Below, piece after piece: positions 1-64,000 of a stretch of 64,000 bases of DNA. Both the position numbers and the translations under genes were made by a program. Where the stretch lies: the IMG/VR virus record IMGVR_UViG_3300045988_100207; one strand, written 5' to 3'. Source of the stretch: a virus. Numbering within the stretch: the first letter of the stretch is position 1; each line of letters begins with the position of its first letter. Under the pieces are notes generated by a model that did not search any database, was not told where the DNA came from, and saw only the letters and a program-made list of their open reading frames with translations.

Positions 1-87
1 GATGATGTCAAGTATGAGGCAGGTACAGTTTTATACTACACTGGCACCGCTTGGGCTATCTATGCTGGTCAAGATACAGCGCAGTAA
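1..87 (+). CDS. C-terminal fragment of an ORF cut by the window edge (...YAGQDTAQ*)
   Basis: Frame 1 is open from base 1 to TAA 85-87 and is followed by a strong hairpin. The product cannot be identified from 28 aa. Confidence 0.35.
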   Translation, partial: DDVKYEAGTVLYYTGTAWAIYAGQDTAQ

Positions 88-106
88 ATTATCACTATAA
101 ACCATC

Positions 107-142
107 GGTGGGCAGGTGCATCTTGCTCTGCCCACCATTTAT
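107..142 (+). terminator. putative intrinsic terminator
   Basis: 9-bp stem GGTGGGCAG/CTGCCCACC (107-115 / 128-136), followed by ATTTAT. Confidence 0.45.
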
Positions 143-153
143 AAAGAATAAAT

Positions 154-615
154 ATGATTAAGACATATAAAGCACGAGTAAATCAAAATAGCATTAGCTA
201 TCTGCTTTCAGGTAAGCAGGGTAATCAGGTTCGCTATCCTTTCGCAAATGGTAATGTAATTATAAACAAATATCCTTCACTTACGTTGCGAAACCGATAC
301 TGTCAGGAACTTCTTGAGTCTAGCTTGCTTTTTGCCAACAATACTATTATTCTCGACCATGAGGAAGAAGAGTACCCTGGCGAAAAGGCTAAACTTGAAG
401 AGGAAAAGAATGCCGCATTAAAGTCAACCGTAGATGAGCCGGAAAAGAAGACTACAAAAAAGTCACAGAAAGAGGAGGTAGCAGGCATCCGTACAGCGGA
501 AGAAGTTATTAATTACATAAACAACCGTTTTGACAAGGATTGCAGAACCCTTGAAACTGCCATGAAGCATGCAGACAAGGCTGGTCTTATTTTCCCTGAT
601 TACGGCAAGCAGTAA
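154..615 (+). CDS. hypothetical virion-module protein (153 aa, Lys/Glu-rich centre)
   Basis: ATG-started ORF co-oriented with and tightly spaced to the following structural genes. No recognisable motif. Confidence 0.6.
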   Translation: MIKTYKARVNQNSISYLLSGKQGNQVRYPFANGNVIINKYPSLTLRNRYCQELLESSLLFANNTIILDHEEEEYPGEKAKLEEEKNAALKSTVDEPEKKTTKKSQKEEVAGIRTAEEVINYINNRFDKDCRTLETAMKHADKAGLIFPDYGKQ

Positions 616-632
616 TATATAATAAGGTGTAA

Positions 633-1292
633 ATGAGTATAGAGGAAATCATAAAGGCAGTTCGTTGGTGCATAGACGAGGAATCCAACAACACATCGGA
701 AATCACCGATGAGAAGGATGATTTGTATATGGACAACATCATCAAGTCGAAGATAAACGATGCGCTGCATTGGATAGCTATTACTGCTGCATCTTCGCCT
801 GTCCTGTCCGATTCCAAGAGTATAGGCTCGACTTCCGACACAATTCAGGTGTCCGATTTTGATTCTAATCGTAACATCGGTGTTATCACCATGCCTTCCA
901 ATATGGAGATTATTACCATCAACCGCATTCGTGGCGCTTCTTGGTATAAGGCAGTCGCCCCAGTAGAGGACACCGATGACGAAGCTCTTATGATGTACGA
1001 CGATACCGCAAATGGTACCATTGATCGCCCACAGGCTGCCATCATGCGAGAGAATCCAATCAAGATCCTCATGCAGCCCAAGACTTCAACGGCGGTTATT
1101 ACCTATGTGGGCGTACCTAAGTCTGTGAGCACAGACGCTTCCACAACAGATGTTTCCATTCCGGACAAACTAAAGAATGCTTTCATCTATTATATCGCCT
1201 TTCTGCTCCTCTCAGCCTACGATGATACCAAGGCCAGCCAGATGTACACCATCGCCCTGCAACAGCTAGGCGTAAATCAAACCTCAAAATAA
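633..1292 (+). CDS. hypothetical virion-module protein (219 aa)
   Basis: Starts 17 nt after the previous ORF and sits upstream of the tail fibre. No motif recognised. Confidence 0.6.
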   Translation: MSIEEIIKAVRWCIDEESNNTSEITDEKDDLYMDNIIKSKINDALHWIAITAASSPVLSDSKSIGSTSDTIQVSDFDSNRNIGVITMPSNMEIITINRIRGASWYKAVAPVEDTDDEALMMYDDTANGTIDRPQAAIMRENPIKILMQPKTSTAVITYVGVPKSVSTDASTTDVSIPDKLKNAFIYYIAFLLLSAYDDTKASQMYTIALQQLGVNQTSK

Positions 1293-1299
1293 AGACGAT

Positions 1300-1578
1300 A
1301 TGGAGAATGTAACAGCCACATACGATGCCAATGAACTTGCGTGGGTAACTCCAATCCTTACTCTTCGCCGTGATATTTTCCTAAGAATCACGCTAAGGGA
1401 AAAAGGAAAGGTGGTTATCCGTCAGTCAGATGATAAGGGAAATTTCCCTCGCGTCCCGATACGTCGCCACAAGGACACCCAGTCCTTCGAGTTCCGTATC
1501 TCGGTCATTCCCGATACCGTCCAAATTCAAATATTCACTTCTACAGAACCAAAAGAAATAAAATATGCCTACATTTAG
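1300..1578 (+). CDS. hypothetical protein (92 aa)
   Basis: Compact ORF that overlaps the tail-fibre start by 14 nt, suggesting translational coupling. Confidence 0.55.
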   Translation: MENVTATYDANELAWVTPILTLRRDIFLRITLREKGKVVIRQSDDKGNFPRVPIRRHKDTQSFEFRISVIPDTVQIQIFTSTEPKEIKYAYI

Positions 1579-4500
1579 ACAAGATAATAAGTTAGGAGAT
1601 TCCGTTCCTTTGATTAAAACTCCAGACATTGGAGACAAACAAGTTACGGAAAGAAAACTTGCTGATGGTTCAGTAACATCAAGCAAGTTGAGTACAGAGA
1701 TAGCAAATATGTTATCTCTGCTTACTACACGTATATCGGCATTCAAGGTAGCAGATAATCTTTCTTCTTTGCCAACAGAAGAAAATACAATAGGCTGGCT
1801 CGTCGATAACCATCTTTATGTTTACGTTGGTAATGGCTCGACTCCAGAGTCAGGTATGTATCAAGATTGTGGTGAGTTGCGTGGTCCGCAAGGAATCCAA
1901 GGAGAGCAAGGCTTGTCTGGTCTAAACGGAAAGTCTGCTTATGATATTTGGACTGAGCAGCCTGGCAATGAAGATAAATCTGAAATCGATTTCTTGGAGT
2001 TCACCAGAGGAAGCAAAGGTGATAAGGGCGATCAAGGTGAACGTGGCTATGATATTTCAAATATTGAACAGATTGTTAAATCCACAGAGGATGGAGGAAA
2101 GAACATTATCCGTGTCACTCGTTCTGACGGATGGAGTAAAGTCTTTGAAATTTTCAATGGATCGAAAGGTTCAAAGGGTGATAAGGGAACATCTATTGTT
2201 AAGTTAGAGCAGACAAGAAAAACTACAGAATCTTCTGGTCTCAATACAATAGAGGCAACACTAGGTGATGGTACTAAAGAATCCTTCGAAATATACAATG
2301 GCGCAAAGGGAGAACAAGGCAACAAAGGAGAAAAAGGAGACAAGGGTGATCAAGGCGAAATCGGACCTCAGGGCAATAGTGGTATCGCTGATGCGAGCAA
2401 CAAGACCCTAGTCAATGATGCTATAACTGGTGGAGAGACCGACTTTCTTTCAGCCGAGGTAGGCAAGCTAGGCATCCTAACCTACGACTGCTCAAAAGGT
2501 GGAACCGTAACCCATACTACTCTCCAAGATGCCATCAACTCGGTTCCTACCACATTTCAGAAGGTAGGTCTCACCATCACCTACAAATCAGGTAATACCA
2601 TCTACCGCTATACTTTAAAGGCAAATACATGGTCAGCAGACCCAGCAAACTGGTTTTCTGTAGAAGATAAACTCAACGACTTAGAAACCAAGGCAGTTTC
2701 TTTCATCGAAAAAAAAGGTGCAGTATCTGCTAGAACAGGTGCGATACAAGAGGCTTATTTAACATATCGTTATGTTGAAATTGATGTTAGTCAAATACGC
2801 AAGCTTCGCCTTAAAGGAAAAAACACAAATGGTGCATTAGGATATGCAGTTTTTGATGCTGAAGATAATTATATAAAAGCTGAAGGAGATACATATAATT
2901 TATCGACTTTCTCTGATCTTGATATAACATTCTCAGACGAAGCAAAAAAACTAAGGGTTTGCTATGATGTTAATGGAGTTAAAGAAAATCAGAAAATAAA
3001 CATACTGGAAACAAAAAATGATTCCTTAACAGATGTAATAAACCAATCAGCAAAGCAGTCATTTTCTTTAGGAAGCATCGCTGATACTATTAAAGGCAAA
3101 TTTATTAATTCGTCAGGAGTGTTGTCTGATAATCAATCATACGACACAAAGTACTTTGCTGTAAAAAAAGGAGATAAAGTTCAAATTGAAAATTATGTAA
3201 AAGGAAATACTGGTAATTCACCTATTTCGTTTGTTTTAAACAAAGAGGTGTTGTTACATACTTCTTCTGTACTTAATATCAATGCGGCTAACTCAACTAA
3301 TTATGTTGCAGCTCCACAGGATTGCCTTTGTTATATTCCAAGATATAACTCATCTGATAGCGGTGAAGCAATAGTTAATATAATTCATTCTTCACTTGTT
3401 GATTTCGTTGAAGATGTGCAGAAAGACAATATATCAGATATAGCATTAATCAAAGATAATTCTTTGTCTCTTGATAATAGGTATCAATACAAAGTAGGAA
3501 AGAGAATTGTAAATGGAATATTAGTTGCAGGCAATACCTTAACTTTCTATGATGATACCTTTTATAAGGCTAAAAAGGGGGAGGTTCTTTCGTTTAAGGA
3601 TGTATATAACAGTAATATTTCTATAGATTTAGTTTCTATATATTCAAATGCTACAGAGGACTCTTATATTAAGTCTTTATATGTTATAAAAGCGAATAGC
3701 ACTCAATCAAAGCAGTCTGATGTTAGAATAGAAATACCACAAGATTGTTTCTTTAGAATAGCTACAGCTTCAAATACACAGGCAGAATGCCCACTAAAAG
3801 TATATAGAACTGTCCCACTTTATGATGTAGTAAGTGCTGTTAATAAAGAGTTAAATGGATTTGAAGATACATATAAAGAAGAAAAGACTATTCAGATTCC
3901 ACTGGTAGTTGAAACTAATCATATATCTAAGTACTACAAGTGCTCGGATAAATGCTTGATTATCTGTGACGATTTTACGCATAATAATAATGTTTTAAGA
4001 TACCATACTATTAAAGATGACTCCGCTTCTATACAAACCATAAATATAGGGGTAAGAGGTCATTTTGAGTACACCCCACCTCAGAATGCAAAATATTTTT
4101 CAATAAAATTAACAGAAAGGTTAGACAGTGAAACCGGCAAGGTAAAAGTAATAGTACCAAGTAATTTTTATTATACTGAACTTGGAGAGGCAGATGGGGC
4201 AGCAGCAAAGCCTATAGTTATAAGTGGAGACTCTGTTGCTGGTAATTTGCAGAGTAAATTTGTTTCAACTCTTATAAATGGAGAAACTTCTATTTTTGGC
4301 AAGGCAGTAGGTTCTGAGGGTCCTTGGAGTACAATGATGAGAATGGGATGGGCACCATGTATGGTATTCCCATTTACTATTCCTGCAAGCAATAAATATG
4401 GTGTTAATGTTGATATGATTTGCAATATGCACTATAAGCCAGCAATCAAAGCAGATGGTACAAGTGGATTCACTATTACAGATAGAATGACACAGGTAGA

Positions 4501-5281
4501 TTTTCTTGTATCAATATGGAAAACTACGACAGACGGTAAGCCTTACATATCTTTTGCTGGATTTGACTGCGAGATTAATGGTGTACAAGGCACTCTTGGC
4601 ACATCATCTGGTGTAATCATAGATAAAGATGGCAATTTGGTGAATCCAGATAATCCAAGTGATAGACTGGTTACTATTTTTCAGAGAAAAAACGAGGGAG
4701 ATGAAGTTGTAATCAATTCCCCAGTCTTAGCTAAACCTTTGGATGCAGAAACATTTGCAAATGCCTATCATATTAATTTCATGGGTCAGAATAGAGGTGT
4801 CAGGGATGTAGATAATGATTTCTTTATTGCTGATACCCAAGATACACCAGGAGTTGACTTTGCTGAGGTGTTCTTCAATATGCAGAAGCTATGCTTTAAT
4901 GCCGCTGCAGGAAACTATATGATAATAGGCTGCCTCTTTTACGGCTATACAGAGGATAATTTTCAAAAGGGATTCAGAGGTAAATACGAGAGACTTTGTG
5001 AGAAAGAGTTTGGTGCAAAATTTGTCAATCTGAGACAATACATGTTAACACAAGCTCATCTGGCTTGTGGAAGAACTTTGTCACAAGAAGATAAAGATAT
5101 GATAAAAACGGGGCAATTACCTCCTTATCTTGGCAATGTTCATCTTAATGAATTGGGACAAGAATTAGCTTCAAATCTTGTAGCCGAAAGATGTTATGAA
5201 TTAGGTTGGATAAAGAACAAGCCTAATTACTATGATGTTGTAGCAACTCGCACAAGGTTGGAGACTGATGGTACTATTTAA
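1565..5281 (+). CDS. tail fibre / receptor-binding protein with collagen-like repeats and a possible C-terminal SGNH/GDSL-type esterase domain
   Basis: 1,238-aa ORF with Gly-X-Y runs (GPQGIQGEQGLSGLNG; GAKGEQGNKGEKGDKGDQGEIGPQGNSG). The C-terminal part carries ISGDSVAG, FMGQNRG and GNVHLNELG strings. Confidence 0.85.
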   Translation: MPTFRQDNKLGDSVPLIKTPDIGDKQVTERKLADGSVTSSKLSTEIANMLSLLTTRISAFKVADNLSSLPTEENTIGWLVDNHLYVYVGNGSTPESGMYQDCGELRGPQGIQGEQGLSGLNGKSAYDIWTEQPGNEDKSEIDFLEFTRGSKGDKGDQGERGYDISNIEQIVKSTEDGGKNIIRVTRSDGWSKVFEIFNGSKGSKGDKGTSIVKLEQTRKTTESSGLNTIEATLGDGTKESFEIYNGAKGEQGNKGEKGDKGDQGEIGPQGNSGIADASNKTLVNDAITGGETDFLSAEVGKLGILTYDCSKGGTVTHTTLQDAINSVPTTFQKVGLTITYKSGNTIYRYTLKANTWSADPANWFSVEDKLNDLETKAVSFIEKKGAVSARTGAIQEAYLTYRYVEIDVSQIRKLRLKGKNTNGALGYAVFDAEDNYIKAEGDTYNLSTFSDLDITFSDEAKKLRVCYDVNGVKENQKINILETKNDSLTDVINQSAKQSFSLGSIADTIKGKFINSSGVLSDNQSYDTKYFAVKKGDKVQIENYVKGNTGNSPISFVLNKEVLLHTSSVLNINAANSTNYVAAPQDCLCYIPRYNSSDSGEAIVNIIHSSLVDFVEDVQKDNISDIALIKDNSLSLDNRYQYKVGKRIVNGILVAGNTLTFYDDTFYKAKKGEVLSFKDVYNSNISIDLVSIYSNATEDSYIKSLYVIKANSTQSKQSDVRIEIPQDCFFRIATASNTQAECPLKVYRTVPLYDVVSAVNKELNGFEDTYKEEKTIQIPLVVETNHISKYYKCSDKCLIICDDFTHNNNVLRYHTIKDDSASIQTINIGVRGHFEYTPPQNAKYFSIKLTERLDSETGKVKVIVPSNFYYTELGEADGAAAKPIVISGDSVAGNLQSKFVSTLINGETSIFGKAVGSEGPWSTMMRMGWAPCMVFPFTIPASNKYGVNVDMICNMHYKPAIKADGTSGFTITDRMTQVDFLVSIWKTTTDGKPYISFAGFDCEINGVQGTLGTSSGVIIDKDGNLVNPDNPSDRLVTIFQRKNEGDEVVINSPVLAKPLDAETFANAYHINFMGQNRGVRDVDNDFFIADTQDTPGVDFAEVFFNMQKLCFNAAAGNYMIIGCLFYGYTEDNFQKGFRGKYERLCEKEFGAKFVNLRQYMLTQAHLACGRTLSQEDKDMIKTGQLPPYLGNVHLNELGQELASNLVAERCYELGWIKNKPNYYDVVATRTRLETDGTI
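1883..2383 (+). repeat. collagen-like Gly-X-Y repeat region inside the tail fibre
   Basis: Four separate G-X-Y runs are visible in the translation, interrupted by short beta-like segments that are themselves duplicated (VFEIFNGSKGSKGDKG / SFEIYNGAKGEQG). Confidence 0.8.
4200..5278 (+). other. candidate SGNH/GDSL hydrolase-like domain of the tail fibre
   Basis: GDS (block I-like) at about nt 4219-4236, GxN (FMGQNRG) and an HLN string near the C-terminus. Called by motif only. Confidence 0.35.
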
Positions 5282-5320
5282 AAGCCGAACTCTAAGTCGC
5301 TGACTTTATAGATAAAGAAG

Positions 5321-5346
5321 AAGGGTGAGTCGAATGATTCACCCTT
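5321..5346. terminator. hairpin between convergent genes (putative bidirectional terminator)
   Basis: 8-bp stem AAGGGTGA/TCACCCTT, A-rich on the 5' side and T-rich on the 3' side. Confidence 0.45.
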
Positions 5347-5378
5347 TACTTATTTACTTACTTCAATCAATAGAGATA

Positions 5379-5642
5379 TTACTCCTTCTTTGTTAATTCT
5401 AAAGCATCAGACTCATATACGCATTCTTGGCAAAAGCATTCTGTTGCAGGGTAGTATTTAAAGGAACTTACCTTTTCTATTGTGTACCCATTCTTGATTT
5501 TTGAGCAAGAGCTGCTTGTATGGATAACCAGTTGGCGATTGGGAAGATCACGCTCGATAAAAACGTTATCTCCTAAACTTGTTTTACTGCAGGATATAAC
5601 AATCGCAGAGATAGCACCTAAAAACAATACTATTCTTTTCAT
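5379..5642 (-). CDS. small lipoprotein (87 aa) with a C-terminal Cys motif
   Basis: N-terminal signal peptide plus lipobox MKRIVLFLGAISAIVISC. C-terminus reads IHTSSSC...ECFCQEC. Confidence 0.7.
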   Translation of the reverse strand: MKRIVLFLGAISAIVISCSKTSLGDNVFIERDLPNRQLVIHTSSSCSKIKNGYTIEKVSSFKYYPATECFCQECVYESDALELTKKE

Positions 5643-5708
5643 ATCAACCCAATATTGCCATCAGTATCGTGAATAAGAAGATAAAGAGCACGAACCATTC
5701 CTGTTTAC

Positions 5709-6452
5709 TCATTTGATTATATTGAAAGCGTCCAACATATTATCAATATTTTCATCCTTTACGAAAAGACTTCCCATGTTTTGAGAAATTGTAATCGTAA
5801 TAGAAGAATCGTTCTGACTTGCAAATTTGTGATAAATCCACCTTCGTATGTCGTTAGCCGTAGCTACTATATATTTATTACGATCACCTCTAGCAACAAT
5901 AACATAGAAGCAATTACCACCATTGTACCTATCGAAACTTTTACTGCTTATACGAACAGAAAAGTTACCGTCAGAAGTAATCTGGATGGTTTTCACTTGA
6001 ATATAAAAAGTCTTGTTATTCTTCATTGCTACAATATCAATACCATCATCAACAGGCATCCTTGCAACATTGTATTCTCTAAAAAGAAGCTCGCTACAAA
6101 CAGCCATTTCTCCGGCAGTACCTGCAAACATTCTGTTTTCCGTAGCTTTTACCTTTGGCTCTAATGGCTTTATTGCAGGTTTGGGCTTGCGTTCTTTCTT
6201 AGGCTTACGAAGTTTGTAATAACCTTTTTTGTTACCACCTCTTCCATTTTTAACACGTTCGTAAATAGAATCCTTTTTCTTTGTATCATTTGCCAGATAG
6301 CGTGAAACCTGATTCTTTAATTCATCCGCATTTGAGTTTTTAAACTCCTCGTACTTATATACCAATTCTAGTGCAATATCTGTTACGCTCATTTCTGGGT
6401 AATCTACACCTTGAATCATAAATACATTATTAACAGCTTCTTTTATATCCAT
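5709..6452 (-). CDS. winged-helix (HARE-HTH-like) N-domain fused to a PD-(D/E)xK-type nuclease-like C-domain
   Basis: N-terminus: ...QVSRYLANDTKKKDSIYERV...KGYYKLRKP, then a Lys/Pro linker. C-terminus: GTAGEMAVCSELL...PVDDGIDIVAM...YIQVKT (E / D / QxK pattern). Confidence 0.6.
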   Translation of the reverse strand: MDIKEAVNNVFMIQGVDYPEMSVTDIALELVYKYEEFKNSNADELKNQVSRYLANDTKKKDSIYERVKNGRGGNKKGYYKLRKPKKERKPKPAIKPLEPKVKATENRMFAGTAGEMAVCSELLFREYNVARMPVDDGIDIVAMKNNKTFYIQVKTIQITSDGNFSVRISSKSFDRYNGGNCFYVIVARGDRNKYIVATANDIRRWIYHKFASQNDSSITITISQNMGSLFVKDENIDNMLDAFNIIK

Positions 6453-6492
6453 AAAATTATTGTTTAGTTTTATTAAAGCGTTATTTTTCCTG

Positions 6493-6509
6493 CAAAAGTA
6501 GCAAAAATA
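6493..6509 (-). promoter_or_regulatory. two overlapping Bacteroidetes -7-like boxes for the antisense cassette
   Basis: CAAAAGTA (6493-6500) and CAAAAATA (6502-6509) are reverse complements of TAnnTTTG. They lie 40-55 nt upstream of the 6452 start. Confidence 0.4.
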
Positions 6510-6667
6510 TCAATAGGTTGTACCGTTAATCAACGACTTTCTTCTTAGTTTAGATTAAAGCTAAATAATTGAGCATCACATTACTCATCATAAATCTCTG
6601 AAAAACAGCTTTCTAACCCATGAAAACTTTATTTTGAGCATAGTTAGGCAGAGCCTAATCTTCTTCG

Positions 6668-6675
6668 TAACTTTG
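6668..6675 (+). promoter_or_regulatory. -7-like box TAACTTTG
   Basis: Matches TAnnTTTG 43 nt upstream of ATG 6718. No well-spaced -33 TTTG. Confidence 0.4.
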
Positions 6676-6717
6676 CACCAAGTTCAATAGTGAACGAAAC
6701 GAATAAACTATTTTATT

Positions 6718-7716
6718 ATGAGTGAGTCAAAAACTTACGTATTCGGGGAGAACGGAACCAGCCAGGGTGGTGGTTTCAATAGCATTCTAGCTATGCTCCC
6801 AGCACTTATGCAGCGACAGGGTGTAGATCCAAGTTTGTTTGCTCTCTGCAACGGCAAGGGCAATGGAAACGGATGGGGTGATGGCTTGTTTGCCATCTTG
6901 CTTCTCTTCCTTCTTATGGGTAGAGGTAACTTCTTCGGTGGAAATAATGGCGGTTGCTTGATGCCTAACGGACAGGGTGGCGTTATGCTCAATAACGATG
7001 CCAATACGGCTGTTATCATGCAGGCAGTTCAGCGCAATGGTTACGATGTTCAGTCGCTTGCTACTGCTCTCAACACTACTACCGGTAACGTTATCGCTGC
7101 CATCAACGGTGTAAGCAAGGAGATTTGCGGTGTCGGCAACCAGATGGGCATGACTGCTAATCAGGTATTGACCGCCATCATGCAGGGTAACAACGCTATC
7201 GCTACTCAGTTGGCAGAATGCTGCTGCAAGACCAACAACAACATTACCGCCATGGACGGCAATATCAAGTTGGCGATGTGCCAGCAGACTGGTACCTTAC
7301 AGAATGCCATCAATAATGTGGCAGTAGGTCAGGAGCGTGGCTTCTCTAACGTAGCTTACGAAACCCAGCGCCAGACTTGCGATTTGCATAACGCCATCAA
7401 GGAAAGCACTCAGACCATCGTTGACGGTCAGAAGCAGGCTGAGATGCGCGAAATGCAGAATAAGATTGATTCTCTGCGTGAGGAGAACAGTACCTTCAAG
7501 GCTTCCGCAATGACTTCACAAATCGTGGGTCAGGCTGTAGCACCTATCAATCAAGTATTGGCTGGTCTGCAGAACGAGGTAGCTGGTATCAAGTGTAAGC
7601 TGCCGGAGACAGTAACCACCCCTTACAGCCCATTTACTGCGGTTCCTAACTGCGTGGCCTATCAAGCAGGTTTGTATGGTTTGAATGCTGCCAACAATGC
7701 AGGATTCTGGGGTTAA
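6718..7716 (+). CDS. hypothetical membrane-associated protein (332 aa): Gly/Asn-rich N-terminus, TM segment, Cys cluster, coiled-coil tail
   Basis: GKGNGNGWGDGLFAILLLFLLMGRGNFFGGNNGG, then AECCCKTNNN, then QKQAEMREMQNKIDSLREEN. Confidence 0.7.
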   Translation: MSESKTYVFGENGTSQGGGFNSILAMLPALMQRQGVDPSLFALCNGKGNGNGWGDGLFAILLLFLLMGRGNFFGGNNGGCLMPNGQGGVMLNNDANTAVIMQAVQRNGYDVQSLATALNTTTGNVIAAINGVSKEICGVGNQMGMTANQVLTAIMQGNNAIATQLAECCCKTNNNITAMDGNIKLAMCQQTGTLQNAINNVAVGQERGFSNVAYETQRQTCDLHNAIKESTQTIVDGQKQAEMREMQNKIDSLREENSTFKASAMTSQIVGQAVAPINQVLAGLQNEVAGIKCKLPETVTTPYSPFTAVPNCVAYQAGLYGLNAANNAGFWG

Positions 7717-7731
7717 AGAAAGGAGGCTGCT

Positions 7732-8076
7732 ATGTTATGGTTAAGACCTTATACATGGGTGAATCGTAACGGTTCGGCGGCTATCGCTTCTACTGGCGTG
7801 AAGGTGAATACTGCCGATGTGGTGTTCACCTTTAAAAACCACGCCTTCGTGAATGCCAGCTACAGAGGAACGATTTTCGTTAATCTGCGTCAGGCTATTC
7901 CGACTGGAACGACTGGTACGCTGCCTATCCTTTTCGAGACCAACGGAGCAACCCAAGCTGTAACCAAATTCAATGGTGATGCTTTGACGGTTGCAGACGT
8001 GCCGGGAACTGGAGTGGTTCAGCTCTGGTTTGAGAGAGACACTAACACCCTTCAGCTAATGACGGGTATTGTTTAA
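7732..8076 (+). CDS. hypothetical protein (114 aa)
   Basis: Compact ORF 15 nt after the previous stop. Confidence 0.6.
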   Translation: MLWLRPYTWVNRNGSAAIASTGVKVNTADVVFTFKNHAFVNASYRGTIFVNLRQAIPTGTTGTLPILFETNGATQAVTKFNGDALTVADVPGTGVVQLWFERDTNTLQLMTGIV

Positions 8077-8106
8077 CAAACAGAATAGATAATAGGAGAT
8101 TACATT

Positions 8107-8607
8107 ATGTTTCAAGGTTTAAGAACAAATTCTTTATTCTATGTCCTAGATAAGGGCGAAAACCCGAACTTGCAGATTGGTCAGGTTGTTTCGGTCAGCA
8201 ATCCTCAGACAAAATACCCTACCTTCAATAATGGCTTCACGCCTCAGCCTATGGAAACTGTGGTTGATGTGAAGGTGAAGCTGAACGACGAGGAGGTGGA
8301 TTTCAAGCAGCTACCTGCCAACGGACAGATAGCGAACGACAAGAATCTCGTTGTGAGCGACAACAAGGAAGCCATGAGTGCAGAGGTCGATACCATGCTG
8401 AGACAATCCAAGGCGATACTGGAGAGCGTAGATTACCACAAGAAAGTTGTAGATTCTTGTGAGGGAATGCTATTGCAACTCAACCCCCAGATAGCCAAGG
8501 AGAGGGAGCAGACTGAGAAGATCAGCAAGCTGGAAGGCAAGGTTTCTGGCATGGAGGGCAAGCTCGACAAGATGATGGGATTGCTCCAACAGGCGATAAA
8601 CAAGTAA
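8107..8607 (+). CDS. hypothetical protein with a C-terminal coiled coil (166 aa)
   Basis: AGGAG-like sequence upstream of the ATG. C-terminal heptad-like EKISKLEGKVSGMEGKLDKMMGLL. Confidence 0.65.
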   Translation: MFQGLRTNSLFYVLDKGENPNLQIGQVVSVSNPQTKYPTFNNGFTPQPMETVVDVKVKLNDEEVDFKQLPANGQIANDKNLVVSDNKEAMSAEVDTMLRQSKAILESVDYHKKVVDSCEGMLLQLNPQIAKEREQTEKISKLEGKVSGMEGKLDKMMGLLQQAINK

Positions 8608-8641
8608 TCTCCTATCTATTCACTTTAAAAATCTTAGAATT

Positions 8642-8917
8642 ATGATAATGGTTGAGATTACAGAAGACAAGTTTGATGGCTTGTATGAGAACGTGGAGAA
8701 GGGTTTGCGCTACTTGGATAAGGCGATGAACTGCCTAGGCGAAATGAAGCGTGAAGGCAGACGTGACCGATATGGCGAGCGCAACCGCATGCCCGATTAC
8801 AGAGGTCGTGGAGGCAGAAGTGGTATGCGAGAGCATGAAGAGTACGAAGACATGCGCCAACGTGACGACAGAGACCGTGGAGAACGTGATTATCGAAGCT
8901 ACGGCGACGAGTATTAA
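8642..8917 (+). CDS. hypothetical Arg/Asp/Glu-rich protein (91 aa)
   Basis: Highly charged low-complexity tail RDRYGERNR...RDDRDRGERDYRSYGDEY. Confidence 0.55.
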   Translation: MIMVEITEDKFDGLYENVEKGLRYLDKAMNCLGEMKREGRRDRYGERNRMPDYRGRGGRSGMREHEEYEDMRQRDDRDRGERDYRSYGDEY

Positions 8918-8925
8918 CTAACTTG

Positions 8926-8966
8926 GGGTTTGGTAGTGAAACAGATTTCGTTACCAAACCCTTTTT
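8926..8966 (+). terminator. intrinsic terminator
   Basis: 10-bp stem GGGTTTGGTA/TACCAAACCC followed by TTTTT. Confidence 0.7.
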
Positions 8967-8981
8967 AATATCAGAAAGATT

Positions 8982-9395
8982 ATGGAAAGAAAATACAGAC
9001 AATCTTTGAACGCCTACGATTATCAGCCGGAGGAAATGAGGGCTTACCTTCGCTACAATGGTTGGCACTTCAATAAGAAAATGTGTGAGTGGGCAGTAAA
9101 GCAGATGCGGAAGAACGGTAAGCCTATCCGCATGATGAGCAAGGATGATATTGAGGAAATCTTGAAAAAGAACAACATCGTGCTGGAGAATAATGTGGGC
9201 TATGATGCGGTTTACATCGCACACATGTGTCTGGCAGACTTCTACGGCTCGTCTATCACGGAAGAAAAGCAGATGGCCCAGTTCATCAAAGACTACGTAG
9301 ATGATGAGGATCAGCAGGACGGTTTCATCTTCAACCGCTTCTATGCAGATACATCTTTCAATGGCATAGGCATACCTTGGGAAGAGATATTGTAG
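8982..9395 (+). CDS. hypothetical protein (137 aa)
   Basis: ATG ORF after the terminator. No motif recognised. Confidence 0.65.
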   Translation: MERKYRQSLNAYDYQPEEMRAYLRYNGWHFNKKMCEWAVKQMRKNGKPIRMMSKDDIEEILKKNNIVLENNVGYDAVYIAHMCLADFYGSSITEEKQMAQFIKDYVDDEDQQDGFIFNRFYADTSFNGIGIPWEEIL

Positions 9396-9427
9396 TTGAT
9401 AGTTTAAAGTTTAAAGTTTATAGTTTT
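9393..9427 (+). repeat. five tandem heptamers (T/A)AGTT(T/G)(A/T)
   Basis: TAGTTGA TAGTTTA AAGTTTA AAGTTTA TAGTTTT. The run spans the stop of the upstream ORF and the TTG start of the next. Confidence 0.8.
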
Positions 9428-9812
9428 GACTGAGCAGGAGATATATTTGGAAAGGTATGACTGGACGGTACATGTAATGTACGATGTCCACTCAAAGGAT
9501 GCCATGAAGGTAAGAAGGCATCTTCGGGATTTGGGATGCGCCGGCATTCCTCTCGAAGATGCCTGTAATCTCGTGCTCGAAGGTCAGCCCAACAAAGGGA
9601 TAACCTATTCCAATATAGGCACCAGAAAAACGATAGTAGTAATAGGTTGGACCACCTCAAAAGGGGAGTACACGAATAGCCTAACCCACGAAATGCTCCA
9701 TGTAGTTCAGCACATATCCGAACAGTTCCTTATAAATATGTACACCGAAGAACCCTGCTATCTTCTAGGTTCCCTCTGTCAAGCCGCCGCCAGCAAGAAA
9801 AGCCCCCTCTAG
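9426..9812 (+). CDS. small HExxH protein (putative Zn-metallopeptidase-like, 128 aa)
   Basis: SLTHEMLHVVQH motif. The start is TTG; the first in-frame ATG is at 9477. Confidence 0.5.
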   Translation: MTEQEIYLERYDWTVHVMYDVHSKDAMKVRRHLRDLGCAGIPLEDACNLVLEGQPNKGITYSNIGTRKTIVVIGWTTSKGEYTNSLTHEMLHVVQHISEQFLINMYTEEPCYLLGSLCQAAASKKSPL

Positions 9813-9842
9813 CCCCCGTTCCTCAGCATTTTATGCTGAGTC

Positions 9843-9879
9843 AAAAAAAAGGAGTGAGCCTTGCGCCCACTCCTTTTTT
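9843..9879. terminator. bidirectional intrinsic terminator between convergent genes
   Basis: A8, then hairpin GGAGTG.GC...GC.CACTCC (9851-9873), then T6. Confidence 0.7.
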
Positions 9880-9881
9880 AT

Positions 9882-12800
9882 TTATTCCAATCTATCCAGT
9901 TCATCCACCGCATCCATCATGATTCTGTCAATATTCTGATTAGCGAAGTTGATGCTCTCGGTATCAGAAGACTTATCTCTGAGTTTCTTCCAGCGCTTCA
10001 TCTGTTTCTCTGCCAACTCGATGATTCTAACCTTGGCAGCCTCCTTGGAGTTTTGGAAGTGGAAATACTCACCTATATTCGTGATTCTCTTATCAATCGG
10101 AACGTTCTTCGATTTCAGGCGGTCCACGTTGGCCATGGTCTTTTCCATTTCGTCCTTGTAGTTATACCACTTGCTCTTGGTTCGCTGCAAGCTGCTCTGC
10201 TCATTTGGCGTATAGAGTAGTGAGCGAAGGAAAGGAATATCCTTGGTTTCCGTGTCGCTTCCGTGCTTAATAACACCGATAGCACGCTCAGTAAAGGTAG
10301 CCGCACCACCACCTATGCCACCGATGTAGTGATTCAGCATACTAGGGTTTGTTACCATATCCAGGAAACTATTACCCAGCATATCTTCATTACCCTTGGC
10401 TACATCGTTAGTCTGAGCATTCACCCATTTATTCACAGCCATATATCCGTCAGGCACACCCCTGTAGGCTCTCTGCCAAGCAGGGGAATTTTCATTCCAG
10501 TCACCACGTCTTTCAATCGGCGCACCCTTCCAGTCGGTATTTAGCTCCCATTCCACGAAAGGAGATAGGGCAGAAGGAGAGATAGCTTTGATCGTCTCAT
10601 TCAATGGCTCCTTGCCAGCCGAAGAGTTACCGAGATAGTCCATCACCGGCACAAGCTGCGACATACAGCCCACGGCATCCAAGGCAGGATTCTTCTGTCC
10701 GCTTACGTTTGGCGAGAAGGTCAAGCCAGCCGCCAAGTCACCCAAACCATAGAAGGCTCTCAACTCGATGGCAAGCGGAATAGTAATAAACTGTCCGCCA
10801 CCTTTATATATACAGAGATTGTTTCTTCTCACGTAGTCAGGCAACTCGCCGTATGGGTCCTTCACACCCTTTCTGTCCTTCTCGTCCTCACTCGCAATCA
10901 GCACATTGTTACCTAGTGCAGCCAACGCACCGAGAGCAAAAGGAATGGCAAGCATATTGATAGAAGTACCCACAGGATGATTCTTCAAGTTCTTCACAAG
11001 AAGATTTGTACTCTGAATACCGGCATTGAAGAACATAGAACAATGTCTCAGATAGCTAGCCGTAAATCCGTAAGTCCATCTTGCAGCCGCCTTGCCGCCA
11101 GTCATTTCTCCGTTCTTGAAACTCTTGATGGCATCACCGCTACCATGGCGGTTGAAGTTGGTAGATACCTCCTTCGCATCATAGACCGAACGGATGATAG
11201 AGCGGTTACTGTCTCGGCTCGCACAATAGGTAGCAAATCGGGCGATATTCTCAGCCACCTCGTTGATGTTCGCCAGATTTCCGAAGAAGAAGTCACGAAG
11301 GACAGCACCGCCCTTGTCAATCTTGCTTCTTTCGCCCTTCACATCTTTTTTGTATTCCTTGGTCCAATCCTGCATGTTCTTGATCTGAACCCAACCGGTT
11401 TCGCCGCCGTTCTCCATGAACTCCTTGAAATATCGCTGAACCTTGTCGCTCATATCAAGTGTTCCGTTACGATACTTGGCAAATAAGCCCAAGCCAGTAG
11501 TTCCGCTCAAATCCTTGAAGCTGATATTCGATGCACCCTTATACAAGCCCAACTGCGCATAGTACTTCGCCCATAGCGCACCATATCTTGCACCCTCCTT
11601 GGAAGTAACGTTGCTCGATGCAAACTCCGCATCACGCATGATGTTTCGCATCACGAACTCAGGGTTATAAGATGTACACAACTGCGCCATCATTCTTGAA
11701 ATAGAACTCAATGGTTTCATGATTCCCTTGGCACCCGAGTTCTCCAGCAATCCATTCAGAGCCTGCGCCGCTCTAGGATTTCCGTTGATAATAAAGGTAT
11801 GGGTCCTTCCGGCAATCTTCACATCTACGATATGCTGCGATTTATTCTCCGCTCTTTGGAACTTATAACCAATCTTGTCTCTGCGATAAACCTTGTATGC
11901 CATACCCTGTGATTCCTTCATCTTCATATCCTTATTGAAGTCTGAAACAATCTGGTTGATTTCGTCGGCCGTAGCATCCTCAGGAATATCAGGGTAGCGC
12001 TCATAGACGATGTTCACCACTGGGTCCTTCTCATACCAGACGCTTGTTTCGGTAATCAGATTATTGCCCGAATTGTTTCTCGCGAATCTTGCAAATGCCT
12101 GACGGATAGCATTCATACCACCGTTCTTGATGGCTCTGTTACCCATCGCACCAATCTGCGCCAGTACGTTAGTTTCACTCAGATACTTGTGTCCTCTCGC
12201 TCTCATAATCGTGCTTCCGATGTAACTCTTCGGGTCACCCTGCTCAGTAATGTATCCATAAGTATCTTCTGCCGTAGCCTCATCATACTTTCTCAAAGGC
12301 ACATACCAGTTGAACATATTCGATACATGACCATGCAATTCCTTGCTGATGATGCCATTCTTGTAGTCGCTGTCAATAGAATACTGGGTAGCAGCCTTCA
12401 CCTTATCCCAATAGTCCTTTACAGCTCCCTTCTTGATGCTCTCCATCTTCGCTTCCGAATCCATCACGCTCTGAATAGCCTCGGCATCATTGTAAGGGTC
12501 AGAAGATTTCGTCACCTCCTGTATAGCGTGCATACCAGAATAGTCATGCTCGCCAGCCTCGAAGTCTGCATCAAAGTGATTTCTGATACTCTCGTCCAAC
12601 TGTCTGTAGTACTCCTTCAGGTCGATGTTGCCAGCCTTCAACTCGTTGTCAAGATACTCCTTATCGCTATAATAACTGTTTTCCAAGAAGTCGGCATCCT
12701 GCTTTTTCTGCTCGTCCATCCTCATATTTCTAAGGAAATCACGCACAAAGAACTCTCTGTTTCGCTCCAAACCATGCTTGGTAATCATGTAGAGATTGAA

Positions 12801-15800
12801 GTTGCGAATCTTCTCATCATCCTTCTTTCCGTCGAAAGCATCCAGCACATCGGCCATGGCCTTGTCAAGAGGCTTCATCACGTTGCGCTCAAACATCTGA
12901 GCCGCATCACTCATCGCGCCCTGCATGGTGTTCTGCAGTATATAAGGATTCTCCGAAGAGGCAATATCCTCAATCTTCTTGTCTGGCACAATCGCATTCA
13001 TCAACTTCTTCAACGAAAGCATATTGTCCATATAGCTCTCTGTGAACATATAGCCGTGCTCGTCAAGTGAACGGTGGTATCTGTCAAGTGCCGTGCCGGC
13101 AGATGGGGTAGTACGGAAGTGAATCTCACCATCTGTAGCCTCATTCCACTCAGCCTTGGTAAGATTATCCATACTTCTAACCTTTCCGTCATTTCCGTAG
13201 AACATGCCATCATGCGCCACGACAGCAGGCATACGCTCATGGTCGAGACGGTATTTCACCGCCTCGGCTCTCATCTTCCAATAAGGATCATCCGGATTCT
13301 TCTGCAAGTTCTTGCTCAACCAGAGCAAGTACTTCACATCTTTAGTATTAGGAGCAACACGATAACCGATTTCGTGAAGGAAATCAGATACCTTGTTTTT
13401 GATACCATTCCAGAAGCCCGGTTCACCCTTGCCATCCTCGGCGAGTCGGGCGATACCTTCCTCAATGGCATCATAGATATTCAGAGGATTGAACTTTCTC
13501 TCCTCATCCACCAGCTTCTTCAAAGCCGCATTCTCAGGCTTATCCAAGTCGTACCATACTTCACGAAGGAACTTGTCGAATCGTTCATCACCAAACAACT
13601 CGCTCATTCCCTTGTGTCCAACCACCTCATGCCAGATGGTCTTCTCGGCAGTATATCTATCGTGGATATTAGGCATGTAAAGATGCACCTCGCCAGTCTT
13701 CTCGTCATACCAGCCAGTAATCTTTCTACCTTCCTCAATAGCAGCCTTAGCCGCCTTGTTGGTGATTTCATCAACCGATGAAACCATGTTCACCTTTGCA
13801 CCAGTCTTCTGAACCACCTTTTCGATATGGCTCTCAACAGATGAAGTGGGGTAGTTGCCATCGCCGTGGTCCGTGCGGAACTTGATGCCGCCATCCTTGC
13901 CCCATACATTGAAGGCATCCTTTGTCATTTTCACGTTGACGAACTTAGCCTGAGGGAACTCCTGTTCCAGTTCAGCCATCTGCTTCAAGAACTTCTCCTT
14001 TGTTTCAGGGTTCTGTCTGCCTTGCTCTACGGTAGTGATAGGCACACCAAGTTTTACAAGCTCTCTCAACTGGTTAGGGGTAACTACGTTCCAAGGGATA
14101 GCCAATCCTGTTCCTCTCAGTTGGTCGGCGATTTTCTCAGCAACCTCCTCGTCAGGCAATATTCTTACTGCCTTTCTCCATCTAGAGAGCATCACGCTTC
14201 TCTGTCTGTCCTTTGGCAGGAGGCTGTTTACTGTTCCAGAAGTCCAAGGCACCAAGCCCACAGAGTTCTTCGCGCCCTCGGCGTGATAGCCGCTAGTCTT
14301 CTCGCTCTCAGGAATCTCCCATTCCACAACCTTGATATTGCCTCTAGCGTAAGCGCCAGAGAACTGATCGTTCATCACCGAAGTGGAAGTGTGCATATAA
14401 GGGTTATAAGCCGCTGGTACTGGTCCTTCTCCTGCCCCAGGGTTCTTGTCGGTCTTTACAAGTTGGAACTTACCGTTCTTCACAAGGTCAGGTCGCTCGT
14501 CTGCGCCCATCCAAGCACCAATCTCTGTAGCATCAGTACGCTTTCCGTCAATGATAGCAGCCATAGGGGAGTAGAGCTTACCGTCCACCTCCTGCATTCC
14601 GCTATACATTCTGAAAGTCTTCTCCTTGTTGAGGCGGTCCAGTTCATCCTTGTCGGTAACTCTGTAGGCATAGCCGTTTTCCTCAATGTCATTCATGGCA
14701 ATATCATCAATCTTTTCATTGAAATCATCCATGATGTCATTGAGAGCCTTATCCATCTTGCTTTTATCCGAAATCTCAAAGAGTTTATGCCAAGCGTTCT
14801 TTACAGCTTGCCACAAGGAGTTATCGCCTCGGTTGCGCAATTCGTTAACTGCGTTCATGATTCGCTCACCTAAAGAAAGGCCAAGTATCTTTCTCTGCTT
14901 TCCACCTGCCATTTCAGCAGCAAATTCATACTCATCCTTACCACCATAGTTACGTCTCTTTCCTTCCTCCCAAACAATTCTACCATCAGCCTTAACCTTA
15001 TTGTAAATATCAATAACAGTCTTTACAGCTTCAATCTGCTTAGGAGTAAGCATACCTTCTGCCTTTCCGTCCTTTACAAGGTGGATGGCACCCATAGTAG
15101 CCTGATGAATTAACTCATGCAGAATGGTATGAGCCGCCTCTTTAGGGTTTGTGTATGTTCTAGAAAGAGTATCAATAAAGAGATTAATGTTTCTTTCTGG
15201 TGTAGCTTCACCAACATTGCCTCTCTCGTCACCCTCGTCCATGCCACCAAACTCAACTCCGAGTCGCTTGGCTATATCGCGCGCCTTCTCAAAGAGTCTT
15301 CTTGTGCCTTCTTCTTTTGCTTGATTTGTCGCCTCAAAGAGTCTAGATATATCTGCAAAAGAGGCTTTAGCTCCTCTTCGCAATCCATAGCCATCTGCGA
15401 GAGCTTTGGCTCGAACTTCTCGATAGTCCATTTCTCTCCTTGCGGCAGTTTTGGCAGCTTCAAGTTCAGCTCTTTTAAGTTGCACAAGATGCGTTCTACC
15501 TGCTTTCTCTCGGTTTCCAAAAGTTCGTCCCCAGAATCTAACTTCATCTTCTAGTCCATTTAAAGTGTAAGTAATTTCAGAAGCCTTGTATCTAGAAAAT
15601 TCTGAGGTATAATAGTCAAGATGTCTGTTAAACTCGGCTTTATCCTCATTCGACAAGTCCTTAGTCAACTCGTCAACTCTATCATCAAACTTCTTTTCAA
15701 TCTGCGAAGATACATTTTTATCTACATCTTCCGGAATGATTCTACTATTCTTAACATCTTTTGTATCTGTTTTAGAATACTGGAAGCCTCGGTCCTCACG

Positions 15801-18800
15801 GAAGTGGGTGCCTTCATCCTCAGAAGTATTGCGCTCCTCCTGTACCTTCACGCCCATTTTAGACAGACGGTCAAGTACTGGCTTCAACTGCTCTGGCTTG
15901 AACTCAGCAAGCATATTGTTGCCTCTGGTCTCGAAGTTATTGCCATTAACCAGTTTCAGTAAATCTTCATCCATGAAGTACTTGCCGCCCTTCGCCTTGC
16001 TCTTCGGTACACGAAGTTCATAGTAGTAGCCACGATTGTTGTCTATGCGTTTCACCTTTACTTCACCATCCGATGAAGTAACCTCGTCAATACCACCGTG
16101 CCAAGATGAAAGTTCAAACTTCTCAGCTACGCTGTTGATAGGCGCATCCGTAGTCAAGCCCTTAGGGTCGAATCGGTCCGGCATCAAGATACCAGTCTTC
16201 ACCTCGCCAGTATCAGTAGTATATTTTACCAGCTGACCGCCCAATCCCTGATCCTTGCTGTCAACCAAAGCCTGCATCAGGTTACCGGTCACGATATAGC
16301 CATTCTTGCGGCTCTCATTGCTAGTCAGTCTATCCCAGTTATCAAAGTTTTGGTTCAATACTCTGAGATGGCTGTCTCCCATACTGATTGCCTGCTTAGT
16401 CATGTTGTCGATGGCACTGATAACATCTATATTGCCTTCACCTGCGCCTACCTTACCCACGATAGGGAATGTAATCTTTCTTCTGCCATCCAAGGTAGCG
16501 AAGGAAACAGAAGAGGCGTTAGGCGAGTAGTTATCAGTAATCTTGATGTCAATAAGTCTACCGTAACTGTTACCGAATCCGCTCAACTCATTAGGGTTAT
16601 TCATATCCGTAGGCAGAGCGAAAGTTTGGTTTGTATCGAAGGTATCAAGCACACGCTCAAACATTTCAGCCTTGGCTTTCAGGTTCTTCATCACATCGTT
16701 CAGCTTATCTTTCTCCTGCTTGTAGATGTTGTCATACTGATAGCCAGCCATCTTCTCAATCTGCTCATCGCTCATGCCCGAATCCTTCTGACCCTTCTTA
16801 GCATCCTTGATATACTTCTCCTTAGCCTTGGTTGCAGCCTTCACGGCACGCTCCTCATACTTCTGAGTCTCGTCCGCAATCTTCTGGTCGAAGTATTCCT
16901 TCACGGCAGCCTTCTTCTCGGTCTTGTATTCATCCCAAGTCTTACCGCCAGTCAAACCATCCTGCGAAGCCTTCACCTCAGAAGCCTTCATAGGTTTCTT
17001 CAAGATGGCCATGTTCACCTTTTCTATATAGGTATTGTCTGCAAAGGCGTTATCGCCGCCCGGCTCTGCACCCTGCTTCCAAACTTCCTTGTGGAGAGTC
17101 TTAGCCTTCAGAGGCAGCTCGGTAATCTCCAAGTCATTCTCGCCCATTTCGTTGAGTCGCTGAATCTCGTTGGCATAAAGCTCGCCAATCTCCTGCAACA
17201 TCTTCTCCTGCTCAGAAACTCTCAGCAGAGCCATACGCCCAAGTAACTTGCTTGCATCGGCACCAGCTTCGCCATCGCCAACACCGCCACCGCTTGCAAC
17301 AAGCGTCTGTGGGTCGATTCTAGACAAATCATCACCATGACTCTTTTCCCATCCGAATGGGTCTGCCATGCGAGCATAAAGGTCAAGATGCTCTGCCATA
17401 TACTCACGAACTACCTTATCACCATATTTATTGGTAATATCGGCAACTTCCATTTCGTTGAACTTACTCTTCTGTGAAGATGTAGTATTAGCATCAAGAG
17501 ATTTCAACTTAGCCTTAAACATCATCAGCAGTCGCTGCTCGGCAGGGATAAGGGAAACCACATACTCGTATGCACCTCTAGCCACCTGACCGGTTCGGTC
17601 GATACGCCCACGCATCTGAACCTCATCGTTTACGTCGAGCTGCTGCTGCGCCACGATCATCACACGCTTTTTCTGGTCCTTATACTTGCTCGAAGCATGA
17701 AGGGAAATACCGGTTGCTGCACTCTTATTGAGAATAAGCGCATCAATCTTGCCATCGTTAAAGTCGCGCGCGAGTTTCTTCTTGTCTGTATCAGCACGCT
17801 TCACCTTGGTAACAGTTCCGTTGTCGTTATAAACAAACTCGGTCTGTCTACCGGTCAGCTCGCCAACCTTATAGCCAGCCTTCTGCAGTTCGTTCTTGAT
17901 AACATCAATAGGGGAGAGTGAAAGACCGGTACTTGTCTGCTCAATCTTCTTTTCCAGTTCGTGATAAGCCTCAACTGCCTCATCGCCCAAATCCGAAAGC
18001 TTGATGTAGCCGCTTTCACTATTATCCTTTGCGTCCTTCTGAGTATAGCGAAGTGTACCCTCCAGACCCTTCTTCAAAGATGTGCCCAAGTCTGGTGCGT
18101 CCATTTCCTCACCAAGCGCAAGGTTGCCAGTCTGCGATTCGTTGGTATTGTTCAACGCAATCACAGGCTTCATACCCTGCTTCAAATAGTCGATTGCACG
18201 TTCTGCAGCAGACTTCGCTTTCAGGGAGAGAAGAACCTGCTGAACGGTATTGAATGCCTTGCTGGCAAATGGCTGATTCTTGATACCCAGGGCAGCCGTT
18301 CCCTTCTTGATTCCCATAGTAGACTGAATGGCAGCCAGCTCGTCATTACGCTCATCCACGTAACTTGAAACATATTTCTTTTGGAAATTGATAATATCAT
18401 TAAACAATCCGATGATACTATCATACTGCTCTCGCTGTTCCTGCACTCGCTCAGGATCATCAATCGCCTTCCAGTCGATGGTTACGCCTGTCATATCTCG
18501 CTCACGGCGAATCATCTGACCGCATTGCGTCAAGGTCTGGCTCATAATCTCCTGCAAGGTGGCACCACCACGCTTCACCGCATCAATCAAGTCGGATGAT
18601 TTCATACCGCCCTCGTTCATGGCAGTACGCAAAGCGTAGATAGGCATGTTGTCTGGTCTCTTGGCAAAGGTTGCAGAGAAGAAGGTAACGTTCTTTGCCT
18701 TCTGAATAATGTGTTGGAAATAGTTGCCCTGACCGCTATTACCACCAGCCGTGTGGCTTTCGTCAAGGATAAGATAGGCGTTGTCCATCAGTTTTTCAAT

Positions 18801-21800
18801 AGCATCACGTCTTCTTTGTCCGCTAAGGGCAGCAGCACCGAATGTCTTACCCTTCGCAAGTTTCTTCTCTTTTCGGGCACCATTCTCGTCAAACTCATAC
18901 ACACCGTTGCTTACTTGGCTGTAAGTAGTCAATACATAGTCGTATTCCTCTGGCAGTTTTCCGTTCTTTTCGATGTAGTCGAGCACACGCTTCACCTCGC
19001 TCTTCGATGGCAAAGCAAATACTACATTTCCGTCTGAGTCAGTAATGGCAGCTTCCTTGGCACTACCGAATACAAATGGTCTTAGGTCTGGGCTGCCAAT
19101 ATCCACCAAGTCACGGTAAACATCACTCAGCAATCCTGCTGTCTTGGTGAAATATACAGGAACCTGACCCTGCTTCTTGGCGTATCTGATAAGCGAAGCA
19201 GCCTGTCTTCCCTTACCGATACCAGTCATATCTCCAATGATAAAGGCGTTGCCCTTCTTTGCCTGCTGCAAGGCAAGGGCTACAGAGTCAACCTGCTCTG
19301 CAGCAAGATGAGAATACAAATCATCCTTATCATTATAGCCCAGCTCGTCAACAAGGAACTGGTCGGCATCGCCCAACTTTTCAAGGTTCTTGTTTACCGC
19401 CTCCTGCTGGTCGGCAGGCATCACGGCTTTCAGAGTGAATGGATTTCCACTCTTAGGGGTATAGGTAACTTTCTCGGTGCTTAATCCACGTACGGATTTG
19501 TCCACCCGCTGTAGTTGTCCCCGTGGTCCGCTTCCGCTCCCGGTGCTGGCAGGTTCATCAGCATTTGGCTGAGCGTCATTCCGTCCAGCTCCTCCTGATC
19601 CATTTCCTCGCTGCTCGTTGGTTCCAGTGGTTGGTTCTTTGCTTGGAGAAGGCTCTGTCCCTGTTCCGTCTGTTCTACTATCTCCATCAGAAAGTCTTCC
19701 ATCTTCTCTTGGCTCGGTTCCTCGTTGATTTTCCAAGTCATCATGGGTTCCTGATACGGAAGTGGAGTCAAATAGGTCAGACTCTCGCTTACCATCTGGT
19801 TCGCTTCCTCCTCGTTTTCCTGCTCGTACTCCCTCTTTAGGAGTACCAGTAGCGCCTTGTTTATCAAGTTCTGGTTGAGCACTTCTTGTTTCTTCTCCGA
19901 TGGAAGAATCCATCCGTTCACCTCGTAGTATATCATCTTCAATTCGTTTATAAAGTTCGTCATAATCTTTCACGGTCTCGGCTCTAGCCTTATCCTTTAC
20001 TGGTGGAAAGGCATTCTCGTTCAAGCGTCTTCCGTTTATTAATATAATACGTGTAGGGTAGCTGGTTCCCTGCTTTGCATACAGACCACCATCCACATTA
20101 ATCACGTCCTCCACATTATAGTGGCTATAGAGATAACCAAGGAAAGCCTTATCCTTCGGATTCAGACTTCCGTTCTTGGCGTATTCAGTCTTGCCGCCGA
20201 TGATAATGGCAGCACGACCATCGTCCTTCATGCTCTCCAAGGCATTGATAGCCATCTGTCCTTCCAAAGAAGAAATCTTGTAGCCGTCATACTCCTTAGT
20301 GGTAGCACTACCGAATGGTGGGTTTGTCACCACCACGTCAACGTCCTTGTCTGCAAAAGGCTGAGTTCCGTCCTGACTGGTCACGTTCTTGAAGCCCTGT
20401 CTTCTCAGGTTCGCCAATCGCTGTGCATCAATATCGTTAACATGTACCTTATCCATTGGCAAGCCGATGGTAAGCATACCGTTGCCGGCACTTGGTTCAA
20501 GGGCACTGTCAATCACCTTACCTTTGCCCTTCACATACATATCCGCAAGGAAAGCATAAGGGGCAGGAGTAGAGTACTGCTGCTTCATCACTCGCTCAGA
20601 ATCTCTCTGGTTGAGGCTAGGCTGATTCTCATAGAGTGTCTTGATGCGTTCAAACTTCACGGCATCGTTGGTTGATTCAGAAGAAGCAATACCTCTTGCA
20701 CGCTTAACAATGGCTGTTTCAGCAAGCTCCTGAAGGTCTGTATCCTTAATATCCTTCAAACCAACTCTCTCAGCTATCTTTCTCAGTTCAACGATACCGT
20801 TAAACTTATGTTTGAAGCCCAACTGTAGGTTCACGGTATCAATAAACTTCTTCTCAGCCAGCTTCCTCTCCTCGGCAGTCTTGGAGTCACCCACCAGATT
20901 CTCCTGATGCTTAGGTGAAGTCTTCTCGTAGTAGTCAGCCCATTCCTTCAAGCTCATGCGCTGCTCACCATCACGATAGCGGATATTCATCATCTGCTCA
21001 TAGATAGCATCCACGTCTTCCTTCTTAAAGAGCTTGGCAGCAGGGGCAAACTCCTTGCGCATTTCCTTCACCACGTCTTCAAGATTGTGCATACCTCTCT
21101 TGATTCTCAGATAAGCATTCTCGGCCATGGCGCTCACCAGCTTAGGCAATACCTCCAGCTGTCTAGAGTTAAGACCAACAAACGAAGCAGATATTTCATC
21201 CTTGCCGGCATTCTTGAGCATATCCCAAAGGTCATTAACTTTCTTGTTTGAAGCCGCTACTGCTGCATCGTCAGCAGTTTGCTGAGGCTTCTTTTCGGTT
21301 TTTGCTTTCTTCTCCTTCTCGAATCCTTCTGCTGCATTCTTGATTCCTTCCATAGGGTCAGCAGATGGTTCCGCTTTAGGAGTCTCAACCTTTGGTTCAG
21401 TTTTCTGCCCTCTGGTCTTGGCAAAGATGCTTTCATAGATAGCACGGTGCAAATCATCCGTCACCTCACCATTAAGATAATCAAGAGCAATATCCTTGGA
21501 TAAATCATCCACGTCAGCCTTCATGATCTCCTCCTCAGTCAGAGGATGCTCCTTCTTGAATTCCTGGGCGGCCGCCGCAATCGGGTCAAAAGTAGGGTCT
21601 GGCTTCTCTTCTTTAGGAAGGAGTGGGAGACCGCCTTCTTTAGACGTTTCACCATTCAGCTTCTTCATGTACTCAATTCCGTCATGAATGAATTTCTCGG
21701 TTTCTGCAATATCGTCAGGATGCAGACGCATCAAATTATCATCCAATCCCTTGATATTTCCGATAAGCCAAGTTGCCTGTTTCTTATTCAGCTTCACACC

Positions 21801-24800
21801 TTCAAGAAGTTTTCTTGTTGTAGGATCGTCAGAGGTCAGACGTTCAAGATAACTCAACTGCTTTTCAGTAGCAGGCTCAACTGGCTCATTCTTGATTCTG
21901 TCTAGCGCATTTCTTGCCATGCTGAGAATGCCAGCAATCGTATTACTACGAGAAGGTTCTGGTTTCCACTCATCATGAGGAATGCCCAGATAATCATCAA
22001 GTAAGTCTTCTGCCTTGTAGAGAAGCTGAAAAGCATCATCCTTCTTCTTGATTCCACCTTTCTCAATCTCTTCAAGCAAAGCCTTCTTACGGTCATAGAT
22101 AGTACCTTTCGGCATTTCTTCCGAACTGGTTTCGGTCTTATCGTCAATTCGCTCCAACACACCATTCAGGTCACCAAACTTCTTGCCATCATACTCGTAG
22201 TATGAACCAGTGTATTCGCCCTTCTCGTTTGGCTCATCAACCTTGATAACCTCCTTGTCTCCATCAATCAGAATCTTCTGCTTCATGATAGGACCATTCT
22301 TTGATGGAGTCTCGGTTTCCTCGTCCGTCACTTCAATACGACTTTCGAGTTCCTTGTTTACCAAATCGTCAGGTTCCTCTACTCTTCGTCGCTCTGCTTC
22401 TGCTGGTTCATTTCCTCCTGATGCTTCTTGTTGAGGTTCTTCAACGCCTGAAACATCATGGCCTCCTTCAATTTCTGAATGTCCTGTTCCATAATCTTGC
22501 CATTTTTTAAAGTTCAAATACTCATTAATTAACTCTTCCTTGGTAGGAGCTGCTTCAAACATATTGCCCTCGCCAGTATTTCTAGCCTTAGCGATGCGGT
22601 TGTATTCGTCAAGTAAATCTCTGAAATCAGAAACCTTGCCCTCCAAGGCTAAAGCCATCATCTGAGAGATAGAAGGGTAGCGCTTAGCTGCATCCTCACC
22701 GAACATGGATGGTGTTCTCAGCAGCGTATCAACCTTATTGCCGCCCTGTCTTGCCTCATAGAGCAACTGGATAGCCTGATCTATCTCATCACGAAGAGAG
22801 AACTCGCCCAACTTCATATTATCCATTACCGAGCGGATAGCGTTGATAGCCTTGTTCTTCACCGTAGAGTCGATGCCCAGCATTCTGATAGTCTCTGGCT
22901 TGAAGATTGAACCCAAAAGAAGGTTCTTCACATACTCCCTGCCTTGTGCAGAAAGTCGCTCAGGACTATCCATCATCTGCGCCACCTCGTTCTGTCCGAT
23001 GATGCCTTTATCTACTAACGTCTTTACCAAGTCATTTATTGCCTTGGAATTGTTAAAGAAAGCATCAAGAGAGCCATTTCCCTCAATCTCGGCAACAATC
23101 GCACCTACCTCGTCAGAAGTCAAGGTCTTAGCCTTGGCAACCGCCTGTTCGGTATTACTCTGAGTCTTCTTCTCGTTTCGGTTAAACTTAGCGAAGGTAG
23201 CTGCATCGTATGGCAATCTCTCATCCGTCACCAACACCAGACGTGGATGCTCGATTCCGCTCTGCTCAATCTGCTCTTTGGTAAAGCCGAAGTTCTCGGC
23301 ATTCTCCAAGAGATCGTTGATGTATTCTGCGTCCGTGCCTTCCTTTGCAGCCTTCTGTCCTGCCATCGTTCTACCGTTACCATCATAAACGATGCCCTCG
23401 TCAGACACCACTGGCACCTGCTCGATAGCCATACCGTTATACTTTCGGGCTATCTGGTCCGTATTCTGCTGAGCTGCCTTGTCGTGCTCATAGTCACGAT
23501 CGTTCACGGTTCTGCCCTCAGCATCGGTAGGGAATCCCTCAGATTTCTTATAGTCGTTATTCACATCATGAGAAGGAGTAAGACTTTCTGCCGGAACAAT
23601 CTCATAGTGTCCCTTAATCTTTGTCTCTCCGTCAGGCAGCATTCTTGTGCGCTTGTTGCCTACAAGTCTAGGTGCATTCACAAACTTCTGTGCAGCCACG
23701 CTGCCAGCCTCATGAGCGCCCTCAGTCTGTTCAGTACTGCCAACAGTCTCGGCAACCTTCTTGGCAGTCATAGTCTTCTTGATATTCTGAGCGTGCTCTA
23801 GCTGCTTCTTGGCAGCTTCAATAGTCTGATTCTTCAAAGCCTCCTGCTCCATGATGTCGTTAGGCTCGGCGGTATAGTCCACCTTCATCTTCTCGGCATC
23901 CTTCAAAGCATTCTCAGCTTTCTTAATCTGTCCGTCCACCACCTTCTCGGCATTCTCCCCGAAATCCTCAGTAAGAATCTCCGCACTCTGCTCAGGAGTC
24001 ATGCTAGCATAGTCAGGCGTAGGTCTTCCCTTGCTGTCCGTAGCCATAGGAACATCTGTACCATCGGCAAACTTACGGGTCTGCTGAGGCTGCTCTACTT
24101 GTTGAACTGAGGCATCGCCTTCGCTAGCATTTTCCTCTGCTTCTCCATCACTTCCACTATTGGCATTGTCGCCTTTTCGAATTTTTCCATCTGTTTCATT
24201 GTTACTAATCTCTTCATTTTTATTTTCTTTAGGTTGAACTTCCTGCTGCGCCTTGGCTGCATCCTGCATCGCCTGCTCCTGTGCCGCCTGATTGTAAGGC
24301 TCAGAGTTCTTCATCTGCAATCTCTGACGATATTCTGCAGCAAACTGGTCGATAGGCTGGTTTTGGAGCAGAGTAACCTCGTCTGCCTTCACGTAAACCA
24401 TTTCCTTTGTATTAGGATCTAAGCAGACGAGCATATCGCCGCTGCCTTCCTTGGCTCTACCTGTAGTCTGGTCGAAGGCAACATCACCCGAACCAACAAG
24501 AAGTGTTCTTCCGTTGCTGTCTTGAACATACAGAGCCTGCTCGCCATTCATCGCCTGACCGTTCAAGGTTCCGTGATAGCTCCAATCTGAAATAAAGCTC
24601 TTCACGTTTTCCTCTATAGCGTCGGCAGTAGCCTGCTGCATACCCTGCACTCTGGCATTCGCATTAATATATTGGGCAAGTGGGGTCAACTCTTCTTGTA
24701 TCAATCCATTCTGAATGAGTGCATCGTAAATCTGTGCCGGCGTTAAGCCCTGCTGGTGCAATTGCTCAAAGGTTTGCTTGAACACATCGTTGCTATCCAT

Positions 24801-27689
24801 CGCTGCATCAAGGGCTTGCTCTGCGTTGCGAAGATTGCGCAACTCATCAACTACCACGCCGCTATCCGGGTTGTCCGTTCCCAGACTATGCTCCTCGGCA
24901 ACCGTCTTACCTTGGCTGGCAGACTGGTCTGCGTGTGGCCTCCAGCTAGGGAAAAGCTCATCTTCGAGTGCTCTCTTCACATGATAGAAGATTCTGTTCT
25001 CCTCATCAGTACGCTTCATCGGGTCCTTGCGCATGATTTTGTCAATATCAATAACAATGCTTCCTTCTTTACCAAGAAGTTCTTTGATAGAAGCCATGAA
25101 GTTATTAGTATAACCTTTGCTTTCTGATCTGAGGTAGCCAAGCAAACCGTTCTTATCTGCATACTTCGTCCAATCAAGATAGAGCGCACTCTTCTGGTTG
25201 TGCAAGTCATTAATCAGTCGGGCATTATTCGGGTCTGTAATATCCTTATTCTCGTCATATCCGTTTTCTTTAAGGAATCTAAACGCTAGATTAGTGACAG
25301 TTCCATCATCATCTATGAACTGCATATCCTTCATCCTTGCGTAGCCCATCAGCGACATCATATCGTCATTATCACGATAAAGCTTCTGCTTGTAAAGAAT
25401 AGCTCTGCGTTCATCGGCATTCTTATAAGATGTACGTGTAAGCAGCGTTCCATTCTTTGTGTATTCAAGAATCTGCTTATTCTTCACGTCGTTCACGCTT
25501 CGGTAGCTTTTGCCTCTTGTCGTGTTAAACAGTCCCATGGCCGCATTCACCTTCTCTTTGGTGCTCTGAGAAACGTCAGGGTCGTTCATGAAATCCGTGT
25601 AAGCAGTCTTATACTTCGGATCTCTTGGTGCTGTCTTCGATGCACGGTCCACCTTCACGAAAGCATCCATCAGATTCTTGCCAGATGCAGAAGAAATCAA
25701 TTCATTCTTCTCGTCAGGAGTCAGACGAATATCCACGGCAATAGGAGAGCCATTGGCATTCTTTCCAATCACGAAATTACCACCGCTATTATGAGTAAGA
25801 TGATGCAGAATATTGCCCATCTTCACGAAGTTACTAGACTCGCCAGCCTTGAATGCGCCAACCATCACAACATCTTCCAGCCAAGTGCCGAATGAAATAT
25901 CCTTATCACCGGTCACGTTGTCGGCAACCATCATGGTTCCAGCCTCAACGCCCAGTCCGGCGGCCGTAGCACCAAACTTCTGCGCGCCATGAAGCAACCG
26001 CTCGCCAGTACTCTTCTCCATACCTGTAATACCGAACTTGGAAACCCAAGGAGACATGATTGCGCCCGAAACTCCAAACATCGCACCCGTTACCGCACCA
26101 TGCTCAGCACCTTTCAGACCAGCCTCACCGATAGCCTGCAGCGAAGTATCATCGCCAGTAGAAGCCTGATTCAAAGCAGTAGTCACACCCGAATATCCTG
26201 CAAGGTTCAGCGCACCTGTTGCCGTTCTGGTTCCCAATCCCGACATGATTTTCTGTGCCGTAGTCATGTTGGCCACCTTGAAAGCCATCTGCTGGGCGGT
26301 AAGCTTCTGTGCTGCCTTCATCACGCCAGCCTTCACCAGTCCGTTAGTCAGAACTCGGGTTCCAGTATTCACGGCAGCACTTGCGCCGGCACCGATTACG
26401 GCGAGCGGACCAGAATCAGCAGCCATGTTTACTGCAGTAGAAGCGAATCTCGTACCGATTCCCGAGCGATAGGTTTCATCCTTGTGTCCGGCAACCTTCT
26501 GAATCTCCGCATCACCATCTGCAATGGCAATACCTTCCTGCAATCTCTGTCTTGTATCTCTAGACATAACAGATGGAGCCACCACCATACCGATAATAGA
26601 GTTACTGAGGTTCTTGACAATATAGTCAAGCGCACCATGAGGCATGATTTCCTCCTGGTTGCGCATCGTCAGAGCCTTCTGAGCATAGTTCATAATCTCT
26701 GGAGTAACGTATTTGTCCACGTATTCCTCTACACTCATGTTCAGTTTCTCTGCGCTCTCGGCAATATGGCGCTGCATTCCCTTCTGCGAATAAATCTCGT
26801 TGATTTTGCTGCTCAGATTGTTCATCAGAACGTTCTGTCGGTTCACTTGCTCCTGTGTCTGTGCATCACGGAAAGCCTGTTCCTTTACTGACTGAGGCGC
26901 ATAGATGCCGCCCATCTTGTCAAGGTTCTGCTGATACTGCTGACGTGTCAATTCCTGTGCCTCATTCATGGAAGAATCTACCAGTTCGAGCAGATCATTA
27001 CCCAAAATACCTTTGGACTGGCCGTCATTTCTTACGAACTTGTTACCCTCCACCTCATACTGGGCGAATGCTCTAGCATCGTCCTCTCTCTGCTGCTTGG
27101 CTCTAGCCCTGCGAGCTTCAGGAGTAGAAAGCTGCTGCATCGTCTCGTTGAAGTTCTTGGCAGTAGGGGTTATTCTGCTTCTGCTGATAGGGGTAGCTCT
27201 CTGCTGCTCCTGACGTGCTGACTGCTCTTGTGCTCTTTGCATGCGTGCGCGCGCATTACTAGCCTGCGCCTGCTGCATCGGGTTCATCTGGTCGTTACGC
27301 ATGTGCATCAACCGCCAGTTCTGCATGTAGTCTGTACCAGAAGTAGTAGCCGTTCTAGGCTGCTGAGCCTTCTGCTGCCTTGGCTTCCGATACTGAGCTG
27401 CGACTTCCTGCGCTCTCTGCTTCATCGTCAGCTTCTTGACAGGCTGAACTGGCTTCTGCTGCTGAGGCTTCGGATTTACTGCGTGAAGTCCGAGTCGCTG
27501 CGCAAACTCCTCATACGAACTACTGGAAACAGCACCGTCTGCATGAAGCGCATCATAGAGCTGCTTTCTGTTATGATAGCCCTGCTTGCCAGGCGCATAC
27601 ACGAACTGTCTGAAATGTTCTCTAGTTCCCGATACTGCGCCATCGGCTTTCAAGGCGTTATAAAGTTGGTCAAATTTATCTCCAGCCAT
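9882..27689 (-). CDS. giant multidomain (polyvalent, DarB-like) protein, 5,935 aa
   Basis: One uninterrupted 17,808-nt ORF. Motifs read in the translation: ParB-like, EPSAGNG + NPPF (N6A methyltransferase), GDMTGIGKGRQ / DESH / SAT / QMRGRIDRTGQ (SF2, strawberry-notch-like helicase), HELIH, HEVVGH. Confidence 0.95.
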   Translation of the reverse strand: MAGDKFDQLYNALKADGAVSGTREHFRQFVYAPGKQGYHNRKQLYDALHADGAVSSSSYEEFAQRLGLHAVNPKPQQQKPVQPVKKLTMKQRAQEVAAQYRKPRQQKAQQPRTATTSGTDYMQNWRLMHMRNDQMNPMQQAQASNARARMQRAQEQSARQEQQRATPISRSRITPTAKNFNETMQQLSTPEARRARAKQQREDDARAFAQYEVEGNKFVRNDGQSKGILGNDLLELVDSSMNEAQELTRQQYQQNLDKMGGIYAPQSVKEQAFRDAQTQEQVNRQNVLMNNLSSKINEIYSQKGMQRHIAESAEKLNMSVEEYVDKYVTPEIMNYAQKALTMRNQEEIMPHGALDYIVKNLSNSIIGMVVAPSVMSRDTRQRLQEGIAIADGDAEIQKVAGHKDETYRSGIGTRFASTAVNMAADSGPLAVIGAGASAAVNTGTRVLTNGLVKAGVMKAAQKLTAQQMAFKVANMTTAQKIMSGLGTRTATGALNLAGYSGVTTALNQASTGDDTSLQAIGEAGLKGAEHGAVTGAMFGVSGAIMSPWVSKFGITGMEKSTGERLLHGAQKFGATAAGLGVEAGTMMVADNVTGDKDISFGTWLEDVVMVGAFKAGESSNFVKMGNILHHLTHNSGGNFVIGKNANGSPIAVDIRLTPDEKNELISSASGKNLMDAFVKVDRASKTAPRDPKYKTAYTDFMNDPDVSQSTKEKVNAAMGLFNTTRGKSYRSVNDVKNKQILEYTKNGTLLTRTSYKNADERRAILYKQKLYRDNDDMMSLMGYARMKDMQFIDDDGTVTNLAFRFLKENGYDENKDITDPNNARLINDLHNQKSALYLDWTKYADKNGLLGYLRSESKGYTNNFMASIKELLGKEGSIVIDIDKIMRKDPMKRTDEENRIFYHVKRALEDELFPSWRPHADQSASQGKTVAEEHSLGTDNPDSGVVVDELRNLRNAEQALDAAMDSNDVFKQTFEQLHQQGLTPAQIYDALIQNGLIQEELTPLAQYINANARVQGMQQATADAIEENVKSFISDWSYHGTLNGQAMNGEQALYVQDSNGRTLLVGSGDVAFDQTTGRAKEGSGDMLVCLDPNTKEMVYVKADEVTLLQNQPIDQFAAEYRQRLQMKNSEPYNQAAQEQAMQDAAKAQQEVQPKENKNEEISNNETDGKIRKGDNANSGSDGEAEENASEGDASVQQVEQPQQTRKFADGTDVPMATDSKGRPTPDYASMTPEQSAEILTEDFGENAEKVVDGQIKKAENALKDAEKMKVDYTAEPNDIMEQEALKNQTIEAAKKQLEHAQNIKKTMTAKKVAETVGSTEQTEGAHEAGSVAAQKFVNAPRLVGNKRTRMLPDGETKIKGHYEIVPAESLTPSHDVNNDYKKSEGFPTDAEGRTVNDRDYEHDKAAQQNTDQIARKYNGMAIEQVPVVSDEGIVYDGNGRTMAGQKAAKEGTDAEYINDLLENAENFGFTKEQIEQSGIEHPRLVLVTDERLPYDAATFAKFNRNEKKTQSNTEQAVAKAKTLTSDEVGAIVAEIEGNGSLDAFFNNSKAINDLVKTLVDKGIIGQNEVAQMMDSPERLSAQGREYVKNLLLGSIFKPETIRMLGIDSTVKNKAINAIRSVMDNMKLGEFSLRDEIDQAIQLLYEARQGGNKVDTLLRTPSMFGEDAAKRYPSISQMMALALEGKVSDFRDLLDEYNRIAKARNTGEGNMFEAAPTKEELINEYLNFKKWQDYGTGHSEIEGGHDVSGVEEPQQEASGGNEPAEAERRRVEEPDDLVNKELESRIEVTDEETETPSKNGPIMKQKILIDGDKEVIKVDEPNEKGEYTGSYYEYDGKKFGDLNGVLERIDDKTETSSEEMPKGTIYDRKKALLEEIEKGGIKKKDDAFQLLYKAEDLLDDYLGIPHDEWKPEPSRSNTIAGILSMARNALDRIKNEPVEPATEKQLSYLERLTSDDPTTRKLLEGVKLNKKQATWLIGNIKGLDDNLMRLHPDDIAETEKFIHDGIEYMKKLNGETSKEGGLPLLPKEEKPDPTFDPIAAAAQEFKKEHPLTEEEIMKADVDDLSKDIALDYLNGEVTDDLHRAIYESIFAKTRGQKTEPKVETPKAEPSADPMEGIKNAAEGFEKEKKAKTEKKPQQTADDAAVAASNKKVNDLWDMLKNAGKDEISASFVGLNSRQLEVLPKLVSAMAENAYLRIKRGMHNLEDVVKEMRKEFAPAAKLFKKEDVDAIYEQMMNIRYRDGEQRMSLKEWADYYEKTSPKHQENLVGDSKTAEERKLAEKKFIDTVNLQLGFKHKFNGIVELRKIAERVGLKDIKDTDLQELAETAIVKRARGIASSESTNDAVKFERIKTLYENQPSLNQRDSERVMKQQYSTPAPYAFLADMYVKGKGKVIDSALEPSAGNGMLTIGLPMDKVHVNDIDAQRLANLRRQGFKNVTSQDGTQPFADKDVDVVVTNPPFGSATTKEYDGYKISSLEGQMAINALESMKDDGRAAIIIGGKTEYAKNGSLNPKDKAFLGYLYSHYNVEDVINVDGGLYAKQGTSYPTRIILINGRRLNENAFPPVKDKARAETVKDYDELYKRIEDDILRGERMDSSIGEETRSAQPELDKQGATGTPKEGVRAGKRGGSEPDGKRESDLFDSTSVSGTHDDLENQRGTEPREDGRLSDGDSRTDGTGTEPSPSKEPTTGTNEQRGNGSGGAGRNDAQPNADEPASTGSGSGPRGQLQRVDKSVRGLSTEKVTYTPKSGNPFTLKAVMPADQQEAVNKNLEKLGDADQFLVDELGYNDKDDLYSHLAAEQVDSVALALQQAKKGNAFIIGDMTGIGKGRQAASLIRYAKKQGQVPVYFTKTAGLLSDVYRDLVDIGSPDLRPFVFGSAKEAAITDSDGNVVFALPSKSEVKRVLDYIEKNGKLPEEYDYVLTTYSQVSNGVYEFDENGARKEKKLAKGKTFGAAALSGQRRRDAIEKLMDNAYLILDESHTAGGNSGQGNYFQHIIQKAKNVTFFSATFAKRPDNMPIYALRTAMNEGGMKSSDLIDAVKRGGATLQEIMSQTLTQCGQMIRRERDMTGVTIDWKAIDDPERVQEQREQYDSIIGLFNDIINFQKKYVSSYVDERNDELAAIQSTMGIKKGTAALGIKNQPFASKAFNTVQQVLLSLKAKSAAERAIDYLKQGMKPVIALNNTNESQTGNLALGEEMDAPDLGTSLKKGLEGTLRYTQKDAKDNSESGYIKLSDLGDEAVEAYHELEKKIEQTSTGLSLSPIDVIKNELQKAGYKVGELTGRQTEFVYNDNGTVTKVKRADTDKKKLARDFNDGKIDALILNKSAATGISLHASSKYKDQKKRVMIVAQQQLDVNDEVQMRGRIDRTGQVARGAYEYVVSLIPAEQRLLMMFKAKLKSLDANTTSSQKSKFNEMEVADITNKYGDKVVREYMAEHLDLYARMADPFGWEKSHGDDLSRIDPQTLVASGGGVGDGEAGADASKLLGRMALLRVSEQEKMLQEIGELYANEIQRLNEMGENDLEITELPLKAKTLHKEVWKQGAEPGGDNAFADNTYIEKVNMAILKKPMKASEVKASQDGLTGGKTWDEYKTEKKAAVKEYFDQKIADETQKYEERAVKAATKAKEKYIKDAKKGQKDSGMSDEQIEKMAGYQYDNIYKQEKDKLNDVMKNLKAKAEMFERVLDTFDTNQTFALPTDMNNPNELSGFGNSYGRLIDIKITDNYSPNASSVSFATLDGRRKITFPIVGKVGAGEGNIDVISAIDNMTKQAISMGDSHLRVLNQNFDNWDRLTSNESRKNGYIVTGNLMQALVDSKDQGLGGQLVKYTTDTGEVKTGILMPDRFDPKGLTTDAPINSVAEKFELSSWHGGIDEVTSSDGEVKVKRIDNNRGYYYELRVPKSKAKGGKYFMDEDLLKLVNGNNFETRGNNMLAEFKPEQLKPVLDRLSKMGVKVQEERNTSEDEGTHFREDRGFQYSKTDTKDVKNSRIIPEDVDKNVSSQIEKKFDDRVDELTKDLSNEDKAEFNRHLDYYTSEFSRYKASEITYTLNGLEDEVRFWGRTFGNREKAGRTHLVQLKRAELEAAKTAARREMDYREVRAKALADGYGLRRGAKASFADISRLFEATNQAKEEGTRRLFEKARDIAKRLGVEFGGMDEGDERGNVGEATPERNINLFIDTLSRTYTNPKEAAHTILHELIHQATMGAIHLVKDGKAEGMLTPKQIEAVKTVIDIYNKVKADGRIVWEEGKRRNYGGKDEYEFAAEMAGGKQRKILGLSLGERIMNAVNELRNRGDNSLWQAVKNAWHKLFEISDKSKMDKALNDIMDDFNEKIDDIAMNDIEENGYAYRVTDKDELDRLNKEKTFRMYSGMQEVDGKLYSPMAAIIDGKRTDATEIGAWMGADERPDLVKNGKFQLVKTDKNPGAGEGPVPAAYNPYMHTSTSVMNDQFSGAYARGNIKVVEWEIPESEKTSGYHAEGAKNSVGLVPWTSGTVNSLLPKDRQRSVMLSRWRKAVRILPDEEVAEKIADQLRGTGLAIPWNVVTPNQLRELVKLGVPITTVEQGRQNPETKEKFLKQMAELEQEFPQAKFVNVKMTKDAFNVWGKDGGIKFRTDHGDGNYPTSSVESHIEKVVQKTGAKVNMVSSVDEITNKAAKAAIEEGRKITGWYDEKTGEVHLYMPNIHDRYTAEKTIWHEVVGHKGMSELFGDERFDKFLREVWYDLDKPENAALKKLVDEERKFNPLNIYDAIEEGIARLAEDGKGEPGFWNGIKNKVSDFLHEIGYRVAPNTKDVKYLLWLSKNLQKNPDDPYWKMRAEAVKYRLDHERMPAVVAHDGMFYGNDGKVRSMDNLTKAEWNEATDGEIHFRTTPSAGTALDRYHRSLDEHGYMFTESYMDNMLSLKKLMNAIVPDKKIEDIASSENPYILQNTMQGAMSDAAQMFERNVMKPLDKAMADVLDAFDGKKDDEKIRNFNLYMITKHGLERNREFFVRDFLRNMRMDEQKKQDADFLENSYYSDKEYLDNELKAGNIDLKEYYRQLDESIRNHFDADFEAGEHDYSGMHAIQEVTKSSDPYNDAEAIQSVMDSEAKMESIKKGAVKDYWDKVKAATQYSIDSDYKNGIISKELHGHVSNMFNWYVPLRKYDEATAEDTYGYITEQGDPKSYIGSTIMRARGHKYLSETNVLAQIGAMGNRAIKNGGMNAIRQAFARFARNNSGNNLITETSVWYEKDPVVNIVYERYPDIPEDATADEINQIVSDFNKDMKMKESQGMAYKVYRRDKIGYKFQRAENKSQHIVDVKIAGRTHTFIINGNPRAAQALNGLLENSGAKGIMKPLSSISRMMAQLCTSYNPEFVMRNIMRDAEFASSNVTSKEGARYGALWAKYYAQLGLYKGASNISFKDLSGTTGLGLFAKYRNGTLDMSDKVQRYFKEFMENGGETGWVQIKNMQDWTKEYKKDVKGERSKIDKGGAVLRDFFFGNLANINEVAENIARFATYCASRDSNRSIIRSVYDAKEVSTNFNRHGSGDAIKSFKNGEMTGGKAAARWTYGFTASYLRHCSMFFNAGIQSTNLLVKNLKNHPVGTSINMLAIPFALGALAALGNNVLIASEDEKDRKGVKDPYGELPDYVRRNNLCIYKGGGQFITIPLAIELRAFYGLGDLAAGLTFSPNVSGQKNPALDAVGCMSQLVPVMDYLGNSSAGKEPLNETIKAISPSALSPFVEWELNTDWKGAPIERRGDWNENSPAWQRAYRGVPDGYMAVNKWVNAQTNDVAKGNEDMLGNSFLDMVTNPSMLNHYIGGIGGGAATFTERAIGVIKHGSDTETKDIPFLRSLLYTPNEQSSLQRTKSKWYNYKDEMEKTMANVDRLKSKNVPIDKRITNIGEYFHFQNSKEAAKVRIIELAEKQMKRWKKLRDKSSDTESINFANQNIDRIMMDAVDELDRLE
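13614..13631 (-). other. zincin-like motif 2 (HEVVGH, aa 4687)
   Basis: KTIWHEVVGHKGMSELFG is read directly from the sequence. Confidence 0.45.
15105..15119 (-). other. zincin motif 1 (HELIH, aa 4191)
   Basis: AAHTILHELIHQATMG is read directly from the sequence. Confidence 0.5.
17490..19290 (-). other. SF2 helicase core of strawberry-notch type, aa ~2800-3400
   Basis: GDMTGIGKGRQ (aa 2819), ILDESH (aa 2976), FFSATF, QMRGRIDRTGQ (aa 3358). Confidence 0.7.
20000..20600 (-). other. N6-adenine DNA methyltransferase domain, aa ~2365-2560
   Basis: Motif I EPSAGNG (aa 2398, nt 20481-20498) and motif IV VVVTNPPFG (N at aa 2456, nt 20313-20324). Confidence 0.75.
23340..23625 (-). other. ParB/Srx-like domain, aa ~1355-1450
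   Basis: ESLTPSHDVNNDY (H at aa 1374) and IVYDGNGRTMAG (aa ~1433). Confidence 0.5.
25815..26603 (-). other. Gly/Ala-rich hydrophobic (glycine-zipper-like) region of the giant protein, aa ~363-625
   Basis: IIGMVVAPSV...LAVIGAGASAAV...GAVTGAMFGVSGAI...GATAAGLGVEAGTMMVA. Confidence 0.5.
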
Positions 27690-27706
27690 ATATTATATAT
27701 TAATGT

Positions 27707-29125
27707 TTATAATCCAAGTTTCTTTGTATTTTTATAGCCGTTCTTCGACTTGCCGGCAGGCTTTGGTCTGTTTCTCGCATTCCTAGCCGCATTCTGCGAA
27801 GCTGCTGCCTGACTGGTAACAGATGCACCCTTTCTTCTTGTGGTGGTCGTTACCTCTGCGCCAGTCTTCGGATTGATGGTCTTTGTACTGGTAGAAGTAG
27901 AAGTCTCGCCCTGCGGAAGCTTGCCGTATTCACGGTAGTACTCCTGTTCCCACATGGTCTTGTTAGGCTGATAGCGCATCTTGCCGTTCTTATCCTCAAA
28001 CCAGTACTTGGCTCCCGAGCCGCTACCGCTCCTGCCTGACCGTCCACCGCCGCCACGCCCCTTATGGGTTGCGTTATACTGCTGAATAGCCAGACGCTGC
28101 CTAGCCTGCTCATCCTTCACCTTGTCACGCTCCTTCTTATACTCGAAGTCACGCTTATCCTTATCCTTCTTATACTGGGCAGCAGCCTCATCCTTTCCCT
28201 TTCGGTACTCAAACTTATCCTTGGCAAGCTGATTACCCTCACCACGAAGACCCATAAGATACTCCTTATAAACCTGATCAGCCTGTGCTTTTCGGTTATC
28301 TAGGTCGAAGTTTGCCTGCTTATAGGCAGCATCCGCATCAAGGGCAGCCTGTCTCTGTCTCTGAGCCTTGCGGTTTTGATAACCCTGTTCCATCATGGCA
28401 GTAGGGTCGTTGAACACCTGCAGAGGCGCACCCTTCGAAGTGTTGATGATGTTTCCCATGTGACGGATAGCATCTGCAAAGGCTGCAATACGCTCTCGGT
28501 TGGTAGTGATTCTGCGGTCATATTCGTCAGGAGTCTCGCCATCACGCATTCCCGGTCTACTCTTCGGTATAACCTTGCCGAGCCAACTGAAAAAGCCGCC
28601 ATCCCTTTTTTTAGGGTCAGCCTCAAACTCTGGAACCTGCTGTTCCTGCGGCATCTGAAAGCCGCTCAGAGCAGTAGAAAGCGTATCATAGCGAGGTGTT
28701 CCGTCAGCATTCCAACCTGTAGAAGGCTGCGGCATTCCCTCAAAATTGCTCTGAGGCTGAGGAGTATTCTCTGCTGCATCGCCCATGTAAGGAGTCTGTA
28801 CTGGTCCCAAGGCTGGGTTAGCATTACCACTTCCCTGCGGAACGAACTCTTCCTGCTTAGGCATCTGGGTGAAGTCTGTAATTGGTGCTGCGCCAGTCTG
28901 AACAGGCTGAGCCTCAAACTTACCGGTAGCACCGCCCCCATTCCCGAAGAAGTTAACGCCAGCACCGCCATTTACCCCCGCGGCTCCTCCGTTGCCTCCA
29001 TTCATCACCTGATCATAATCGGGATATTTCGCCCTCATCAGGTCATGCACAGCCTCAGGATAGCCGCCGATAGTTACCGGCTTCTTCCTAGGCTGCTGCG
29101 TATTCTGATTATTGTTTACTACCAT
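27707..29125 (-). CDS. hypothetical low-complexity protein (472 aa): Gly/Asn-rich N-terminal half, strongly basic C-terminal half
   Basis: GGNGGAAGVNGGAGVNFFGNGGGATG, then KDKFEYRKGKDE...KGRGGGGRSGRSGSGSG. Its stop lies 18 nt before the giant ORF start. Confidence 0.8.
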   Translation of the reverse strand: MVVNNNQNTQQPRKKPVTIGGYPEAVHDLMRAKYPDYDQVMNGGNGGAAGVNGGAGVNFFGNGGGATGKFEAQPVQTGAAPITDFTQMPKQEEFVPQGSGNANPALGPVQTPYMGDAAENTPQPQSNFEGMPQPSTGWNADGTPRYDTLSTALSGFQMPQEQQVPEFEADPKKRDGGFFSWLGKVIPKSRPGMRDGETPDEYDRRITTNRERIAAFADAIRHMGNIINTSKGAPLQVFNDPTAMMEQGYQNRKAQRQRQAALDADAAYKQANFDLDNRKAQADQVYKEYLMGLRGEGNQLAKDKFEYRKGKDEAAAQYKKDKDKRDFEYKKERDKVKDEQARQRLAIQQYNATHKGRGGGGRSGRSGSGSGAKYWFEDKNGKMRYQPNKTMWEQEYYREYGKLPQGETSTSTSTKTINPKTGAEVTTTTRRKGASVTSQAAASQNAARNARNRPKPAGKSKNGYKNTKKLGL

Positions 29126-30357
29126 AAGTGTTGCATATTCTTAAATAAGTCTATAACATCATCACCAAATAGCCTAACCGTAACCTTTAAGCTTGGAGAA
29201 ATATCTTTCTGGTTTGTAACGTCTCCATTAGAATTGTCATCTTTGACAGGAGAAAGTTTCTTATCCTCTTCCTCGCTTAAATCAGGAAGCTGAGGGTTGA
29301 AACTGTAGCCATTCGCTAAGCGGCGATATTCTTTGAAGTCTTCTGAACAAATGGGTTTTTCGCAAACTATAGCCTTTGCCATCTTCCGAATCATCTTTAC
29401 AGCTTCAATACCGTATTCACGATACTCCTTAGAGTATTTACGAACCTCTTCAACCAGCTTGGTCTTCTCCTCCAACTCCTTCTTGGTAGCCGCCAGTTCA
29501 TTGCCCAAGTCGGCAATTACCTCGTCCTTCTCTGCAATCACCTTCTCTTTATAAGCGAGAGCACTCTCGGCACTCTTCAAAGCCCGAGCATCAATCTCGT
29601 CAACAATCTTGTCTGCAAGCTTCTTCTTCAACTTCTCGTTCTCCCCAACATACTTAAGACCTAACTCGGCAAGATTCTTCTCACGAATCTTTGTAAGGCG
29701 AAGTTCCTCGTTTTTATTGTGGATAATCTTGTTAAGTCGTGTAATCTCCTTGCCGAGATGCTTAATCTTCTTTCCCTGCTCAGCAATGGTTTGCTTGGAA
29801 GAACTAGCAATTTCCAATATGTCGAGCTTTTCATGCTCCAACTTCTTGATCTTCTCAGTCTGTTCGTCAACCAAGGCTTTATCGAAGTATCTCGCAGGAA
29901 TCTCACCTTTTTTCAAATCCTCATTTTCCTTCTCCAGAACTGATTTTTCATAATAGAGTCGGCTGATACTGTTCTCCTTCTTCTCTACAAGCGAAAGCAA
30001 ACGAGTAATCTCTTTATTCTGCTCGTCAATCTGCTTTGCCTGCTCATCCAACAAGGCATCGTTGAACTGGGAAGCTGCTTCTTTAAGGGCAGGGTTGCCT
30101 TTCTTTGCTTTCTCTTTACCAGAGACAGGTGCGTTAGCATGCTCTTCAAGCTCCTTCTTCAAGCGAGCCTCTCGCTCATACCATTCAATAGGAGACAAAC
30201 CAACAGTCCATCTATTGGCATTGGCTACCTTTATGGCTTCGCAAACTTCTGGCTTCTCAAATTCTCTTATCGCACCATTCTGGTATATGACTTTATTCGC
30301 TAAAACCATGTGAAAACCTTCCTTCTTCAATATCTTCTTTGCTTCTTCAAATGTCAT
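29119..30357 (-). CDS. hypothetical coiled-coil protein (412 aa)
   Basis: Long Glu/Lys heptad-like stretches. Overlaps the downstream gene by 7 nt. Confidence 0.8.
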   Translation of the reverse strand: MTFEEAKKILKKEGFHMVLANKVIYQNGAIREFEKPEVCEAIKVANANRWTVGLSPIEWYEREARLKKELEEHANAPVSGKEKAKKGNPALKEAASQFNDALLDEQAKQIDEQNKEITRLLSLVEKKENSISRLYYEKSVLEKENEDLKKGEIPARYFDKALVDEQTEKIKKLEHEKLDILEIASSSKQTIAEQGKKIKHLGKEITRLNKIIHNKNEELRLTKIREKNLAELGLKYVGENEKLKKKLADKIVDEIDARALKSAESALAYKEKVIAEKDEVIADLGNELAATKKELEEKTKLVEEVRKYSKEYREYGIEAVKMIRKMAKAIVCEKPICSEDFKEYRRLANGYSFNPQLPDLSEEEDKKLSPVKDDNSNGDVTNQKDISPSLKVTVRLFGDDVIDLFKNMQHLW

Positions 30358-30360
30358 AAT

Positions 30361-30687
30361 CTATTTTGTTTTATGTTTTAAAAACAGGTTTATAATATCG
30401 TGGTATGATGCAGGAATAATGCCGTTATCTGTCTCTTTGTAATAGTAGAATTTAGAACCCCACTCATCAGATTCTTTCTTGCTTTCTACCACTTGCACAT
30501 TTCGGACTTTTCCATCCTTGCATATCAACCGAGCACAATACTCTCTTCTAGTATTTACTCTATGGTTATACTGCTCGTCCATTTCTTTTAAGAACTTCCT
30601 TAAATCATCTAGCGTTATCTTATTATTGCTAGACTCGAATGGCTTTTCTGTCTGAGACAAAAGACCTTTTCCTATCTTTACTTCCAT
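30361..30687 (-). CDS. hypothetical protein (108 aa)
   Basis: Ends 3 nt before the next gene start. Confidence 0.7.
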   Translation of the reverse strand: MEVKIGKGLLSQTEKPFESSNNKITLDDLRKFLKEMDEQYNHRVNTRREYCARLICKDGKVRNVQVVESKKESDEWGSKFYYYKETDNGIIPASYHDIINLFLKHKTK

Positions 30688-30729
30688 ATTATTTATATTT
30701 AATCATTTTAACACTTCCCGAAAATTTAA

Positions 30730-30851
30730 GGGTGGGGGAAATCGGAAAACCGAAATCCAGAAAAAGGGGGTGGGGGGAGGCAGAATTTCTTTATTTGTAT
30801 TATTCTACTATAATTTGCAACGGTGGTCAAAGGGGGTGGGGGTCTTGGGGG
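30730..30851 (+). repeat. three G-tract blocks (GGGTGGGGG; GGGGGTGGGGGGAGG; GGGGGTGGGGGTCTTGGGGG)
   Basis: Located at 30730-30738, 30766-30780 and 30832-30851, inside a 220-nt gap between two minus-strand genes. Confidence 0.8.
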
Positions 30852-30907
30852 CGCCTGTTGTGCCTCGTCCACCTTGCCTGTCGCTCGTCCGCTCCACCTC
30901 CTAGCTG

Positions 30908-31675
30908 CTACCCAAGCCCCGACAAGCCAACTGCCTTCTTCAAGCGGTATTGGTTCTTCTCCTCGGGAGTCATCATGCTCTCAGCCAAATGGTCGCTTGC
31001 AGCAGAACGAGCGGTCTCATTCATGGTGTGTGATACATTTGTGTTATCAATTGGCTTTTCATTTGAGCCTAAAGCGTTGGCTTTCACCCCTTTAGCACCT
31101 TCGAGTTCTGACCCCAATTGGTTCACACCGAAATTGAACATAGCATTTGACGCATTTTGAGCCGCATCACTAGTGGCTTGCGCCTTCTGCTGCTCGATTT
31201 GCTGACGTTCTCTAGACAACTGCTGAGTGTTCTGAAGGTGAGCATCCTCCACATGCTGCTTGCGAGCCGTGTCCTGTGCCGCTACGTTGGCTATCGTATC
31301 GCCCATAGCCTTGTTAGCTGCTTCTTTTGCCATCGCAACGCTTGCAGCAGTTCCACCGCCAACGGCAGCAGCACCATCAGCCTTGCGGACGTACTCATCC
31401 TGTACCTCCTTCGCCCTTCTCATGAGGTTCTGACCCGCTTTCGTATCAAGGTAGTCCGTGTTGTAGTTCTTGTCGTACCAAGCCTTCTCAGCGTTCGTTC
31501 TGTACGTGTTCTCCGCTTGTGCCCTTCTAGCCGCCTTCTTCGCCTTGTTTGCACCAAAGAGAGAAGACGCAACACCGCCCGCCAAGGCAGCAGCACCTAA
31601 TATCCACTCCTTTTTGTCCGTGAGTACAGGACAAGAGGTCAAATGCTTTGGGATTTTTGATAATATTTCCGTCAT
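30908..31675 (-). CDS. hypothetical protein with one TM segment and an Ala/Gln-rich coiled region (255 aa from Met at 31675)
   Basis: The track ORF extends to 31837, but a -7-like box at 31703-31710 favours the internal start MTEILSKI. TM segment: WILGAAALAGGVASSLFG. Confidence 0.65.
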   Translation of the reverse strand: MTEILSKIPKHLTSCPVLTDKKEWILGAAALAGGVASSLFGANKAKKAARRAQAENTYRTNAEKAWYDKNYNTDYLDTKAGQNLMRRAKEVQDEYVRKADGAAAVGGGTAASVAMAKEAANKAMGDTIANVAAQDTARKQHVEDAHLQNTQQLSRERQQIEQQKAQATSDAAQNASNAMFNFGVNQLGSELEGAKGVKANALGSNEKPIDNTNVSHTMNETARSAASDHLAESMMTPEEKNQYRLKKAVGLSGLG

Positions 31676-31702
31676 AATTGCAATTATTTGATGTTTCGAG
31701 GG

Positions 31703-31710
31703 CAAATATA
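31703..31710 (-). promoter_or_regulatory. -7-like box (CAAATATA, reverse complement of TAnnTTTG) for the minus-strand operon
   Basis: Lies 28 nt upstream of ATG 31675. No matching -33 element. Confidence 0.35.
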
Positions 31711-32104
31711 TAATATTTGAAGTTCCGTTTTGCCGTGTTCCAACCTCGTTCAAAATCGCCCCAAATCCCACAAATTTCTTTCTCGGGGCGCAACTCACCC
31801 CTTCTTCTCCTCTCTCTTTGCCCTCTAGAAAACCCATTTTGTAAACATACGTGATTATTGTAAAGAAAAGACAAGTGACTAAATATAAGCAAGTTAGTTT
31901 CAGTTGTTCCCGATGGAGAATAAAGCCGTGATGTAAAGAAAGTTCTTATTTCATAAAAGAAGATTCTTTGCAAACAAAAAAGGATGTTTGCATTAATAGG
32001 TACGCACGCACGCAAGGAGTTCGTTAGCAAACTTTAACTAGGCGCATTCAACCTTCTTGAATGGTTTTCACCCACAATCAACGCTAAACTCGCCCATTTC
32101 TGAA

Positions 32105-32332
32105 GATTTTTGCGATTTTCGGGCAGTTGGTCGGGATTTTTCCCAAATTCGTGAGTTTTGAGCCGTTTAAGAGCCATTTGCAAGCAGATTAGAGCCGATT
32201 TTGTGGGTTTTTCGTAGATTTCATGGTTTTGTGCAAGATAATGCGCTCATCTAGGATTAAGGCTTTTTGAAGATGATTTAGGCGGTTTTTATTTTCCTAG
32301 TTGGAGAAATATTTTTTCCTAGTTAGGGAAAT
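32105..32332. repeat. iteron-like short repeats in a 640-bp non-coding region
   Basis: GAGCC(G/A)(A)TTT x3 (about 32159, 32171, 32192), several (C/G)GATTTT units, and a 22-bp-period direct repeat TTTTCCTAGTT(G/A)G(A/G)GAAAT (32292-32310, 32314-32332). Confidence 0.6.
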
Positions 32333-32412
32333 TGTTTTCTTTGGTTGTGTGGTCTCCTGTACTCTCTCTTCTCTTGTGTGTTCTCCTTATGGGTGAGAGT
32401 GAAGAATCCTCG

Positions 32413-32458
32413 GGGGAGATAAGGGGGCAGCGCCCCCACGGGCGCAAGCGCCCTCCCC
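32413..32458 (+). other. GC-rich three-way-junction element, copy 1
   Basis: GGGGAG-ATAA-[GGGGGC AGC GCCCCC]-ACG-[GGCG CAAG CGCC]-CTCCCC. Confidence 0.7.
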
Positions 32459-32483
32459 ATGCCCTGTGGGGCTGACGCCCTCA

Positions 32484-32801
32484 CTACTCTGCACAAAAGT
32501 GGCAAGGCTCGAACCCCTCGTTCTCTGCCTTATAAAGTGGCATTCTTTCAGTCATATCATCGTGTACTCCTTTGCAGTTGTAATCGAAGTGATAGTAGTA
32601 TGTATCATAATCTGCAAAAACTTCCATTTCCTCATACTCCCTATGATACTCTTCTTTTTGTTCTTCTTGTTTACGCTCAACGTCTTCGTTCACGTTGTGA
32701 AAGAACGTACTTTTGAAGGAGTACACCAAGACAACCGCAACAAAGCAGAATCCAAGCAAACCGCCTAAGAATGTGCCAACCTTACTTAAAAACTTCTTCA
32801 T
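32484..32801 (-). CDS. small membrane-anchored protein (105 aa) with a C-terminal Cys motif
   Basis: TM segment VGTFLGGLLGFCFVAVVLVY. C-terminus reads YHFDYNCKGV...GFEPCHFCAE. ATGA overlap with the upstream HTH gene. Confidence 0.65.
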   Translation of the reverse strand: MKKFLSKVGTFLGGLLGFCFVAVVLVYSFKSTFFHNVNEDVERKQEEQKEEYHREYEEMEVFADYDTYYYHFDYNCKGVHDDMTERMPLYKAENEGFEPCHFCAE

Positions 32802-33100
32802 CTTGCTATAATCTTTAATTCATCAACTTGCTTGAAGAACTCCTCCAATGTATCGGCAGTATAATGGATGCCATTATAGCGTATAAACGATGCAAAGTCA
32901 CTCTTATCACTCTCCTCGAAGAGTTCGGACACCTTGCAGCCGATTATCTCTGCCATTTGTTCTAACTTGTCTAGTCCAATCTTTCTACGTCTAAGTAGCT
33001 GATTTAGACTTGTAACATGCTCATAACCCATCTGTGTGGCTAACTCTGAAACTAATATATTGTGCTCTTTGCAGCACTCTTTTATTCGTAATTCTATCAT
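32798..33100 (-). CDS. XRE-family HTH transcriptional regulator (100 aa)
   Basis: NILVSELATQMGYEHVTSLNQLLRRRK helix-turn-helix pattern. Diverges from the early promoter and operator repeats. Confidence 0.8.
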   Translation of the reverse strand: MIELRIKECCKEHNILVSELATQMGYEHVTSLNQLLRRRKIGLDKLEQMAEIIGCKVSELFEESDKSDFASFIRYNGIHYTADTLEEFFKQVDELKIIAR

Positions 33101-33120
33101 AATAATCTAATTTAATGGCG

Positions 33121-33128
33121 CAAAGATA
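33121..33128 (-). promoter_or_regulatory. -7-like box CAAAGATA for the XRE gene
   Basis: Reverse complement of TAnnTTTG, 21 nt upstream of ATG 33100. Confidence 0.45.
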
Positions 33129-33180
33129 CGAAATTATTTTGATAATAGCGCATTTTTGAGAAACTTTTTATTTTTATTAA

Positions 33181-33310
33181 GCGCAGAAATGCGCTATTAA
33201 TTGTTAAATTCTTTAAGGCTTTCGCATAAATGCGCTACTTTTTGGTTAAATAGCGTGAAAATAAGAAAGAAATATCGCAGAACATTTGGAACTTTCGCAG
33301 AAATGCGCTA
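33181..33310. promoter_or_regulatory. three operator-like 16-mers (G/T)CGCA(G/T)AAATGCGCTA
   Basis: Copies at 33181-33196, 33222-33237 and 33295-33310. Each contains the inverted repeat GCGCA-N3-TGCGC. Copy 3 overlaps the -7 box of the early promoter. Confidence 0.65.
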
Positions 33311-33316
33311 TATTTG
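33285..33316 (+). promoter_or_regulatory. early promoter (-33 TTTG, -7 TATATTTG)
   Basis: TTTG at 33285-33288 and TAnnTTTG at 33309-33316, spaced 20 nt apart as in the Bacteroides consensus. Confidence 0.6.
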
Positions 33317-33673
33317 CACCCGAAATCAAGTTGGTTTGATTTCAAGAGGAACGATGGCACGTTTAGAACTTCACGTTTAACTACCTCTATAAAAGTACAG
33401 ATTAGTCGGGAAAGTCAGAGAGATAGAACTCTTCAAACTTCAAAGGAAAATGCGACCGAGTTAGTTGCCACTCTAAAAAGCAACAAGACAAAGAAGTCTC
33501 AAACACTCATCACGCAAGATGTAAAAACGCTAGTCGTGTTAGACTAGAGAAACATCGAAACACGTCAACCCACGGACGTTAAACGAAGGGAGTTAGGTCA
33601 CATATAACTTGTGAACGTTGGGCGCAAACGTACACCTGCACTTTGTATGTATAACATTTTAACAACAACGACA

Positions 33674-33841
33674 ATGGAAACAACAAAGATGTGTTTATTA
33701 GAATTGACTAAGGCTGAGGCTATGGTAATAGCAAACACGCTTAGAAGAACTGCAAACGAGAATCCATTTCATTGGAAGGGTAGCAGCGTTAAGAAGACAA
33801 GAGACCTGTACGATAACGTACTCACTCAGTTGTACGACTAA
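33674..33841 (+). CDS. small hypothetical protein (55 aa), member of a 3-copy paralog family
   Basis: ATG METTKMCLLELTKAEAMVIANTL. The track start at 33611 is GTG. Confidence 0.5.
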   Translation: METTKMCLLELTKAEAMVIANTLRRTANENPFHWKGSSVKKTRDLYDNVLTQLYD

Positions 33842-33854
33842 AATATTAAAGACT

Positions 33855-34253
33855 ATGGCAAAGTTAGCAGATTATTACATTTGTGACCTTCGATATACCG
33901 AAGAAGGTTACGTAATTTTAGACGAAGATGAGGTTCAACCTCAAGGATATGAAGACAATGATGAGTACATCAAAGAGTTTTGGGGAGAATATCCGTTTAT
34001 CGGGAAGTATCCTGTAATGTACAGAGGTAAACTTGTTGATGTACTTGTGTTCAAAGATTACGAACAATACTTTGGAGTGTTCAAAGATGAAGGCAAGTGC
34101 ATGAAGGACTACATAGTTGTGAAAGACTACATTTGCGAACCCGACAGGAAACCCGAAGTTGTTGCACAATTCGACACAAGAGAAAAGGCAGAAGAGTACT
34201 CCTTACAACATGAAGGTGTATATTGGGTGTATGAAATGAGTAAGGAATGGTAA
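33855..34253 (+). CDS. hypothetical protein (132 aa)
   Basis: ATG ORF with an acidic N-terminal half. Confidence 0.7.
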   Translation: MAKLADYYICDLRYTEEGYVILDEDEVQPQGYEDNDEYIKEFWGEYPFIGKYPVMYRGKLVDVLVFKDYEQYFGVFKDEGKCMKDYIVVKDYICEPDRKPEVVAQFDTREKAEEYSLQHEGVYWVYEMSKEW

Positions 34254-34263
34254 GTAACAATGT

Positions 34264-34309
34264 GGGGAGATAAGGGGGCAGCGCCCCCACGGGGCGTACG
34301 CCCCTCCCC
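34264..34309 (+). other. GC-rich three-way-junction element, copy 2
   Basis: Matches copy 1 in the outer stem, both linkers and hairpin 1. The second hairpin is GGGC GTAC GCCC (two base pairs flipped with compensation; loop CAAG in copy 1). Confidence 0.7.
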
Positions 34310-34330
34310 ACGCCAAACAGACAAAAGATT

Positions 34331-34594
34331 ATGGGAAAATATTTGGTAAACACGTACAGCACTATCAGAAAAACAAACGGAGATACATTTCGGTATGAAG
34401 GTTTCACAAAAGTGCTTAGCGAGAATGTAGTAAAAATCGCAAAACAAGCTAACAAGGAAGTTGGCTACAAGTACGTAGGACGTTTCAAAGATACACACGG
34501 ACGCTATTACACTAGGTATGAGCGCATGGCTGAGGAGTTATCTAACTCGGAACGTGAAGTTATCTACTTCGTAACAATAACAACATTAAAATAA
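34331..34594 (+). CDS. small hypothetical protein (87 aa), paralog of 34749..35006
   Basis: Shared pattern ...K(E/K)(V/L)GYKY(V/K)GR..D......T(R/K)Y...E....Y(F/K)..IT.LK. Confidence 0.65.
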   Translation: MGKYLVNTYSTIRKTNGDTFRYEGFTKVLSENVVKIAKQANKEVGYKYVGRFKDTHGRYYTRYERMAEELSNSEREVIYFVTITTLK

Positions 34595-34598
34595 GACT

Positions 34599-34730
34599 AT
34601 GGCTAAAGAAGTTCATGTTATATTGAAGGGCGATTGCTATTCTATGAACACATATTGCAGCACCATCAAAGATTTTTTGGAAATGAGACACCTCAAGAGA
34701 AGTGACGTTTCCGATTGGTGGAAAGAATAA
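34599..34730 (+). CDS. possible small ORF (43 aa)
   Basis: ATG 4 nt after the previous stop. Below the track cutoff. Confidence 0.35.
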   Translation: MAKEVHVILKGDCYSMNTYCSTIKDFLEMRHLKRSDVSDWWKE

Positions 34731-34748
34731 TTATTAAAGTTAAGAGTT

Positions 34749-35006
34749 ATGGCAAATAATATCGTAGAGTTCAGTATAGTTAGAATACCCGCTGAAGGAG
34801 GAGTAAAAGTTGAACCGATTTCCTGTAAGATATGCACTGATAATCGTGTGAAGGAAATCAAGAAACAGATGAAGAAGTTAGGCTACAAGTACAAAGGACG
34901 TGACAGGGATATGTACGACAACATTTTCACGAAGTATATAAAGCTAAGTGAAATCCTTCCCGAGGAAAAAGTATTCTATAAGTATCAAATAACAAGATTA
35001 AAATAA
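34749..35006 (+). CDS. small hypothetical protein (85 aa), paralog of 34331..34594
   Basis: See 34331..34594. Confidence 0.65.
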   Translation: MANNIVEFSIVRIPAEGGVKVEPISCKICTDNRVKEIKKQMKKLGYKYKGRDRDMYDNIFTKYIKLSEILPEEKVFYKYQITRLK

Positions 35007-35012
35007 ACGATT

Positions 35013-35180
35013 ATGGAAAAGACAATAACGCTTTCGGGCGATGAGATATACAATATCACATCAGCTATTAACGACAGAATAATCCTTCTAGAGGAATGTA
35101 TTTCAAGCCACGATGATACTCCTATAACGCACAAGCGATTGAAGGAGTTCAAAGAGATTAAAGCAAAGTTGAACAATTAA
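35013..35180 (+). CDS. small hypothetical protein (55 aa), paralog of 35193..35375
   Basis: MEKTITLSGDEIYNITSAINDRI compared with MEKTITLTSDEISSITLAIYDKV. Below the track cutoff. Confidence 0.5.
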   Translation: MEKTITLSGDEIYNITSAINDRIILLEECISSHDDTPITHKRLKEFKEIKAKLNN

Positions 35181-35192
35181 AACGATAAGAAA

Positions 35193-35375
35193 ATGGAGAA
35201 GACAATAACACTTACGAGCGATGAGATTTCAAGCATCACTCTCGCTATATACGACAAGGTAATGAACCTTTCACAAGCAGTTCTTATTTGTGGTGCGGAA
35301 CTCACACCGAATGCACAACAGAGAATTGAGAACTTAAAGGCAATCGCCCTTAAATTGAATGGTATAGAATCTTAA
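35193..35375 (+). CDS. small hypothetical protein (60 aa)
   Basis: Paralog of 35013..35180 and more distantly of 33674..33841. Confidence 0.55.
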   Translation: MEKTITLTSDEISSITLAIYDKVMNLSQAVLICGAELTPNAQQRIENLKAIALKLNGIES

Positions 35376-35392
35376 AGATAGGAGATAAGAAT

Positions 35393-35638
35393 ATGAGAAA
35401 GAACAAAACTTACGAGCAGCAGAAGAAGTTCTATGACAAGAACAACGCCTACGAGAGTTTAGGGGCATTATTCTTCGAATGGCTTACTAGCGGTTATATG
35501 ACCGCAAAGCAGATGCAAGATGTGTACAGAGAAGGAACAAAGGAATGCAAGGAGTACATCTTTGAAGACTTGTTTCACCTTGTAGGACACAAAACCTTCT
35601 ATCAGTTCGTTAGAATCTTCAACTTTGGCAAGAAGTAA
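35393..35638 (+). CDS. hypothetical protein (81 aa)
   Basis: AGGAG-like sequence upstream of the ATG. Confidence 0.6.
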   Translation: MRKNKTYEQQKKFYDKNNAYESLGALFFEWLTSGYMTAKQMQDVYREGTKECKEYIFEDLFHLVGHKTFYQFVRIFNFGKK

Positions 35639-35644
35639 CATGGA

Positions 35645-35691
35645 GCGGTCAGCGAATAGAGAAGCACATCACGTTCAAGCCGTGAGACCGC
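35645..35691 (+). other. intergenic structured element (closing stem plus T-arm-like hairpin)
   Basis: GCGGTC...GACCGC closes the hairpin TCACG-TTCAAGC-CGTGA, which abuts the 3' strand of the closing stem. Confidence 0.45.
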
Positions 35692-35724
35692 ACAAGTATA
35701 ACAATTAAAAGAAAGGAAATTGAT

Positions 35725-35955
35725 ATGAAAGTACATCACATTGCACATTACGAGTATGGCAGTAGACCGCACTCGGAAATGAGAGAAAAGGAGTTCCCTA
35801 CACGTTGGGAGGCCGAGAAGTTTTGTGAGGAATGGAGAAAAGAACATTGGTATTTTGGCGGTGCAGCATGGGCAGAAAGCATAACAGAGCCGAGACCTAT
35901 AACCGCTAACGATGTTCTCGCAGCCGCAGTAATCAAAAAGATTTTAAGATATTAA
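35725..35955 (+). CDS. hypothetical protein (76 aa)
   Basis: ATG ORF. Confidence 0.6.
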   Translation: MKVHHIAHYEYGSRPHSEMREKEFPTRWEAEKFCEEWRKEHWYFGGAAWAESITEPRPITANDVLAAAVIKKILRY

Positions 35956-35968
35956 GGAGGTTTAAGTT

Positions 35969-36058
35969 ATGGACATCACAATTTATGTATTAATCTTCTT
36001 AGTTGGCAGTCTTACAGGCTACAGACTGAGAGCAGCAAAAGACATGGAGGACGAGTAA
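35969..36058 (+). CDS. possible 29-aa single-TM peptide
   Basis: MDITIYVLIFLVGSLTGYRLRAAKDMEDE, with AGGAGG upstream. Confidence 0.3.
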   Translation: MDITIYVLIFLVGSLTGYRLRAAKDMEDE

Positions 36059-36059
36059 T

Positions 36060-36377
36060 ATGAAAAAGAGAATTAAGATAGTTTTGGTAGTGGCAACGAT
36101 AGTTGCCCTACCTCTTATGGGAGCCGGAATGCAGCAGAGCAAGAGCGAGGAGAAATCTTTGCTAGTAGACTTCATCGAGTATTGCAAGACATGTGAGAAT
36201 CTTAGGCAAGTTGATCCTAACAAGGACTACACCCAAGCAACACTCCATGAGCTGAAGAATGCAGCACGTTTCTATGAGGGACAGGAGAACTTTGCCGACT
36301 GCACAGATTATCAGCAGCAAGCAAAGATAGATAAGATTATCGGCAGAACTTATGATGCTAAAGTCATTAACAAGTAA
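36060..36377 (+). CDS. secreted/exported small protein (105 aa)
   Basis: Signal-like N-terminus MKKRIKIVLVVATIVALPLMGAG. Confidence 0.6.
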   Translation: MKKRIKIVLVVATIVALPLMGAGMQQSKSEEKSLLVDFIEYCKTCENLRQVDPNKDYTQATLHELKNAARFYEGQENFADCTDYQQQAKIDKIIGRTYDAKVINK

Positions 36378-36382
36378 AGACT

Positions 36383-36529
36383 ATGAGCGCAGATGATTTA
36401 CAGAAGTTAAGTGACCTTCTTCTAGCTTTCAGCAACGAGGAGGCCACAAAAGGAGAACGTATCGCCATATCAAGGGCACAAGCAATCGTTTTCCGATATT
36501 ATTTATCAAAGAAATACGGAGCAATTTAA
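36383..36529 (+). CDS. possible small ORF (48 aa)
   Basis: ATG 6 nt after the previous stop. Below the track cutoff. Confidence 0.4.
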   Translation: MSADDLQKLSDLLLAFSNEEATKGERIAISRAQAIVFRYYLSKKYGAI

Positions 36530-36547
36530 ATTATAGGAGATAAAATT

Positions 36548-37042
36548 ATGAAGACAACTAAGGCAGTTAGATTGAGTAACAATTTTGTAGGAGTTGAGAT
36601 TAACACCATACAAGACGTAGTAAAGGCACAGGCAGCCGGACTCAAACTTGTAGACAAGGAAGGTTGGGAATATAGTATTTACACCATCGATGATGAAGAG
36701 ACCGGAGAAGAGCGAGAGCCAACAGAACAGGAAATCTTCGAGCACATCACCAAAGACCTCTCAGAAGGCAAGGAAGTGTACGCATGTATGGAATTATCGT
36801 CTGATTGGGAAGTACAGGAACGAGCAAAGACGTGTCTTAAAACCAACTTCTATGTTGGTCAGCAGGTTTTCATTATGCGTGATAACAAGATAGCTGAGAA
36901 GACGATTACTCGCGTCATCCTTGAAGACAGCAAAGACAAGGAATGTTGTAAACTTTTATTACAACATGATAATGCATACACCAATGGTGTAGACGTCTTT
37001 GCCACAAAGGAAGAACTTGTAGAAAGTCTGATGAAGGAGTAA
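36548..37042 (+). CDS. hypothetical protein (164 aa)
   Basis: The C-terminal module VGQQVFIMRDNKI...VFATKEELVESL resembles the 50448..50669 product. Confidence 0.7.
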   Translation: MKTTKAVRLSNNFVGVEINTIQDVVKAQAAGLKLVDKEGWEYSIYTIDDEETGEEREPTEQEIFEHITKDLSEGKEVYACMELSSDWEVQERAKTCLKTNFYVGQQVFIMRDNKIAEKTITRVILEDSKDKECCKLLLQHDNAYTNGVDVFATKEELVESLMKE

Positions 37043-37051
37043 GTTTAACCC

Positions 37052-37071
37052 GAGGGAGAGAAATCTCCCTC
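37052..37071 (+). other. GC-rich hairpin with a GAAA tetraloop and no U-tract
   Basis: GAGGGAGA-GAAA-TCTCCCTC. Confidence 0.6.
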
Positions 37072-37087
37072 ATAAACCATTTCAAGT

Positions 37088-37327
37088 ATGATTAATTCAG
37101 TTGTTAGAAATCTGTTGGATAAAAAGGATTGGAGCAGAATCATTTTCCGCTTTCCTACATCAAGCTATACTTTGTTCAATAGCGAAAAGTACGAGATAGA
37201 TAGTTTCTGCATCTATATTTACGATACGTCCAGAGAGTACAAGGAAACGAAAGTTCTAGACATAAGCAGTCTGATTTCCATGGAGATTAAGAAGAAGAGT
37301 TTTGAAGATATTGTAGAGGAGATGTAA
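37088..37327 (+). CDS. hypothetical protein (79 aa)
   Basis: ATG ORF. Confidence 0.5.
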   Translation: MINSVVRNLLDKKDWSRIIFRFPTSSYTLFNSEKYEIDSFCIYIYDTSREYKETKVLDISSLISMEIKKKSFEDIVEEM

Positions 37328-37332
37328 GCAAT

Positions 37333-37515
37333 ATGACGATAATTATAAAATTTTTCAAGGGAGCCATCTACGTTGACAAGTTCGGACGGAGATACAGGGC
37401 AAGTACAACGTTCATCATCAAGCAGACCTCATTTACTGAGAGGTTCTTTCTGCCGAACGGAATGCAAGTAGACAAGAGCACTTGTCTTGAGAAGATAAAC
37501 GAGAAGAGAAAATAG
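37333..37515 (+). CDS. hypothetical protein (60 aa)
   Basis: ATG ORF. Confidence 0.45.
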   Translation: MTIIIKFFKGAIYVDKFGRRYRASTTFIIKQTSFTERFFLPNGMQVDKSTCLEKINEKRK

Positions 37516-37533
37516 TTGTTGTTGTTATATATA

Positions 37534-37586
37534 GGGCGAATGCGGTATTCAAGCCGCTACAGATGGTTGCAACGTACCATCCGCCC
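37534..37586 (+). other. intergenic three-way-junction element
   Basis: GGGCG-AAT-[GCGG..8..CCGC]-TACA-[GATGGT..8..ACCATC]-CGCCC. Same topology as the 32413 and 34264 elements but different sequence. Confidence 0.5.
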
Positions 37587-37619
37587 ACCAAGTTTAATTT
37601 TAAAAGAAAGGATTTGATT

Positions 37620-37793
37620 ATGAAGAAGTATGTAGTAGAAATCGTGGAGAGAATCACCTACAAGGTATCTCTAGACGCAGCATCATCCGAAGACGCAGAG
37701 AATGCCGCAAGACGTTTGTACGATTTGGGTTGTTTGGAGAATGGCGAGTTGGAAAGTGTTTCGTTTGATGTAGAAGAGAAGGAGGGCGAGTAA
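37620..37793 (+). CDS. hypothetical acidic protein (57 aa)
   Basis: Internal ATG MKKYVVEIVERI is preferred, because the track start at 37563 falls inside the structured element. Confidence 0.5.
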   Translation: MKKYVVEIVERITYKVSLDAASSEDAENAARRLYDLGCLENGELESVSFDVEEKEGE

Positions 37794-37794
37794 G

Positions 37795-38067
37795 ATGAAG
37801 AAACAGAAAGTATTTGTGTTGATTAAGCACGGAGCAGACAATCAAGACTATTCGGGCGTTAATATTATTGGAGTATATCGCACCAAGACCGCAGCCAAGG
37901 AGCGGATGACAGAAGAGGAGGATAATATCCTAGACTTCTACAAGGAGGAATATCCCGATAACTATGAAGTGTCTGAAGACAAGGACGAATCATCATGGAG
38001 CTGCTCATGCAAGGATAGTATTATGTTTGATGAGTTGTTAATAACAGAAAGTGAAATGGAATCATGA
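37795..38067 (+). CDS. hypothetical acidic protein (90 aa)
   Basis: ATG ORF that overlaps the next gene by 4 nt. Confidence 0.6.
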   Translation: MKKQKVFVLIKHGADNQDYSGVNIIGVYRTKTAAKERMTEEEDNILDFYKEEYPDNYEVSEDKDESSWSCSCKDSIMFDELLITESEMES

Positions 38068-38438
38068 TAAAGAAATTTCTATTCAATGAGTTCGGTGTAT
38101 GCACGAATCCTGATAAGACAGAAATCGGCAGCGGAATCCCCCATATCGAAATATCCACAGCTTATGTTAGAGGAAAGTGGACGTATGGAGTGATGTATAT
38201 GCTTGCTGATAGAGGAGGGTCGTTTGGAACGAACCTCAGCAACACGAATTGGTTCAAGACACAGGAAGATGCCATTGAGCATGCTTTGAATTGGGCAAAG
38301 CATTGGCTTAACGTACAGATAGAGAAAGAGCGCAACCGGAATAGTTCTGTTTGCAAGAGCGCAGCTAAGATACTGAAGGAGACAGAAAATCTACTCCCGA
38401 AGAAGAGATATGTACAACTAGAATTATTTGAGTTTTAA
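38064..38438 (+). CDS. hypothetical protein (124 aa)
   Basis: ATGA overlap with the previous gene. Confidence 0.65.
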   Translation: MIKKFLFNEFGVCTNPDKTEIGSGIPHIEISTAYVRGKWTYGVMYMLADRGGSFGTNLSNTNWFKTQEDAIEHALNWAKHWLNVQIEKERNRNSSVCKSAAKILKETENLLPKKRYVQLELFEF

Positions 38439-38442
38439 GAAT

Positions 38443-38715
38443 ATGAATAAGCAAGAATTTATCTTCGTCTTCCCTCAGTCGGGTGAGACGATAACAAAGA
38501 AAATGAATCCTTTGGCGGTGAAGGATGCAGCCGTGAAGTATCTGAAAACGCAGAATGAGGTAAGAGGAGACATCTGTATCATCAAGAACGCACATGAAGA
38601 TGTTGTGGCAATGGCCTACGTGAGCGACATGATGAAGGTTTCCTTCTTTACCGAGGACGAAAGTGTGAACGACATCAAACCGATAGGAGTAATCGAGGAA
38701 GGAGGGGAGAAATGA
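38443..38715 (+). CDS. hypothetical protein (90 aa)
   Basis: ATG MNKQEFIFVF. The track start at 38428 is TTG. Confidence 0.6.
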   Translation: MNKQEFIFVFPQSGETITKKMNPLAVKDAAVKYLKTQNEVRGDICIIKNAHEDVVAMAYVSDMMKVSFFTEDESVNDIKPIGVIEEGGEK

Positions 38716-39095
38716 GCGAAATCAATTTCAAGGCAATACGAGTAAGAACAGGTTCGTGGGTTGATTGTTCCCCTACTATCAGAAATAGCGAAGTTTTTTC
38801 TAAACATAAAGAACTTGGTGTAATAAACTCATATTTGATTGACACCAACACACTCTGCCAATTTACAGGTGCACGGGATTGTAACGGATTTCCTATCTAT
38901 GAGCATGATTTGCTCAGACAATACGAGGATACAGGCAGCATCTATGAAGTAGTTTGGAATCAAGGCAACACTAGTTTTAGTTTGGTCGATACAGAACACC
39001 CTGTTCTCTACCCAAATACTTTAGGGAGAATGTTGCGTAATAGGCAACTAAAAATTGTCGGCAATAAATTCGATAAGAAAGGAGGTAAGCAATGA
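38712..39095 (+). CDS. YopX-like protein (127 aa)
   Basis: LCQFTGARDCNGFPIYEHDLL...KIVGNKFDK. Paralog of 57373..57735. Confidence 0.7.
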   Translation: MSEINFKAIRVRTGSWVDCSPTIRNSEVFSKHKELGVINSYLIDTNTLCQFTGARDCNGFPIYEHDLLRQYEDTGSIYEVVWNQGNTSFSLVDTEHPVLYPNTLGRMLRNRQLKIVGNKFDKKGGKQ

Positions 39096-39262
39096 AAGCA
39101 AGACTAGCAAGGAAGATACTTCTAGGTTCAGAAAAGAAGAAACGATATTGGACGAAACGAGTGATTAAAACTTCTTTTGGTTGGAAAGAAGACCACAGAG
39201 TTATTAAAGCACTTCAAATTTATCATCGCAAGAGAAGAAGAAAGGAGGTAAGCTATGAGTAA
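39092..39262 (+). CDS. small basic protein (56 aa), MKxRxAKK family
   Basis: MKARLARKILLGSEKKKRYW...EDHRVIKALQIYHRKRRRK. ATGA overlap with the upstream gene. Below the track cutoff. Confidence 0.5.
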   Translation: MKARLARKILLGSEKKKRYWTKRVIKTSFGWKEDHRVIKALQIYHRKRRRKEVSYE

Positions 39263-39323
39263 ACAGGAATGGTTCGTGCTCTTTATCTTCTTATTCACGA
39301 TACTGATGGCAATATTAGGTTGA
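39255..39323 (+). CDS. possible 22-aa hydrophobic peptide
   Basis: MSKQEWFVLFIFLFTILMAILG, with GGAGGTAAGC upstream. Confidence 0.25.
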   Translation: MSKQEWFVLFIFLFTILMAILG

Positions 39324-39327
39324 GAAT

Positions 39328-39744
39328 ATGGAAAGGGCAAGAATCATAATCTACGATGATTGGGCGATACTCGATGAGACAGAGACCTTCTTCAAGGATA
39401 AAGCCTATCTTATCGGCATCGCCAAATCTACACTTCAGCAGACGCCCGATGCGGTAATTGCTGAAGTTTGGGTAAATGACCGGCTGAAAATGAAGTTCCG
39501 CATCAATAGCAAGGGCAAGGTTCAGCAATGCAAGGTCAGTCAGCATCCAGGGTGGGGTGGTCGCAGAGAGCGAGCCGGAGCACCGAGCAAGGGCGCAGCT
39601 GCCCTCATCTACAGGGTTGTGACGCATGTAAACGAAGAAACGTTTGAGTTTTGCGAATCCATAGGACGCAACAAAGGCGCGTGGATCAGACAGGCTATAG
39701 CCGAGAAACGAGAACGTGAAGACAAGGAAAAAGCAGGGCACTAG
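39328..39744 (+). CDS. ribbon-helix-helix-like DNA-binding protein with an extra N-domain (138 aa)
   Basis: GWGGRRERAGAPSKG...YRVVTHVNEETFEFCESIGRNKGAWIRQAIAEK matches the typical G/R-rich arm plus RHH pattern. Confidence 0.6.
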   Translation: MERARIIIYDDWAILDETETFFKDKAYLIGIAKSTLQQTPDAVIAEVWVNDRLKMKFRINSKGKVQQCKVSQHPGWGGRRERAGAPSKGAAALIYRVVTHVNEETFEFCESIGRNKGAWIRQAIAEKREREDKEKAGH

Positions 39745-39756
39745 GCTCTGCTTTTT
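39728..39756. terminator. bidirectional terminator between convergent operons
   Basis: AAAAAGCAG...CTGCTTTTT hairpin flanked by an A-run and a T-run. Confidence 0.6.
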
Positions 39757-39759
39757 CTG

Positions 39760-40035
39760 TTACCATGTTATCATTCGGTCGTATTGTCTATGCCACATAT
39801 AGGCAAGTTGTTTCTTATATTCTTTTATAATTTTAAAACGTGCCTTTTGTTTCCACTTGGTACGTCTACCTAATATTACATACTTAACATTCTCGGTATA
39901 GATGTATGCATGACCAACGGCTGTGTCCTTCTCTTCAGTCTTTGGGTATACACGTCTTTCAATACCATACTTCGCAGACTTCTTTAGCTTGCGAGGAATG
40001 CGAGCCTTATAGAATCTAAAGAATCTTCTTTTCAT
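39760..40035 (-). CDS. small basic protein (91 aa)
   Basis: Lys/Arg-rich. Third of three overlapping tandem small ORFs. Confidence 0.5.
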   Translation of the reverse strand: MKRRFFRFYKARIPRKLKKSAKYGIERRVYPKTEEKDTAVGHAYIYTENVKYVILGRRTKWKQKARFKIIKEYKKQLAYMWHRQYDRMITW

Positions 40036-40234
40036 GCTTACCTCGCTTTCTTCTTGACTTTATCCGGATAGGAAAGTGATTTTGTATTCGCCCATCCATA
40101 TTAACAAAACTATACCATAAATAATAACCTCTTGGAAAGAATGAAATCTTAGCCTTGCGCCTAAACCTGTAACCTTGACTTTCCCAATACGGACGAGCCT
40201 TCTTCATTTGTTTCTTAGCCAGTCTAACCTTCAT
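40016..40234 (-). CDS. small basic protein (72 aa), MKxRxAKK family
   Basis: MKVRLAKKQMKKARPYWESQGYR...RRKRGKHE. Confidence 0.5.
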   Translation of the reverse strand: MKVRLAKKQMKKARPYWESQGYRFRRKAKISFFPRGYYLWYSFVNMDGRIQNHFPIRIKSRRKRGKHEKKIL

Positions 40235-40382
40235 GCTTACCTCGCTTTCTCTTTCTTAAATACCTATTTAATCTTGTTATAACTTTTTTCAATACATAAA
40301 TTTTATCCCCATAAGCAAGATGATAAGTTGGACGCAAATCTTTATCATGATGCGCTATCTTCTTTGCTAATCTAATCTTCAT
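40224..40382 (-). CDS. small basic protein (52 aa), MKxRxAKK family
   Basis: MKIRLAKKIAHHDK...RKRKRGKHEG. Below the track cutoff. Overlaps both neighbours. Confidence 0.45.
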   Translation of the reverse strand: MKIRLAKKIAHHDKDLRPTYHLAYGDKIYVLKKVITRLNRYLRKRKRGKHEG

Positions 40383-41067
40383 ACGCTACTCCTTTTTTGT
40401 TCAACAAATAATCCAAGCACTCCTTACCGATAGTACTTTCTGCCTTGGAATATTCATCATCGTATAACGATTCGTTACCATCATACCTAGAAAGGTATTT
40501 CATTCGTTTCCTGTCTGCATCAGACATGATTTTAAGCTTTGCGACAATCACTTCATTACTGATTACCTTGTCAAGAAACCACAACAGGTTAGTTAACGCT
40601 AATTTGTTTGGTTCATAATCGTCAACATTTGATAATTCTGACAGCCTTCCTTGAGTATATTTCGTAAGTCTATCTTTGTAATTCATACATTTCTCAAAAT
40701 AGAATACGATAGGCTTGTTGAAAGAAGGAGTAAGCAGACCATAAGCGATACTCATACTTACTTGGAACTTTGCAGCACCTGTTAGCAGACCTTTCGCCTG
40801 TTCCTTTATAGATTCACGGAATAGTTCGATACCCATATCACGCTTTCTAAAGTTACAGGCGCGGCAAGAAGGCATGTAATTCTCCATACTGTCCTCACCA
40901 TGAGAAACGACATACTTACCTTCCTTATCACTCCAACGAGGGTAACCGCCACGATTCTTGGGAACGAAATGGTCTACTTGCATATCTTCGAACTTTATTT
41001 CTTTTCCGCAGTATGCGCAATGATGGCCGTACTTCTCCCAAACTTTTATTCTATCTTCCTTTTTCAT
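40372..41067 (-). CDS. HNH endonuclease with an uncharacterised 150-aa C-terminal extension
   Basis: HHCAYCGKEI...VDHFVPKNRGG...NYMPSCRACNFRKRD. Confidence 0.8.
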   Translation of the reverse strand: MKKEDRIKVWEKYGHHCAYCGKEIKFEDMQVDHFVPKNRGGYPRWSDKEGKYVVSHGEDSMENYMPSCRACNFRKRDMGIELFRESIKEQAKGLLTGAAKFQVSMSIAYGLLTPSFNKPIVFYFEKCMNYKDRLTKYTQGRLSELSNVDDYEPNKLALTNLLWFLDKVISNEVIVAKLKIMSDADRKRMKYLSRYDGNESLYDDEYSKAESTIGKECLDYLLNKKGVAYED

Positions 41068-41069
41068 AA

Positions 41070-41303
41070 CTAAGATTCTATTACTTCCAAATACTTCAAC
41101 TTTGCGAATCGGTAAGAGTTATATGTTTCGCCAAGCGTTTTATACACTTTAGATGTAAAGTATAGAATGCAGCCAGTATAATCATTAAAACCTAATATGA
41201 TATACTTATCTTCAATATACCCTGCTACATATGCGCCAATATCCTTGCCCTTATAAAGAACTCGCTTACCTAGATGAGCATTATAAAAATCCTTGTTTGT
41301 CAT
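41070..41303 (-). CDS. hypothetical protein (77 aa)
   Basis: ATG ORF with 2-nt spacing. Confidence 0.6.
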   Translation of the reverse strand: MTNKDFYNAHLGKRVLYKGKDIGAYVAGYIEDKYIILGFNDYTGCILYFTSKVYKTLGETYNSYRFAKLKYLEVIES

Positions 41304-41306
41304 ACG

Positions 41307-41762
41307 CTACTTAAATTTAATGATAAAAAACTCAGTATCAAGCCATTTATCGGGGCATAAGCCTTTCTTAGGCTTGCCGATGGTAATACTCTCAATCTCC
41401 TTCACAATCTTTGGGCTATCGTCATAGTAGCCATTTTTGAAGAGTACGTAGGTAAAGGGTATGAACTTCATAGTACCATCATCCAACAATTTCTTGATAG
41501 TGTCGGTATCTATAAGCATTTCCTCGTTCTTTCCTATGTGGAGTTTTTTGTACTTATCGAAATCTTTGCACTCTTCATCCTTGATAAGGAGAAGACGACT
41601 CATCCAAAAACCTTTAATCACCCGATACTCCTCTGTCTTCTCGCCTGATAGAATCATGTCGAACCATTGCTTGCTGATGGTGAGGGTCAGAACTTCCTTC
41701 TTATTCCAATCAGCGACAGCTTCCTTCAAGTACTTATCCATTACCTTTGCAAGCCTTTCCAT
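41307..41762 (-). CDS. ASCH (PUA-like) domain protein (151 aa)
   Basis: LTISKQWFDMILSGEKTEEYRVIK pattern. Confidence 0.6.
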   Translation of the reverse strand: MERLAKVMDKYLKEAVADWNKKEVLTLTISKQWFDMILSGEKTEEYRVIKGFWMSRLLLIKDEECKDFDKYKKLHIGKNEEMLIDTDTIKKLLDDGTMKFIPFTYVLFKNGYYDDSPKIVKEIESITIGKPKKGLCPDKWLDTEFFIIKFK

Positions 41763-42015
41763 TCTTCTCTTTCATCTTAGCGATGCGTTCATTAAAAGCA
41801 TCAAATGGTCTAACTCTCTTCCTAAACTCGACAAGCGTACATGGATATTTCGCTTTTGTCTTGTGATAATGCCTGTAGCGGTGTATCTTCCAAAAAGAAT
41901 TTACGAAGTCCTTACATTTCTTGAAGGTGTAGCAACAAGTGCAATTCTTACATCTTCCTGTCGAATGCGTCCAGCAGTATGCAAAAATGAGACGCTCTTT
42001 TATAAAACTTCCCAT
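41734..42015 (-). CDS. Cys/His-rich small protein (93 aa)
   Basis: CWTHSTGRCKNCTCC...KCKD. Overlaps the next gene by 29 nt. Confidence 0.45.
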   Translation of the reverse strand: MGSFIKERLIFAYCWTHSTGRCKNCTCCYTFKKCKDFVNSFWKIHRYRHYHKTKAKYPCTLVEFRKRVRPFDAFNERIAKMKEKNGKACKGNG

Positions 42016-42019
42016 AAGC

Positions 42020-42268
42020 CTACAACTTTTCTAATTTATCCAATATGTCATTAAGACTCTTCTCGATGTTGGCGATAACCATCGCTCTAAGTCCTTTGAT
42101 AACATCCTTATCAAGAAGGTAATCTACATTGCGAATCTCGTTGTTGCACCTTCCTTCAAGGTTAACTCTTAAATCCACATAATGGCTATTTGCAAACTGC
42201 AAAAGTTCTCTTTTATCATCAAGGTCTTTCTTCAGCTGAATAGCTTTCTTTAAATCTTCTTCTTTCAT
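42020..42268 (-). CDS. hypothetical protein (82 aa)
   Basis: ATG ORF, first gene after the terminator at 42280-42304. Confidence 0.6.
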   Translation of the reverse strand: MKEEDLKKAIQLKKDLDDKRELLQFANSHYVDLRVNLEGRCNNEIRNVDYLLDKDVIKGLRAMVIANIEKSLNDILDKLEKL

Positions 42269-42279
42269 ACGCTATAATT

Positions 42280-42304
42280 AAAAAGCCCCCTCCGAAGAGA
42301 GGGC
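42280..42304 (-). terminator. intrinsic terminator after the lipoprotein gene
   Basis: On the minus strand: GCCCTCT-CTTCGG-AGGGGGC followed by TTTTT. Confidence 0.75.
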
Positions 42305-42310
42305 AATTAG

Positions 42311-42772
42311 TTACTTAACTATCTTCACTAGGATGGTGTCACGCTTAGGAACGCTTGCACTCGGCTTGGAAGTTCCCTTCACTATATCGCCAATCTTAGA
42401 GAAATTCTTATCAAGAACGATTACATCATCTACGAAAAAATCACTCTCACCGCGATTGTTGAAAACATTCTTCGCACCCCATACTTGGTGATATTTAATC
42501 TTGACCTTCCATCCCTCCACCTGTGCCTTAACCAAGGTGTCGATGAGTTTCTGTTGGTCGTTGCGGTCATTATCAATAGAGAAAGTGAATGGCTCTCCAC
42601 TGGAGTTCATTCCTGTCTGAGTAATGTTCAAGAGACCATCCCAAGAATCCCAAAAAACACCAGCCTTGCTAAACTTGGTAACTGTACCTACACGCTCTCC
42701 GTCAGAGAAGTGCTCCTTACAAGAGGTGAACAAACTTGCGACAACTAAGGTCGCTAACAAAATCTTCTTCAT
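42311..42772 (-). CDS. lipoprotein (153 aa from ATG 42772)
   Basis: MKKILLATLVVASLFTSC signal plus lipobox. The track start at 42784 is TTG. Confidence 0.7.
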   Translation of the reverse strand: MKKILLATLVVASLFTSCKEHFSDGERVGTVTKFSKAGVFWDSWDGLLNITQTGMNSSGEPFTFSIDNDRNDQQKLIDTLVKAQVEGWKVKIKYHQVWGAKNVFNNRGESDFFVDDVIVLDKNFSKIGDIVKGTSKPSASVPKRDTILVKIVK

Positions 42773-42774
42773 AA

Positions 42775-43230
42775 TTATACGCAATTATTTTTAAGTTTCT
42801 GATAAATATCTTTAAGTTTCTCTCTTTGTCTTGCGATGCGCTCCTTTTTCTCCTTCTTTGTCAACTTCTTAATGACAGGATAATCTTTGATTGCATCAAT
42901 GAGCATATTTCTTATATCATCACAGAACACTTCTGTGTTGCTTATCCTAAGAGTTTTGATGTTCAAACTCAAAAGTTCCTTATCTCGCAAATCGTCTTTC
43001 TCTTGCTTTGCAGCATGAGACCAACCATCTACTTCGATAGCGACTTGTATCTTTGGCAGATATATATCAACGAAGTATACATGGTCGTTTACTATGATAG
43101 GGTGCTGAATTTTTGCACTCTGTCTTATATTTCGAGGTAATTTGCTAAACAAATACCTCTCTGCCCTTGTTCGAGTAGCGATAAGCTTGCTACGATTATT
43201 CTTAATCCACTCATTTAAGTTTTTATTCAT
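42775..43230 (-). CDS. DUF559 / Vsr-fold endonuclease-like protein (151 aa)
   Basis: YFVDIYLPKIQVAIEVDGWSHAAKQEKDDLRDKELLSLNIKTLRISNTEV pattern. Confidence 0.6.
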   Translation of the reverse strand: MNKNLNEWIKNNRSKLIATRTRAERYLFSKLPRNIRQSAKIQHPIIVNDHVYFVDIYLPKIQVAIEVDGWSHAAKQEKDDLRDKELLSLNIKTLRISNTEVFCDDIRNMLIDAIKDYPVIKKLTKKEKKERIARQREKLKDIYQKLKNNCV

Positions 43231-43518
43231 AACTATTTTTAATGTTAAAACCGCTAGGCTAAGAGCCTTCGGATTCTAGAATCCCCCTTATCGCACACGT
43301 ATGCGATAGCACACAAAAAATTATTTCCGCTGAGGCAATCACCCCCATCATCTGGTCACTTGATAATCTACATCAGTTGACCTAAGCAGCTTTCGGTGTA
43401 GTTACCGCCTTGCTCGCCTTCTGCTATCAAATCCTGCGATGTCGCCATGCGTCCTCTTGCGACTTGGGTTTAAAGTCAGCGTAGCCGAGTGGAGTTAACC
43501 GACAAACTACCATGACTG

Positions 43519-43551
43519 CCAAAAACTCGGGGAAAATAAAAATCCCCAAGT
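43519..43551 (-). terminator. terminator/attenuator-like hairpin inside a long minus-strand leader
   Basis: On the minus strand: ACTTGGGGA-9 nt-TCCCCGAGT followed by TTTTTGG. Confidence 0.5.
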
Positions 43552-43648
43552 CGTGTGACGCCGACCTAGGGATTTCGTGATTTATATTGAACCTATTGAA
43601 TACAGGTTGAATATCGAAGTCTTATATCAATCGTCACATTGACGAGTG

Positions 43649-43680
43649 CAAAAGTAAGAAAAGTATTTGAAACCGCCAAA
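43649..43680 (-). promoter_or_regulatory. minus-strand promoter (-7 and -33 both present)
   Basis: CAAAAGTA (43649-43656) and CAAA (43677-43680), spaced 20 nt apart. These are reverse complements of TAnnTTTG and TTTG. Confidence 0.6.
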
Positions 43681-43720
43681 TTTCAATTTTTGCAAAATAT
43701 AGTTAAAAAGTAATGAAAAA

Positions 43721-43752
43721 TTTGTGTTATAAAAATGTTATCACTATCTTTG
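43721..43752 (+). promoter_or_regulatory. plus-strand promoter upstream of the integrase
   Basis: TTTG at 43721-43724 and TATCTTTG at 43745-43752, spaced 20 nt apart. Confidence 0.55.
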
Positions 43753-43955
43753 CACCCGAAAGATAAGTGGCTGATATAGACAGTTTTGTGAGAAATTGGT
43801 TGTGACCCCAACGGAATCACTTTTTAGGCGTAAAAACGCAACGTTTAGTCAAGAAAAAATCAAATAAGCAGTCTATATAACGTATTGAATAACAGATACT
43901 TATATAGATTGCTTTTTGTTTTTTAAAGAGATATGTCATAAAGATTGATTTTATA

Positions 43956-43977
43956 AACTGGTTTAAAACTGGTTTAA
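43956..43977 (+). repeat. perfect tandem 11-mer AACTGGTTTAA x2
   Basis: Read directly from the sequence, in the integrase leader. Confidence 0.8.
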
Positions 43978-44047
43978 ACGCATTATGGTTGTAACTATTT
44001 GAATAACAACGGTTTATATTATTCACGCAAATTGTTGAATCGGAAGG

Positions 44048-44090
44048 TGTGTTATCAATGTGTTATCACCTTGTAAAAAATGTGTTATCA
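44048..44090 (+). repeat. TGTGTTATCA x3 direct repeats at 11- and 22-bp spacing
   Basis: Copies at 44048-44057, 44059-44068 and 44081-44090, immediately upstream of ATG 44093. Confidence 0.8.
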
Positions 44091-44092
44091 AA

Positions 44093-45226
44093 ATGGCAAA
44101 AATTAATTTAAGTATTATTCACAATCGTTTGAAGCGAGCGACCTCAAAACATGAAGTTTCGGTAGAATTATGCTTTTGTGCCAAGCGTCAAAGGAAGTAC
44201 TTTTCCACAGGCGTAAAAGTGACAACTACACAATGGTCTGATGCGTCAAAGATGGTTATCAAGAGAAAAGATGCGGATGAACTGAATGAAATCATACAGG
44301 CATACCGCGCGAGAGCAAACGAAATCATCAGTAAGATGGTTAAGGAAGGCTGTTGTGACTTAAATGTGGTTATCTCACAGATGAATGGAGAAGACGAAGG
44401 AACTTCTTTTATCGAGTACTGCGAGAGAAGACGAAATGAGCGTAAGGTGTGCGAGCATACCAAGAAACGCTACGATGTCTTTATCAAATTCCTAAAAACA
44501 TGGGGAAAGATAAAGTCGTTCCAAGACTGCAATGTATCGAAGGTGCGTTCAATGGATGAGTATCTCCACAGACAGGATAAGGCTCAATGCACAATCTATG
44601 ACTATCACAAGTATCTCAAGTTGTTCATCAATGATGCGATGATAGACGGACTTATTGAGCAGAATCCTTATAAGTTTCTGCCATTCCATATTGGTAAGGG
44701 AGAAAAGCAGTATGTTGATTGTGTCACCGAAGAGCAGTTTGCTGCCATCAAGAAACTGAAACTCTCAACACCTCATATTCTCCATGCAAGAGATTTGTTC
44801 CTCTTCCAATGCTATACCGGACTTGCATACTCTGACCTTGCATCGTTCGATTATACTAACTGCGAGGAGATTGGCGGCAAGATGTTCTATCACGCTAAGA
44901 GAACGAAAACAGATACGGATTTCGTATTCCAACTTCTCAAACCTGCCCTGGAGATACTACAGAAGTATGACTTCAAGCTGCCTAGAATGACGAATCAGAA
45001 GTATAATGATTATCTGAAGGCGATCGGGCAGATGGTTGGCGTTGACAGGCTGCATACCCACATGGGTAGAGCGACTGCGGCAACCTTATTCCTGTCTAAG
45101 GGAATGCCTATCAACATTGTGGCAAGGGTGCTTGGGCACACTACCTTGCGCCAGACTACTAGATACGCACGTACATTAAATAAGGATGTACAATCTGCTT
45201 TCGATGCTCTCGAAGGAAAGATGTAA
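44093..45226 (+). CDS. int: tyrosine recombinase / phage integrase
   Basis: C-terminal catalytic pattern ...HARDLFLFQCYTGLAYSDL...HMGRATAATLFL...ARVLGHTTLRQTTRYAR. The track start at 44060 is GTG, so ATG 44093 is preferred. Confidence 0.9.
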   Translation: MAKINLSIIHNRLKRATSKHEVSVELCFCAKRQRKYFSTGVKVTTTQWSDASKMVIKRKDADELNEIIQAYRARANEIISKMVKEGCCDLNVVISQMNGEDEGTSFIEYCERRRNERKVCEHTKKRYDVFIKFLKTWGKIKSFQDCNVSKVRSMDEYLHRQDKAQCTIYDYHKYLKLFINDAMIDGLIEQNPYKFLPFHIGKGEKQYVDCVTEEQFAAIKKLKLSTPHILHARDLFLFQCYTGLAYSDLASFDYTNCEEIGGKMFYHAKRTKTDTDFVFQLLKPALEILQKYDFKLPRMTNQKYNDYLKAIGQMVGVDRLHTHMGRATAATLFLSKGMPINIVARVLGHTTLRQTTRYARTLNKDVQSAFDALEGKM

Positions 45227-45233
45227 TATAACA

Positions 45234-45262
45234 AGGGGAGTCTTCGCAAAGAAGGCTCCCCT
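45234..45262. terminator. hairpin between the convergent int and repressor genes
   Basis: AGGGGAG-...-CTCCCCT with the inner stem CTTC/GAAG. Confidence 0.5.
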
Positions 45263-45270
45263 TTATTGTA

Positions 45271-45633
45271 TCAGCCGACAAGGCTTTTGTCTCTTTCAGC
45301 AATCTTCTCGCTGATGATTTGCTTTAACTCCTTAACCACTCCTTCCTGTACTAGCAACTTTACTTTTGTTTCTGCTAGTTCTTTCAGCAGTTTTTCGTCC
45401 GTCTGCTTGTCTGCATCGTAAAACATACTGCCTCTGCCACAAAGTAGCCAATCTGCTGATATGTCTACGTATGTAGTCAGTATTCTGTCTATAAACTCCA
45501 TTGAAGGCTCCTTTGTGCCGTTCAAATAATTGTTCGTAGCAGCAGGTTTTGCCCCGATAGCGTCAGCAAACCCTCTGTTAGTCAGCCTGTAATGGTCTCT
45601 TACCTCGTTGATTCTATCTCTTAATCCTTCCAT
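45271..45633 (-). CDS. CI-type phage repressor (HTH)
   Basis: LTNRGFADAIGAKPAATNNYLNG...ADWLLCGRGSMFYD, the hallmark of the Bacteroidetes CI-repressor HTH family. Confidence 0.75.
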   Translation of the reverse strand: MEGLRDRINEVRDHYRLTNRGFADAIGAKPAATNNYLNGTKEPSMEFIDRILTTYVDISADWLLCGRGSMFYDADKQTDEKLLKELAETKVKLLVQEGVVKELKQIISEKIAERDKSLVG

Positions 45634-45716
45634 ACTGCTAGTGTTTATATTTATGTAAATACGTAAATTAACTATAAATTAATGCCTATATCCTTGGATA
45701 TTTGTCTACAAATATG

Positions 45717-45724
45717 TATCTTTG
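45717..45724 (+). promoter_or_regulatory. -7 box TATCTTTG
   Basis: Matches TAnnTTTG and diverges from the CI-like gene. No well-spaced -33 element. Confidence 0.45.
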
Positions 45725-45788
45725 CATCCGTAAACGAGAACAAAACTCGTTCAAAACTTATTTATGGTGCAAATTTACAAAAAATAAT

Positions 45789-45995
45789 ATGAATAAAGTC
45801 GTAAAAATAGAAAAAATATTGATTGATAAAGATAAAATTCCTAAAATCATGAAAATTTTTGGTTGTGGCAAGACTACTGTCTACAATGCTCTTGCTTACC
45901 GGAGTAATAGCCAACAGGCTCAGGACATTCGTTCCTGTGCTCTGAATCGCTACGGAGCAGAGCCTGTTAAGGTGCCACAACTAGTGAGTGTGTAA
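45789..45995 (+). CDS. small HTH protein (Cro/excisionase-like, 68 aa)
   Basis: IMKIFGCGKTTVYNALAYRSN. ATG 45789 is preferred because the TTG at 45702 lies upstream of the -7 box. Confidence 0.55.
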   Translation: MNKVVKIEKILIDKDKIPKIMKIFGCGKTTVYNALAYRSNSQQAQDIRSCALNRYGAEPVKVPQLVSV

Positions 45996-46162
45996 ATGTG
46001 TGAAATATTTGGCTGTTGAACTTTTAGATTAGTTATTCAGACAAAATGCGTTTTAAATTGGATATGCGTGAGCATAGAGTTAAACGATTGCTTAAGAAAG
46101 GTTCTTTTTCTTATTTGTAAACTATCAATTCACTCTTGTGCGTGAGCATAGGAGTGATACAT

Positions 46163-46233
46163 GGGAATCGAGCTAGCTCACTCGGAGTGAGCGGGGAAAC
46201 CCGAGCAAAGGCGTTCAACTCGCCTCGAATCCC
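46163..46233 (+). ncRNA. tRNA-like element A (71 nt) with the anticodon arm replaced by a GAAA-capped mini-helix
   Basis: Acceptor-like stem 46163-46170/46226-46233 (one A.A mismatch). D-arm GCTC-ACTCGGAGT-GAGC. GGG-GAAA-CCC mini-helix. T-arm AGGCG-TTCAACT-CGCCT. Confidence 0.5.
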
Positions 46234-46589
46234 CAAAATAGTTTTGGATATTGTTATTATAATGTTTCTTGAAATCGTTAGGTGTGGAGCGGTATAGACC
46301 CAGTGGCAATATAAGTTGTTTGCGTTGAATTCATGCGCCACGAACCAGAAGGAAATGTTGTGGTCGAGCATTCTACCAGCACCTTTCGTTTTATACCTTA
46401 ATTATATATAGCAGTTTCCGGAACAATCCCATTGCCCTTTTTGGACATAAGTTCTTTGACATATTGGAAAAGTGTAAAGTCGAATAGTGTTAAGTCATTA
46501 TAAGGGAATCCCCGAGCATCAGTCTTTATGACTGACAGCTAAAGCGGTGAGCATGGCTCTTAAATTCATGGTAGCGCATGATGCCGTTA

Positions 46590-46692
46590 TCCACCGATAG
46601 TGTAACTGGTAGCACGCCCGAAACTGTTTTGTGTAAATCCTTAATGCATTCTTATCAAATCGGGAAGTTGGGTCCGAATCCTACAGGTGGAC
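46590..46692 (+). ncRNA. tRNA-like element B (103 nt) with a 38-nt insert in place of the anticodon loop
   Basis: Acceptor TCCACC/GGTGGA. D-arm GTGT-AACTGGTA-GCAC. Stem CCCGA/TCGGG encloses 38 nt. T-arm GGG-TCCGAAT-CC. Confidence 0.45.
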
Positions 46693-46770
46693 TATTATGT
46701 ATTTGTTTGTTGTGTATGATTATTCGCTGCAGCGGCAGCAAACATTGTTTAAAAAAAATTTTGATTCTTT

Positions 46771-46801
46771 CCTGCTCGTCCGTGAGGATGGGCAGGTTTT
46801 T
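46771..46801 (+). terminator. intrinsic terminator, copy 1 of a duplicated element
   Basis: CCTGCTCGTCC-GTGA-GGATGGGCAGG (11-bp stem, GNRA loop) followed by TTTTT. Confidence 0.8.
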
Positions 46802-46825
46802 CTTAAACTTCAAAATCAATGGCTT

Positions 46826-47104
46826 ATGATAGATTTATCCGAACCTACTCTCCACAAGTACCGGAGAAAGGTTCTCGAAATATACAGAGAACTCGAAAGA
46901 AACCCTTGGGCACCCTTGGGAATCTTCGAGTCAAAACTGAGGAAAATAAATATCCTCAACTCTAAGATTAAAAATGTGTCCTCAGACATCGGAAAGCCCG
47001 AGGGCGAGTATTCAAACTTTACAAATGATAATTACGTGCAATATGGGTTTAAAAAGGAAAACTCCTCTCAAGAGGACACCTATAAAGAAGACTCCTTGGG
47101 ATAA
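46826..47104 (+). CDS. possible hypothetical protein (92 aa)
   Basis: Internal Met of track ORF 46697..47104, downstream of the terminator. Overlaps the NinG-like start. Confidence 0.3.
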   Translation: MIDLSEPTLHKYRRKVLEIYRELERNPWAPLGIFESKLRKINILNSKIKNVSSDIGKPEGEYSNFTNDNYVQYGFKKENSSQEDTYKEDSLG

Positions 47105-47546
47105 AGCCAAGAAGGAACAGGAAAAGAAGAAGGCGAAAGCCGGACTTAGCAAAAGTAAGCTGAGAGACAAACTCGATGCAGTCTTTTCCAAATATATTCG
47201 ACTGAAATATTCTGATGATAAAGGTTATTGCCGATGTATCAGTTGCGGCAAGGTTTTCCCTTGGAAGGAAATTCAGAACGGTCATTACATGTCGAGACGT
47301 TACATGTCAACCCGATTCAGCGAAGATAACTGCCGGCCACAATGCGTGGCTTGCAATATTTTCAATCAAGGTAATATTCAGATGTATCGCCGTGCGCTTA
47401 TCAAGCAGATTGGCGAACAGAGGGTTGATTTGATAGAGGTTAGGGCAAGAACTGAAAACAAGAACTGGTCACTCTTCGAGTATAATCAGTTGATAGCCTT
47501 TTATCAGAAGGAAGTAGACAAACTTTTAGAACAGAAACATTTATAA
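47043..47546 (+). CDS. NinG/Rap-like recombination endonuclease
   Basis: KRTPLKRTPIKK...CRCISCGKVFPWKEIQNGHYMSRR...NCRPQCVACNIFNQGN. Confidence 0.65.
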   Translation: MGLKRKTPLKRTPIKKTPWDKAKKEQEKKKAKAGLSKSKLRDKLDAVFSKYIRLKYSDDKGYCRCISCGKVFPWKEIQNGHYMSRRYMSTRFSEDNCRPQCVACNIFNQGNIQMYRRALIKQIGEQRVDLIEVRARTENKNWSLFEYNQLIAFYQKEVDKLLEQKHL

Positions 47547-47557
47547 GAATAGATTAT

Positions 47558-48082
47558 ATGAGTAAATCAGGTACAAAAATCAATGTAGAATTGGTAACAC
47601 AAGGGTGTTTCCCAACGAAGTCGTATGAGACGGATGCCGCTTACGACCTTCATTGCAGCAAGGACACAGAAGTATCTCCAAACAAACGCTTTTACGTTCC
47701 GCTCGGGTTTAAGATACAACTTCCTTCAAATATGAAAATGCTGATTCAGCCACGTAGTGGCATGTCGGGCAAAGGAATGTTGTTAGATGTTTATTTCCAT
47801 TCATGGCTCTTTCATGGCGACTATCTAGGCAAGGTTAGAGCAAACCTTGATGTAATTCTTGGTTTGATTGATTGCGGCTATGGCGAAGAAGTCCATGCCA
47901 TCGTCAAGTCGGGCAGATGGAGGTTAAAGCATCGCATCATGCGTCTGCTCGGTTTCAAGTTCGTTATTCCTTATTCCCAACGCATCTGCCAGGGTGCCTT
48001 CACTTACGTTCCAGATACTAACTTGGAACTTGGCAAGGTAACCGGCACTCGTAGTGGTTTAGGATCAACAGATAAGAATTAG
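47558..48082 (+). CDS. dut: trimeric dUTPase with extra insertions
   Basis: Five motifs in order: AAYDLHC, QPRSGMS, GLIDCGYGEE, QRICQG, GTRSGLGSTD. Confidence 0.8.
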   Translation: MSKSGTKINVELVTQGCFPTKSYETDAAYDLHCSKDTEVSPNKRFYVPLGFKIQLPSNMKMLIQPRSGMSGKGMLLDVYFHSWLFHGDYLGKVRANLDVILGLIDCGYGEEVHAIVKSGRWRLKHRIMRLLGFKFVIPYSQRICQGAFTYVPDTNLELGKVTGTRSGLGSTDKN

Positions 48083-48120
48083 TTTTTAGCGTTATTTTTC
48101 ATAAATTTGAATTTATTTTC

Positions 48121-48151
48121 CCTGCTCGTCCGTGAGGATAGGCAGGTTTTT
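48121..48151 (+). terminator. intrinsic terminator, copy 2 of the duplicated element
   Basis: CCTGCTCGTCC-GTGA-GGATAGGCAGG followed by TTTTT. Differs from copy 1 by one stem position (G.U becomes A-U). Confidence 0.8.
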
Positions 48152-48164
48152 AAAAAACGAAATC

Positions 48165-48479
48165 ATGAAAAAGAATATCAGACAGAATTTCTTCAATCAT
48201 ATCAAGAAGGTACTTGATATAGTTGACAAGATGGGGGATGAGGCAAAGCATTTTCGATGCATCGTCCTCATGGGTGACAGAACCATTCCGAAGGCATACG
48301 CATTCATGCACGCATCGCCCGAAGACCTCAAAAATCTTATCTTGAACGCCATGCGTAATAGCGACCAGTTCACCTACGCTACAGCAAGGGCATTCGAGGA
48401 ATACGATAAGGAACTGAGAGAAAAAGAAGAAACTTTAAACAAAGATAAAAATGAAGAAAATCCTATTCAAGACACTTAA
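48165..48479 (+). CDS. hypothetical protein (104 aa)
   Basis: ATG MKKNIRQNFF downstream of the terminator. The track start at 48132 lies inside the hairpin. Confidence 0.6.
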   Translation: MKKNIRQNFFNHIKKVLDIVDKMGDEAKHFRCIVLMGDRTIPKAYAFMHASPEDLKNLILNAMRNSDQFTYATARAFEEYDKELREKEETLNKDKNEENPIQDT

Positions 48480-50451
48480 ACTGCGAAATTTCTGTGGCAT
48501 CCGTGCCGGAGTCTTCGATTTTGGAGAAGACCTAACCGTTATCTCGGGAGACAACGGAAGAGGCAAGAGCACTATCGGCAATGCCATCATGTACACATTA
48601 TTCGGTACTGATACCAACGGCATGCAGCTCGACATCAAAACCTTCGATGAGAATCACAATATTATCAAGGAGATAGAGCATTCATCCGAGTTGGTTATGT
48701 TGGTAGATGGTGATGAAATATCGTTCAAGCGAGTTCTGACCGATAAGTGGAAAGGTGATAAATGCACCAACACCTTCAAGTACTATGTTGATGGAGAATT
48801 GACTACCGCCGGAGATTTCAGCAACGTAGTTGACGGAATCTTCCAAGAAGACCCATTTGCGTGGTGCATCTGTCCTAATCTGTTCCTTGATATGGCTTGG
48901 CAGAATCAGCGTGCATTCCTTCAGTCGTTGGCAGGTGATATTTCTGCCGAAGACATCACGAAGGGCGAAGAAAAGTATGATTATCTTGTTGAACTTCTCA
49001 AACAGAAAGATATTGATGCCATCCTTCACCACCTTAAGCATAAGCGTACAGAAGTTCAGAAGGAACTCGATGCGGTCCCTATCAGACTTGCCGAACTCGA
49101 CAAGACCCTTCCACCAAAGCAGGATTGGGAGGCCATGGAGAAAGAAAAGGCTGAGCTGAAAGAAAAACTGGTGGAGATAGACAACAAGATTCAGCAGATT
49201 CGCACCGGTGGTGCAGACAGAGTTCGCCTTGACGCAATCAGAAAAAAGATTGAATTTGCCGAAAAGCGCAAGCGAATGATGGAGCAGGGCGCAGACAAGG
49301 AGTCTACCGATAACATGACCAAGCATCAAAGCGATGTTCTCAACGCCAACGCAGCCTTCAATAAGGCAGAATCTACGGTTAATAACCTCAAAGCCGTCAT
49401 GAGTGGCTATCCTACCACCGAGGTTCAGATAAACGCTCAGATTGAAGAGTGCAAGAATAAGGTTAGCGACTTAAACAAACGTAGCGATGAGATTGCCAAG
49501 CGCACTTGGGAATGGGATGATAAGGAAGGTTTCTGTCCTCATTGCGGTCAGGCTCTCCCTCTCGGTGAAGTTCAGCTCCTCAAACAGGAATCTCAGAACC
49601 GGTTCAACTCTCGCAAGGCAGAGGATATGAAGGAACTCAACAATGAGTTTGCCAAACTCCAAAGCGCATACACCGAACTAAACAAAGAGTTGGATAAACT
49701 GAATGATGATCGTCAGACCACCACAAACCAACTCGTCAAGGCTCATCAGGCGCTCAAAGATGCCGAAAAGCATAAGGCAGAAGTTGATGCAGATGTTCCA
49801 CGCACCTACGGGCAGATTCTTGCCTCTAAGGTGGAATATCAGCAGGTAGTGAATGAGATTGGTGAGTTGCAGGCAGAACTCGACAAACCATCAGATAACA
49901 ACGAGGATAGCGACAAGTTACTTCAAGCACTCGCTGAAGAGCGAAAGCCGCTCGCTGACAGATACGATGAAGTCCTCGAACTCCTCGCCTCAAAAGCATC
50001 TTACGACAACACAATGGCTCATATCGAAGCAGCGCAGAAGGATAAAGCCATCTTCCAGGAGCAGCTTGATGATATTGATGATAAACTCAACATCACCAAT
50101 GAGTTCTATCAGTTGTCTTGCAAGGCTCTCGAAGATAAGGTCAATCAGCACTTCCGTTTCGTAAAATGGAGTCTGTTCCTTCCAAAACTCGATGGTGAGA
50201 AGAAACCTTATTGCGAATGTTATCATAATGGTGTGCCTTACAGCCGCCTCAATGGTGCTGCCAAGGTGAATGCCGGAATCGACATCGCGCGCACTATCGG
50301 TCAGTTCTATGATGTATCGGTTCCTGTCGTGCTCGATGAATGCGAAAGTGTTAACCATCCGCTCAGCACAGGCGGTCAGCAAATCCGTCTGGTAGTATCG
50401 AAGGATGATAAACTAAAGGTTGAGTATTTCGCTCTGGCAACAATGGATTGA
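48451..50451 (+). CDS. Rad50/SbcC-like recombination ATPase (666 aa)
   Basis: P-loop SGDNGRGKST, long coiled coil with a CPHCGQ zinc-hook-like CxxC, and C-terminal VPVVLDECES (Walker B). Confidence 0.8.
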   Translation: MKKILFKTLKLRNFCGIRAGVFDFGEDLTVISGDNGRGKSTIGNAIMYTLFGTDTNGMQLDIKTFDENHNIIKEIEHSSELVMLVDGDEISFKRVLTDKWKGDKCTNTFKYYVDGELTTAGDFSNVVDGIFQEDPFAWCICPNLFLDMAWQNQRAFLQSLAGDISAEDITKGEEKYDYLVELLKQKDIDAILHHLKHKRTEVQKELDAVPIRLAELDKTLPPKQDWEAMEKEKAELKEKLVEIDNKIQQIRTGGADRVRLDAIRKKIEFAEKRKRMMEQGADKESTDNMTKHQSDVLNANAAFNKAESTVNNLKAVMSGYPTTEVQINAQIEECKNKVSDLNKRSDEIAKRTWEWDDKEGFCPHCGQALPLGEVQLLKQESQNRFNSRKAEDMKELNNEFAKLQSAYTELNKELDKLNDDRQTTTNQLVKAHQALKDAEKHKAEVDADVPRTYGQILASKVEYQQVVNEIGELQAELDKPSDNNEDSDKLLQALAEERKPLADRYDEVLELLASKASYDNTMAHIEAAQKDKAIFQEQLDDIDDKLNITNEFYQLSCKALEDKVNQHFRFVKWSLFLPKLDGEKKPYCECYHNGVPYSRLNGAAKVNAGIDIARTIGQFYDVSVPVVLDECESVNHPLSTGGQQIRLVVSKDDKLKVEYFALATMD

Positions 50452-50669
50452 AACGCATCATGCAAATCAAGACTAAGTTCGATATAGGTGATGCAGTCTA
50501 TCTGCTCGATGGGTACAAAATCCGACGTGCAAACATCGTGGGCGTATTCTTTCAGCAGATAGGCGAGGCACCTTGCTCTATTCAGTATAAGTTCGCAGTC
50601 TTCCCTACAAGGAAAGAAAGCGAAGTGTTTAAAACAAAAGAAGAATTAATCAAACATATAAGTAAATAA
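50448..50669 (+). CDS. hypothetical protein (73 aa)
   Basis: ATGA overlap with the previous gene. Contains the motif DIGDAVYLLDGYKI...VFKTKEELIKHI. Confidence 0.55.
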   Translation: MKRIMQIKTKFDIGDAVYLLDGYKIRRANIVGVFFQQIGEAPCSIQYKFAVFPTRKESEVFKTKEELIKHISK

Positions 50670-50674
50670 AAATC

Positions 50675-50926
50675 ATGGCAGAAACTTTAAAATTAGAAAT
50701 GTTGGTTGACAAAGACCTTATTAAAGGTACTCTAGCGTTAGGAGGAGGCATGAAGGACGGAACGGATTCGGACCGAATAAAGAAGTGGTTAGATAACCAC
50801 GATAGCGTAGAGGTTGATCCAAAAGAACTTTTTCCGGAAAGTGGTGAAATTAACCTTGCTTTGGGAACAATAGCCTTGGCAGGTATCGCAAAGGAATTAA
50901 TCAATCATAAAGAAGAGGAGAAGTAA
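50675..50926 (+). CDS. hypothetical protein (83 aa)
   Basis: ATG ORF. Confidence 0.55.
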   Translation: MAETLKLEMLVDKDLIKGTLALGGGMKDGTDSDRIKKWLDNHDSVEVDPKELFPESGEINLALGTIALAGIAKELINHKEEEK

Positions 50927-50928
50927 TC

Positions 50929-51846
50929 ATGGCAGAAACAGCAGTAGCAAAGGCACAGCCTTCTCAGAAGGCAGTAGCGGTTAAAAACTTTCAGGCGGTA
51001 ATGAACAACAGTTATTACCAGACCTTGTTGCAGAATACAATGAAGGAGAATAAGGGAGCCTTCACCACAAGCTTGATGGAGTTGTTCACCTCTGATCCTC
51101 AGTTGATACAGTGTGACCCTAATGCACTCATGAGCGAGGCTGTAAAGGCTGCAGGATTACGCTTGCCTATCAACAAGCAGTTGGGGCAGGCATACATCGT
51201 AGTCTTCAACAAAAAAGATAAGAAGACTGATCAGATTATCCCAACTCCAACCCTCATCATCGGAACTAAGGGTTACATCAATCTCGCCCTTCGTACAAAC
51301 AAGTATGCAAACATCAATAAGGGAACTGTATATGAAGGTGAACTCCAAGGTTTTGACAAGGTAACTGGTGCGCTCGATATCAGCGGAGAAAAGACTTCCG
51401 ATGTGCCAGTTGGATATTTCGCATATTTCAAGCAGAAGTCTGGCTTCGAGAAGATTATGTACATGTCTCTTGATGAGGTATGTAAGTTTGCTAAGACCTA
51501 CGCTCCAACCGTCAAGTACTCAAAAATTACATGGCAGGAATTGAGAGATTTGGCTATCAAGCAATCCGTTGAAGGCACCGGTGGAGGTCTTGGATGGTTT
51601 GCAGGTTTTCAGGACATGGCAGAAAAAACGGTTCTTCGACAACTTCTTTCATCATGGGGTGAGCTTTCTGTTGATGCTGAGCAGATTATCAATGCCGATG
51701 AGCGACCTTCTGCCATCGTTCAGCGTGATGAGGAGTTTGCCGAGGCAAAGAACGTTATCACGGTCAATGCTGATACCGGCGAAGTTATGAATGCCAAAGA
51801 AGTACATGATGAGCAGCAACAGGCTCAAAAGTTTAGCTTGAGTTAA
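50929..51846 (+). CDS. recT: RecT-family single-strand annealing protein
   Basis: SEAVKAAGLRLPINKQLGQAYIVVFNKKD...GTKGYINLALRT pattern, with appropriate size and context. Confidence 0.75.
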   Translation: MAETAVAKAQPSQKAVAVKNFQAVMNNSYYQTLLQNTMKENKGAFTTSLMELFTSDPQLIQCDPNALMSEAVKAAGLRLPINKQLGQAYIVVFNKKDKKTDQIIPTPTLIIGTKGYINLALRTNKYANINKGTVYEGELQGFDKVTGALDISGEKTSDVPVGYFAYFKQKSGFEKIMYMSLDEVCKFAKTYAPTVKYSKITWQELRDLAIKQSVEGTGGGLGWFAGFQDMAEKTVLRQLLSSWGELSVDAEQIINADERPSAIVQRDEEFAEAKNVITVNADTGEVMNAKEVHDEQQQAQKFSLS

Positions 51847-51848
51847 GT

Positions 51849-52565
51849 ATGAAGCTGATAGTAGTCAATAGCAATAGTCTTGGCAATGCCTACGTACTGG
51901 AGGCAAGTAATGGTCAGCAGCTCTGTATAGAGGCAGGTCGTCCGTTGCAGGAAGTAAAGAAAGTTGCAAACCTCAAAACATCAAAATGCGTGGGAGTGAT
52001 TATCAGTCACTCCCACGGCGATCATGCAAAAAATGCCAAAGACTTTCTGAGAGCAGGAATCGATGCTTACTCTACCGAAGAGTTATCCGAGAAATGCAAG
52101 GGAGTAAAAGGCATGATTAAAGAACAGACCTATCATCTAGGTGCTTTCAGTATCACCCCGATGAAGGTAGAACACGATGTGCCTTGTTTCTCTTTCCTCA
52201 TTCATCATCCGGAAATGGGAACCATGATGTTCTTCACCGATTGCTACAATATGGAAAATGTAGTTCAAGGGTGCCGCTACTTCTTGGCAGAATGCAACTA
52301 TGATGATTCTCTTCTCGAAAAAGCCGTAAACGAAGGCAAGACGATAGTCAGCCAAGCAGACCGCATCCGTCTTTCCCACATGAGTCTGGCTCACTCTATC
52401 GAGTATCTCAACGAATGCAAGGCAGCCAATACCGCCAAGCGCATCGTCCTCATTCATGGTTCAGCACGCCATCTTAACCCCGATGTTGCCGTAAACAAAT
52501 TCCAGCAGGTCCTCGGTGTTCCAACCGACTATGCTTGCAAGGGTTTAGTAATCAATCTAATGTAA
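51849..52565 (+). CDS. metallo-beta-lactamase-fold hydrolase (likely the nuclease partner of RecT)
   Basis: VIISHSHGDHAKN (HxHxDH) with downstream His/Asp residues. Confidence 0.75.
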   Translation: MKLIVVNSNSLGNAYVLEASNGQQLCIEAGRPLQEVKKVANLKTSKCVGVIISHSHGDHAKNAKDFLRAGIDAYSTEELSEKCKGVKGMIKEQTYHLGAFSITPMKVEHDVPCFSFLIHHPEMGTMMFFTDCYNMENVVQGCRYFLAECNYDDSLLEKAVNEGKTIVSQADRIRLSHMSLAHSIEYLNECKAANTAKRIVLIHGSARHLNPDVAVNKFQQVLGVPTDYACKGLVINLM

Positions 52566-52569
52566 TTAT

Positions 52570-53103
52570 ATGGATAATGAAATTTGGAAAGGTATTGAAG
52601 GCTATCCAGACTACCAAGTTAGCAACTTAGGTAGAGTGAAGTCTTTGTCAAGAAAACATAAAGTATTAAAAGGCTTTGTGATACCAGAAAAGATATTAAA
52701 GCCTGTTGTTCGTAAAAACTCAGGATATGGTTATGTAACCATATTTAAAAATGGTGTTTCAAAGCCAATAGCGATTCACCGTTTGGTAGCAATGGCTTTT
52801 ATCCCAAACCCTTACAATTATAAAGTTGTAAACCATAAGGATGAAATAAAAAGTAATAATTGCGCAGATAACCTTGAGTGGTGTACAAGTCATTATAATT
52901 TTAATTATGGTACATGTAGAGAGCGTGCCAATGCAAAGAATCGAAAAAGAATACTAATGTCTCTACCAAATGGTAGACAAATAGCAGAGTGGGCAAGTCC
53001 TACTGATGCGGCACATGCATTAAGGTTTGATGAAGGATTTATTGCAAAGGCAGCTAGAGGAGAAACAGATATGGCTTATGGTTATATTTGGAAATATAAA
53101 TAA
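52570..53103 (+). CDS. free-standing homing endonuclease (NUMOD4 + HNH_3)
   Basis: WKGIEGYPDYQVSNLGRVKSL and HRLVAMAFIPNP...VNHKDEIKSNNCADNLEW. Confidence 0.85.
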   Translation: MDNEIWKGIEGYPDYQVSNLGRVKSLSRKHKVLKGFVIPEKILKPVVRKNSGYGYVTIFKNGVSKPIAIHRLVAMAFIPNPYNYKVVNHKDEIKSNNCADNLEWCTSHYNFNYGTCRERANAKNRKRILMSLPNGRQIAEWASPTDAAHALRFDEGFIAKAARGETDMAYGYIWKYK

Positions 53104-53114
53104 AAAAAATAATT

Positions 53115-53546
53115 ATGGCAGTATATGATTTAAATAATCCGAAAGATTATCTTCGTTTCTTCAAAGATATCGAGAGGTTTAAGGAGAACAAACATAAAAT
53201 CGAGATTAAGAAGTTTTACCCAGTCCAAACCGACAGTCAGCAGCGTTATATACACTTCATGATTTCGTATTGGGCAATGAAGAATGGTGAAACATTCTAC
53301 GACACATTACATAAAATTCAGCTTCACGTATGCCCTGTGCCGTTTTATACAGGAGAGAAAGATAAAAACGGAAACGATGCATTTAAGCCGCTTTCGGCTC
53401 TTACTACCGCAGAGGCATCATCGGTTATCCGTAATTTTCTCGACTATGCGAGCATGAATGGCACTCCAATACCAGAGCCTGAGGATAAAATCAGTATTAA
53501 CTATTGCAAGCGAGAACTCGAGAACTCGGGTGCCGGTTGGGTATAA
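53115..53546 (+). CDS. NinB/Orf-like recombination mediator (tentative)
   Basis: 143 aa. QTDSQQRYIHFMISYWA and LTTAEASSVIRNFLDYASMNGTPIP resemble the lambda NinB pattern. Confidence 0.5.
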   Translation: MAVYDLNNPKDYLRFFKDIERFKENKHKIEIKKFYPVQTDSQQRYIHFMISYWAMKNGETFYDTLHKIQLHVCPVPFYTGEKDKNGNDAFKPLSALTTAEASSVIRNFLDYASMNGTPIPEPEDKISINYCKRELENSGAGWV

Positions 53547-53567
53547 ATCATCAAAATCATATAGTTT

Positions 53568-54092
53568 ATGAAAACGTTAAAGGAAATCCTTTCGGAGGCT
53601 AATAAATATTCGGAAAGCGAACCACTTCAAGATGCTTTTGTAGCTGGTGCAAGATGGGCGCTTACGGGTAAGTATTACAAGCCTTCTGAGTTGTTCGGCA
53701 ATCATGCCGAAGTGGAGACGGTAGACTTAGAGGTTGAAGAATCTTCTGCTATCATCCAAACTGAGCCAGCTCCAACATTTGAGGAGTTTTGGGAAGCTTA
53801 TTCTTATAAGAAAGGTAGAAAAAAGGCAGAAGAAAAGTGGAACAGACTAAAGCTAGCCGATAAATTAGCTTGCATGGCAGCCGTTCCTGCTTACGTGGCA
53901 TCGACCCGCAAGCCGACCGACCCGATCGTACCTCATGCTAATATACCCTTCCGCATGCATCCACTCACTTATCTGAATGGTGAAAGATGGGAAGACGAAA
54001 TAGAAACACCTGTAAATTATGAACAACAACGGAATATCCAACGTTCAGAGCGCGCTGCCCGACTCATCGCGAGTGCCTATCATCAAGGATAA
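53568..54092 (+). CDS. hypothetical conserved phage protein (174 aa)
   Basis: FEEFWEAYSYKKGRKKAEEKWNRL...TYLNGERWEDE motif, common in phage early proteins. Confidence 0.65.
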   Translation: MKTLKEILSEANKYSESEPLQDAFVAGARWALTGKYYKPSELFGNHAEVETVDLEVEESSAIIQTEPAPTFEEFWEAYSYKKGRKKAEEKWNRLKLADKLACMAAVPAYVASTRKPTDPIVPHANIPFRMHPLTYLNGERWEDEIETPVNYEQQRNIQRSERAARLIASAYHQG

Positions 54093-54150
54093 GGCAAACT
54101 ATCAGCGTCCTGCAACCTTAACTGAGGCTATAAAGAAGAATAAGGAAACC

Positions 54151-54660
54151 ATGTTGGATATTCAGAAACGTGGTGGACTCAGAGACCTCGTAGGATGGGT
54201 AACAGGACGACTGATAGACCTTCTCTATTATCTGGGCGCCTACGATAATGCAACAGATTATCAGATTCAGTTGCTCGCTCAGCGTATCTGTACAAAGTAT
54301 TTCTACATAACTCCTGCCGAACTTGATTATTTCTTTGTAGCCTTCACCAATGGTGAATACAACAAACTCATCAACAACGGTAAAACCATCAATCCACAGG
54401 ATATAATGAAATCCTTGATAGCTTACGAGGCAGACCTGCTGAAGGAGCGTGGAAGGGTAGAGGACGAGCGCAGAAAAGAAGAAGAGCGTCTGAAAGCGAT
54501 AGAGGATGCAAAGAAACCTCATGGCATAGAGGCATGGAGAAACTACTGCAAGTCGAAGGGTTTAGACCCCGATACGCATACATTACCATCCGTCAGCCTC
54601 CACGATGTCAATAAGGAACTGAATATCCAAAATCCTGGAAGAATGACCGACTTAAGATAA
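54151..54660 (+). CDS. hypothetical protein (169 aa from the internal Met)
   Basis: The track start at 54019 overlaps the previous gene by 74 nt, so the true start is uncertain. Confidence 0.5.
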   Translation: MLDIQKRGGLRDLVGWVTGRLIDLLYYLGAYDNATDYQIQLLAQRICTKYFYITPAELDYFFVAFTNGEYNKLINNGKTINPQDIMKSLIAYEADLLKERGRVEDERRKEEERLKAIEDAKKPHGIEAWRNYCKSKGLDPDTHTLPSVSLHDVNKELNIQNPGRMTDLR

Positions 54661-54673
54661 ACAATTAAATAAA

Positions 54674-55072
54674 ATGAAAGTTATGAATACAATTCAAACA
54701 GATGTTATCATTGTGCTATCTATCCTGTGGTTGGTAGCTATAGCAATCATCGTTGCAGGCCGCACCAAATACCGCAAGTACTATTCTAGTAAAGGCAAGA
54801 TGGTGGTCCTTCGCATTAACAATCCCGATGTACGGGACCGCCTCAACTCAGGGGGCTTATCTCTCTGCCAGTGTGCTTACTATAACACACACAAGTATCT
54901 CTACACCATCGAAGGTGATCGTATCTGTGGTTTTACCGAAGAATGCACCCATCTGATAGAAGATGCAATCAAAAACCATCAAGAGGTAATTGATTGTGAT
55001 ATTGATGTCAGTAAGTTTGTGAACGAGGTCAAGAAGTTACAACAGGAGTATGAAACTAAAGAGGAGGAGTAA
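54674..55072 (+). CDS. hypothetical protein with an N-terminal TM segment (132 aa)
   Basis: VIIVLSILWLVAIAIIVAG. Confidence 0.6.
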   Translation: MKVMNTIQTDVIIVLSILWLVAIAIIVAGRTKYRKYYSSKGKMVVLRINNPDVRDRLNSGGLSLCQCAYYNTHKYLYTIEGDRICGFTEECTHLIEDAIKNHQEVIDCDIDVSKFVNEVKKLQQEYETKEEE

Positions 55073-55074
55073 GT

Positions 55075-55236
55075 ATGAAGACTTTTATTTTTGATGTTAT
55101 GCTCAACGGAAGATTCATCTGCACATTAAAGTATAAATATTGTGCGCTCTTCCCGATAGATTTTGAAGATTTAACAAAGTTCGTCCTTAAAAAGAGACCT
55201 ACTTTGAAAGGTAAGGATTTTAGAATTGCGTTTTAA
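55075..55236 (+). CDS. possible small ORF (53 aa)
   Basis: ATG 3 nt after the previous stop. Below the track cutoff. Confidence 0.4.
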   Translation: MKTFIFDVMLNGRFICTLKYKYCALFPIDFEDLTKFVLKKRPTLKGKDFRIAF

Positions 55237-55248
55237 GAAGTAAAGCGT

Positions 55249-55398
55249 ATGTATTTTGAATATAGAATAGTCAAAATTGAGAAAGGTTTGTTTTTCATCG
55301 AGTATAAGACCGCTCCTTATGGAGTTTGGCATGAAGTAGATAAAAAGTTCAAAACTAAGCCAAAGGCAGAAGCTTGGGCTAGAAAGAACTTAGTTTAA
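55249..55398 (+). CDS. possible small ORF (49 aa)
   Basis: Preceded by the GAAGTAAAGCGTATG junction. Below the track cutoff. Confidence 0.4.
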   Translation: MYFEYRIVKIEKGLFFIEYKTAPYGVWHEVDKKFKTKPKAEAWARKNLV

Positions 55399-55411
55399 TG
55401 AAGTAAAGCGT

Positions 55412-55645
55412 ATGAATGGATTGTTATCAATGATTGGTATGCAAACTGAATTGGAATACCAAATGGGTGATGATTTTCCTTTTGGTTCTCCACGTATTAG
55501 ATTTAATGTTCCGAAAGGCAACATTCCATCCGACAAACAGAAGTGCCAGCCAAAGGAGCAGCATGAGTTCACCATCAAGGGTGTTAAGATTATGGCAGCT
55601 TCAAAGAAAGATGCTATTAAGAAGTTTAATCATCGTAAAAAATAA
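55412..55645 (+). CDS. hypothetical protein (77 aa)
   Basis: Preceded by an identical GAAGTAAAGCGTATG junction. Confidence 0.5.
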   Translation: MNGLLSMIGMQTELEYQMGDDFPFGSPRIRFNVPKGNIPSDKQKCQPKEQHEFTIKGVKIMAASKKDAIKKFNHRKK

Positions 55646-55651
55646 AGAGAT

Positions 55652-56194
55652 ATGTTATACGAAGCAAAACAAGGTACAAAGGCTTATGAATACATTAAGA
55701 GTATTCTCGATGCTGAATTTGAAGAGCATAAAGCCTACATGAAACGAGTAGAAGAAGCCGTAGGTTTCAAATTTGAAAAATATCAGGGCTATCAGCCTAA
55801 CAGTACTCTCACAAGAGAGTACGAGATTACTGCTATATGGGTTCCTTCTGAGCGTTACGATACGCTAGATAAAAAGGTGTGGAAGAAGGTAGACGGTGTA
55901 AAATTGGAGGACGGTTATTATGTAGCTATTGCGCCTAATAAGCGATATAAGCAAGGCAAGGCAATAGCCTCCGTTCTTCTCTCCTATAAATCAGTTGCTA
56001 ACCATTTCAAGGTAATGAAGAAACTGAATATAGAAGTCTCTCAAGCTAGCCGTTTTTCTATTACTCAGCTCCTCCGTCACAAAGACCGCATTTTCGTTTA
56101 CTTTGATGACAGCATCCGAGCCGAGAAGCAAAATCAAGACTTCGTGGAAATCACGATAGGTGAATATGAGGATTTCATTAATAAAAAGGACTAA
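55652..56194 (+). CDS. hypothetical protein (180 aa)
   Basis: ATG ORF. Confidence 0.65.
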   Translation: MLYEAKQGTKAYEYIKSILDAEFEEHKAYMKRVEEAVGFKFEKYQGYQPNSTLTREYEITAIWVPSERYDTLDKKVWKKVDGVKLEDGYYVAIAPNKRYKQGKAIASVLLSYKSVANHFKVMKKLNIEVSQASRFSITQLLRHKDRIFVYFDDSIRAEKQNQDFVEITIGEYEDFINKKD

Positions 56195-56197
56195 GCT

Positions 56198-56656
56198 ATG
56201 GATAAGTTAGAATACATTCCAGGAGATTTGGTGATGACAAATGGAGTACCACTAGGTACAGCACAGAATGTCGTTTACAGAGTAACATCATCTGACCCAT
56301 CAAAGACTTTGGAGTTGGACGATGGAACGGTTCTGAAAGGTGTTGTCTGTTTAGAGAACATCGAAGGTTCGGAATTTGGAGAGAAAGGCTATCTCTCAGG
56401 TGACTGCTGTGCTTGGGTTAAGGATATTGTTCCTATTAATCTTGTGCCCGCAATTTTGGAGAAGAATGGATGGAGTAAAGAGCAAGAGAATTACTTTAAT
56501 GATAGCTATCATATATTTTTAGAATGCAAATATGAGAAATACTCTGCCTACAAAGTTGTACATAATAATGTAGTATGGCTAAGAGACGTAAGAAGTGTTT
56601 CCGATTTACAGCATCTTCTCTTCGGTCTTGGTATTAATCAAGAAATGGAGGTGTAG
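56198..56656 (+). CDS. hypothetical protein (152 aa)
   Basis: ATG ORF. Confidence 0.65.
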   Translation: MDKLEYIPGDLVMTNGVPLGTAQNVVYRVTSSDPSKTLELDDGTVLKGVVCLENIEGSEFGEKGYLSGDCCAWVKDIVPINLVPAILEKNGWSKEQENYFNDSYHIFLECKYEKYSAYKVVHNNVVWLRDVRSVSDLQHLLFGLGINQEMEV

Positions 56657-56658
56657 GT

Positions 56659-56766
56659 ATGTTGGTAGCATTATTAATAATATTCATAGCTATAGGAATA
56701 GCATTTATGTATGTAGGCATAAGAATTTGTAGAAATCTATGGTATGCTTATGGCAAGAGAATTTGA
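56659..56766 (+). CDS. possible 35-aa single-TM peptide
   Basis: MLVALLIIFIAIGIAFMYVGIRICRNLWYAYGKRI. Confidence 0.3.
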   Translation: MLVALLIIFIAIGIAFMYVGIRICRNLWYAYGKRI

Positions 56767-56923
56767 AGTAAATATTAGAGTTACTATTGACTCTAAGTGC
56801 AAAGATAGTGACGATGATATTATAGAAGCACTTATGAAAGGAGCGGATAAGTATTTCTATCCATATTGTTGTAGTAATGAACATATAGAGCATACTAATA
56901 GTACTGCTCATAAAGTTAAATAA
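56750..56923 (+). CDS. possible small ORF (57 aa)
   Basis: MAREFEVNIRVTIDSKCKD.... Below the track cutoff. Confidence 0.4.
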   Translation: MAREFEVNIRVTIDSKCKDSDDDIIEALMKGADKYFYPYCCSNEHIEHTNSTAHKVK

Positions 56924-56925
56924 AA

Positions 56926-57363
56926 ATGAGAAGTATGCACGATAAAATTATAGGAGCAGGAGTAGCTAACTTATTTATTGAGCGAATGAAGTTAGAAGGA
57001 TGGTTGCCCATTAAAGAGTATTTCAAGATGAAAAAACTTGGAATTGAGCTTGATTGGGTAATGGTTCTTACTATGGAGAATGATGGATTTATCGCAATAC
57101 CAATGGTAGCAGAATATCGTGTTCCACATAAAGATAGTGGGCGAAAATCTGGTTGGTATAAAGACGAGATTGATAATCCAAACAGGAGAATTGACGATTG
57201 GACTAATGTCATCATGTTCAAACTTTTAGATAAGCCTAATATTGACGGAATAAGGGATTCTATTCTTGACAAATATAAAGAGGCCGAAGGTATTACAGAT
57301 ACTCATGCTTATAATTTGTCTTTCAATGAGACGGTTGTTAAACAATGTAAGGGGATTAAATGA
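56926..57363 (+). CDS. hypothetical protein (145 aa)
   Basis: ATG ORF. Confidence 0.65.
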   Translation: MRSMHDKIIGAGVANLFIERMKLEGWLPIKEYFKMKKLGIELDWVMVLTMENDGFIAIPMVAEYRVPHKDSGRKSGWYKDEIDNPNRRIDDWTNVIMFKLLDKPNIDGIRDSILDKYKEAEGITDTHAYNLSFNETVVKQCKGIK

Positions 57364-57372
57364 TTATAGCTT

Positions 57373-57735
57373 ATGAAATTAGAAGACATCAAGTTCAAGG
57401 CTAAACGTCTTGACAACAGAGAATGGATAATCGGAAGCTTTGTTGTAATGAAGATTCCTGCACTTAGCAAAACTACTATAGGTATCGTAGAAGCAGGCGG
57501 TGCAACGCTTCATGAAATTGACCCTGTTACTGTCTGCCAGTTCACAGGGCTAACAGACAAGAATGGAATACCTATCTATGAGGGGGATATTGTTATGTAC
57601 AAAGATAACAATGCGGAAAGAAGAGGTGATATTAATTGGGATAGTAAAGCTGCTGCTTTCTGTTTTGGGCAAGATTTCTTATTCTACTACTCTTCTGAAG
57701 ATATGGTTGTTGTTGGTAATAAATACGATAAGTAG
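57373..57735 (+). CDS. YopX-like protein (120 aa)
   Basis: VCQFTGLTDKNGIPIYEGDIVMY...VVGNKYDK. Confidence 0.7.
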   Translation: MKLEDIKFKAKRLDNREWIIGSFVVMKIPALSKTTIGIVEAGGATLHEIDPVTVCQFTGLTDKNGIPIYEGDIVMYKDNNAERRGDINWDSKAAAFCFGQDFLFYYSSEDMVVVGNKYDK

Positions 57736-57744
57736 GAATAGCGT

Positions 57745-58008
57745 ATGATAGAAAAGATATTAGAAATAGTAGCTCAAAGACTGAATGCTTTAGCCACAAA
57801 GATTTTTAAGGAAGAGTCTTATCCTTATCTTCCTCCTCTTTCAAGAAGAGAACGAAGAAAGTTTGAACGTGACAACCAAAAAGCTGAGAAGAATATAGCA
57901 TTATGTCGTAGATGCATGAAGAACTCTCCTAGTTGGTGGTGTCCAGGAGAACGTTGCTATTTCTTCCCTTATCGAAGACACGTATTATTTGGAGATAAAA
58001 ATAAGTAG
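57745..58008 (+). CDS. hypothetical Cys-containing protein (87 aa)
   Basis: CRRCMKNSPSWWCPGERC. Confidence 0.55.
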   Translation: MIEKILEIVAQRLNALATKIFKEESYPYLPPLSRRERRKFERDNQKAEKNIALCRRCMKNSPSWWCPGERCYFFPYRRHVLFGDKNK

Positions 58009-58011
58009 TAT

Positions 58012-58392
58012 ATGGAAATTGTAATTTTATATATAAGTGTTAGTCTAATTTACATCTTTCTTGTTTGCTTGGATGGAGAAGATGTAAAACCGAAATGGAA
58101 ACAATGGCTAGCTGACAAACTAGGCATCAAGCCAAAGATAGATGTTAGATACATAAAGCCACAAGTCGTTAAGCTTCGTTCAAGAGTTACAATGTCGAAT
58201 TTTGAAATGCAATACTATTGCCGTGACAAATCTGGCATGGAGCAATTGAAGAGAAGAGCAATAGAAAGTGTGTACGATGAAATTCTTAAGGGAATGAAGG
58301 CAAACGAATTGGTTTCCATTTCGCAATATAATGACATTTATAGTACTAACACTATTTATGAGGGGACATGTGAAATTTATAAAAACAAGTAG
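58012..58392 (+). CDS. hypothetical protein with an N-terminal TM segment (126 aa)
   Basis: MEIVILYISVSLIYIFLVCL. Confidence 0.6.
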   Translation: MEIVILYISVSLIYIFLVCLDGEDVKPKWKQWLADKLGIKPKIDVRYIKPQVVKLRSRVTMSNFEMQYYCRDKSGMEQLKRRAIESVYDEILKGMKANELVSISQYNDIYSTNTIYEGTCEIYKNK

Positions 58393-58395
58393 TAT

Positions 58396-58719
58396 ATGAA
58401 GATAAGACAAGCTAAGAAAATCTTGAATATGATGGCGAAAGGAACGGACACACGTTACTTCGATTCAAAATATACATTCAAGAAAGAGAGTAGATTCATT
58501 CCTAGATTAAAGAATCTCTATCAGAAAGCAACTATCAGATGGAATAAGGTAAATATGCCGAGTGCCAACGTTAGTTTGTTTCGTTCAATTTTGAGAACTT
58601 CAAAGGAATGCAGTCGTTGTAAACATTTCAATGGTATGCTTGCAGGAAGATGTACTAAACTACATAAGTATGTTGAAAGCAGCGATTGGTGTCATGGAAC
58701 GTTTTTTCATAGAAAGTGA
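58396..58719 (+). CDS. small basic protein (107 aa), MKxRxAKK family
   Basis: MKIRQAKKILNMMAKGTDTRYF..., with a C-terminal Cys/His cluster. Confidence 0.55.
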   Translation: MKIRQAKKILNMMAKGTDTRYFDSKYTFKKESRFIPRLKNLYQKATIRWNKVNMPSANVSLFRSILRTSKECSRCKHFNGMLAGRCTKLHKYVESSDWCHGTFFHRK

Positions 58720-58726
58720 GGTTGAT

Positions 58727-58996
58727 ATGAAAATAAGACAAGCTAAGAAGATAATGAAGCAAGTCTATAAGACTAGATATTGGGCATATAGGCAAGGCTA
58801 TTATTGTGGCAAGAAGGATGCAGGAAAGCTAGCTGGAGACCATCGTTTGTTAAAGGCTATGCGTCTTACAAAGAAGTGGAAAAGCCGCAAGATACGAAAC
58901 GAAGCGAATAAAATGTTGAAGAAAAATCCGTTAAAACCGAGGGATCTTCAACGTAGTGCTTTAAGATTAATGAGATATGGATGTAGCAAAGCTTAA
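58727..58996 (+). CDS. small basic protein (89 aa), MKxRxAKK family
   Basis: MKIRQAKKIMKQVYKTRYWAYRQGY...GDHRLLKAMRLTKKWKSRK. The internal ATG is preferred over the track start at 58631. Confidence 0.55.
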   Translation: MKIRQAKKIMKQVYKTRYWAYRQGYYCGKKDAGKLAGDHRLLKAMRLTKKWKSRKIRNEANKMLKKNPLKPRDLQRSALRLMRYGCSKA

Positions 58997-59312
58997 TCAG
59001 GAAATTTTAGGCGTAGATTTGGAATACAAAAACGTCTATATTGATGCGGAGAACACAAGAATGATACGTGCCAAATTACCTGATGGGTATTGCGATTTGG
59101 TTCGCACAGATGTGTGGAATGGTCGTGTGAATCATCCGGAAGAGCATGATATTGTAAAATATACGGCAATCTCTTGGTATAGAGAAGAATTTGTCGGTGG
59201 AGTTGATTTAGGTCGCAACTATATGCATGCTAAATATAAGTTCTTCGAGTTGGTTGTGAATAAAAAATATATTTTGGAAATGAAACATAAGAAAAATGAA
59301 AATGCTAGATAA
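58977..59312 (+). CDS. hypothetical protein (111 aa)
   Basis: ATG ORF. Confidence 0.6.
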   Translation: MDVAKLNQEILGVDLEYKNVYIDAENTRMIRAKLPDGYCDLVRTDVWNGRVNHPEEHDIVKYTAISWYREEFVGGVDLGRNYMHAKYKFFELVVNKKYILEMKHKKNENAR

Positions 59313-59724
59313 TAAGTTAATCATAGATATTCCTAAAGGAATGGAAGTGGATATTGAAAAAAGTGACTTGAAAGCGGGCATTATAGCATTCAAGAAGAGA
59401 CCCTTCAGCTATGAGGATGTTATATCTACTTTAATAGACCGTGGTCTTAGTCCTGTCGTTGCTACTGTTACTAATAGTAATGTAGAGAAAATTGTTGCAT
59501 TGGATAAGTTAATGGATATAGCTAAATGTTATAATGGAGATTGGAAACCGGATTGGAATTCTAAAGAATGCAAGCATAATATCATGCGAACCAGCGAATA
59601 CGGTATTACTTCTAGTAGTGTTTATAACGAAGGTGCTATTTACTTCAAGAACAAAGAAGATGCCCAAGCCGTTATTGATAATCCGAATTTCAGAAGCATT
59701 CTTGATGCAATCTATAAGGACTAA
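59296..59724 (+). CDS. hypothetical protein (142 aa)
   Basis: ATG ORF. Confidence 0.65.
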   Translation: MKMLDNKLIIDIPKGMEVDIEKSDLKAGIIAFKKRPFSYEDVISTLIDRGLSPVVATVTNSNVEKIVALDKLMDIAKCYNGDWKPDWNSKECKHNIMRTSEYGITSSSVYNEGAIYFKNKEDAQAVIDNPNFRSILDAIYKD

Positions 59725-59729
59725 GGCTT

Positions 59730-59969
59730 ATGAAGGAAATGTTCTTTAAAAGTGTAAAGTTCCGTGAAGTTCAGCATTTGGCATTCTCGGATGAATATAT
59801 AACTGCATACGTATCGGTGAACCATGTTCCTAAGATACACCTAAGTGTAAATACACCTCGTGATGAATATGGGTTTGCGAAAGGTAAATCAAAGCGTTAC
59901 TTTAGAGTGGGGTTTGGAAAATGGCTCACCGAACGAGTGTTTGTTAAGAAATATTTTAGTGAAGAATAA
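59730..59969 (+). CDS. hypothetical protein (79 aa)
   Basis: ATG ORF. Confidence 0.55.
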   Translation: MKEMFFKSVKFREVQHLAFSDEYITAYVSVNHVPKIHLSVNTPRDEYGFAKGKSKRYFRVGFGKWLTERVFVKKYFSEE

Positions 59970-60785
59970 ATGAATATAAAAAAGTCAGATATGGGAAATA
60001 AGATTAATGTAGCGGAAATCCTAAAGGATAAGCCGCAAGGAACTAAGTTGTACGACTTATTACGCAATATAGACGTAGAGTTAGATAAAGTCAACACAAC
60101 AGACGTTGGTACTTATATAGAATGTACATCAACTAATGAAGTAGGCAGTACTCTTTTGTTTGATTATTCAAAACTAGGTACAGAAAAATGCTGGCTTGCA
60201 GGCTTACGGATTCTCCTTCCTTCTAAGAATATGCGTGACTGGGGCAAGTTCGCCTGGAAGAAGGGCGATTTGCTTATCAATAGTTGTGGATTTCAGTGCA
60301 TTTTCAAAGAATGGGCATCTGATGATTATACAAAGTTCAACGGATGCTATTCTAATAGCAGGGATGGTTACGAAGACGTATCAAATGCAGAAACAGCTAA
60401 GTTTGACAAGTTAGAAAACAATATTGCCTATGGATATGTCAGAGAGATTGAAAGAAAATTAGGTGGCATACTAAACCTTGAGACTTTGGAGATTGAGAAG
60501 ACTCAGCCAGAGTTCAAGGATGGGGATATAGCTTTTGCCGACTATGGTAATAGACAAGATGTATTTATAGTATCAGATAAAACTGATTTATCAGAAGGTT
60601 ATAGCTCATTTATTTCTTTAGATTTAAGTAGTCTAACTTTGAGTATGGGCTGCAGAATTAGTTTCTTTAAGAAAGACCTTTGTAAACTTCGCCTTGCCAC
60701 TGACTCAGAGAAAAACAGCTCTTTGATGCTCTCGAAAAGGAAGGCAAAGCTTGGGATGCTGAGAAGAAACAGATTGTGGATTTGA
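59970..60785 (+). CDS. hypothetical protein, 5' part of an apparently frameshifted gene
   Basis: After the A5 run at 60711-60715, the last ~24 codons read as junk-like KNSSLMLSKRKAKLGMLRRNRLWI. Confidence 0.6.
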   Translation: MNIKKSDMGNKINVAEILKDKPQGTKLYDLLRNIDVELDKVNTTDVGTYIECTSTNEVGSTLLFDYSKLGTEKCWLAGLRILLPSKNMRDWGKFAWKKGDLLINSCGFQCIFKEWASDDYTKFNGCYSNSRDGYEDVSNAETAKFDKLENNIAYGYVREIERKLGGILNLETLEIEKTQPEFKDGDIAFADYGNRQDVFIVSDKTDLSEGYSSFISLDLSSLTLSMGCRISFFKKDLCKLRLATDSEKNSSLMLSKRKAKLGMLRRNRLWI

Positions 60786-61006
60786 AGCCAAAGGTTGAGC
60801 TGAATCCATTCGATAATGTGTTGGTTAGACATCAAAAAACTGAGGAATGGCGTGCAAATATATTTAGCCATACAGATAAGACAGATGAATATCTTGACTA
60901 TGTATGTGTTAATGGTAGATGGGAGTTCTGTATCCCTTACGAAGGCAACGAATCATTGTTAGGTACAACTAAAGATGTGGAGGTAAGTTATGGACGAAGC
61001 TTTTAA
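60704..61006 (+). pseudogene. 3' part of the same gene in the -1 frame
   Basis: The -1 frame opens right after TGA 60701-60703 and reads ...EKKQLFDALEKEGKAWDAEKKQIVDLKPKVELNPFDNVLVRHQ.... Confidence 0.5.
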
Positions 61007-61136
61007 GAAAGAACTTATAGAGCATTGTAAAAGGCAAATGCAACGCTTTGAGAGAATGGGAAGAACAGATTCTTTCGCATATAAAGAACATGCTGTTTTA
61101 CTTAGTTTTCTTGAACGTCCATATTTACATTTTTAA
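60990..61136 (+). CDS. possible small ORF (48 aa)
   Basis: MDEAFKKELIEHCKRQMQRFERMGR.... Below the track cutoff. Confidence 0.35.
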   Translation: MDEAFKKELIEHCKRQMQRFERMGRTDSFAYKEHAVLLSFLERPYLHF

Positions 61137-61149
61137 TACAACAATAGTT

Positions 61150-61715
61150 ATGATAGACGATAAGAAAATAGAAGGAGCCGCAAGAAGATACAGCAAAGTG
61201 ACGGATTGTGATAAGGAAGAAGCCTTATTAATTAGGGTGTCCAGTTCCATGTTCTCGTTTTTGATTATGTTTTAGCAACTTAGCACACTGTAAATCAGTA
61301 AATTAAGCACAAAATATAAGACAAATTTAACTATCAAAAAGTCTGATGTAGATTCGCACAAGATTATAGTTTATTTAGCGAATGATTATCAATGACTTAG
61401 ATGGTTATTACATTGTTTTTGATACTAAAAACTGGAACACAGAACTGGACACCCTACTTATTAATTGAAGAAGGCTTTAAGGAAGGTGCTGAGTGGGCTA
61501 TCAATGAATTCTTGAAGGACTTGTGGCATCAAACAAATAAGGAGCCAGAAGGATATGATGAATGGATATTGCTGCACTATAGTGTAGGCAACTATTATTC
61601 ATTAGCTCAAGTCAAAGAATTCAAGTCTTGGAAAGGATTTGTTGAGAATATGCCTATAGACGGGTGGTTCTATATTGATGATTTATTCTCAAAGGAAGGA
61701 GGTGGATGCAAATGA
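61150..61715 (+). pseudogene. 110-aa gene split by a 224-bp insertion
   Basis: Joining 61150-61232 to 61466-61715 restores one frame: ...TDCDKEEALLIEEGFKEGAEWAINEF.... Confidence 0.7.
61233..61456. mobile_element. MITE-like non-autonomous insertion (224 bp) with 15-bp perfect terminal inverted repeats and a 9-bp target duplication
   Basis: Left TIR TAGGGTGTCCAGTTC (61233-61247), right TIR GAACTGGACACCCTA (61442-61456). Direct repeat CTTATTAAT at 61224-61232 and 61457-61465. Confidence 0.75.
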
Positions 61716-61885
61716 CCGATGCAGAATTTAATAAGTTTGTGCTTATGCTAGAGAATGAAGCGTTTCGGTTTTCGAGAAGCCAAAACGAATTTAAGGAACA
61801 TCGAGTAGTGATAGAACAGTCTTTCAAGATAGGAGGGATGTTCATCCTTCGAGAGTTGGAAAAGTATTTTAATCAAAAGAAGTAA
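61712..61885 (+). CDS. possible small ORF (57 aa)
   Basis: ATGA overlap with the upstream gene. Below the track cutoff. Confidence 0.4.
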   Translation: MTDAEFNKFVLMLENEAFRFSRSQNEFKEHRVVIEQSFKIGGMFILRELEKYFNQKK

Positions 61886-61889
61886 GCGT

Positions 61890-62027
61890 ATGATATTATA
61901 TGAGAATCAATGTTTTGAGCTTTTAAAAGCTTTGTGTTATAGTGTCCCACAGAATCCAAATGTCGGTAGGTTTGAGATTGCAAACGTGATACTTGACACA
62001 TTACAAAAAATAAAAGATGCGGATTAA
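61890..62027 (+). CDS. possible small ORF (45 aa)
   Basis: Preceded by a TAAGCGTATG junction. Confidence 0.35.
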   Translation: MILYENQCFELLKALCYSVPQNPNVGRFEIANVILDTLQKIKDAD

Positions 62028-62054
62028 CAGCTTTCGGGCACAAATTTAAAGATA

Positions 62055-62231
62055 ATGACAAAGGAAGAAATATTGGAAAAGGCATCCGATTTTGAGGATG
62101 AAGATGAGTTTGTGAAGTGTAATAGATTGCCGTTCACTGAAGAATTGTGGCTTTTACATCAGCTAGTGTATATCGGCTTGTCTTGTACCTATACAGGTCG
62201 TGGTTATATAATTGAAAAACTTAAAGATTAG
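62055..62231 (+). CDS. possible small ORF (58 aa)
   Basis: Acidic N-terminus. Below the track cutoff. Confidence 0.4.
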   Translation: MTKEEILEKASDFEDEDEFVKCNRLPFTEELWLLHQLVYIGLSCTYTGRGYIIEKLKD

Positions 62232-62234
62232 TAA

Positions 62235-63011
62235 ATGGAAGCGAATGATTATTTGAAGGCTATGCAAGCTATGGACGAATTGGATAGACTTGTAACTAGT
62301 GTTTATCCGGATAAGTTCAAGTTGGTCTGCAAGAAGCATGGAATAGATGAATGCGAGGCGATGAACATGTATTCGTACTTGCAAAAGATGCATAAAGGTC
62401 AGTCTTGGTTAGTTAGATACAAGCCATTGGAATATCTAGAGCGTGTGTTAACACTAGCCAAAGAAGCTTATGCGTCTTACATGAACAACGGCTTGATTCT
62501 AAGTATGGTCAATTTTGGTGATAAGTATACAAGAATACTTGTAATATTTGAGAAAGATGGCGTAAGAAGCCAACAAGAATTTGACCTTAGAGAGCAAAGA
62601 ACATATGTTGATATAGCGGACTTTATTGGAAATGGTTACTCCATCGTATCTGTTATCCGTCAGTCTGACAATGTTGATAGCGAAAAGTTTGTTGGAGAAA
62701 AGGATGAACGAAGTCATAGTATTCCTATTTACGATGGTGATGTAATGCTTTGTTACGTGAATAAACCGGAATTTTGGAGTTCAGATTGGCGTAATAGCGG
62801 ACTTTATATTTGTGAGAGCGGCTCATATCATAGATTGCTATACACCCCGAATAAGGGGTACGTAAGACATGGAGAGCCTGATGTAGATGAAGACTTCACA
62901 CTTGATATTGGGGAAGAATCCTTCAGTAGTTATGTTATGACTTTAACCCAGTCTTGGTATAAGTTGGGTAATGTTCATGCAGGTATAGGCTTTTTGAAGG
63001 AGAAAGAATAG
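62235..63011 (+). CDS. hypothetical protein (258 aa)
   Basis: ATG ORF. Confidence 0.7.
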   Translation: MEANDYLKAMQAMDELDRLVTSVYPDKFKLVCKKHGIDECEAMNMYSYLQKMHKGQSWLVRYKPLEYLERVLTLAKEAYASYMNNGLILSMVNFGDKYTRILVIFEKDGVRSQQEFDLREQRTYVDIADFIGNGYSIVSVIRQSDNVDSEKFVGEKDERSHSIPIYDGDVMLCYVNKPEFWSSDWRNSGLYICESGSYHRLLYTPNKGYVRHGEPDVDEDFTLDIGEESFSSYVMTLTQSWYKLGNVHAGIGFLKEKE

Positions 63012-63032
63012 AAGAGTTAAAGGAGAGGAATA

Positions 63033-63299
63033 TCATTTCCCCTCCTTTGCCTTAATCTCCAACTCGATAGGCTTGCCGCAATGAGGGCAGATGATAGCCG
63101 GATGTGATAAGGTTTCACCATCAATAGCAAGAAAACTAGATGGCGAACAACCACAAATATTGGCTATTTGCTCTACTTTTGCAAACGAGATAGAACCATT
63201 ATTGATTTGTTGTGATAATGCCGATTGGGTTATACCTAACTTTTCGGCTACAGATGAAATGGTTTGTCCATGACTTCTAATTATTTTCTTTAAGTCCAT
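63033..63299 (-). CDS. XRE-family HTH regulator with a C-terminal CxxC ribbon (88 aa)
   Basis: QTISSVAEKLGITQSALSQQINNG and ICPHCGKPIELE. Confidence 0.8.
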   Translation of the reverse strand: MDLKKIIRSHGQTISSVAEKLGITQSALSQQINNGSISFAKVEQIANICGCSPSSFLAIDGETLSHPAIICPHCGKPIELEIKAKEGK

Positions 63300-63340
63300 A
63301 CCTTATTATATATAAGTGAATACTAATATTTATTTTGCTG

Positions 63341-63372
63341 CAAAGATAGCTTATTTCTTTTATACTACCAAA
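63341..63372 (-). promoter_or_regulatory. minus-strand promoter for the XRE gene
   Basis: CAAAGATA (63341-63348) and CAAA (63369-63372), spaced 20 nt apart. Confidence 0.55.
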
Positions 63373-63386
63373 GAAAAATAGTTAAA

Positions 63387-63496
63387 TATTAGAAACGGCT
63401 AATAAATAGCAAATAAATGTTTAGAAAAGCCTTATATGTGTTAAATAAGTGTTAATATTAGAAAATACTTATAGAAATGTTTGGTAGTATTAGAAA
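63387..63496. promoter_or_regulatory. three exact TATTAGAAA repeats (operator-like)
   Basis: Copies at 63387-63395, 63456-63464 and 63488-63496, plus a degenerate GTTTAGAAAA near 63419. Confidence 0.55.
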
Positions 63497-63511
63497 AAAC
63501 TACTATCTTTG
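63480..63511 (+). promoter_or_regulatory. plus-strand promoter
   Basis: TTTG at 63480-63483 and TATCTTTG at 63504-63511, spaced 20 nt apart. Confidence 0.55.
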
Positions 63512-63600
63512 CAATGTCTTTAAGAGATAAAGGCTTTAAAGTTTAACTATTAATTGCTGTTATGCAGCCGAGTCGGCACTCGTAAAACGGTATAGTGATT

Positions 63601-63930
63601 ATGGCTACTACATTAAGAAATACATTGAGTGAGGTAATGAAGCTTGCTTGGCAGTTCATCAAGAAGAACGGCTATACAATGAGCGAGGCTTTAAAGGTTG
63701 CTTGGATGAACATCAAGCTGAAGGGTCAGATGAAGAAGCGCATCGTGAAGTTCTACTTTCAGAAGGTTGATGGCAGCTTGCGTGAGGCATTCGGCACATT
63801 GAGCGAGAAGGTTATCCCAGCTACACAGGGTGCAGGTCGCAAGATGAATGACACTTGTCAAGTGTACTTCGATACCGAGAAAGAAGAATGGCGTTGCTTC
63901 AAGAAGGCAAACCTTATGAGAGTTGCATAA
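63601..63930 (+). CDS. hypothetical protein, DUF2693/SH3-like pattern (109 aa)
   Basis: RIVKFYFQKVDGSLREAFGTL...QVYFDTEKEEWRCFKKANL. The track start at 63595 is GTG. Confidence 0.6.
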   Translation: MATTLRNTLSEVMKLAWQFIKKNGYTMSEALKVAWMNIKLKGQMKKRIVKFYFQKVDGSLREAFGTLSEKVIPATQGAGRKMNDTCQVYFDTEKEEWRCFKKANLMRVA

Positions 63931-63962
63931 CAGATTTCTAACGATTTAAAAAGAAACTATAT

Positions 63963-64000
63963 ATGAGCGCAAAGATTATCGTGATGCAAGGCAACATGGT
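63963..64000 (+). CDS. 5' fragment of an ORF cut by the window edge
   Basis: ATG at 63963, open to the end of the window. Confidence 0.3.
   Translation, partial: MSAKIIVMQGNM

Follow-up and report, generated by a model that had tools for sequence, protein, structure and literature searches.

The window, i.e., the whole 64,000-nucleotide stretch of IMG/VR record IMGVR_UViG_3300045988_100207 that was analyzed, contains a giant gene which was initially annotated as a single uninterrupted minus-strand ORF occupying 28% of the window (Table 1). Our analysis confirmed this: translation showed no internal stop codon, and since ~5,900 stop-free codons are beyond chance, the ORF is not random. A 5,776-aa variant from run SRR13144511, which is 95-97% identical to the 5,935-aa protein, was used for comparison; dN/dS came to 0.10-0.13 for the initial ~3,300 codons, the unnamed N-terminal part included, and this ratio of ~0.1 marks the ORF as protein-coding and maintained by selection. 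Over its initial 9,981 nt, the gene shows 0-1 mismatches across contigs of ERR13898567, ERR4091503, ERR4091500, ERR321317, and SRR14297189, with the 5,935-aa call present in contigs from 2 of these 5 runs; a near-identical gene in at least five independently assembled sequencing runs is not an assembly artifact. Conservation as one ORF also extends to the relatives that we checked (5,936, 5,775, 5,004, 5,932, and 5,671 aa, among others).

Contigs of relatives often break within the gene, at recurring positions, as might be seen if the ORF derived from a chimeric assembly or were a decayed pseudogene staying open by chance. This explanation is effectively refuted already, and we give it next to no credence, because the same sequence occurs in at least five independent assemblies, because the first 3,300 codons have a dN/dS of ~0.1, because relatives of 5,000-6,900 aa are full length with the same order end to end, and because cultured Bacteroides phages encode homologues of 5,391 and 5,553 aa. 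The giant gene is genuine and single.

Table 1. Location of the giant gene, the modules of its product, and the upstream genes in the window
Feature	Residues	Position (nt)	Strand	Remarks
Giant gene, putative polyvalent protein	1-5935	9882..27689	-	5,935 aa, 663 kDa, pI 5.6, ATG start
Leader	1-80	27450..27689	-	Two tandem ~25-aa repeats, LYxALKADGAVSxxxxEEF
N-domain	81-1200	24090..27449	-	Q-rich stretch first, then G/A/S/T-rich low-charge block
G/A/S/T-rich low-charge block	363-625	25815-26603	-	Inside N-domain
DdrB-like ParB/Srx unit	1250-1850	22140..23942	-	PF18763, phrog_5143, P1 DdrB
ParB Pfam core	1356-1480	23250-23624	-	PF18763; DGNGRT at aa 1436
Dispensable insert	1854-2016	21642..22130	-	At cargo insertion site
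Predicted N6-adenine methyltransferase	~2371-2560	20010..20579	-	Motif I EPSAGNG 2398, motif IV NPPF 2456
Low-complexity G/S/T/E/R-rich linker	~2600-2740	19470..19892	-	Composition
Strawberry-notch-type SF2 helicase unit	2743-3944	15858..19463	-	GIGKG 2823, DESH 2976
Gluzincin-like HExxH domain	~4080-4330	14700..15452	-	H4191, E4192, H4195, E4255 invariant (alignment A3)
Conserved C-terminal chassis	~4326-5935	9885..14714	-	LPD38, PHROG, phage homologues
HExxxH...EE motif	H4687, E4688, H4692, E4744	~13410-13742	-	Conserved in relatives
Transmembrane-grade hydrophobic helix	5573-5598	10896-10973	-	Sole one in 5,935 aa
LPD38	5611-5820	10230-10859	-	PF18857
Upstream gene, 472 aa		27707..29125	-	N-terminus rich in Gly; C-terminal half K/R-rich and very basic; Cys-free
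Upstream gene, 412 aa		29119..30357	-	396 aa in other calls; coiled-coil-rich
Upstream gene, 108 aa		30361..30687	-	
First gene of co-directional block, 309 aa as longest ORF		30908..31837	-	Hydrophobic stretch near aa 80-100

Phage context and operon

This DNA comes from a tailed, temperate phage whose host is the gut bacterium Segatella (Prevotella) copri. The window also encodes an integrase, RecT, NinG, and a tail fiber, and a P22_portal match, phrog_156, a terminase-like gene, an SU10_adaptor match, and the tail fiber lie within ~8-20 kb of the giant gene, which thus resides in a portal-terminase phage context near virion genes. The portal, terminase-like gene, and adaptor were read on a contig identical to the first 1,300 bases of the window in their overlap, and the portal shares 35% identity with its counterpart in Bacteroides phage BS-TP4. 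Based on two Pfam matches, the P22-type portal and the SU10-type adaptor, the phage is probably short-tailed, and the 17.8-kb gene probably makes up about a quarter of its genome. The giant gene is located ~8 kb from the tail-fiber genes and convergent with them, and does not adjoin the portal. For the protein whose exact matches led to the contigs, the index of the public assembly collection lists 27 blocks, and for a neighboring virion protein 70 blocks.

This gene context contradicts a proposal in which the giant is the product of a conjugative element, with type IV secretion as its route of delivery. Strawberry-notch (Sbno)-type methyltransferase-helicase proteins with RadC/JAB domains are common in Bacteroidota chromosomes and probably in ICEs, which would speak for such an origin; however, the giant gene is surrounded by the portal, terminase-like gene, adaptor, tail fiber, integrase, and RecT, with no T4SS gene seen, and its hallmark domains are phage-type only according to Iyer 2017 (PMC5512222), so that we consider this origin highly improbable.

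The giant gene was also described as the terminal gene of a dedicated operon, and this fits both the spacing of five co-directional genes (gaps of 220, 3, -7, and 17 nt, the last between the 472-aa gene and the giant gene) and the presence of convergent genes downstream. Scans for sigma-70 promoters and terminators around the operon, using models that do not cover Bacteroidota promoters and hence do not bear on transcription units, gave nothing above shuffles. The 472-aa gene occurs on every contig that carries the giant, and its product, which has no Pfam or PHROG match, is a candidate co-packaged partner. Residues 80-232 of the 309-aa protein match BKO1-TP3 gp57 (35% identity, 1e-23) and BS-TP4 gp1 (1e-8), and this gene, which is also found upstream of the Bacteroides-phage giants, is the sole upstream gene so conserved; the 472- and 412-aa proteins, compared with the genes located just before the giants in Bcep22, Stx, and Bacteroides phages, showed no significant similarity (best E 0.1).

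Backbone and cargo of the giant protein

Pfam analysis assigned several unrelated domains to this one polypeptide, i.e., ParB, methyltransferase, SF2 helicase, and LPD38, with the ParB, helicase, and LPD38 matches above their cut-offs and the methyltransferase marginal. No match was found in NCBIfam, or in PDB using single-sequence searches with both halves of the protein. PADLOC defence-system models matched with 0 families at E <= 0.001, which argues against a defence-system reading. Our profile and sequence comparisons show a conserved backbone, comprising the 80-aa leader, an N-domain of ~1,100 aa, the DdrB-like unit with ParB, and, ending in LPD38, a chassis of ~1,600 aa. They also show that the cargo carried after the ParB unit and before the chassis is exchangeable; here, this cargo consists of the predicted methyltransferase, Sbno helicase, and gluzincin-like HExxH domain. 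With the middle being swappable, sister phages have different cargo on the same backbone. The protein contains just 7 Cys, of which the first 5,337 aa account for only 2; this content of 0.12%, versus 1.57% in 27 other ORFs (p = 4e-31), is in keeping with a chain that has to pass unfolded through the tail.

The duplicated N-terminal motif of the initial annotation proved to be a repeat pair in which QLYNALKADGAVS..F has its counterpart in QLYDALHADGAVS..F, and relatives have kept both copies. The leader containing this pair begins at residue 1-14 in 32 of 33 representatives found by BLAST, is 54-70% identical in giants that differ over the next ~1,000 aa, and is recognizable in BKO1-TP3 gp55; it is a candidate packaging or partner-binding signal. 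The N-domain is common to ~50 full-length representatives (22-91% identity) and has a dN/dS of 0.04-0.34, with no match in Pfam or PHROG, nor in PDB when the N-terminal alignment (A4) was used as a profile. A glycine-zipper-like hydrophobic block had been proposed at aa 363-625. This holds only in part: the block has ~50% G/A/S/T with little charge, and 20 occurrences of small-xxx-small-xxx-small compared to 12.1 +/- 3.5 in shuffles, but GxxxG shows no enrichment, and hydropathy stays below transmembrane grade in every 19-aa window.

The ParB/Srx-like module was borne out by a PF18763 match (44.5 bits, cut-off 27.6, E 2e-11), by the G-R active-site motif DGNGRT, and by homology to P1 DdrB aa 39-363 (blastp, E 7e-8), and aa 1218-1849 align throughout with the giants of BS-TP4 and BKO1-TP3. 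The insert that follows the ParB unit is cleanly missing from the 5,776-aa variant (L005), and an InPase domain occupies the equivalent place in BKO1-TP3 gp55 (aa 1836-1974).

Both motifs on which an N6A methyltransferase had been proposed are present, and they stand in the gamma-type order, with motif I preceding motif IV, which supports an N6-adenine methyltransferase, with marginal scores: MTS is matched at 24.5 bits (cut-off 23), and N6_Mtase at 20.1 bits, 0.3 below its cut-off of 20.4. The BS-TP4 orthologue exceeds this cut-off (22.5 bits), and in Acinetobacter phage MD-2021a the stretch homologous to it bears the annotation N-6 DNA methylase. The low-complexity linker, evident from composition as first described, is covered by few homologues. 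Downstream of it, the Sbno-type SF2 helicase was correctly recognized, with an AAA_34 N-lobe (53.4 bits, cut-off 27, E 2e-14), Helicase_C_4 (91.9 bits, cut-off 30.5, E 7.5e-26), and Walker A and DExH motifs; the span originally given, aa 2819-3368, was too short, since the unit extends ~420 aa past Helicase_C_4. Over its entire length, this unit is 33-35% identical to "strawberry notch family" proteins of Bacteroidota. The methyltransferase matches followed by AAA_34 and Helicase_C_4 constitute a predicted methylase-helicase dyad.

Two HExxH motifs had been listed, of which the one at aa 4191 (HELIH) stands, with that at aa 4687 (HEVVGH) being HExxxH. The domain around the first is optional cargo, being duplicated in tandem in some relatives and missing from three others (P0089, P0090, and P0099). 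Used as a profile against PDB, it matched the tetrameric ejection protein gp48 of PhiM1 over ~125 aa at a borderline E of 5.6e-4, which we count toward a link to virion proteins, and more weakly an internal virion protein (E 0.08) and a neutral protease (E 0.14). Pfam gave M90 at E 0.1 only, and no MPTase domain was matched. A Foldseek search of PDB with a model of aa 3945-4700 (pLDDT 77) found nothing below E 0.07, and so did not reproduce the zincin/ejection link.

The chassis consists, in order, of a beta-rich start, the HExxxH...EE motif, a large all-alpha body, the transmembrane-grade helix, LPD38, and a coiled-coil tail. Although nothing nameable had been recognized in aa 4700-5935, PF18857 (LPD38) is found there at 86.8 bits (cut-off 27, E 2.6e-24), and phrog_14770 and phrog_616 also match the chassis; a homologous alpha-helical C-terminal module of ~1,000 aa ends the protein, as in the LPD38-chassis group of Bcep22 gp75, JC1 gp69, and 933W L0134. 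An AF2 model of aa 4640-5839 (pLDDT 73) gave 95 fold matches in BFVD (best 1e-43), where the chassis fold forms the end of proteins whose names refer to a lytic transglycosylase (LT_GEWL), RelA/SpoT, or methylase domain, which we also count toward the link to virion proteins. Against PDB, this model returned only noise (Foldseek, E >= 0.07), and the chassis alignment (A1) used as a profile gave no match. As neither the chassis nor the N-domain has a solved structural relative, the roles suggested for them below are guesses.

Relatives in other phages

Homologues were sought with three ~1,300-aa segments of the protein. The chassis family numbers 3,778 cluster representatives, with the chassis match C-terminal in nearly all those listed. 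Its size had been called unusual, which our survey does not support: among the best 147 of the 3,778 representatives, 60 have at least 5,000 aa and 12 have at least 5,935 aa, with the longest at 6,927 aa, and the size of the giant is therefore ordinary for its family. The giant protein is one more member of a large polyvalent family described before. DdrB-ParB and LPD38, both of which it carries above Pfam cut-offs, are presented as exclusive to phage-type polyvalent proteins, and the methylase-helicase dyad as a core theme, by Iyer, Burroughs, Anand, de Souza, and Aravind (2017, J Bacteriol; PMC5512222). The polyvalent proteins described there also share with the giant the multi-enzyme chain, the portal-terminase phage setting, and possibly the zincin-like HExxH domain. 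The helicase differs, a strawberry-notch type being noted there only "in a few instances," and the Bacteroidales backbone of tandem-repeat leader, ~1,100-aa N-domain, and ~1,600-aa chassis was not found in the passages of that paper that we consulted. These domains, together with the phage context, support reading the giant as a phage polyvalent protein with a predicted methyltransferase-helicase core.

The closest named counterparts that we compared are gp3 of BS-TP4 (5,391 aa) and gp55 of BKO1-TP3 (5,553 aa), two Bacteroides temperate phages (PQ571277, PQ571269). Both keep the same module order, i.e., N part, DdrB-ParB, cargo, helicase, and LPD38 chassis, and both are Cys-poor (4 and 8 Cys); BS-TP4 gp3 is 39% identical to the giant over the methyltransferase and Sbno unit and 28% over the chassis. 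However, the N-terminal ~1,100 aa of these two proteins give no BLAST alignment to the S. copri phage giant, and BKO1-TP3 gp55, annotated "DarB-like antirestriction," has an InPase domain and a classical SNF2-type helicase with DarB-like similarity, unlike the giant. Their genes lie directly upstream of the portal, whereas that of the S. copri phage converges on the tail-fiber block. The paper describing these phages does not discuss the giants (PMC12694917).

In Burkholderia phages, Bcep22 gp75 (4,602 aa) and JC1 gp69 (4,515 aa), each named "DarB-like antirestriction protein," are giants encoded by the last gene of a block. Residues 5104-5650 of the giant are homologous to Bcep22 gp75 aa 3845-4321 (blastp, E 8e-20), although the host of Bcep22 is proteobacterial and gp75 has a canonical HExxH where the giant has HExxxH. 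CsCl-purified virions yielded 51 unique peptides of JC1 gp69 (PMC9144972). A second chassis homologue is the "LPD5 domain-containing protein" of Stx phages (933W L0134/VT2-Sakai H0150; 2,806 aa), which matches the giant over its C-terminal ~640 aa (blastp, E 2e-36), is encoded by the large gene that closes the late block in a temperate, short-tailed phage, and has its HExxH ~1,240 aa before the C-terminus, compared with 1,248 aa in the giant; it is half the size of the giant and shows no BLAST similarity beyond these ~640 aa.

The initial annotation likened the giant to P1 DarB and the polyvalent proteins. The polyvalent likeness stands, with DdrB-ParB, LPD38, the dyad, and the phage context, but sequence homology to DarB was ruled out: blastp gave only motif-level matches of 28-99 aa (E 0.003-0.011), versus 1e-16 to 1e-20 for Bcep22 gp75 and BKO1-TP3 gp55. 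P1 DarB (2,255 aa), a head-packaged N6A methyltransferase and SF2 helicase that guards incoming DNA from type I restriction, is therefore a functional analogy, and P1 divides between DarB and DdrB (995 aa) what the giant joins in one polypeptide. P1 darB adjoins the portal gene, and incorporation of DarB into the head depends on DarA, Hdf, and related proteins.

Possible delivery with the phage DNA

Based on these homologies and the gene context, we consider it moderately probable that the giant is a polyvalent protein packed in the virion and injected with the DNA to blunt host restriction. Packaging is favored by the homology of the chassis to Bcep22 gp75, whose homologue JC1 gp69 is virion-associated. 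The giant would be made late and loaded into the capsid via the leader and/or the chassis, perhaps with the small upstream proteins, and would be ejected through the portal and tail, largely unfolded, ahead of or with the DNA. In the new cell, its cargo enzymes could then work on the incoming genome ahead of all phage gene expression, with the methyltransferase and helicase shielding or modifying the DNA against restriction in the manner of P1 DarB, the ParB-like domain acting on DNA as a nuclease or NTPase, and the two zincin-like sites perhaps cutting the giant chain into working units.

This phage devotes 28% of the window to one protein. The relatives of the giant fall into thousands of sequence clusters, and many of them, at 5,000-6,900 aa, rank among the largest phage proteins. 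If the giant is co-injected, the swappable middle would be a natural catalogue of Bacteroidales counter-defence enzymes, the conserved leader and chassis could serve protein delivery into gut bacteria, and module junctions would account for the fragmentation of such phage genomes in short-read assemblies.

The ejection proteins of podophages, e.g., T7 gp16 and PhiM1 gp48 (PDB 8VB2), are large, are kept inside the capsid, and leave it via the short tail, and N4 virion RNA polymerase is another giant ejected protein. The backbone may form or line the trans-envelope conduit that a short-tailed phage requires, with the hydrophobic N-block, the transmembrane-like helix, and the chassis as conduit parts and the enzymes as secondary passengers. 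Such a role is in line with the portal being P22-type and the adaptor SU10-type, and with the interval from adaptor to fiber, in which we saw no tape-measure gene. Also in line with it are the profile matches to the PhiM1 ejection protein and an internal virion protein, the LT_GEWL names among chassis-fold proteins (cf. T7 gp16), the combination of conserved backbone and variable cargo, and the scarcity of Cys. We nevertheless regard it as unlikely, since neither structural model resembles any solved ejection protein in Foldseek, the alignment of the HExxH...YGL..E domain to PhiM1 gp48 (residues 381-510) is limited to ~125 aa at E 5.6e-4, only a single transmembrane-grade segment is found in 5,935 aa, and the giant has neither the lytic transglycosylase (absent from its Pfam matches) nor the RNA polymerase domain of T7 gp16 and N4 virion RNA polymerase.

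That the giant instead acts unpackaged in the producing or lysogenic cell, e.g., as a replication/epigenetic module methylating progeny DNA or as a prophage superinfection or defence function, is suggested by the 33-35% identity of its methyltransferase-helicase unit to chromosomal Bacteroidota proteins and by the position of the gene between the tail-fiber block and small early/lysogeny-type genes, outside the head module. We judge this distinctly improbable: the phage-type restriction of DdrB-ParB and LPD38 (PMC5512222), the virion-associated chassis homologue, and the absence of a PADLOC model match count against it, and a conserved non-enzymatic backbone of ~4,000 aa with near-absent Cys would have no evident use inside the cell.

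A more speculative variant of injection with the DNA, which we hold to be rather unlikely, is that the backbone is a single-chain delivery vehicle, made up of the tandem-repeat leader, the N-domain and its hydrophobic small-residue block, and the ~1,600-aa chassis, in which a conserved HExxxH/HExxH site and one membrane-grade helix are found. Capsid targeting or ejection would be signaled by the leader, and the chain, being Cys-free, would pass the portal unfolded. In these Bacteroidales podophages, the backbone would assume the conduit role of the ejectosome in part or whole, and the zincin sites of the chain would afterwards set free the anti-defence enzymes that the middle happens to carry. 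If true, this would describe a programmable protein-injection cassette of thousands of gut phage lineages.

We also considered a split gene in relatives, where many database "proteins" start exactly at M4361, and rejected it, as the gene begins ~30 nt from the contig end in these cases, i.e., at an assembly break. These M4361 breaks fall on a module junction.

An uninterrupted giant gene under purifying selection

The minus-strand giant ORF (9882..27689) starts with ATG, runs uninterrupted for 5,935 codons and encodes a protein with a computed mass of 663 kDa and pI of 5.6. Using contigs from independent sequencing runs, retrieved by searching for exact copies of the 472-aa protein encoded next to the giant, we observe that five independent contigs match the window over the initial 9,981 nt of the giant gene (0-1 mismatches), and that two of these five carry a giant called at exactly 5,935 aa. 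A sixth contig (L005) encodes a variant giant of 5,776 aa, with 95-97% identity to that of the window, from which aa 1854-2016 are cleanly deleted. Comparison of these two giants by the Nei-Gojobori method gave dN/dS values of 0.10-0.13 for the initial ~3,300 codons, and down to 0.04 in the unnamed N-terminal region. These independent copies and low dN/dS values demonstrate that the gene is real, translated and under purifying selection across its first ~3,300 codons; this confirms the single ORF described in the initial annotation and excludes an artefact or assembly chimera. The giant gene and its operon (9882-31837) differ in composition from the other modules of the phage, with 45-50% G+C and a strongly negative GC skew, compared with 35-44% G+C in the rest of the window.

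Module map and exchange among relatives

We built a module map of the giant from three segment searches plus local BLAST, and list it here with the domains and neighbouring features.

Modules and domains of the giant protein (aa) and features of the window and the leftward contig (nt)
Feature	Position	Strand	Evidence or remark
Leader	aa 1-80
N-domain	aa ~81-1200
ParB unit	aa ~1250-1850
ddrB-ParB	aa 1356-1480		Pfam 2e-11
Optional insert	aa 1854-2016		lacking in L005 variant
Methyltransferase + Sbno unit	aa ~2280-3950
N6-adenine methyltransferase	EPSAGNG at 2398, NPPF at 2456		motifs intact
AAA_34 + Helicase_C_4 (strawberry-notch SF2 helicase)			Pfam 2e-14 and 7.5e-26
Optional HExxH domain region	aa ~3950-4325
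C-terminal chassis	aa ~4326-5935
LPD38	aa 5611-5820		Pfam 2.6e-24
P22-type portal	leftward contig		PF16510; phrog_156 at 1.5e-53
Terminase-like protein	leftward contig		705 aa
SU10-type adaptor	633-1292		219-aa ORF, also on leftward contig; profile score
Three-gene block	6718-8607	+	332/297 aa, 114 aa, 166 aa; phrog_16490 and phrog_28898
188-aa ORF	8658-9224	-	GTG start
Stem-loop	8925-8962		17-bp stem, then T-run on plus strand
128-aa ORF	9426-9812	+	TTG start
472-aa protein gene	27707-29125	-	just upstream of giant
Tyrosine integrase	44060-45226	+	mid-window

Our searches bore out the ParB module proposed from the sequence, and the strawberry-notch helicase was likewise recovered by Pfam, although this unit spans aa 2743-3944 rather than ending at aa 3368. 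The methyltransferase retains both motifs, but its Pfam scores are marginal (MTS, 24.5 bits with a cut-off of 23; N6_Mtase, 20.1 bits with a cut-off of 20.4). The stretch at aa 4700-5935, where no domain had been named, contains LPD38. The block at aa 363-625, described as hydrophobic and glycine-zipper-like, is a low-charge, G/A/S/T-rich region with only mildly enriched small-xxx-small spacing (20 vs 12.1 +/- 3.5), where GxxxG is not enriched and hydropathy is not transmembrane-grade, the sole such segment in the giant being aa 5573-5598. The giant matched none of the PADLOC defence models or NCBIfam models.

The duplicated N-terminal motif was confirmed as a leader of two ~25-aa repeats (LYxALKADGAVS....EEF) conserved in relatives. 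This leader is 54-70% identical among Prevotella, Alloprevotella and Muribaculaceae giants whose next ~1,000 aa differ, and begins at residue 1-14 in 32 of the 33 representatives found by BLAST. That so short an N-terminal element is conserved while the rest of these proteins is mosaic suggests a docking site or a signal.

The closest cultured relatives are the Bacteroides temperate phages BS-TP4 (gp3, 5,391 aa) and BKO1-TP3 (gp55, 5,553 aa, annotated 'DarB-like antirestriction', and with a recognisable leader), in which the giant gene immediately precedes a portal gene whose product is 35% identical to that of the window phage. Pairwise comparison and Pfam demonstrated one order common to all three giants, i.e., N part, DdrB-ParB, cargo, helicase and LPD38 end, with the middles exchanged. 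For example, BS-TP4 shares the methyltransferase + Sbno unit at 39% identity, whereas in BKO1-TP3 its place is taken by an InPase domain and a helicase of the classical SNF2 type. Sister contigs of the window phage lineage encode giants of 5,936, 5,775 and 5,004 aa, the last with LPD3 and ResIII/DEAD matches replacing the Helicase_C_4 (Sbno) signature, and in all these relatives the giant is conserved as one ORF. The methyltransferase + Sbno unit also aligns along its whole length, at 33-35% identity, with ~1,700-aa Bacteroidota chromosomal 'strawberry notch family' proteins, many of which contain RadC/JAB domains. The HExxH domain region is absent from three related giants (P0089, P0090 and P0099), where the helicase is joined straight to the chassis, and the HExxH domain is tandemly duplicated in two others (P0053 and P0062).

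Short-read contigs of relatives repeatedly end at module junctions. Recurrent contig starts or ends inside the gene, at aa ~3275, 3926, 4165, 4361 and 4500 (nt ~17865, 15912, 15195, 14607 and 14190), coincide with these junctions, and the mosaic giant gene is a recurrent assembly breakpoint from which many truncated 'proteins' in databases result. A split of the gene at M4361 in relatives was rejected, since two contig ends sit ~30 nt before that codon. Beside a reverse transcriptase, each of the two Bacteroides phages has a further gene for a very large protein (~2,640 aa; 31639-39555 in L001 and 26961-34898 in L002), with no counterpart seen in the window; the paper on these phages names gp14 of BS-TP4 as a diversity-generating-retroelement target (PMC12694917).

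Of the phage P1 proteins, DdrB (aa 39-363) is matched by the ParB unit at E 7e-8, and DarB gives short motif-level matches only (E 0.003-0.011), whereas Bcep22 gp75 and BKO1-TP3 gp55 match DarB at 1e-16 to 1e-20 in the same test. The likeness to DarB noted in the initial annotation therefore holds for architecture and presumed role, and the giant is not of the DarB family by sequence.

The C-terminal chassis, putative metal-site motifs and proposed role

The chassis, the conserved C-terminal part of the giant, is homologous to the C-termini of Burkholderia phage Bcep22 gp75 (4,602 aa; E 8e-20) and Stx-phage VT2-Sakai H0150 / 933W L0134 (2,806 aa; E 2e-36), and 51 unique peptides of a homologue of the former, JC1 gp69, were detected in virions purified on CsCl (PMC9144972). 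In a HMMER scan with aa 4800-5935 across 1.84 billion cluster representatives, 3,778 proteins passed E <= 1e-3 and 961 passed E <= 1e-30, with the match at the C-terminus in nearly all among the matches listed. Within the best 147 of the 3,778, 60 are at least 5,000 aa and 12 at least 5,935 aa (median 4,690 aa; longest 6,927 aa), so a size previously remarked on as unusual is ordinary for the chassis family, and extreme among characterised phage proteins. The giant belongs to a very large, essentially unstudied Bacteroidales sub-family of phage-type polyvalent proteins of 4,000-7,000 aa; the original reading of the giant as a polyvalent protein was correct in substance. An AlphaFold2 model of aa 4640-5839 (pLDDT 73, pTM 0.68; confident from aa ~4870 on) is almost wholly alpha-helical, with no significant match in the PDB (best E 0.078) and 95 matches in BFVD, down to 1e-43. 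Nearly all of the latter are C-terminal fragments of large phage proteins, whose names refer to LPD38 in some cases and in others to a lytic transglycosylase (LT_GEWL), RelA/SpoT or methylase domain.

When aa 4060-4365 were aligned across 12 sequences, H4191, E4192, H4195 and E4255 proved invariant, a gluzincin-type signature, and an AF2 model of aa 3945-4700 (pLDDT 77) places this motif in a helix after two short strands, as in zincins. The profile of aa 4060-4365 matches 8VB2 chain A, PhiM1 gp48 (E 5.6e-4, residues 381-510, with a shared YGL..E motif), which is the tetrameric ejection protein of a podophage and the T7 gp16 equivalent (PMC11440229), as well as a protein named 'internal virion protein' (0.08) and, at 0.14, a neutral protease of the thermolysin-like kind. 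Because Pfam offers nothing better than Peptidase_M90 at 0.1 and Foldseek of the model found nothing significant (anthrax lethal factor, E 0.45), the peptidase assignment and the link to ejection proteins are suggestive only. The second motif, at aa 4687, had been taken for HExxH but reads HEVVGH, i.e., HExxxH. Its H4687-E-x-x-G/A-H4692 is kept in 34-35 of 36 chassis homologues, and E4744, 57 residues further on, is invariant within EExxAxxAE, an arrangement that resembles the HEXXGH...EEXR(K)AE(D) of M49 dipeptidyl-peptidase III. This motif lies 1,248 aa from the C-terminus. H0150 has a canonical HExxH at a similar distance from its own C-terminus (1,242 aa), and Bcep22 gp75 has one at 1,050 aa. 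The convergent 128-aa ORF immediately downstream of the giant, called as a gene at the same place in the related contig L014 (17922-18308), contains HEMLH and could encode a small metalloprotease-like protein.

In the explanation we favour, the giant would be synthesised late, loaded into the capsid and ejected together with the DNA, and its methyltransferase, helicase and ParB would act at once on the entering genome, whereby restriction would be evaded; the zincin-like sites may self-process the polypeptide. Exactly this logic was put forward by Iyer et al. 2017 (PMC5512222) for phage-type polyvalent proteins. Our analysis adds a map of the modules, a leader that is conserved, an HExxxH/HExxH site present throughout the chassis family, a marked scarcity of cysteine and a connection with virion proteins. 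Only 7 of the 5,935 residues are Cys (0.12%; two in the first 5,337), compared with an average of 1.57% in 27 other window ORFs (binomial p = 4e-31), and the BS-TP4 and BKO1-TP3 giants contain 4 and 8. This depletion fits a chain passing unfolded through a narrow channel and an oxidising periplasm. The PhiM1 gp48 match speaks for the reading that the backbone is primarily an ejectosome component, which overlaps with the favoured explanation and which we consider unlikely. That the giant acts only inside the cell is less probable still, set beside the virion peptides of JC1 gp69.

Phage context and neighbouring genes

The window is from a temperate phage, with an integrase, RecT, NinG, an SbcC-like ATPase, an HNH endonuclease and a 1,238-aa tail fibre; ARAGORN identified no tRNA genes in the 64 kb. 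The data exclude a conjugative-element origin. A leftward-extending contig, identical to the window over the overlap with its first 1,300 bases, supplies a portal and a terminase-like protein, and since no tape-measure gene is present between adaptor and fibre on this contig and the window, the virion is likely short-tailed. Judging from the database names of fragments with 87-91% identity, the host is probably Segatella (Prevotella) copri.

A run of five co-directional genes (gaps of 220, 3, -7 and 17 nt) ends with the giant, and convergent plus-strand genes follow downstream, in agreement with its description as the terminal gene of an operon. The first gene of this block has homologues in two Bacteroides phages (1e-23 and 1e-8), in each of which a small gene occupies the second position upstream of the giant. 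In the 472-aa protein the N-terminus is rich in Gly/Asn, the C-terminal half is extremely basic and rich in K/R/Q, and cysteine is absent; the protein matched no family, and may be a DNA-associated or co-packaged partner.

The three-gene block is opposite to the giant in the window and in two related contigs (L014 and L015), and co-directional with it in two others (6853-8637 in L011 and 17049-17924 in L016). As this orientation differs between close relatives, the segment adjoining the tail-fibre genes has been inverted or rearranged. The tail-fibre region itself is a swapped cassette (1300-5281 (+) in the window vs 10668-13986 in L014-L016), with one collagen-repeat fibre gene of 1,238 aa in the window, whereas the sister contigs, with identical upstream genes, contain a 202-aa gene and then one of 734, 753 or 812 aa. 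The 188-aa ORF is Cys/His/Leu-rich, has no matches and looks non-coding, and the stem-loop inside it probably acts as terminator for the convergent block on the plus strand.

What the first reader, a model, noticed from the sequence alone, without database searches (positions are those of the whole stretch)
45996..46802. 0.8-kb coding-poor locus with two tRNA-like cloverleaves that lack normal anticodon loops
There is no convincing ORF between the Cro-like gene and a strong terminator (46771-46801).

Element A (46163-46233, 71 nt) has an acceptor-like stem, a canonical-looking D-arm (GCTC-ACTCGGAGT-GAGC) and a T-arm (AGGCG-TTCAACT-CGCCT). Its anticodon arm is a 3-4-bp helix capped by GAAA.

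Element B (46590-46692) has a D-arm GTGT-AACTGGTA-GCAC, a T-loop TCCGAAT and a matching acceptor. It carries 38 nt where the 7-nt anticodon loop should be.

The locus also has a GAGCAT box four times (46067, 46141, 46511, 46547) and several further hairpins. Options are:
- a decayed phage tRNA array
- tRNA-like processing or stability modules flanking a functional RNA
- a tRNA-mimic RNA of the Y-RNA/YrlA kind
- a large ornate RNA of the type that tends to sit next to tRNAs in phages

I cannot assign it to a known family from memory.
Basis: partly seen in the sequence, partly recalled or inferred. Interest (0 to 1): 0.65.

Follow-up and report, generated by a model that had tools for sequence, protein, structure and literature searches.

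The report
tRNA-shaped RNA array in gut phage
Right after the cro-like switch gene, a family of Segatella (Prevotella) copri prophages carries a strongly conserved 0.8-kb non-coding stretch made of two tRNA-derived cloverleaves that can no longer decode plus two unclassified folded RNA domains; it is most likely an early phage transcript that host tRNA-processing enzymes cut into stable small RNAs whose targets are unknown.

Summary
Window 45996-46802 has no conserved reading frame and contains two tRNA-like cloverleaves on the + strand: A (46163-46233) and B (46591-46691). ARAGORN and Rfam call nothing in the window. About 200 related loci from human-gut viromes and metagenomes (about 15 lineages, Segatella copri phages) share the locus.

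Within the window lineage, A, B's 38-nt insert and two further domains are as constrained as second codon positions. Across lineages, B keeps acceptor, D, anticodon and T stems by compensatory changes, and its insert keeps its sequence. In five lineages B passes Rfam's tRNA threshold. Slot A keeps the acceptor and T arm, but its anticodon arm varies widely: tetraloop stubs, 8-nt loops, 30-80-nt inserts, and a true tRNA-Arg(CCU) in one lineage.

Two further domains also covary: a pseudoknotted domain C (46280-46384) and a three-way junction, preB (46543-46588). These are functional tRNA-derived scaffolds, not decaying pseudogenes.

The best reading is inferred, not shown. One early transcript from the cro promoter is cut at the cloverleaves by RNase P and RNase Z, and B acts as a natural tRNA scaffold for its insert. 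The molecular target is unknown. I rate it a new variant of a known kind.

The parts
45720..45727 (+). TATCTTTG, a Bacteroidetes-type -7 promoter box upstream of the cro-like gene; candidate promoter for the whole non-coding array
   Evidence: Read. It is the only TAnnTTTG box whose position is conserved across lineages. Promoter function is inferred.
45789..45995 (+). cro-like gene (68 aa); context, upstream neighbour
   Evidence: ORF, no Pfam hit. Sits in int / cI-like (HTH) / cro-like synteny. Narrow protein family.
46063..46076 (+). Small hairpin UAUGC-GUGA-GCAUA. In other lineages this position holds a longer GUGA-capped terminator-like hairpin.
46130..46157 (+). 12-bp hairpin capped by a GUGA tetraloop, 5 nt before element A. 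A hairpin of this type precedes slot A in nearly all lineages.
   Evidence: Fold; alignment; hairpin scan; pi 0.019.
46163..46233 (+). Element A: a tRNA-derived cloverleaf with 8-bp acceptor, D arm and T arm (T loop UUCAACU). The anticodon arm is reduced to GGG-GAAA-CCC (46193-46202).
   Evidence: tRNA-Sec model, 15.8 bits, acceptor and T arm only; acceptor and T arm kept with different sequences in every lineage; pi 0.010.
46280..46384 (+). Domain C, a pseudoknotted structured RNA domain. Helices: P1 46280-84/46380-84; 46291-93/46344-46; variable hairpin 46303-07/46337-41; hairpin 46354-59/46367-72. Pseudoknot 46297-46300 with 46362-65.
   Evidence: 97.2% of cells paired against 35-46% with slid partners; 11 of 23 pairs changed on both sides; pi 0.011; found only in contigs that also carry preB/B.
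46452..46471 (+). Conserved box UUCUUUGACAUAUUGGAAAA between C and preB. Resembles the unpaired 5' end of Rfam DUF2693 RNA. Role unknown.
   Evidence: RF02956, 20.9 bits, E 0.19, first 43 model positions only; conserved across lineages.
46543..46588 (+). preB: a three-way junction directly upstream of B, the most sequence-conserved part of the locus. P1 46543-47/46584-88; hairpin 46549-52/46556-59; hairpin 46566-70/46577-81.
   Evidence: covariation in all three helices; RNAalifold gives the same fold on an ungapped alignment; pi 0.012.
46591..46691 (+). Element B: a tRNA-derived cloverleaf whose anticodon loop is replaced by a conserved 38-nt insert (46622-46659). The insert has an apical loop AAAUCCUUA (46635-43) and the strand UUCUUAUCAA (46649-58).
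   Evidence: acceptor 7/7, anticodon stem 6/6 and T stem 5/5 pairs changed on both sides; orthologues score 46-48 bits against Rfam tRNA; insert pi 0.009.
46726..46739 (+). Hairpin H, GCUGC-AGCG-GCAGC. The loop is conserved and the stem covaries (GUUGC/GCAAC, GUGC/GCAC in other lineages).
46771..46801 (+). Intrinsic terminator with conserved inner sequence GUCC-GUGA-GGAU, followed by a U run; end of the non-coding array.
48120..48150 (+). Second copy of the same GUCC-GUGA-GGAU terminator hairpin, further down the early operon.

Best explanation
The stretch is a conserved, multi-module non-coding RNA locus of temperate Segatella copri phages. It is read on the + strand, most likely as the 3' part of the immediate-early transcript that starts at the cro promoter and ends at the terminator at 46771-46801.

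Two tRNA-derived cloverleaves serve as structural scaffolds rather than decoders.
- A keeps only what tRNA-end-processing enzymes recognise: the acceptor/T-arm helix and the D/T elbow.
- B keeps a full tRNA body and carries a conserved 38-nt insert in place of the anticodon loop.

Proposed mechanism:
1. Host RNase P cuts at the 5' ends of A and B.
2. RNase Z (followed by CCA addition) cuts at their 3' ends.
3. The transcript is thereby split into stable small RNAs: A, a domain-C RNA, preB (the 5' leader of B), and B.
4. B works as a natural 'tRNA scaffold' that stabilises and displays its insert.

Shown: the structures, their strand, their selection and their tRNA ancestry. Inferred: co-transcription with cro, cleavage, and what the released RNAs bind.
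For: **Relatives.** Exact and degenerate pattern scans gave about 200 loci in about 15 lineages, all from human-gut viromes or metagenomes. The host label is Segatella copri.

**Purifying selection within the window lineage.**
- pi is 0.010 for A, 0.011 for C, 0.012 for preB and 0.009 for B's insert.
- By comparison, pi is 0.129 at cro third positions, 0.047 at orf92 third positions and 0.05-0.18 in spacers.

**preB+B structure.**
- 91.4% of cells are paired, against 31-50% when the 3' partners are slid.
- 25 of 41 pairs changed on both sides, against 6-10 in the slid controls.
- 0 of 500 shuffles reach the observed values.

**Domain C.** 97.2% of cells are paired against 35-46% slid, and 11 of 23 pairs changed on both sides, including the pseudoknot.

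**Strand.** Many G:U and U:G pairs appear in both alignments, so the + strand is the RNA strand.

**tRNA ancestry.**
- B orthologues score 46-48 bits on Rfam tRNA (threshold 29) in five lineages.
- Slot A holds tRNA-Arg(CCU) in the L099 lineage.

**Pattern of constraint.**
- In slot A, the acceptor and T arm are kept with different sequences in every lineage.
- The anticodon arm is a tetraloop stub in four independent lineages: GAAA, UAAA, UUAG and AGCG.
- Elsewhere it is an 8-nt loop or a 30-80-nt insert. This matches what RNase P, RNase Z and the CCA-adding enzyme require of a substrate (established knowledge).

**Transcription unit.**
- The only positionally conserved Bacteroidetes -7 box is the one before cro.
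- All modules lie on one strand and a terminator closes the array.

**Modularity.** C is absent in the L107 and L099 lineages, and B's insert is absent in L185. This fits separable products.
Against: - No transcript data exist here. The transcription start, co-transcription with cro and every cleavage site are inferred.
- The window's own A and B fail ARAGORN and the Rfam tRNA model.
- B's acceptor stem in the window lineage has only 5-6 pairs. Recognition by RNase P or Z is plausible but not assured for this particular copy.
- The conserved box at 46452-71 could be an internal promoter of a type my consensus scan does not cover.
- My structural alignments were made by hand to fit the proposed structure. 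This inflates the percentage of paired cells, though not the number of distinct compensatory pair types.
- The explanation does not say what the released RNAs do.
Confidence: 0.5

Rival explanations
1. Decayed tRNA genes. A and B are pseudogenes left from a phage tRNA array and have no function of their own. The apparent conservation only reflects the recent common ancestry of the sampled phages.
For: - Both elements derive from tRNAs.
- A distant lineage has an intact tRNA-Arg(CCU) in slot A.
- Other lineages have slot-A genes with 8-nt or 6-nt anticodon loops that look like early decay.
- The window copies fail ARAGORN and the Rfam tRNA model.
Against: - Diversity in A and in B's insert is more than 10-fold lower than at cro third codon positions in the same alignment.
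- B's stems are maintained by compensatory changes across lineages that are only 65-75% identical elsewhere.
- The 38-nt insert is nearly invariant across those lineages.
- Tetraloop-capped arms replace the anticodon arm in four separate lineages.
Confidence: 0.05
2. A base-pairing regulator of the phage's own early operon, in the manner of P4 CI RNA or P1 c4 RNA, which are tRNA-like, RNase P-processed immunity RNAs. B's exposed insert would pair with phage transcripts, possibly with the conserved GUGA terminator hairpins, and change termination or translation. This adds to the processing model rather than excluding it.
For: - The locus sits in the immunity region, directly after cro.
- The insert is conserved in sequence, and its inner helix is weakly supported, so much of it may be single-stranded.
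- Two insert heptamers, AUCCUUA (46637-43) and AUUCUUA (46648-54), are complementary to UGAGGAU or UGAGAAU with one G:U pair. That sequence is the loop plus 3' inner stem of the recurrent GUCC-GUGA-GGAU hairpins.
- This complementarity holds in 12 of 14 lineages.
- Two such sites occur in 1.1% of shuffled inserts.
- The inner sequence of these terminators is conserved while their outer stems vary.
Against: - No Rfam C4 match.
- RNAduplex of the insert against +-1-1.5 kb finds nothing better than shuffled inserts do.
- In the two lineages where the hairpin sequence changed (L099, L148), the insert did not change with it.
- One complementary heptamer is expected by chance in 12-19% of cases, and the match was found post hoc.
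- Invading a stable GNRA-capped hairpin is kinetically unfavourable (inference).
- Other short complementarities (42404-14, and cro in two lineages) are not conserved.
Confidence: 0.17
3. An anti-defence decoy. The non-decoding cloverleaves soak up or inhibit host tRNA-targeting nucleases (anticodon nucleases or toxin RNases) or other tRNA-binding defence proteins early in infection.
For: - The full tRNA shape is kept while decoding is lost.
- The insert contains anticodon-loop-like heptads: U-CUU-A and U-CCU-U.
- The slot-A anticodon arm varies rapidly, as expected under an arms race.
- Phage tRNAs are proposed to counter tRNA-targeting defences through anticodon-loop changes (PMC10264068, abstract listed).
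Against: - There is no direct evidence.
- No nuclease or defence gene is linked to the locus in the scanned neighbours.
- The variation in slot A includes complete loss of the loop, which a decoy for an anticodon nuclease would not be expected to tolerate.
- It does not explain preB or domain C.
Confidence: 0.1
4. One large ornate RNA. The whole 0.7-kb stretch folds and acts as a single particle of the GOLLD/ROOL kind, with the cloverleaves as internal domains rather than cleavage sites.
For: - It is a multi-domain, prophage-borne RNA associated with tRNA-like elements, as described for GOLLD and ROOL (PMC5737381).
- It has many GNRA tetraloops that could make tertiary contacts.
- Domain C never occurs apart from preB/B in IMG/VR.
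Against: - No ROOL or GOLLD match appears even at E <= 10.
- Spacers between modules are variable and indel-rich, with pi 0.05-0.18.
- Whole modules are missing in some lineages.
- No long-range helix enclosing the modules was found, and the whole-region fold is not exceptional (z = -2.1).
Confidence: 0.1
5. Not an RNA: a DNA-level element (origin, attachment or operator site) or a set of small protein genes.
For: - The region has AT-rich spacers, direct repeats of UGCGUGAGCAUAG and inverted repeats.
- Short ORFs of up to 86 aa exist.
Against: - Helices are kept through G:U pairs that would be A-C mismatches on the other strand.
- Reading frames are broken by indels within and between lineages.
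- Both elements descend from tRNA genes.
Confidence: 0.02

Closest known systems
tRNA (Rfam RF00005)
   Same: Both elements descend from tRNA genes. They have an acceptor, D arm with GG, T arm with a UUCRANY-type loop, and stems kept by covariation. B orthologues in five lineages pass the Rfam threshold, and slot A is a real tRNA-Arg(CCU) in one lineage.
   Different: Neither has a 7-nt anticodon loop with U33 and an anticodon. A has a GAAA-capped 3-bp stub and B has a conserved 38-nt insert. The window copies fail ARAGORN and RF00005. The insert is far too short for a group I intron and has no bulge-helix-bulge geometry (from the sequence).
P4 CI RNA / P1-P7 c4 antisense RNA (Rfam C4): tRNA-like, RNase P-processed immunity RNAs
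   Same: These are small structured RNAs encoded in the phage immunity region and cut out of a longer transcript thanks to tRNA-like features. An exposed sequence acts by pairing. What is known about P4 and P1 comes from my own knowledge, not from a paper read here.
   Different: No sequence or structure match to C4. No conserved complementary target was found. The host phylum is different, and here two cloverleaves are combined with two further domains.
Phage T4 tRNA-cluster stable RNAs (species 1 and 2) and tRNA-linked co-transcripts in general
   Same: Non-tRNA stable RNAs embedded among tRNA-type units in one phage transcript and released by the tRNA-processing machinery (own knowledge).
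   Different: In T4 the neighbours are working tRNAs. Here the tRNA-type units themselves have lost decoding, and one carries a conserved insert.
GOLLD and ROOL large RNAs
   Same: Large structured RNAs that are often prophage-borne and lie next to tRNAs, possibly co-transcribed with them (PMC5737381).
   Different: No model match. This locus is modular, has variable spacers and loses modules independently.
YrlA / bacterial Y RNAs
   Same: Non-coding RNA with a domain that mimics the tRNA acceptor, T and D arms but has no anticodon (PMC4201824, listed).
   Different: No Rfam match. No Ro60 (TROVE) gene among the scanned neighbours. YrlA's ends form a Ro-binding stem, whereas here the cloverleaf ends are free, as in a tRNA.
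tRNA-like processing modules of eukaryotic and viral RNAs (MALAT1 mascRNA, gammaherpesvirus 68 tRNA-miRNA units) and the engineered 'tRNA scaffold' for RNA expression
   Same: The principle is the same: a tRNA-shaped unit recruits RNase P/Z and CCA addition to define ends and stabilise an attached or inserted RNA. In the engineered scaffold the cargo replaces the anticodon loop, exactly as in B (own knowledge).
   Different: Those are eukaryotic, viral or artificial systems. To my knowledge a natural bacterial-phage version with a conserved cargo in the anticodon position has not been described. Large catalogues of unnamed phage RNA motifs exist (PMC10690425) and could not be checked.

Membership tests
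tRNA (RF00005) | Cloverleaf with acceptor, D, anticodon and T stems kept by covariation | tested here: met
   For B, acceptor 7/7, D 2/4, anticodon stem 6/6 and T 5/5 pairs changed on both sides. For slot A, the acceptor and T arm are kept in all lineages.
tRNA (RF00005) | 7-nt anticodon loop with U33 and a 3-nt anticodon | tested here: not met
   A has GGG-GAAA-CCC. B has a 38-nt loop with no conserved U33 or anticodon register at either end.
tRNA (RF00005) | Detected by ARAGORN, or scores above the Rfam gathering threshold | tested here: not met
   The window copies are not called: 0 tRNAs, no hit at gathering score, no tRNA hit for B at E <= 10, and only tRNA-Sec at 15.8 bits for A. Orthologues of B in L103, L126, L110, L168 and L114 do pass at 46-48 bits.
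tRNA interrupted by a group I intron | Self-splicing intron of about 200 nt or more with a group I core in the anticodon loop | tested here: not met
   The insert is 36-46 nt in all lineages. No Intron_gpI match.
C4 antisense RNA / P4 CI RNA | Match to the family's covariance model | tested here: not met
   No hit in the window at gathering score, nor in the locus at E <= 10.
C4 antisense RNA / P4 CI RNA | Conserved complementary target sites in the same operon | tested here: inconclusive
   Heptamer complementarity to the GUGA terminator hairpins holds in 12 of 14 lineages, but without co-variation and with marginal statistics. There is no longer duplex above shuffled controls.
C4 antisense RNA / P4 CI RNA | 5' end made by RNase P | not testable with these tools
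   Needs RNA end mapping or an in vitro cleavage assay.
YrlA / Y RNA | Model match, and linkage to an rsr (Ro60, TROVE domain) gene | tested here: not met
   No Rfam match. No TROVE domain among the 28 neighbouring proteins scanned against Pfam. The rest of the window was not scanned.
ROOL / GOLLD | Match to the family covariance model | tested here: not met
   No hit in the window, in the locus at E <= 10, or in 14 related loci.
tmRNA | tRNA-like domain formed by the two ends, plus a tag reading frame | tested here: not met
   ARAGORN finds no tmRNA. The only ORF through B is not conserved, because its AUG is absent in most lineages.
DUF2693 RNA (RF02956) | Match to the structured part of the model | tested here: not met
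   Only the unpaired first 43 model positions align (46451-96, 20.9 bits against a threshold of 81.3); 122 positions are skipped.

The most novel reading that the evidence does not exclude
B is a natural tRNA-scaffolded riboregulator. The tRNA body gives it processed ends and stability. The two conserved heptamers of its insert (AUCCUUA and AUUCUUA) recognise the sequence-conserved GUGA-capped terminator hairpins of the phage's own early operon. The phage would thus control read-through of its early terminators with an RNA, where lambda uses the N protein and boxB. The evidence does not exclude this but supports it only weakly.
Probability: 0.12. Interest if true: 0.85.

Novelty: new variant of a known kind. 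Interest (0 to 1): 0.62.

Why it matters
Segatella copri is one of the most abundant human gut bacteria, and this phage group is common in gut metagenomes. All 82 metagenome hits came from human-gut assemblies.

The locus shows tRNA genes being turned into non-decoding structural parts that remain under strong selection. One is stripped to what the end-processing enzymes need. The other carries a conserved cargo exactly where engineers place cargo in the artificial tRNA scaffold.

It also adds two covariation-supported RNA domains, C and preB, that match no Rfam family.

Its position directly after cro suggests an RNA layer in the early lytic programme or the lysis-lysogeny decision of Bacteroidota phages, a subject on which very little is known. 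It also makes that question testable with a defined set of mutations.

Practically, it shows that tRNA finders miss a class of tRNA-derived phage genes.

Tried and rejected
- **Cultured phages.** BLASTN of the locus against cultured phage genomes found no match, so no isolate is available.
- **Single-protein neighbour searches.**
  - orf92 in IMG/VR returned only near-identical phages.
  - NinG in GTDB genomes returned the same phage, or unrelated contexts without the RNA.
  - The useful distant lineages came from two 61-63%-identical Cro proteins and then from degenerate DNA patterns.
- **Automatic parsing of B** into tRNA segments failed. I segmented 23 sequences by hand, checked them against the sequences, and kept the columns by writing gaps as N.
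- **Internal promoter.** There is no positionally conserved TAnnTTTG box inside the locus. The sigma-70-type scan is not meaningful for this phylum.
- **Target search for B's insert.**
  - Short complements in the window are at chance level.
  - An 11-nt complement at 42404-14 and a site in cro of two lineages are not conserved.
  - RNAduplex finds nothing above shuffled inserts.
- **B as an intron-containing tRNA:** rejected. No conserved anticodon register could be formed at either end of the insert, the insert is too short for group I, and there is no bulge-helix-bulge.
- **Palindrome AAUGCAUU in the insert as a kissing-dimer site:** rejected, because it is not conserved (most lineages have AACAUAUU).
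- **Alternative pairing of GGUAUAGA with UCUACC in domain C:** rejected. A G-to-A change in three lineages is compensated in the GGU/ACC pairing, not in this one.
- **Published catalogues of candidate phage or gut RNAs:** could not be checked, or held no match.
- **Pfam scans of 28 neighbouring proteins:** no RNA-processing or RNA-binding gene was found.
Full report
**Observation**

Element A (46163-46233) has these parts:
- an 8-bp acceptor-like stem, GGGAAUCG/CGAAUCCC, with one A-A mismatch
- a D-arm-like GCUC-ACUCGGAGU-GAGC
- a T arm, AGGCG-UUCAACU-CGCCU, whose loop fits the T-loop consensus
- a GGG-GAAA-CCC stub where the anticodon arm should be

Its minimum-energy fold is the four-way junction (-29.7 kcal/mol, z = -2.6).

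Element B is best placed at 46591-46691. It has a D arm GUGU-AACUGGUA-GCAC, an anticodon stem CCCGA/UCGGG closing a 38-nt loop (46622-46659), a T loop UCCGAAU and a weakened acceptor. On its own it folds no better than shuffles (z = -0.6).

ARAGORN finds no tRNA in the 64-kb window. Rfam finds nothing at gathering score. At E <= 10 only chance-level hits appear.

ORFs in the stretch are 86 aa or shorter. The terminator at 46771-46796 plus a T run is real.

GAGCAT occurs five times on the + strand, at 46070, 46144, 46366, 46514 and 46549. I estimate about 0.3 expected. The copies belong to different structures and are not one box.

**Context**

The stretch lies in a prophage early region with these genes:
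- tyrosine integrase, 44060-45226
- an HTH repressor-like gene on the opposite strand, 45271-45633
- a 68-aa cro-like gene, 45789-45995
- the non-coding stretch
- a 92-aa ORF
- NinG, dUTPase, an SMC-like ATPase and RecT

A GTDB genome hit labels the host Segatella copri.

**Relatives**

The cultured-phage collection has no match.
- Exact patterns from A and B found 43 IMG/VR loci that are 87-100% identical.
- Two distant Cro proteins (61-63% identity) led to contigs with the same gene order.
- In those contigs BLAST recognises only 46546-46682.
- Degenerate patterns from the conserved cores then found 56 and 70 viral loci and 82 metagenome loci, all human gut.
- Together these give 15 clusters at 90% identity.

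**Selection within the window lineage**

In 33 distinct sequences, nucleotide diversity is as follows:

| Region | pi |
|---|---|
| Element A | 0.010 |
| Domain C | 0.011 |
| preB | 0.012 |
| B's insert | 0.009 |
| cro, third codon positions | 0.129 |
| orf92, third codon positions | 0.047 |
| Spacers | 0.05-0.18 |

Indels cluster in the spacers. One of them is a whole hairpin that is present or absent at 46507. The cloverleaves are therefore not drifting pseudogenes.

**Element B and preB**

Across lineages B keeps a tRNA body while its sequence changes. There are at least seven different acceptor helices, including UGCAGAA/UUCUGCA, CUUUGCA/UGCAAAG, CCUCGCA/UGCGAGG and CGCAACA/UGUUGCG.

I built a hand-made structural alignment of 23 sequences and checked it against the sequences. 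On it:
- 91.4% of cells pair, against 31-50% when partners are slid.
- 25 of 41 pairs changed on both sides, against 6-10 in the slid controls.
- No shuffle out of 500 reaches the observed values.

All seven acceptor pairs, six anticodon-stem pairs and five T-stem pairs covary.

In five lineages Rfam's tRNA model accepts B as a 109-111-nt tRNA with an insertion, at 46-48 bits against a threshold of 29.

The insert is conserved in sequence: G-U-A-A-A-Y-C-C-U-U-A-A ... U-C-U-U-A-U-C-A-A. Its possible inner helix shows only one-sided changes and is weakly supported.

No anticodon register is conserved at either end of the insert. B therefore does not decode, and the insert is not an intron of a known type.

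Directly upstream lies preB (46543-46588), a three-way junction and the most conserved sequence of the locus. Its three helices each show compensatory changes. RNAalifold predicts the same fold on an ungapped alignment.

The base after the acceptor is mostly A followed by C, and CCA is not encoded except in one lineage.

**Slot A**

A cloverleaf with an intact acceptor and T arm sits at the same place in every lineage. Its anticodon arm differs:
- tetraloop-capped stubs: GAAA (window), UAAA (L148), UUAG (L222), AGCG (L095)
- 8-nt loops (L123, L126)
- inserts of about 30 nt (L110, L131, L107, L185)
- an insert of about 80 nt (L120)
- a canonical tRNA-Arg(CCU), 65.6 bits, in the L099 lineage

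The window's A matches only the acceptor and T-arm part of a tRNA model.

What is kept in slot A is what RNase P, RNase Z and the CCA-adding enzyme recognise. What varies is what they ignore. This link rests on established knowledge and is an inference here.

**Domain C**

Positions 46280-46384 form a domain present in nine lineages. It has a closing helix, a 3-bp helix, a variable-length hairpin, a 6-bp hairpin, and a pseudoknot between 46297-46300 and the loop of that hairpin (46362-65).

On 25 sequences:
- 97.2% of cells pair, against 35-46% when slid.
- 11 of 23 pairs changed on both sides, against 0-3 in the slid controls.
- The pseudoknot pair takes C:G, A:U and U:A.

Abundant U:G pairs fix the + strand as the RNA strand. 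A pattern scan finds domain C only in contigs that also carry preB/B.

**Other parts**

GUGA-capped hairpins recur:
- before A, at 46130-57
- as terminators with the conserved inner sequence GUCC-GUGA-GGAU, at 46771-46801 and 48120-50

Hairpin H (46726-39) has a conserved AGCG loop and a covarying stem.

A conserved box at 46452-71 resembles the unpaired 5' end of the DUF2693 RNA model. Its role is unknown.

**Transcription (inferred)**

The only Bacteroidetes-type -7 box at a conserved position is TATCTTTG before cro. All modules lie on one strand and end at a terminator. I therefore infer one early transcript: cro, then the RNA array, then the terminator.

**Mechanism**

My best reading is that the cloverleaves are processing and stabilising scaffolds. 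RNase P and RNase Z cut at them, releasing A, a domain-C RNA, preB and B. B then displays its insert much as the engineered tRNA scaffold displays cargo.

Module loss in some lineages fits separable products. C is missing in L107 and L099, and the insert is missing in L185.

None of the cleavage steps is shown, and the function of the released RNAs is open.

One lead concerns two insert heptamers, AUCCUUA and AUUCUUA. They are complementary, with one G:U pair, to the loop plus 3' inner stem of the GUGA terminators in 12 of 14 lineages.
- Two such sites arise in 1.1% of shuffled inserts, and one in 12-19%.
- The two lineages with changed hairpins did not change the insert.
- Duplex energies do not exceed those of shuffled controls.

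**Comparison with known families**

The elements derive from tRNAs, but the window copies fail the defining tests for tRNA.

The closest functional precedents are the tRNA-like, RNase P-processed immunity RNAs of P4 and P1 (no model match, and no conserved target found) and the stable RNAs of the T4 tRNA cluster.

ROOL, GOLLD, YrlA, tmRNA and group I introns are excluded as memberships.

**Limits**
- The structural alignments were fitted by hand.
- Several rows per lineage inflate the cell counts.
- All relatives were found through patterns taken from the locus itself, so its true spread is unknown.
- Published catalogues of unnamed phage RNA motifs could not be checked.

Noticed in passing
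window 46771-46801 and 48120-48150; also L095 4250-4470, L120: The early operon re-uses one terminator-like hairpin whose inner part, GUYC-GUGA-GRAU-AG, is conserved in sequence while the outer stem varies. Some lineages carry four to seven copies. This suggests sequence-specific recognition by a protein or an RNA.
   Followed up: partly
window 46452-46496: A conserved box, GUUCUUUGACAUAUUGGAAAA, aligns with the unpaired 5' end of Rfam DUF2693 RNA (E 0.19). It may be a promoter or operator type shared among Bacteroidota phages.
   Followed up: partly
window 9882-27689 (- strand): A single open reading frame of 5935 aa, far outside the finding. It was not examined.
   Followed up: no
window 40372-43230 (- strand): A block of minus-strand genes just upstream of the integrase includes an HNH endonuclease and a DUF559/PvuRts1I-like endonuclease. 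ORF 42311-42784 contains an 11-nt complement of B's insert at 42404-42414, which is not conserved elsewhere.
   Followed up: partly
L047, L049 (GTDB genome contigs): Contigs carrying this Segatella phage region at about 90% identity sit in MAGs labelled 'Bacilli bacterium' and 'Lachnospiraceae bacterium'. This is probably mis-binning of phage contigs.
   Followed up: no
L185 2263-2426 (- strand): A variant locus in which preB and the tRNA body of B are intact but the conserved insert is replaced by a short aberrant arm. ARAGORN calls it a tRNA with a 2-nt anticodon. It is a natural cargo-less control.
   Followed up: partly
L123 5823-5897, L126 8275-8350: Slot-A genes with otherwise good tRNA bodies and 8-nt anticodon loops (AGGAUGCU, AGGAGGUU). 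ARAGORN reports 4-nt anticodons. They could be frameshift-type tRNAs or steps towards loss of decoding.
   Followed up: no
window 46507 (between GGGA and AUCCCC): Many close relatives carry a 29-46-nt hairpin (GGGAAUGCGCG...CCGCAUCCCC) that is cleanly absent in the window. It is a presence/absence polymorphism of a whole stem-loop.
   Followed up: partly

Follow-up and report, generated by a model that had tools for sequence, protein, structure and literature searches.

How did a 224-bp segment without coding capacity come to lie inside a phage gene, and what can it tell us about the host of that phage? The segment occupies positions 61233–61456 of the window, by which we mean the whole stretch of viral DNA analysed here (64,000 nt; IMG/VR record IMGVR_UViG_3300045988_100207). 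Its left TIR begins with TAGGGTGTCCAGTTC (61233–61247), the exact reverse complement of which is found at 61442–61456 (15/15 positions). The pairing runs on imperfectly to 30 nt (26/30, with matches at positions 1–15, 18–22 and 25–30), so that the left TIR can be drawn at 61233–61262 on the plus strand and the right TIR, from the inverted-repeat comparison with the left end, at 61427–61456 on the minus strand. When up to two mismatches are allowed, the 15-mer occurs at two places in the 64-kb window, and these are the two ends of the element; the expectation from shuffled sequences was 0.08, and two matches were reached in none of 100 shuffles. The element is directly flanked on both sides by a 9-bp target duplication, CTTATTAAT, with the left copy at 61224–61232 and the right copy, placed by direct-repeat comparison, at 61457–61465. 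The duplication appears to be 10 nt long because the first base of the element is also a T. The longest internal ORF of the element is 29 aa. A first-pass annotation made from the DNA alone had described perfect 15-bp TIRs, a 9-bp duplication and an element without an ORF, and each of these features is present. On the evidence set out below, we are highly confident that the segment is a non-coding MITE from Segatella that inserted into the phage gene and split it.

Removal of 233 bp, corresponding to the element plus one copy of the repeat, joins position 61232 to position 61466 in frame. The reconstructed product is a 110-aa protein (MIDDKK...EEALLIEEGFKEG...GGGCK, with the N-terminal stretch MIDDKKIEGAARRYSKVTDCDKEEALLIEEGFKEG) that belongs to phrog_32914, a family of unknown function, and is encoded among short, tightly packed plus-strand genes. 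The insertion point is codon 28. The 5′ part of the split gene (61150–61232, plus strand) comprises codons 1–27 plus 2 nt and starts where the intact homologues start, these also beginning with MIDDKK; it then runs into the MITE and reaches a stop codon at 61273–61275. The 3′ part (61466–61715, plus strand) extends from the remainder of codon 28 to the stop codon at 61713–61715. A chimeric 104-aa ORF (61401–61715, plus strand) opens at an ATG within the MITE, continues in frame across the right TIR and the adjoining copy of the duplication, and takes in the last 82 residues of the native protein. Judging from this reading frame, a truncated fusion product that starts within the MITE is possible.

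Uninterrupted versions of the gene exist in other phages. The in-frame fusion to a 110-aa protein, which had been proposed in the first-pass annotation from the window alone, is encoded as such in three loci retrieved by a protein-based scan (L123, L124 and L125), all with 100% identity over residues 1–110. The same annotation had recommended a search for the empty site in related phages, and the exact 27-nt uninterrupted junction GAAGAAGCCTTATTAATTGAAGAAGGC, with the target sequence in single copy, was recovered from 13 viral contigs in a scan of IMG/VR. In L125, the flanks are 99.9% identical to the window on both sides of the insertion. One of its BLAST segments ends at window position 61233 and the other starts at 61457, and the two overlap by 10 nt (CTTATTAATT), which corresponds to one 9-bp target copy plus the ambiguous T. 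The nearest relative in GenBank, MT835610, shares 90% identity over 67% of window positions 60000–64000 and has, at the corresponding position, a diverged homologue of 132 aa whose similarity crosses the insertion point. Because its version of the gene is divergent, MT835610 was rejected as an empty site, and it supports the continuity of the ORF at the protein level only. Given the empty-site contigs and a homologue that spans the junction, the insertion is therefore the derived state.

Two other readings of the locus can be weighed against these alleles. One holds that the segment belongs to the phage itself, for example as a regulatory hairpin, an intron or an intergenic spacer, and that the two ORFs are separate genes. 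As RNA, the element forms a very stable hairpin (−72.3 kcal/mol, z = −9.2), which favours native content, and the fold is this strong because the TIRs pair with each other. However, this reading is refuted by uninterrupted alleles in which the repeat is single and the 110-aa ORF intact, the same 224 bp is found at dozens of unrelated sites in bacterial chromosomes, and a search of the region against Rfam gave no family at threshold; native content thus has virtually no chance of being the correct description. A plant miRNA precursor model was matched at 24.8 bits, far short of its gathering score of 211; this Rfam match was caused by the hairpin and was rejected. The other reading reverses the polarity, taking the occupied state as ancestral and the empty alleles as products of precise excision, of which some DDE elements are capable. 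Against this, the gene is found widely in intact form and in diverged versions: 295 IMG/VR loci encode relatives of the reconstructed protein, and the best 80 of these share 38–100% identity with it, none being interrupted at the insertion point. The flanks of the 13 empty contigs differ among themselves by 0–3%, and the occupied allele was found on no IMG/VR contig searched. Excision would have had to leave one perfect copy of the target behind in each lineage, which is unlikely, and an ancestral occupied state seems to us barely conceivable.

With the chimeric 104-aa ORF as a tag, the occupied allele could be followed beyond IMG/VR. An identical ORF has been called on 16 metagenome contigs, including assemblies of ERR321317, ERR321321 and ERR209310, so that three or more human gut metagenome runs are represented; a 291-bp junction segment is identical in two of these assemblies. 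These contigs bear on the possibility that a Segatella genomic repeat was stitched into the phage contig during assembly. Such an artefact would be in keeping with the nature of the MITE and of the IS described below, both of which are high-copy repeats that break short-read assemblies and have many of their matches at contig ends. On the other hand, both flanks belong to the same phage gene and are bounded by a perfect 9-bp target duplication, which a chimeric join would not make, and the identical junction segment was assembled independently in other samples. We therefore regard an artefact as very improbable and return to a genuine insertion. Since the occupied allele is present on 16 contigs, the phage must be viable, or stably carried, without the intact gene, and a gene that is split in a persisting phage lineage is dispensable. 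The first-pass annotation had also considered the insertion to be recent; this is correct relative to the divergence of the phages, but the event is not private to the window, as the 16 contigs with the occupied allele demonstrate.

Other copies of the element are numerous. The pattern TAGGGTGTCCAGTTCYRTGTTC matched 14 IMG/VR contigs and 107 stretches in a bacterial collection with one genome per species. A blastn search with the MITE against the GenBank phage collection gave no match, and copies were found in IMG/VR and bacterial genomes only. Eight other viral contigs contain full copies, which are 98.7–100% identical to the copy in the window with the exception of one at 86.6%, and every one is set in different flanking DNA and bordered by an AT-rich 9-bp duplication of its own. 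Across the fetched loci there are at least 43 short elements, of which 38 are exactly 224 bp long, and 35 of the 43 have a perfect private 9-bp duplication that differs in sequence from copy to copy. The further copies that the first-pass annotation had suggested looking for thus occur at unrelated sites, each with a duplication of its own.

The copies fall into at least 11 subfamilies, distributed over phage contigs and Segatella/Prevotella genomes. Between the major groups, the cores are only ~42–59% identical, while the terminal ~30 bp and the length of 224 bp are conserved. A constant length despite diverged cores suggests a constraint on length or spacing. A short internal motif (ATGATTATCA-like) is also preserved across the subfamilies. 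The subfamily of the window copy has 15 members (≥93% identical). The window copy differs from the subfamily consensus by a single nucleotide and is identical to copies in another viral contig (L013) and in Prevotella sp. UMGS899 (L033). With a near-consensus copy in the window, identical copies elsewhere and ~40 near-identical copies of the IS, the MITE and the IS have been recently active.

Relatives of the window phage carry the same MITE elsewhere in the homologous region, which means that the small-gene region of this phage lineage has been struck repeatedly. At one homologous site, two independent insertions lie 1 bp apart in opposite orientations (L012 9247–9470 and L013 4953–5176), with the duplications TAAAAATAA and AAAAATAAC, respectively; the site looks like a target hot spot. 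A few genomic copies lack matching duplications and have the same mismatched flanks in the representatives of different species (L018 365–588 with L059 1303–1526, and L032 2118–2341 with L049 7504–7727). These pairs fit either old orthologous insertions or recombination between copies. A promoter and terminator scan based on the sigma-70 consensus returned one promoter-like site, on the minus strand within the MITE (61363–61392; TTGATA, an 18-nt spacer and TATAAT; 11/12 positions), which faces the left end. Bacteroidota promoters follow a different consensus from that of sigma-70. For this reason we judge the match to be uninformative, and its relevance in Bacteroidota is doubtful.

An element without a transposase gene needs a partner, and the first-pass annotation had proposed a search for an autonomous element with the same ends. 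Pairs of inward-facing TIRs fell into two size classes only, one of 224–234 bp and one of 1630–1680 bp, the latter mostly 1631–1632 bp. The larger class is an IS with ~40 near-identical copies in Segatella copri F3-48, of which L022 6198–7829 is representative. It has the ends TAGGGTGTCCAGTTCT(C/A)TGTTC..., is bordered by perfect 9-bp duplications and carries a single ORF of 478 aa. The first 22 nt are common to the ends of the IS and of the MITE, including the left TIR in the window. A comparison of 74 distinct MITE and IS insertion sites revealed one shared target profile, N-W-W-A-W-T-W-R-N, in which position 4 is A at 86% of the MITE sites and 74% of the IS sites, and position 6 is T at 75% and 74%, respectively. 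The target in the window conforms to this profile. Both elements occur together in S. copri F3-48 and S. sinensis CLA-AA-H174; in several other genomes, MITE copies alone or IS ends alone were seen, as judged by exact 22-mer matches with one genome per species. The segment in the window accordingly has a series of MITE features: it is shorter than ~600 bp, has TIRs and a fixed-length duplication but no transposase gene, is present as dispersed copies, is polymorphic at its insertion site, and shares its termini with an autonomous element in the same hosts.

The IS is among the highest-copy repeats of S. copri and causes assembly breaks; its matches are often located at the ends of contigs, and many contigs measure exactly 1631–1632 bp. 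Two viral contigs, L005 (3626–3720) and L013 (1–107), end inside a full-length IS, of which they contain the right end and part of the interior. In these phages, the IS is thus located within or beside the phage genome, and L005 is related to the window at 36.1–39.8 kb.

The MITE is not an internal-deletion derivative of the IS. This origin was rejected as only the termini align; the interior of the MITE cannot be aligned to the IS, and therefore the ends alone are shared. The unrelated interior could also be taken to mean that another transposase moved the MITE, and that the 1.63-kb element shares its termini by ancestry or has nothing to do with the movement. Variant copies of the IS exist as well: one in L098 is 1680 bp long, and another (L119 5021–6652) diverges in its subterminal sequence and has ~74% core identity, so that the partner may have been any of several variants. 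Against a different mover stand the restriction of these ends to the two size classes, with no other ORF-bearing element with TAGGGTGTCCAGTTC termini seen, and the equality of duplication length and target profile between the MITE and the IS. We consider another mover improbable, and the predicted DDE-type transposase of 478 aa encoded by the 1631–1632-bp IS is the most likely agent to have mobilised the MITE in trans.

Under this most likely scenario, the transposase would bind and synapse both ends of the MITE and link them to an AT-rich target of the above profile, here CTTATTAAT, cut with a 9-bp stagger, and repair of the gaps would generate the 9-bp duplication. The underlying chemistry could be of the cut-and-paste or of the copy-in type. 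The insertion would probably have taken place while the phage DNA resided in a transposase-expressing Segatella cell, most plausibly as a prophage in a lysogen.

The partner transposase has escaped annotation by Pfam, NCBIfam and PGAP. The 478-aa protein had no hit in Pfam, its only NCBIfam hits fell far short of the cut-off (IS6 at 27 bits against 125, with ISH6 and IS5 scoring lower), 41 members of its family gave no family-level match in either, and sequence and profile searches of the PDB returned nothing. It does have many homologues: clustering at 90% left 720 of them, and a search of 1.84 billion representatives at E ≤ 1e-3 gave 2,032 clusters at 50% identity. Where these are named, the name is "hypothetical protein", with the single exception of a UniRef entry labelled "Transposase". 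The first-pass annotation had listed IS4, IS1 and IS903-like elements as examples of compatible families, and here it was mistaken, as the transposase matches none of those models: IS4 and IS1 were rejected for lack of any DDE_Tnp_1, IS1 or IS4 match, and IS5-IS903 because the IS5_2 score is 14 bits against a cut-off of 140.

Weak HMM similarity recurred for two families only, IS6 (18 of the 30 members, best E = 1.6e-8) and ISH6 (10 of 30, best E = 9e-4). It extends over the HTH region and the beginning of the DDE core and amounts to ~27 bits against cut-offs of 125 and 240. IS6 was rejected on the grounds that the NF033587 match (27 bits vs 125) is confined to the N-terminal part, that the protein is 478 aa long and that the duplication is 9 bp; IS6 transposases are ~230 aa, half the length of the protein considered here, produce an 8-bp duplication and lack a long insertion domain. 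IS256 was likewise rejected, with no match to Transposase_mut (PF00872) or NF033543 at E ≤ 1 in 30 plus 10 members. By signature, hAT was also rejected, given that no dimerisation or BED domain was detected in Pfam and that the duplication is 9 bp; that of hAT elements is 8 bp.

Structure prediction placed the protein more informatively. An alignment of 87 sequences, reaching down to 23% identity, has nine invariant residues (W121, D146, D213, D232, H235, W293, G343, E400 and K407), and the AlphaFold model built from it has a pLDDT of 93.1 and a pTM of 0.83. The model begins with an N-terminal coiled coil, followed by helical segments that probably bind DNA, an RNase-H-like core (beta1-beta2-beta3-alpha-beta4-alpha-beta5) and a long all-alpha insertion. 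D146 lies on beta-1 (strand 141–151), D213 just after beta-4 (strand 210–212) and E400 in a helix (397–409). With conserved D, D and E on the expected structural elements, the modelled protein is what a DDE (RNase-H-fold) transposase should look like. In a Foldseek search of the PDB at E ≤ 0.001, only DDE transposases and recombinases were returned, with Hermes first (E = 1.6e-7, TM 0.40–0.43) and ISCth4 second (E = 1.8e-5, TM ~0.26–0.36); RAG1 followed at E = 4e-3. One Hermes chain aligned with an rmsd of 5.9 over 317 columns, the sequence identity being 12–14%. An earlier, shallower model gave the same ranking.

Hermes and the other eukaryotic hAT transposases resemble the modelled protein in that a large all-alpha insertion interrupts the RNase-H core after the second D and before the E. 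They differ in that the partner IS is bacterial and that its transposase has no detected hAT dimerisation or BED domains. The IS256 family, represented by ISCth4, is also made up of single-ORF bacterial IS of similar size, and its duplications are 8–9 bp; its likeness to the partner transposase is at the level of the fold only. Given the missing family signatures and the predicted structure, the fitting description of the partner is an unclassified DDE IS whose fold is hAT/IS256-like.

Distant relatives of the IS are widespread. A tblastn search of plasmids retrieved homologues with 21–27% identity in Persicobacter, Nostoc, Calothrix, Gloeothece and Thiodictyon, many of them multi-copy, and every annotated one is a "hypothetical protein". 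The Persicobacter copy (L215 925–2419) is 1495 bp long with TAGCCTGTCG... inverted repeats, and its flanks match only partly. The Calothrix copy (L216 853–2531) is 1679 bp long, has the ends (C)TAGGCTGTTGAC... and is bordered by a perfect 9-bp duplication, GACTGTGCC, so that beyond Segatella the 9-bp duplication is documented in the one Calothrix copy examined. Termini like TAGGGTGT (TAGSSTGT) recur across three phyla, and the family architecture is one of 1.5–1.7-kb elements with TAG(G/C)(G/C)TGT termini. The ~2,000 clusters at 50% identity span gut Bacteroidales, Persicobacter, Cyanobacteria and Thiodictyon. These elements may also resemble unclassified cyanobacterial orphan groups placed under "ISNCY" in ISfinder, such as IS892 of Anabaena, which we take as no more than a lead. 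IS892 is ~1.7 kb long and has the ends CTAG.

It is possible, though we would sooner doubt than assert it, that the partner represents a cross-phylum IS family still without a formal description or a model and structurally nearest to hAT. If this were true, it would be a candidate prokaryotic counterpart of the hAT-type architecture, and behind the phage MITE would stand a highly active transposon family, so far overlooked, in a major bacterium of the human gut. With the family modelled, thousands of gut-metagenome proteins would be better annotated, and the predicted hAT/IS256-like fold would be of some evolutionary interest.

The distribution of the MITE and the IS also answers the second part of our question. 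Almost all genomic matches are in Segatella copri, S. sinensis, uncultured Prevotella MAGs, P. pectinovora and Hoylesella. The few matches outside these taxa, in a Phocaeicola MAG, a Bacteroides MAG and a 1.4-kb "Coriobacteriaceae" contig, are most simply put down to binning noise, contamination or occasional transfer. The suggestion in the first-pass annotation that the element might tag the host was thus a useful one, as the genomic copies come, with few exceptions, from the Segatella copri complex or Prevotella. Being essentially confined to the S. copri complex and close Prevotella, the MITE and the IS allow a host to be assigned without cultivation, and they point to a phage that would infect a member of the S. 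copri complex or a close Prevotella. A host would thereby be found for an otherwise host-less family of 60–125-kb phage contigs from the human gut.

By its gene content, the window phage appears to be of the temperate type, with a predicted tyrosine integrase (44060–45226), RecT (50929–51846) and a repressor-like HTH gene (63033–63299, minus strand). A tail fibre gene (1565–5281) and an SbcC-like gene (48451–50451) were also recognised. No prophage copy of the window was found in the fetched Segatella loci, and the RecT-carrying contigs, all of ≤200 kb, include none that shows the phage integrated in a Segatella chromosome; the proposed prophage route and the host assignment accordingly draw on the integrase and on the distribution of the MITE and the IS. 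Elsewhere in the window, a single ORF of 5,935 aa (9882–27689, minus strand) combines ddrB-ParB, AAA_34, Strawberry-notch-type helicase C-terminal and LPD38 domains, a set that we take to match the "large polyvalent proteins" of phages and conjugative elements.

MITEs shared between phages and their hosts ("vMITEs") have been surveyed previously and proposed as a means of host assignment (Nucleic Acids Research, 2024; PMC11602168). The survey described 41 vMITEs in Prevotella phages and assigned a further 17 and 83 viral sequences to Prevotella; such MITEs are rare, and in earlier work their frequency was of the order of 0.2% of viruses (PMC11602168). The present case is less unusual than the first-pass annotation implied, since MITEs of Prevotella phages had already been surveyed (PMC11602168). 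The element described here resembles these vMITEs in being a small non-coding element with TIRs that is near-identical in phage and host and names the host genus. It resembles the classical pairs of IS and MITE in its termini and duplication length, shared with an autonomous element, in its lack of a transposase gene, in its multi-copy nature and in the logic of mobilisation in trans; it differs from them in that the partner lies outside the modelled families and in that the MITE is no simple internal deletion of the IS. The insertion is thus an ordinary kind of event, whose main use is to name the host of the phage; beyond the survey, the locus provides an empty site, identifies the gene that was disrupted, and reveals both an autonomous partner and a target preference.
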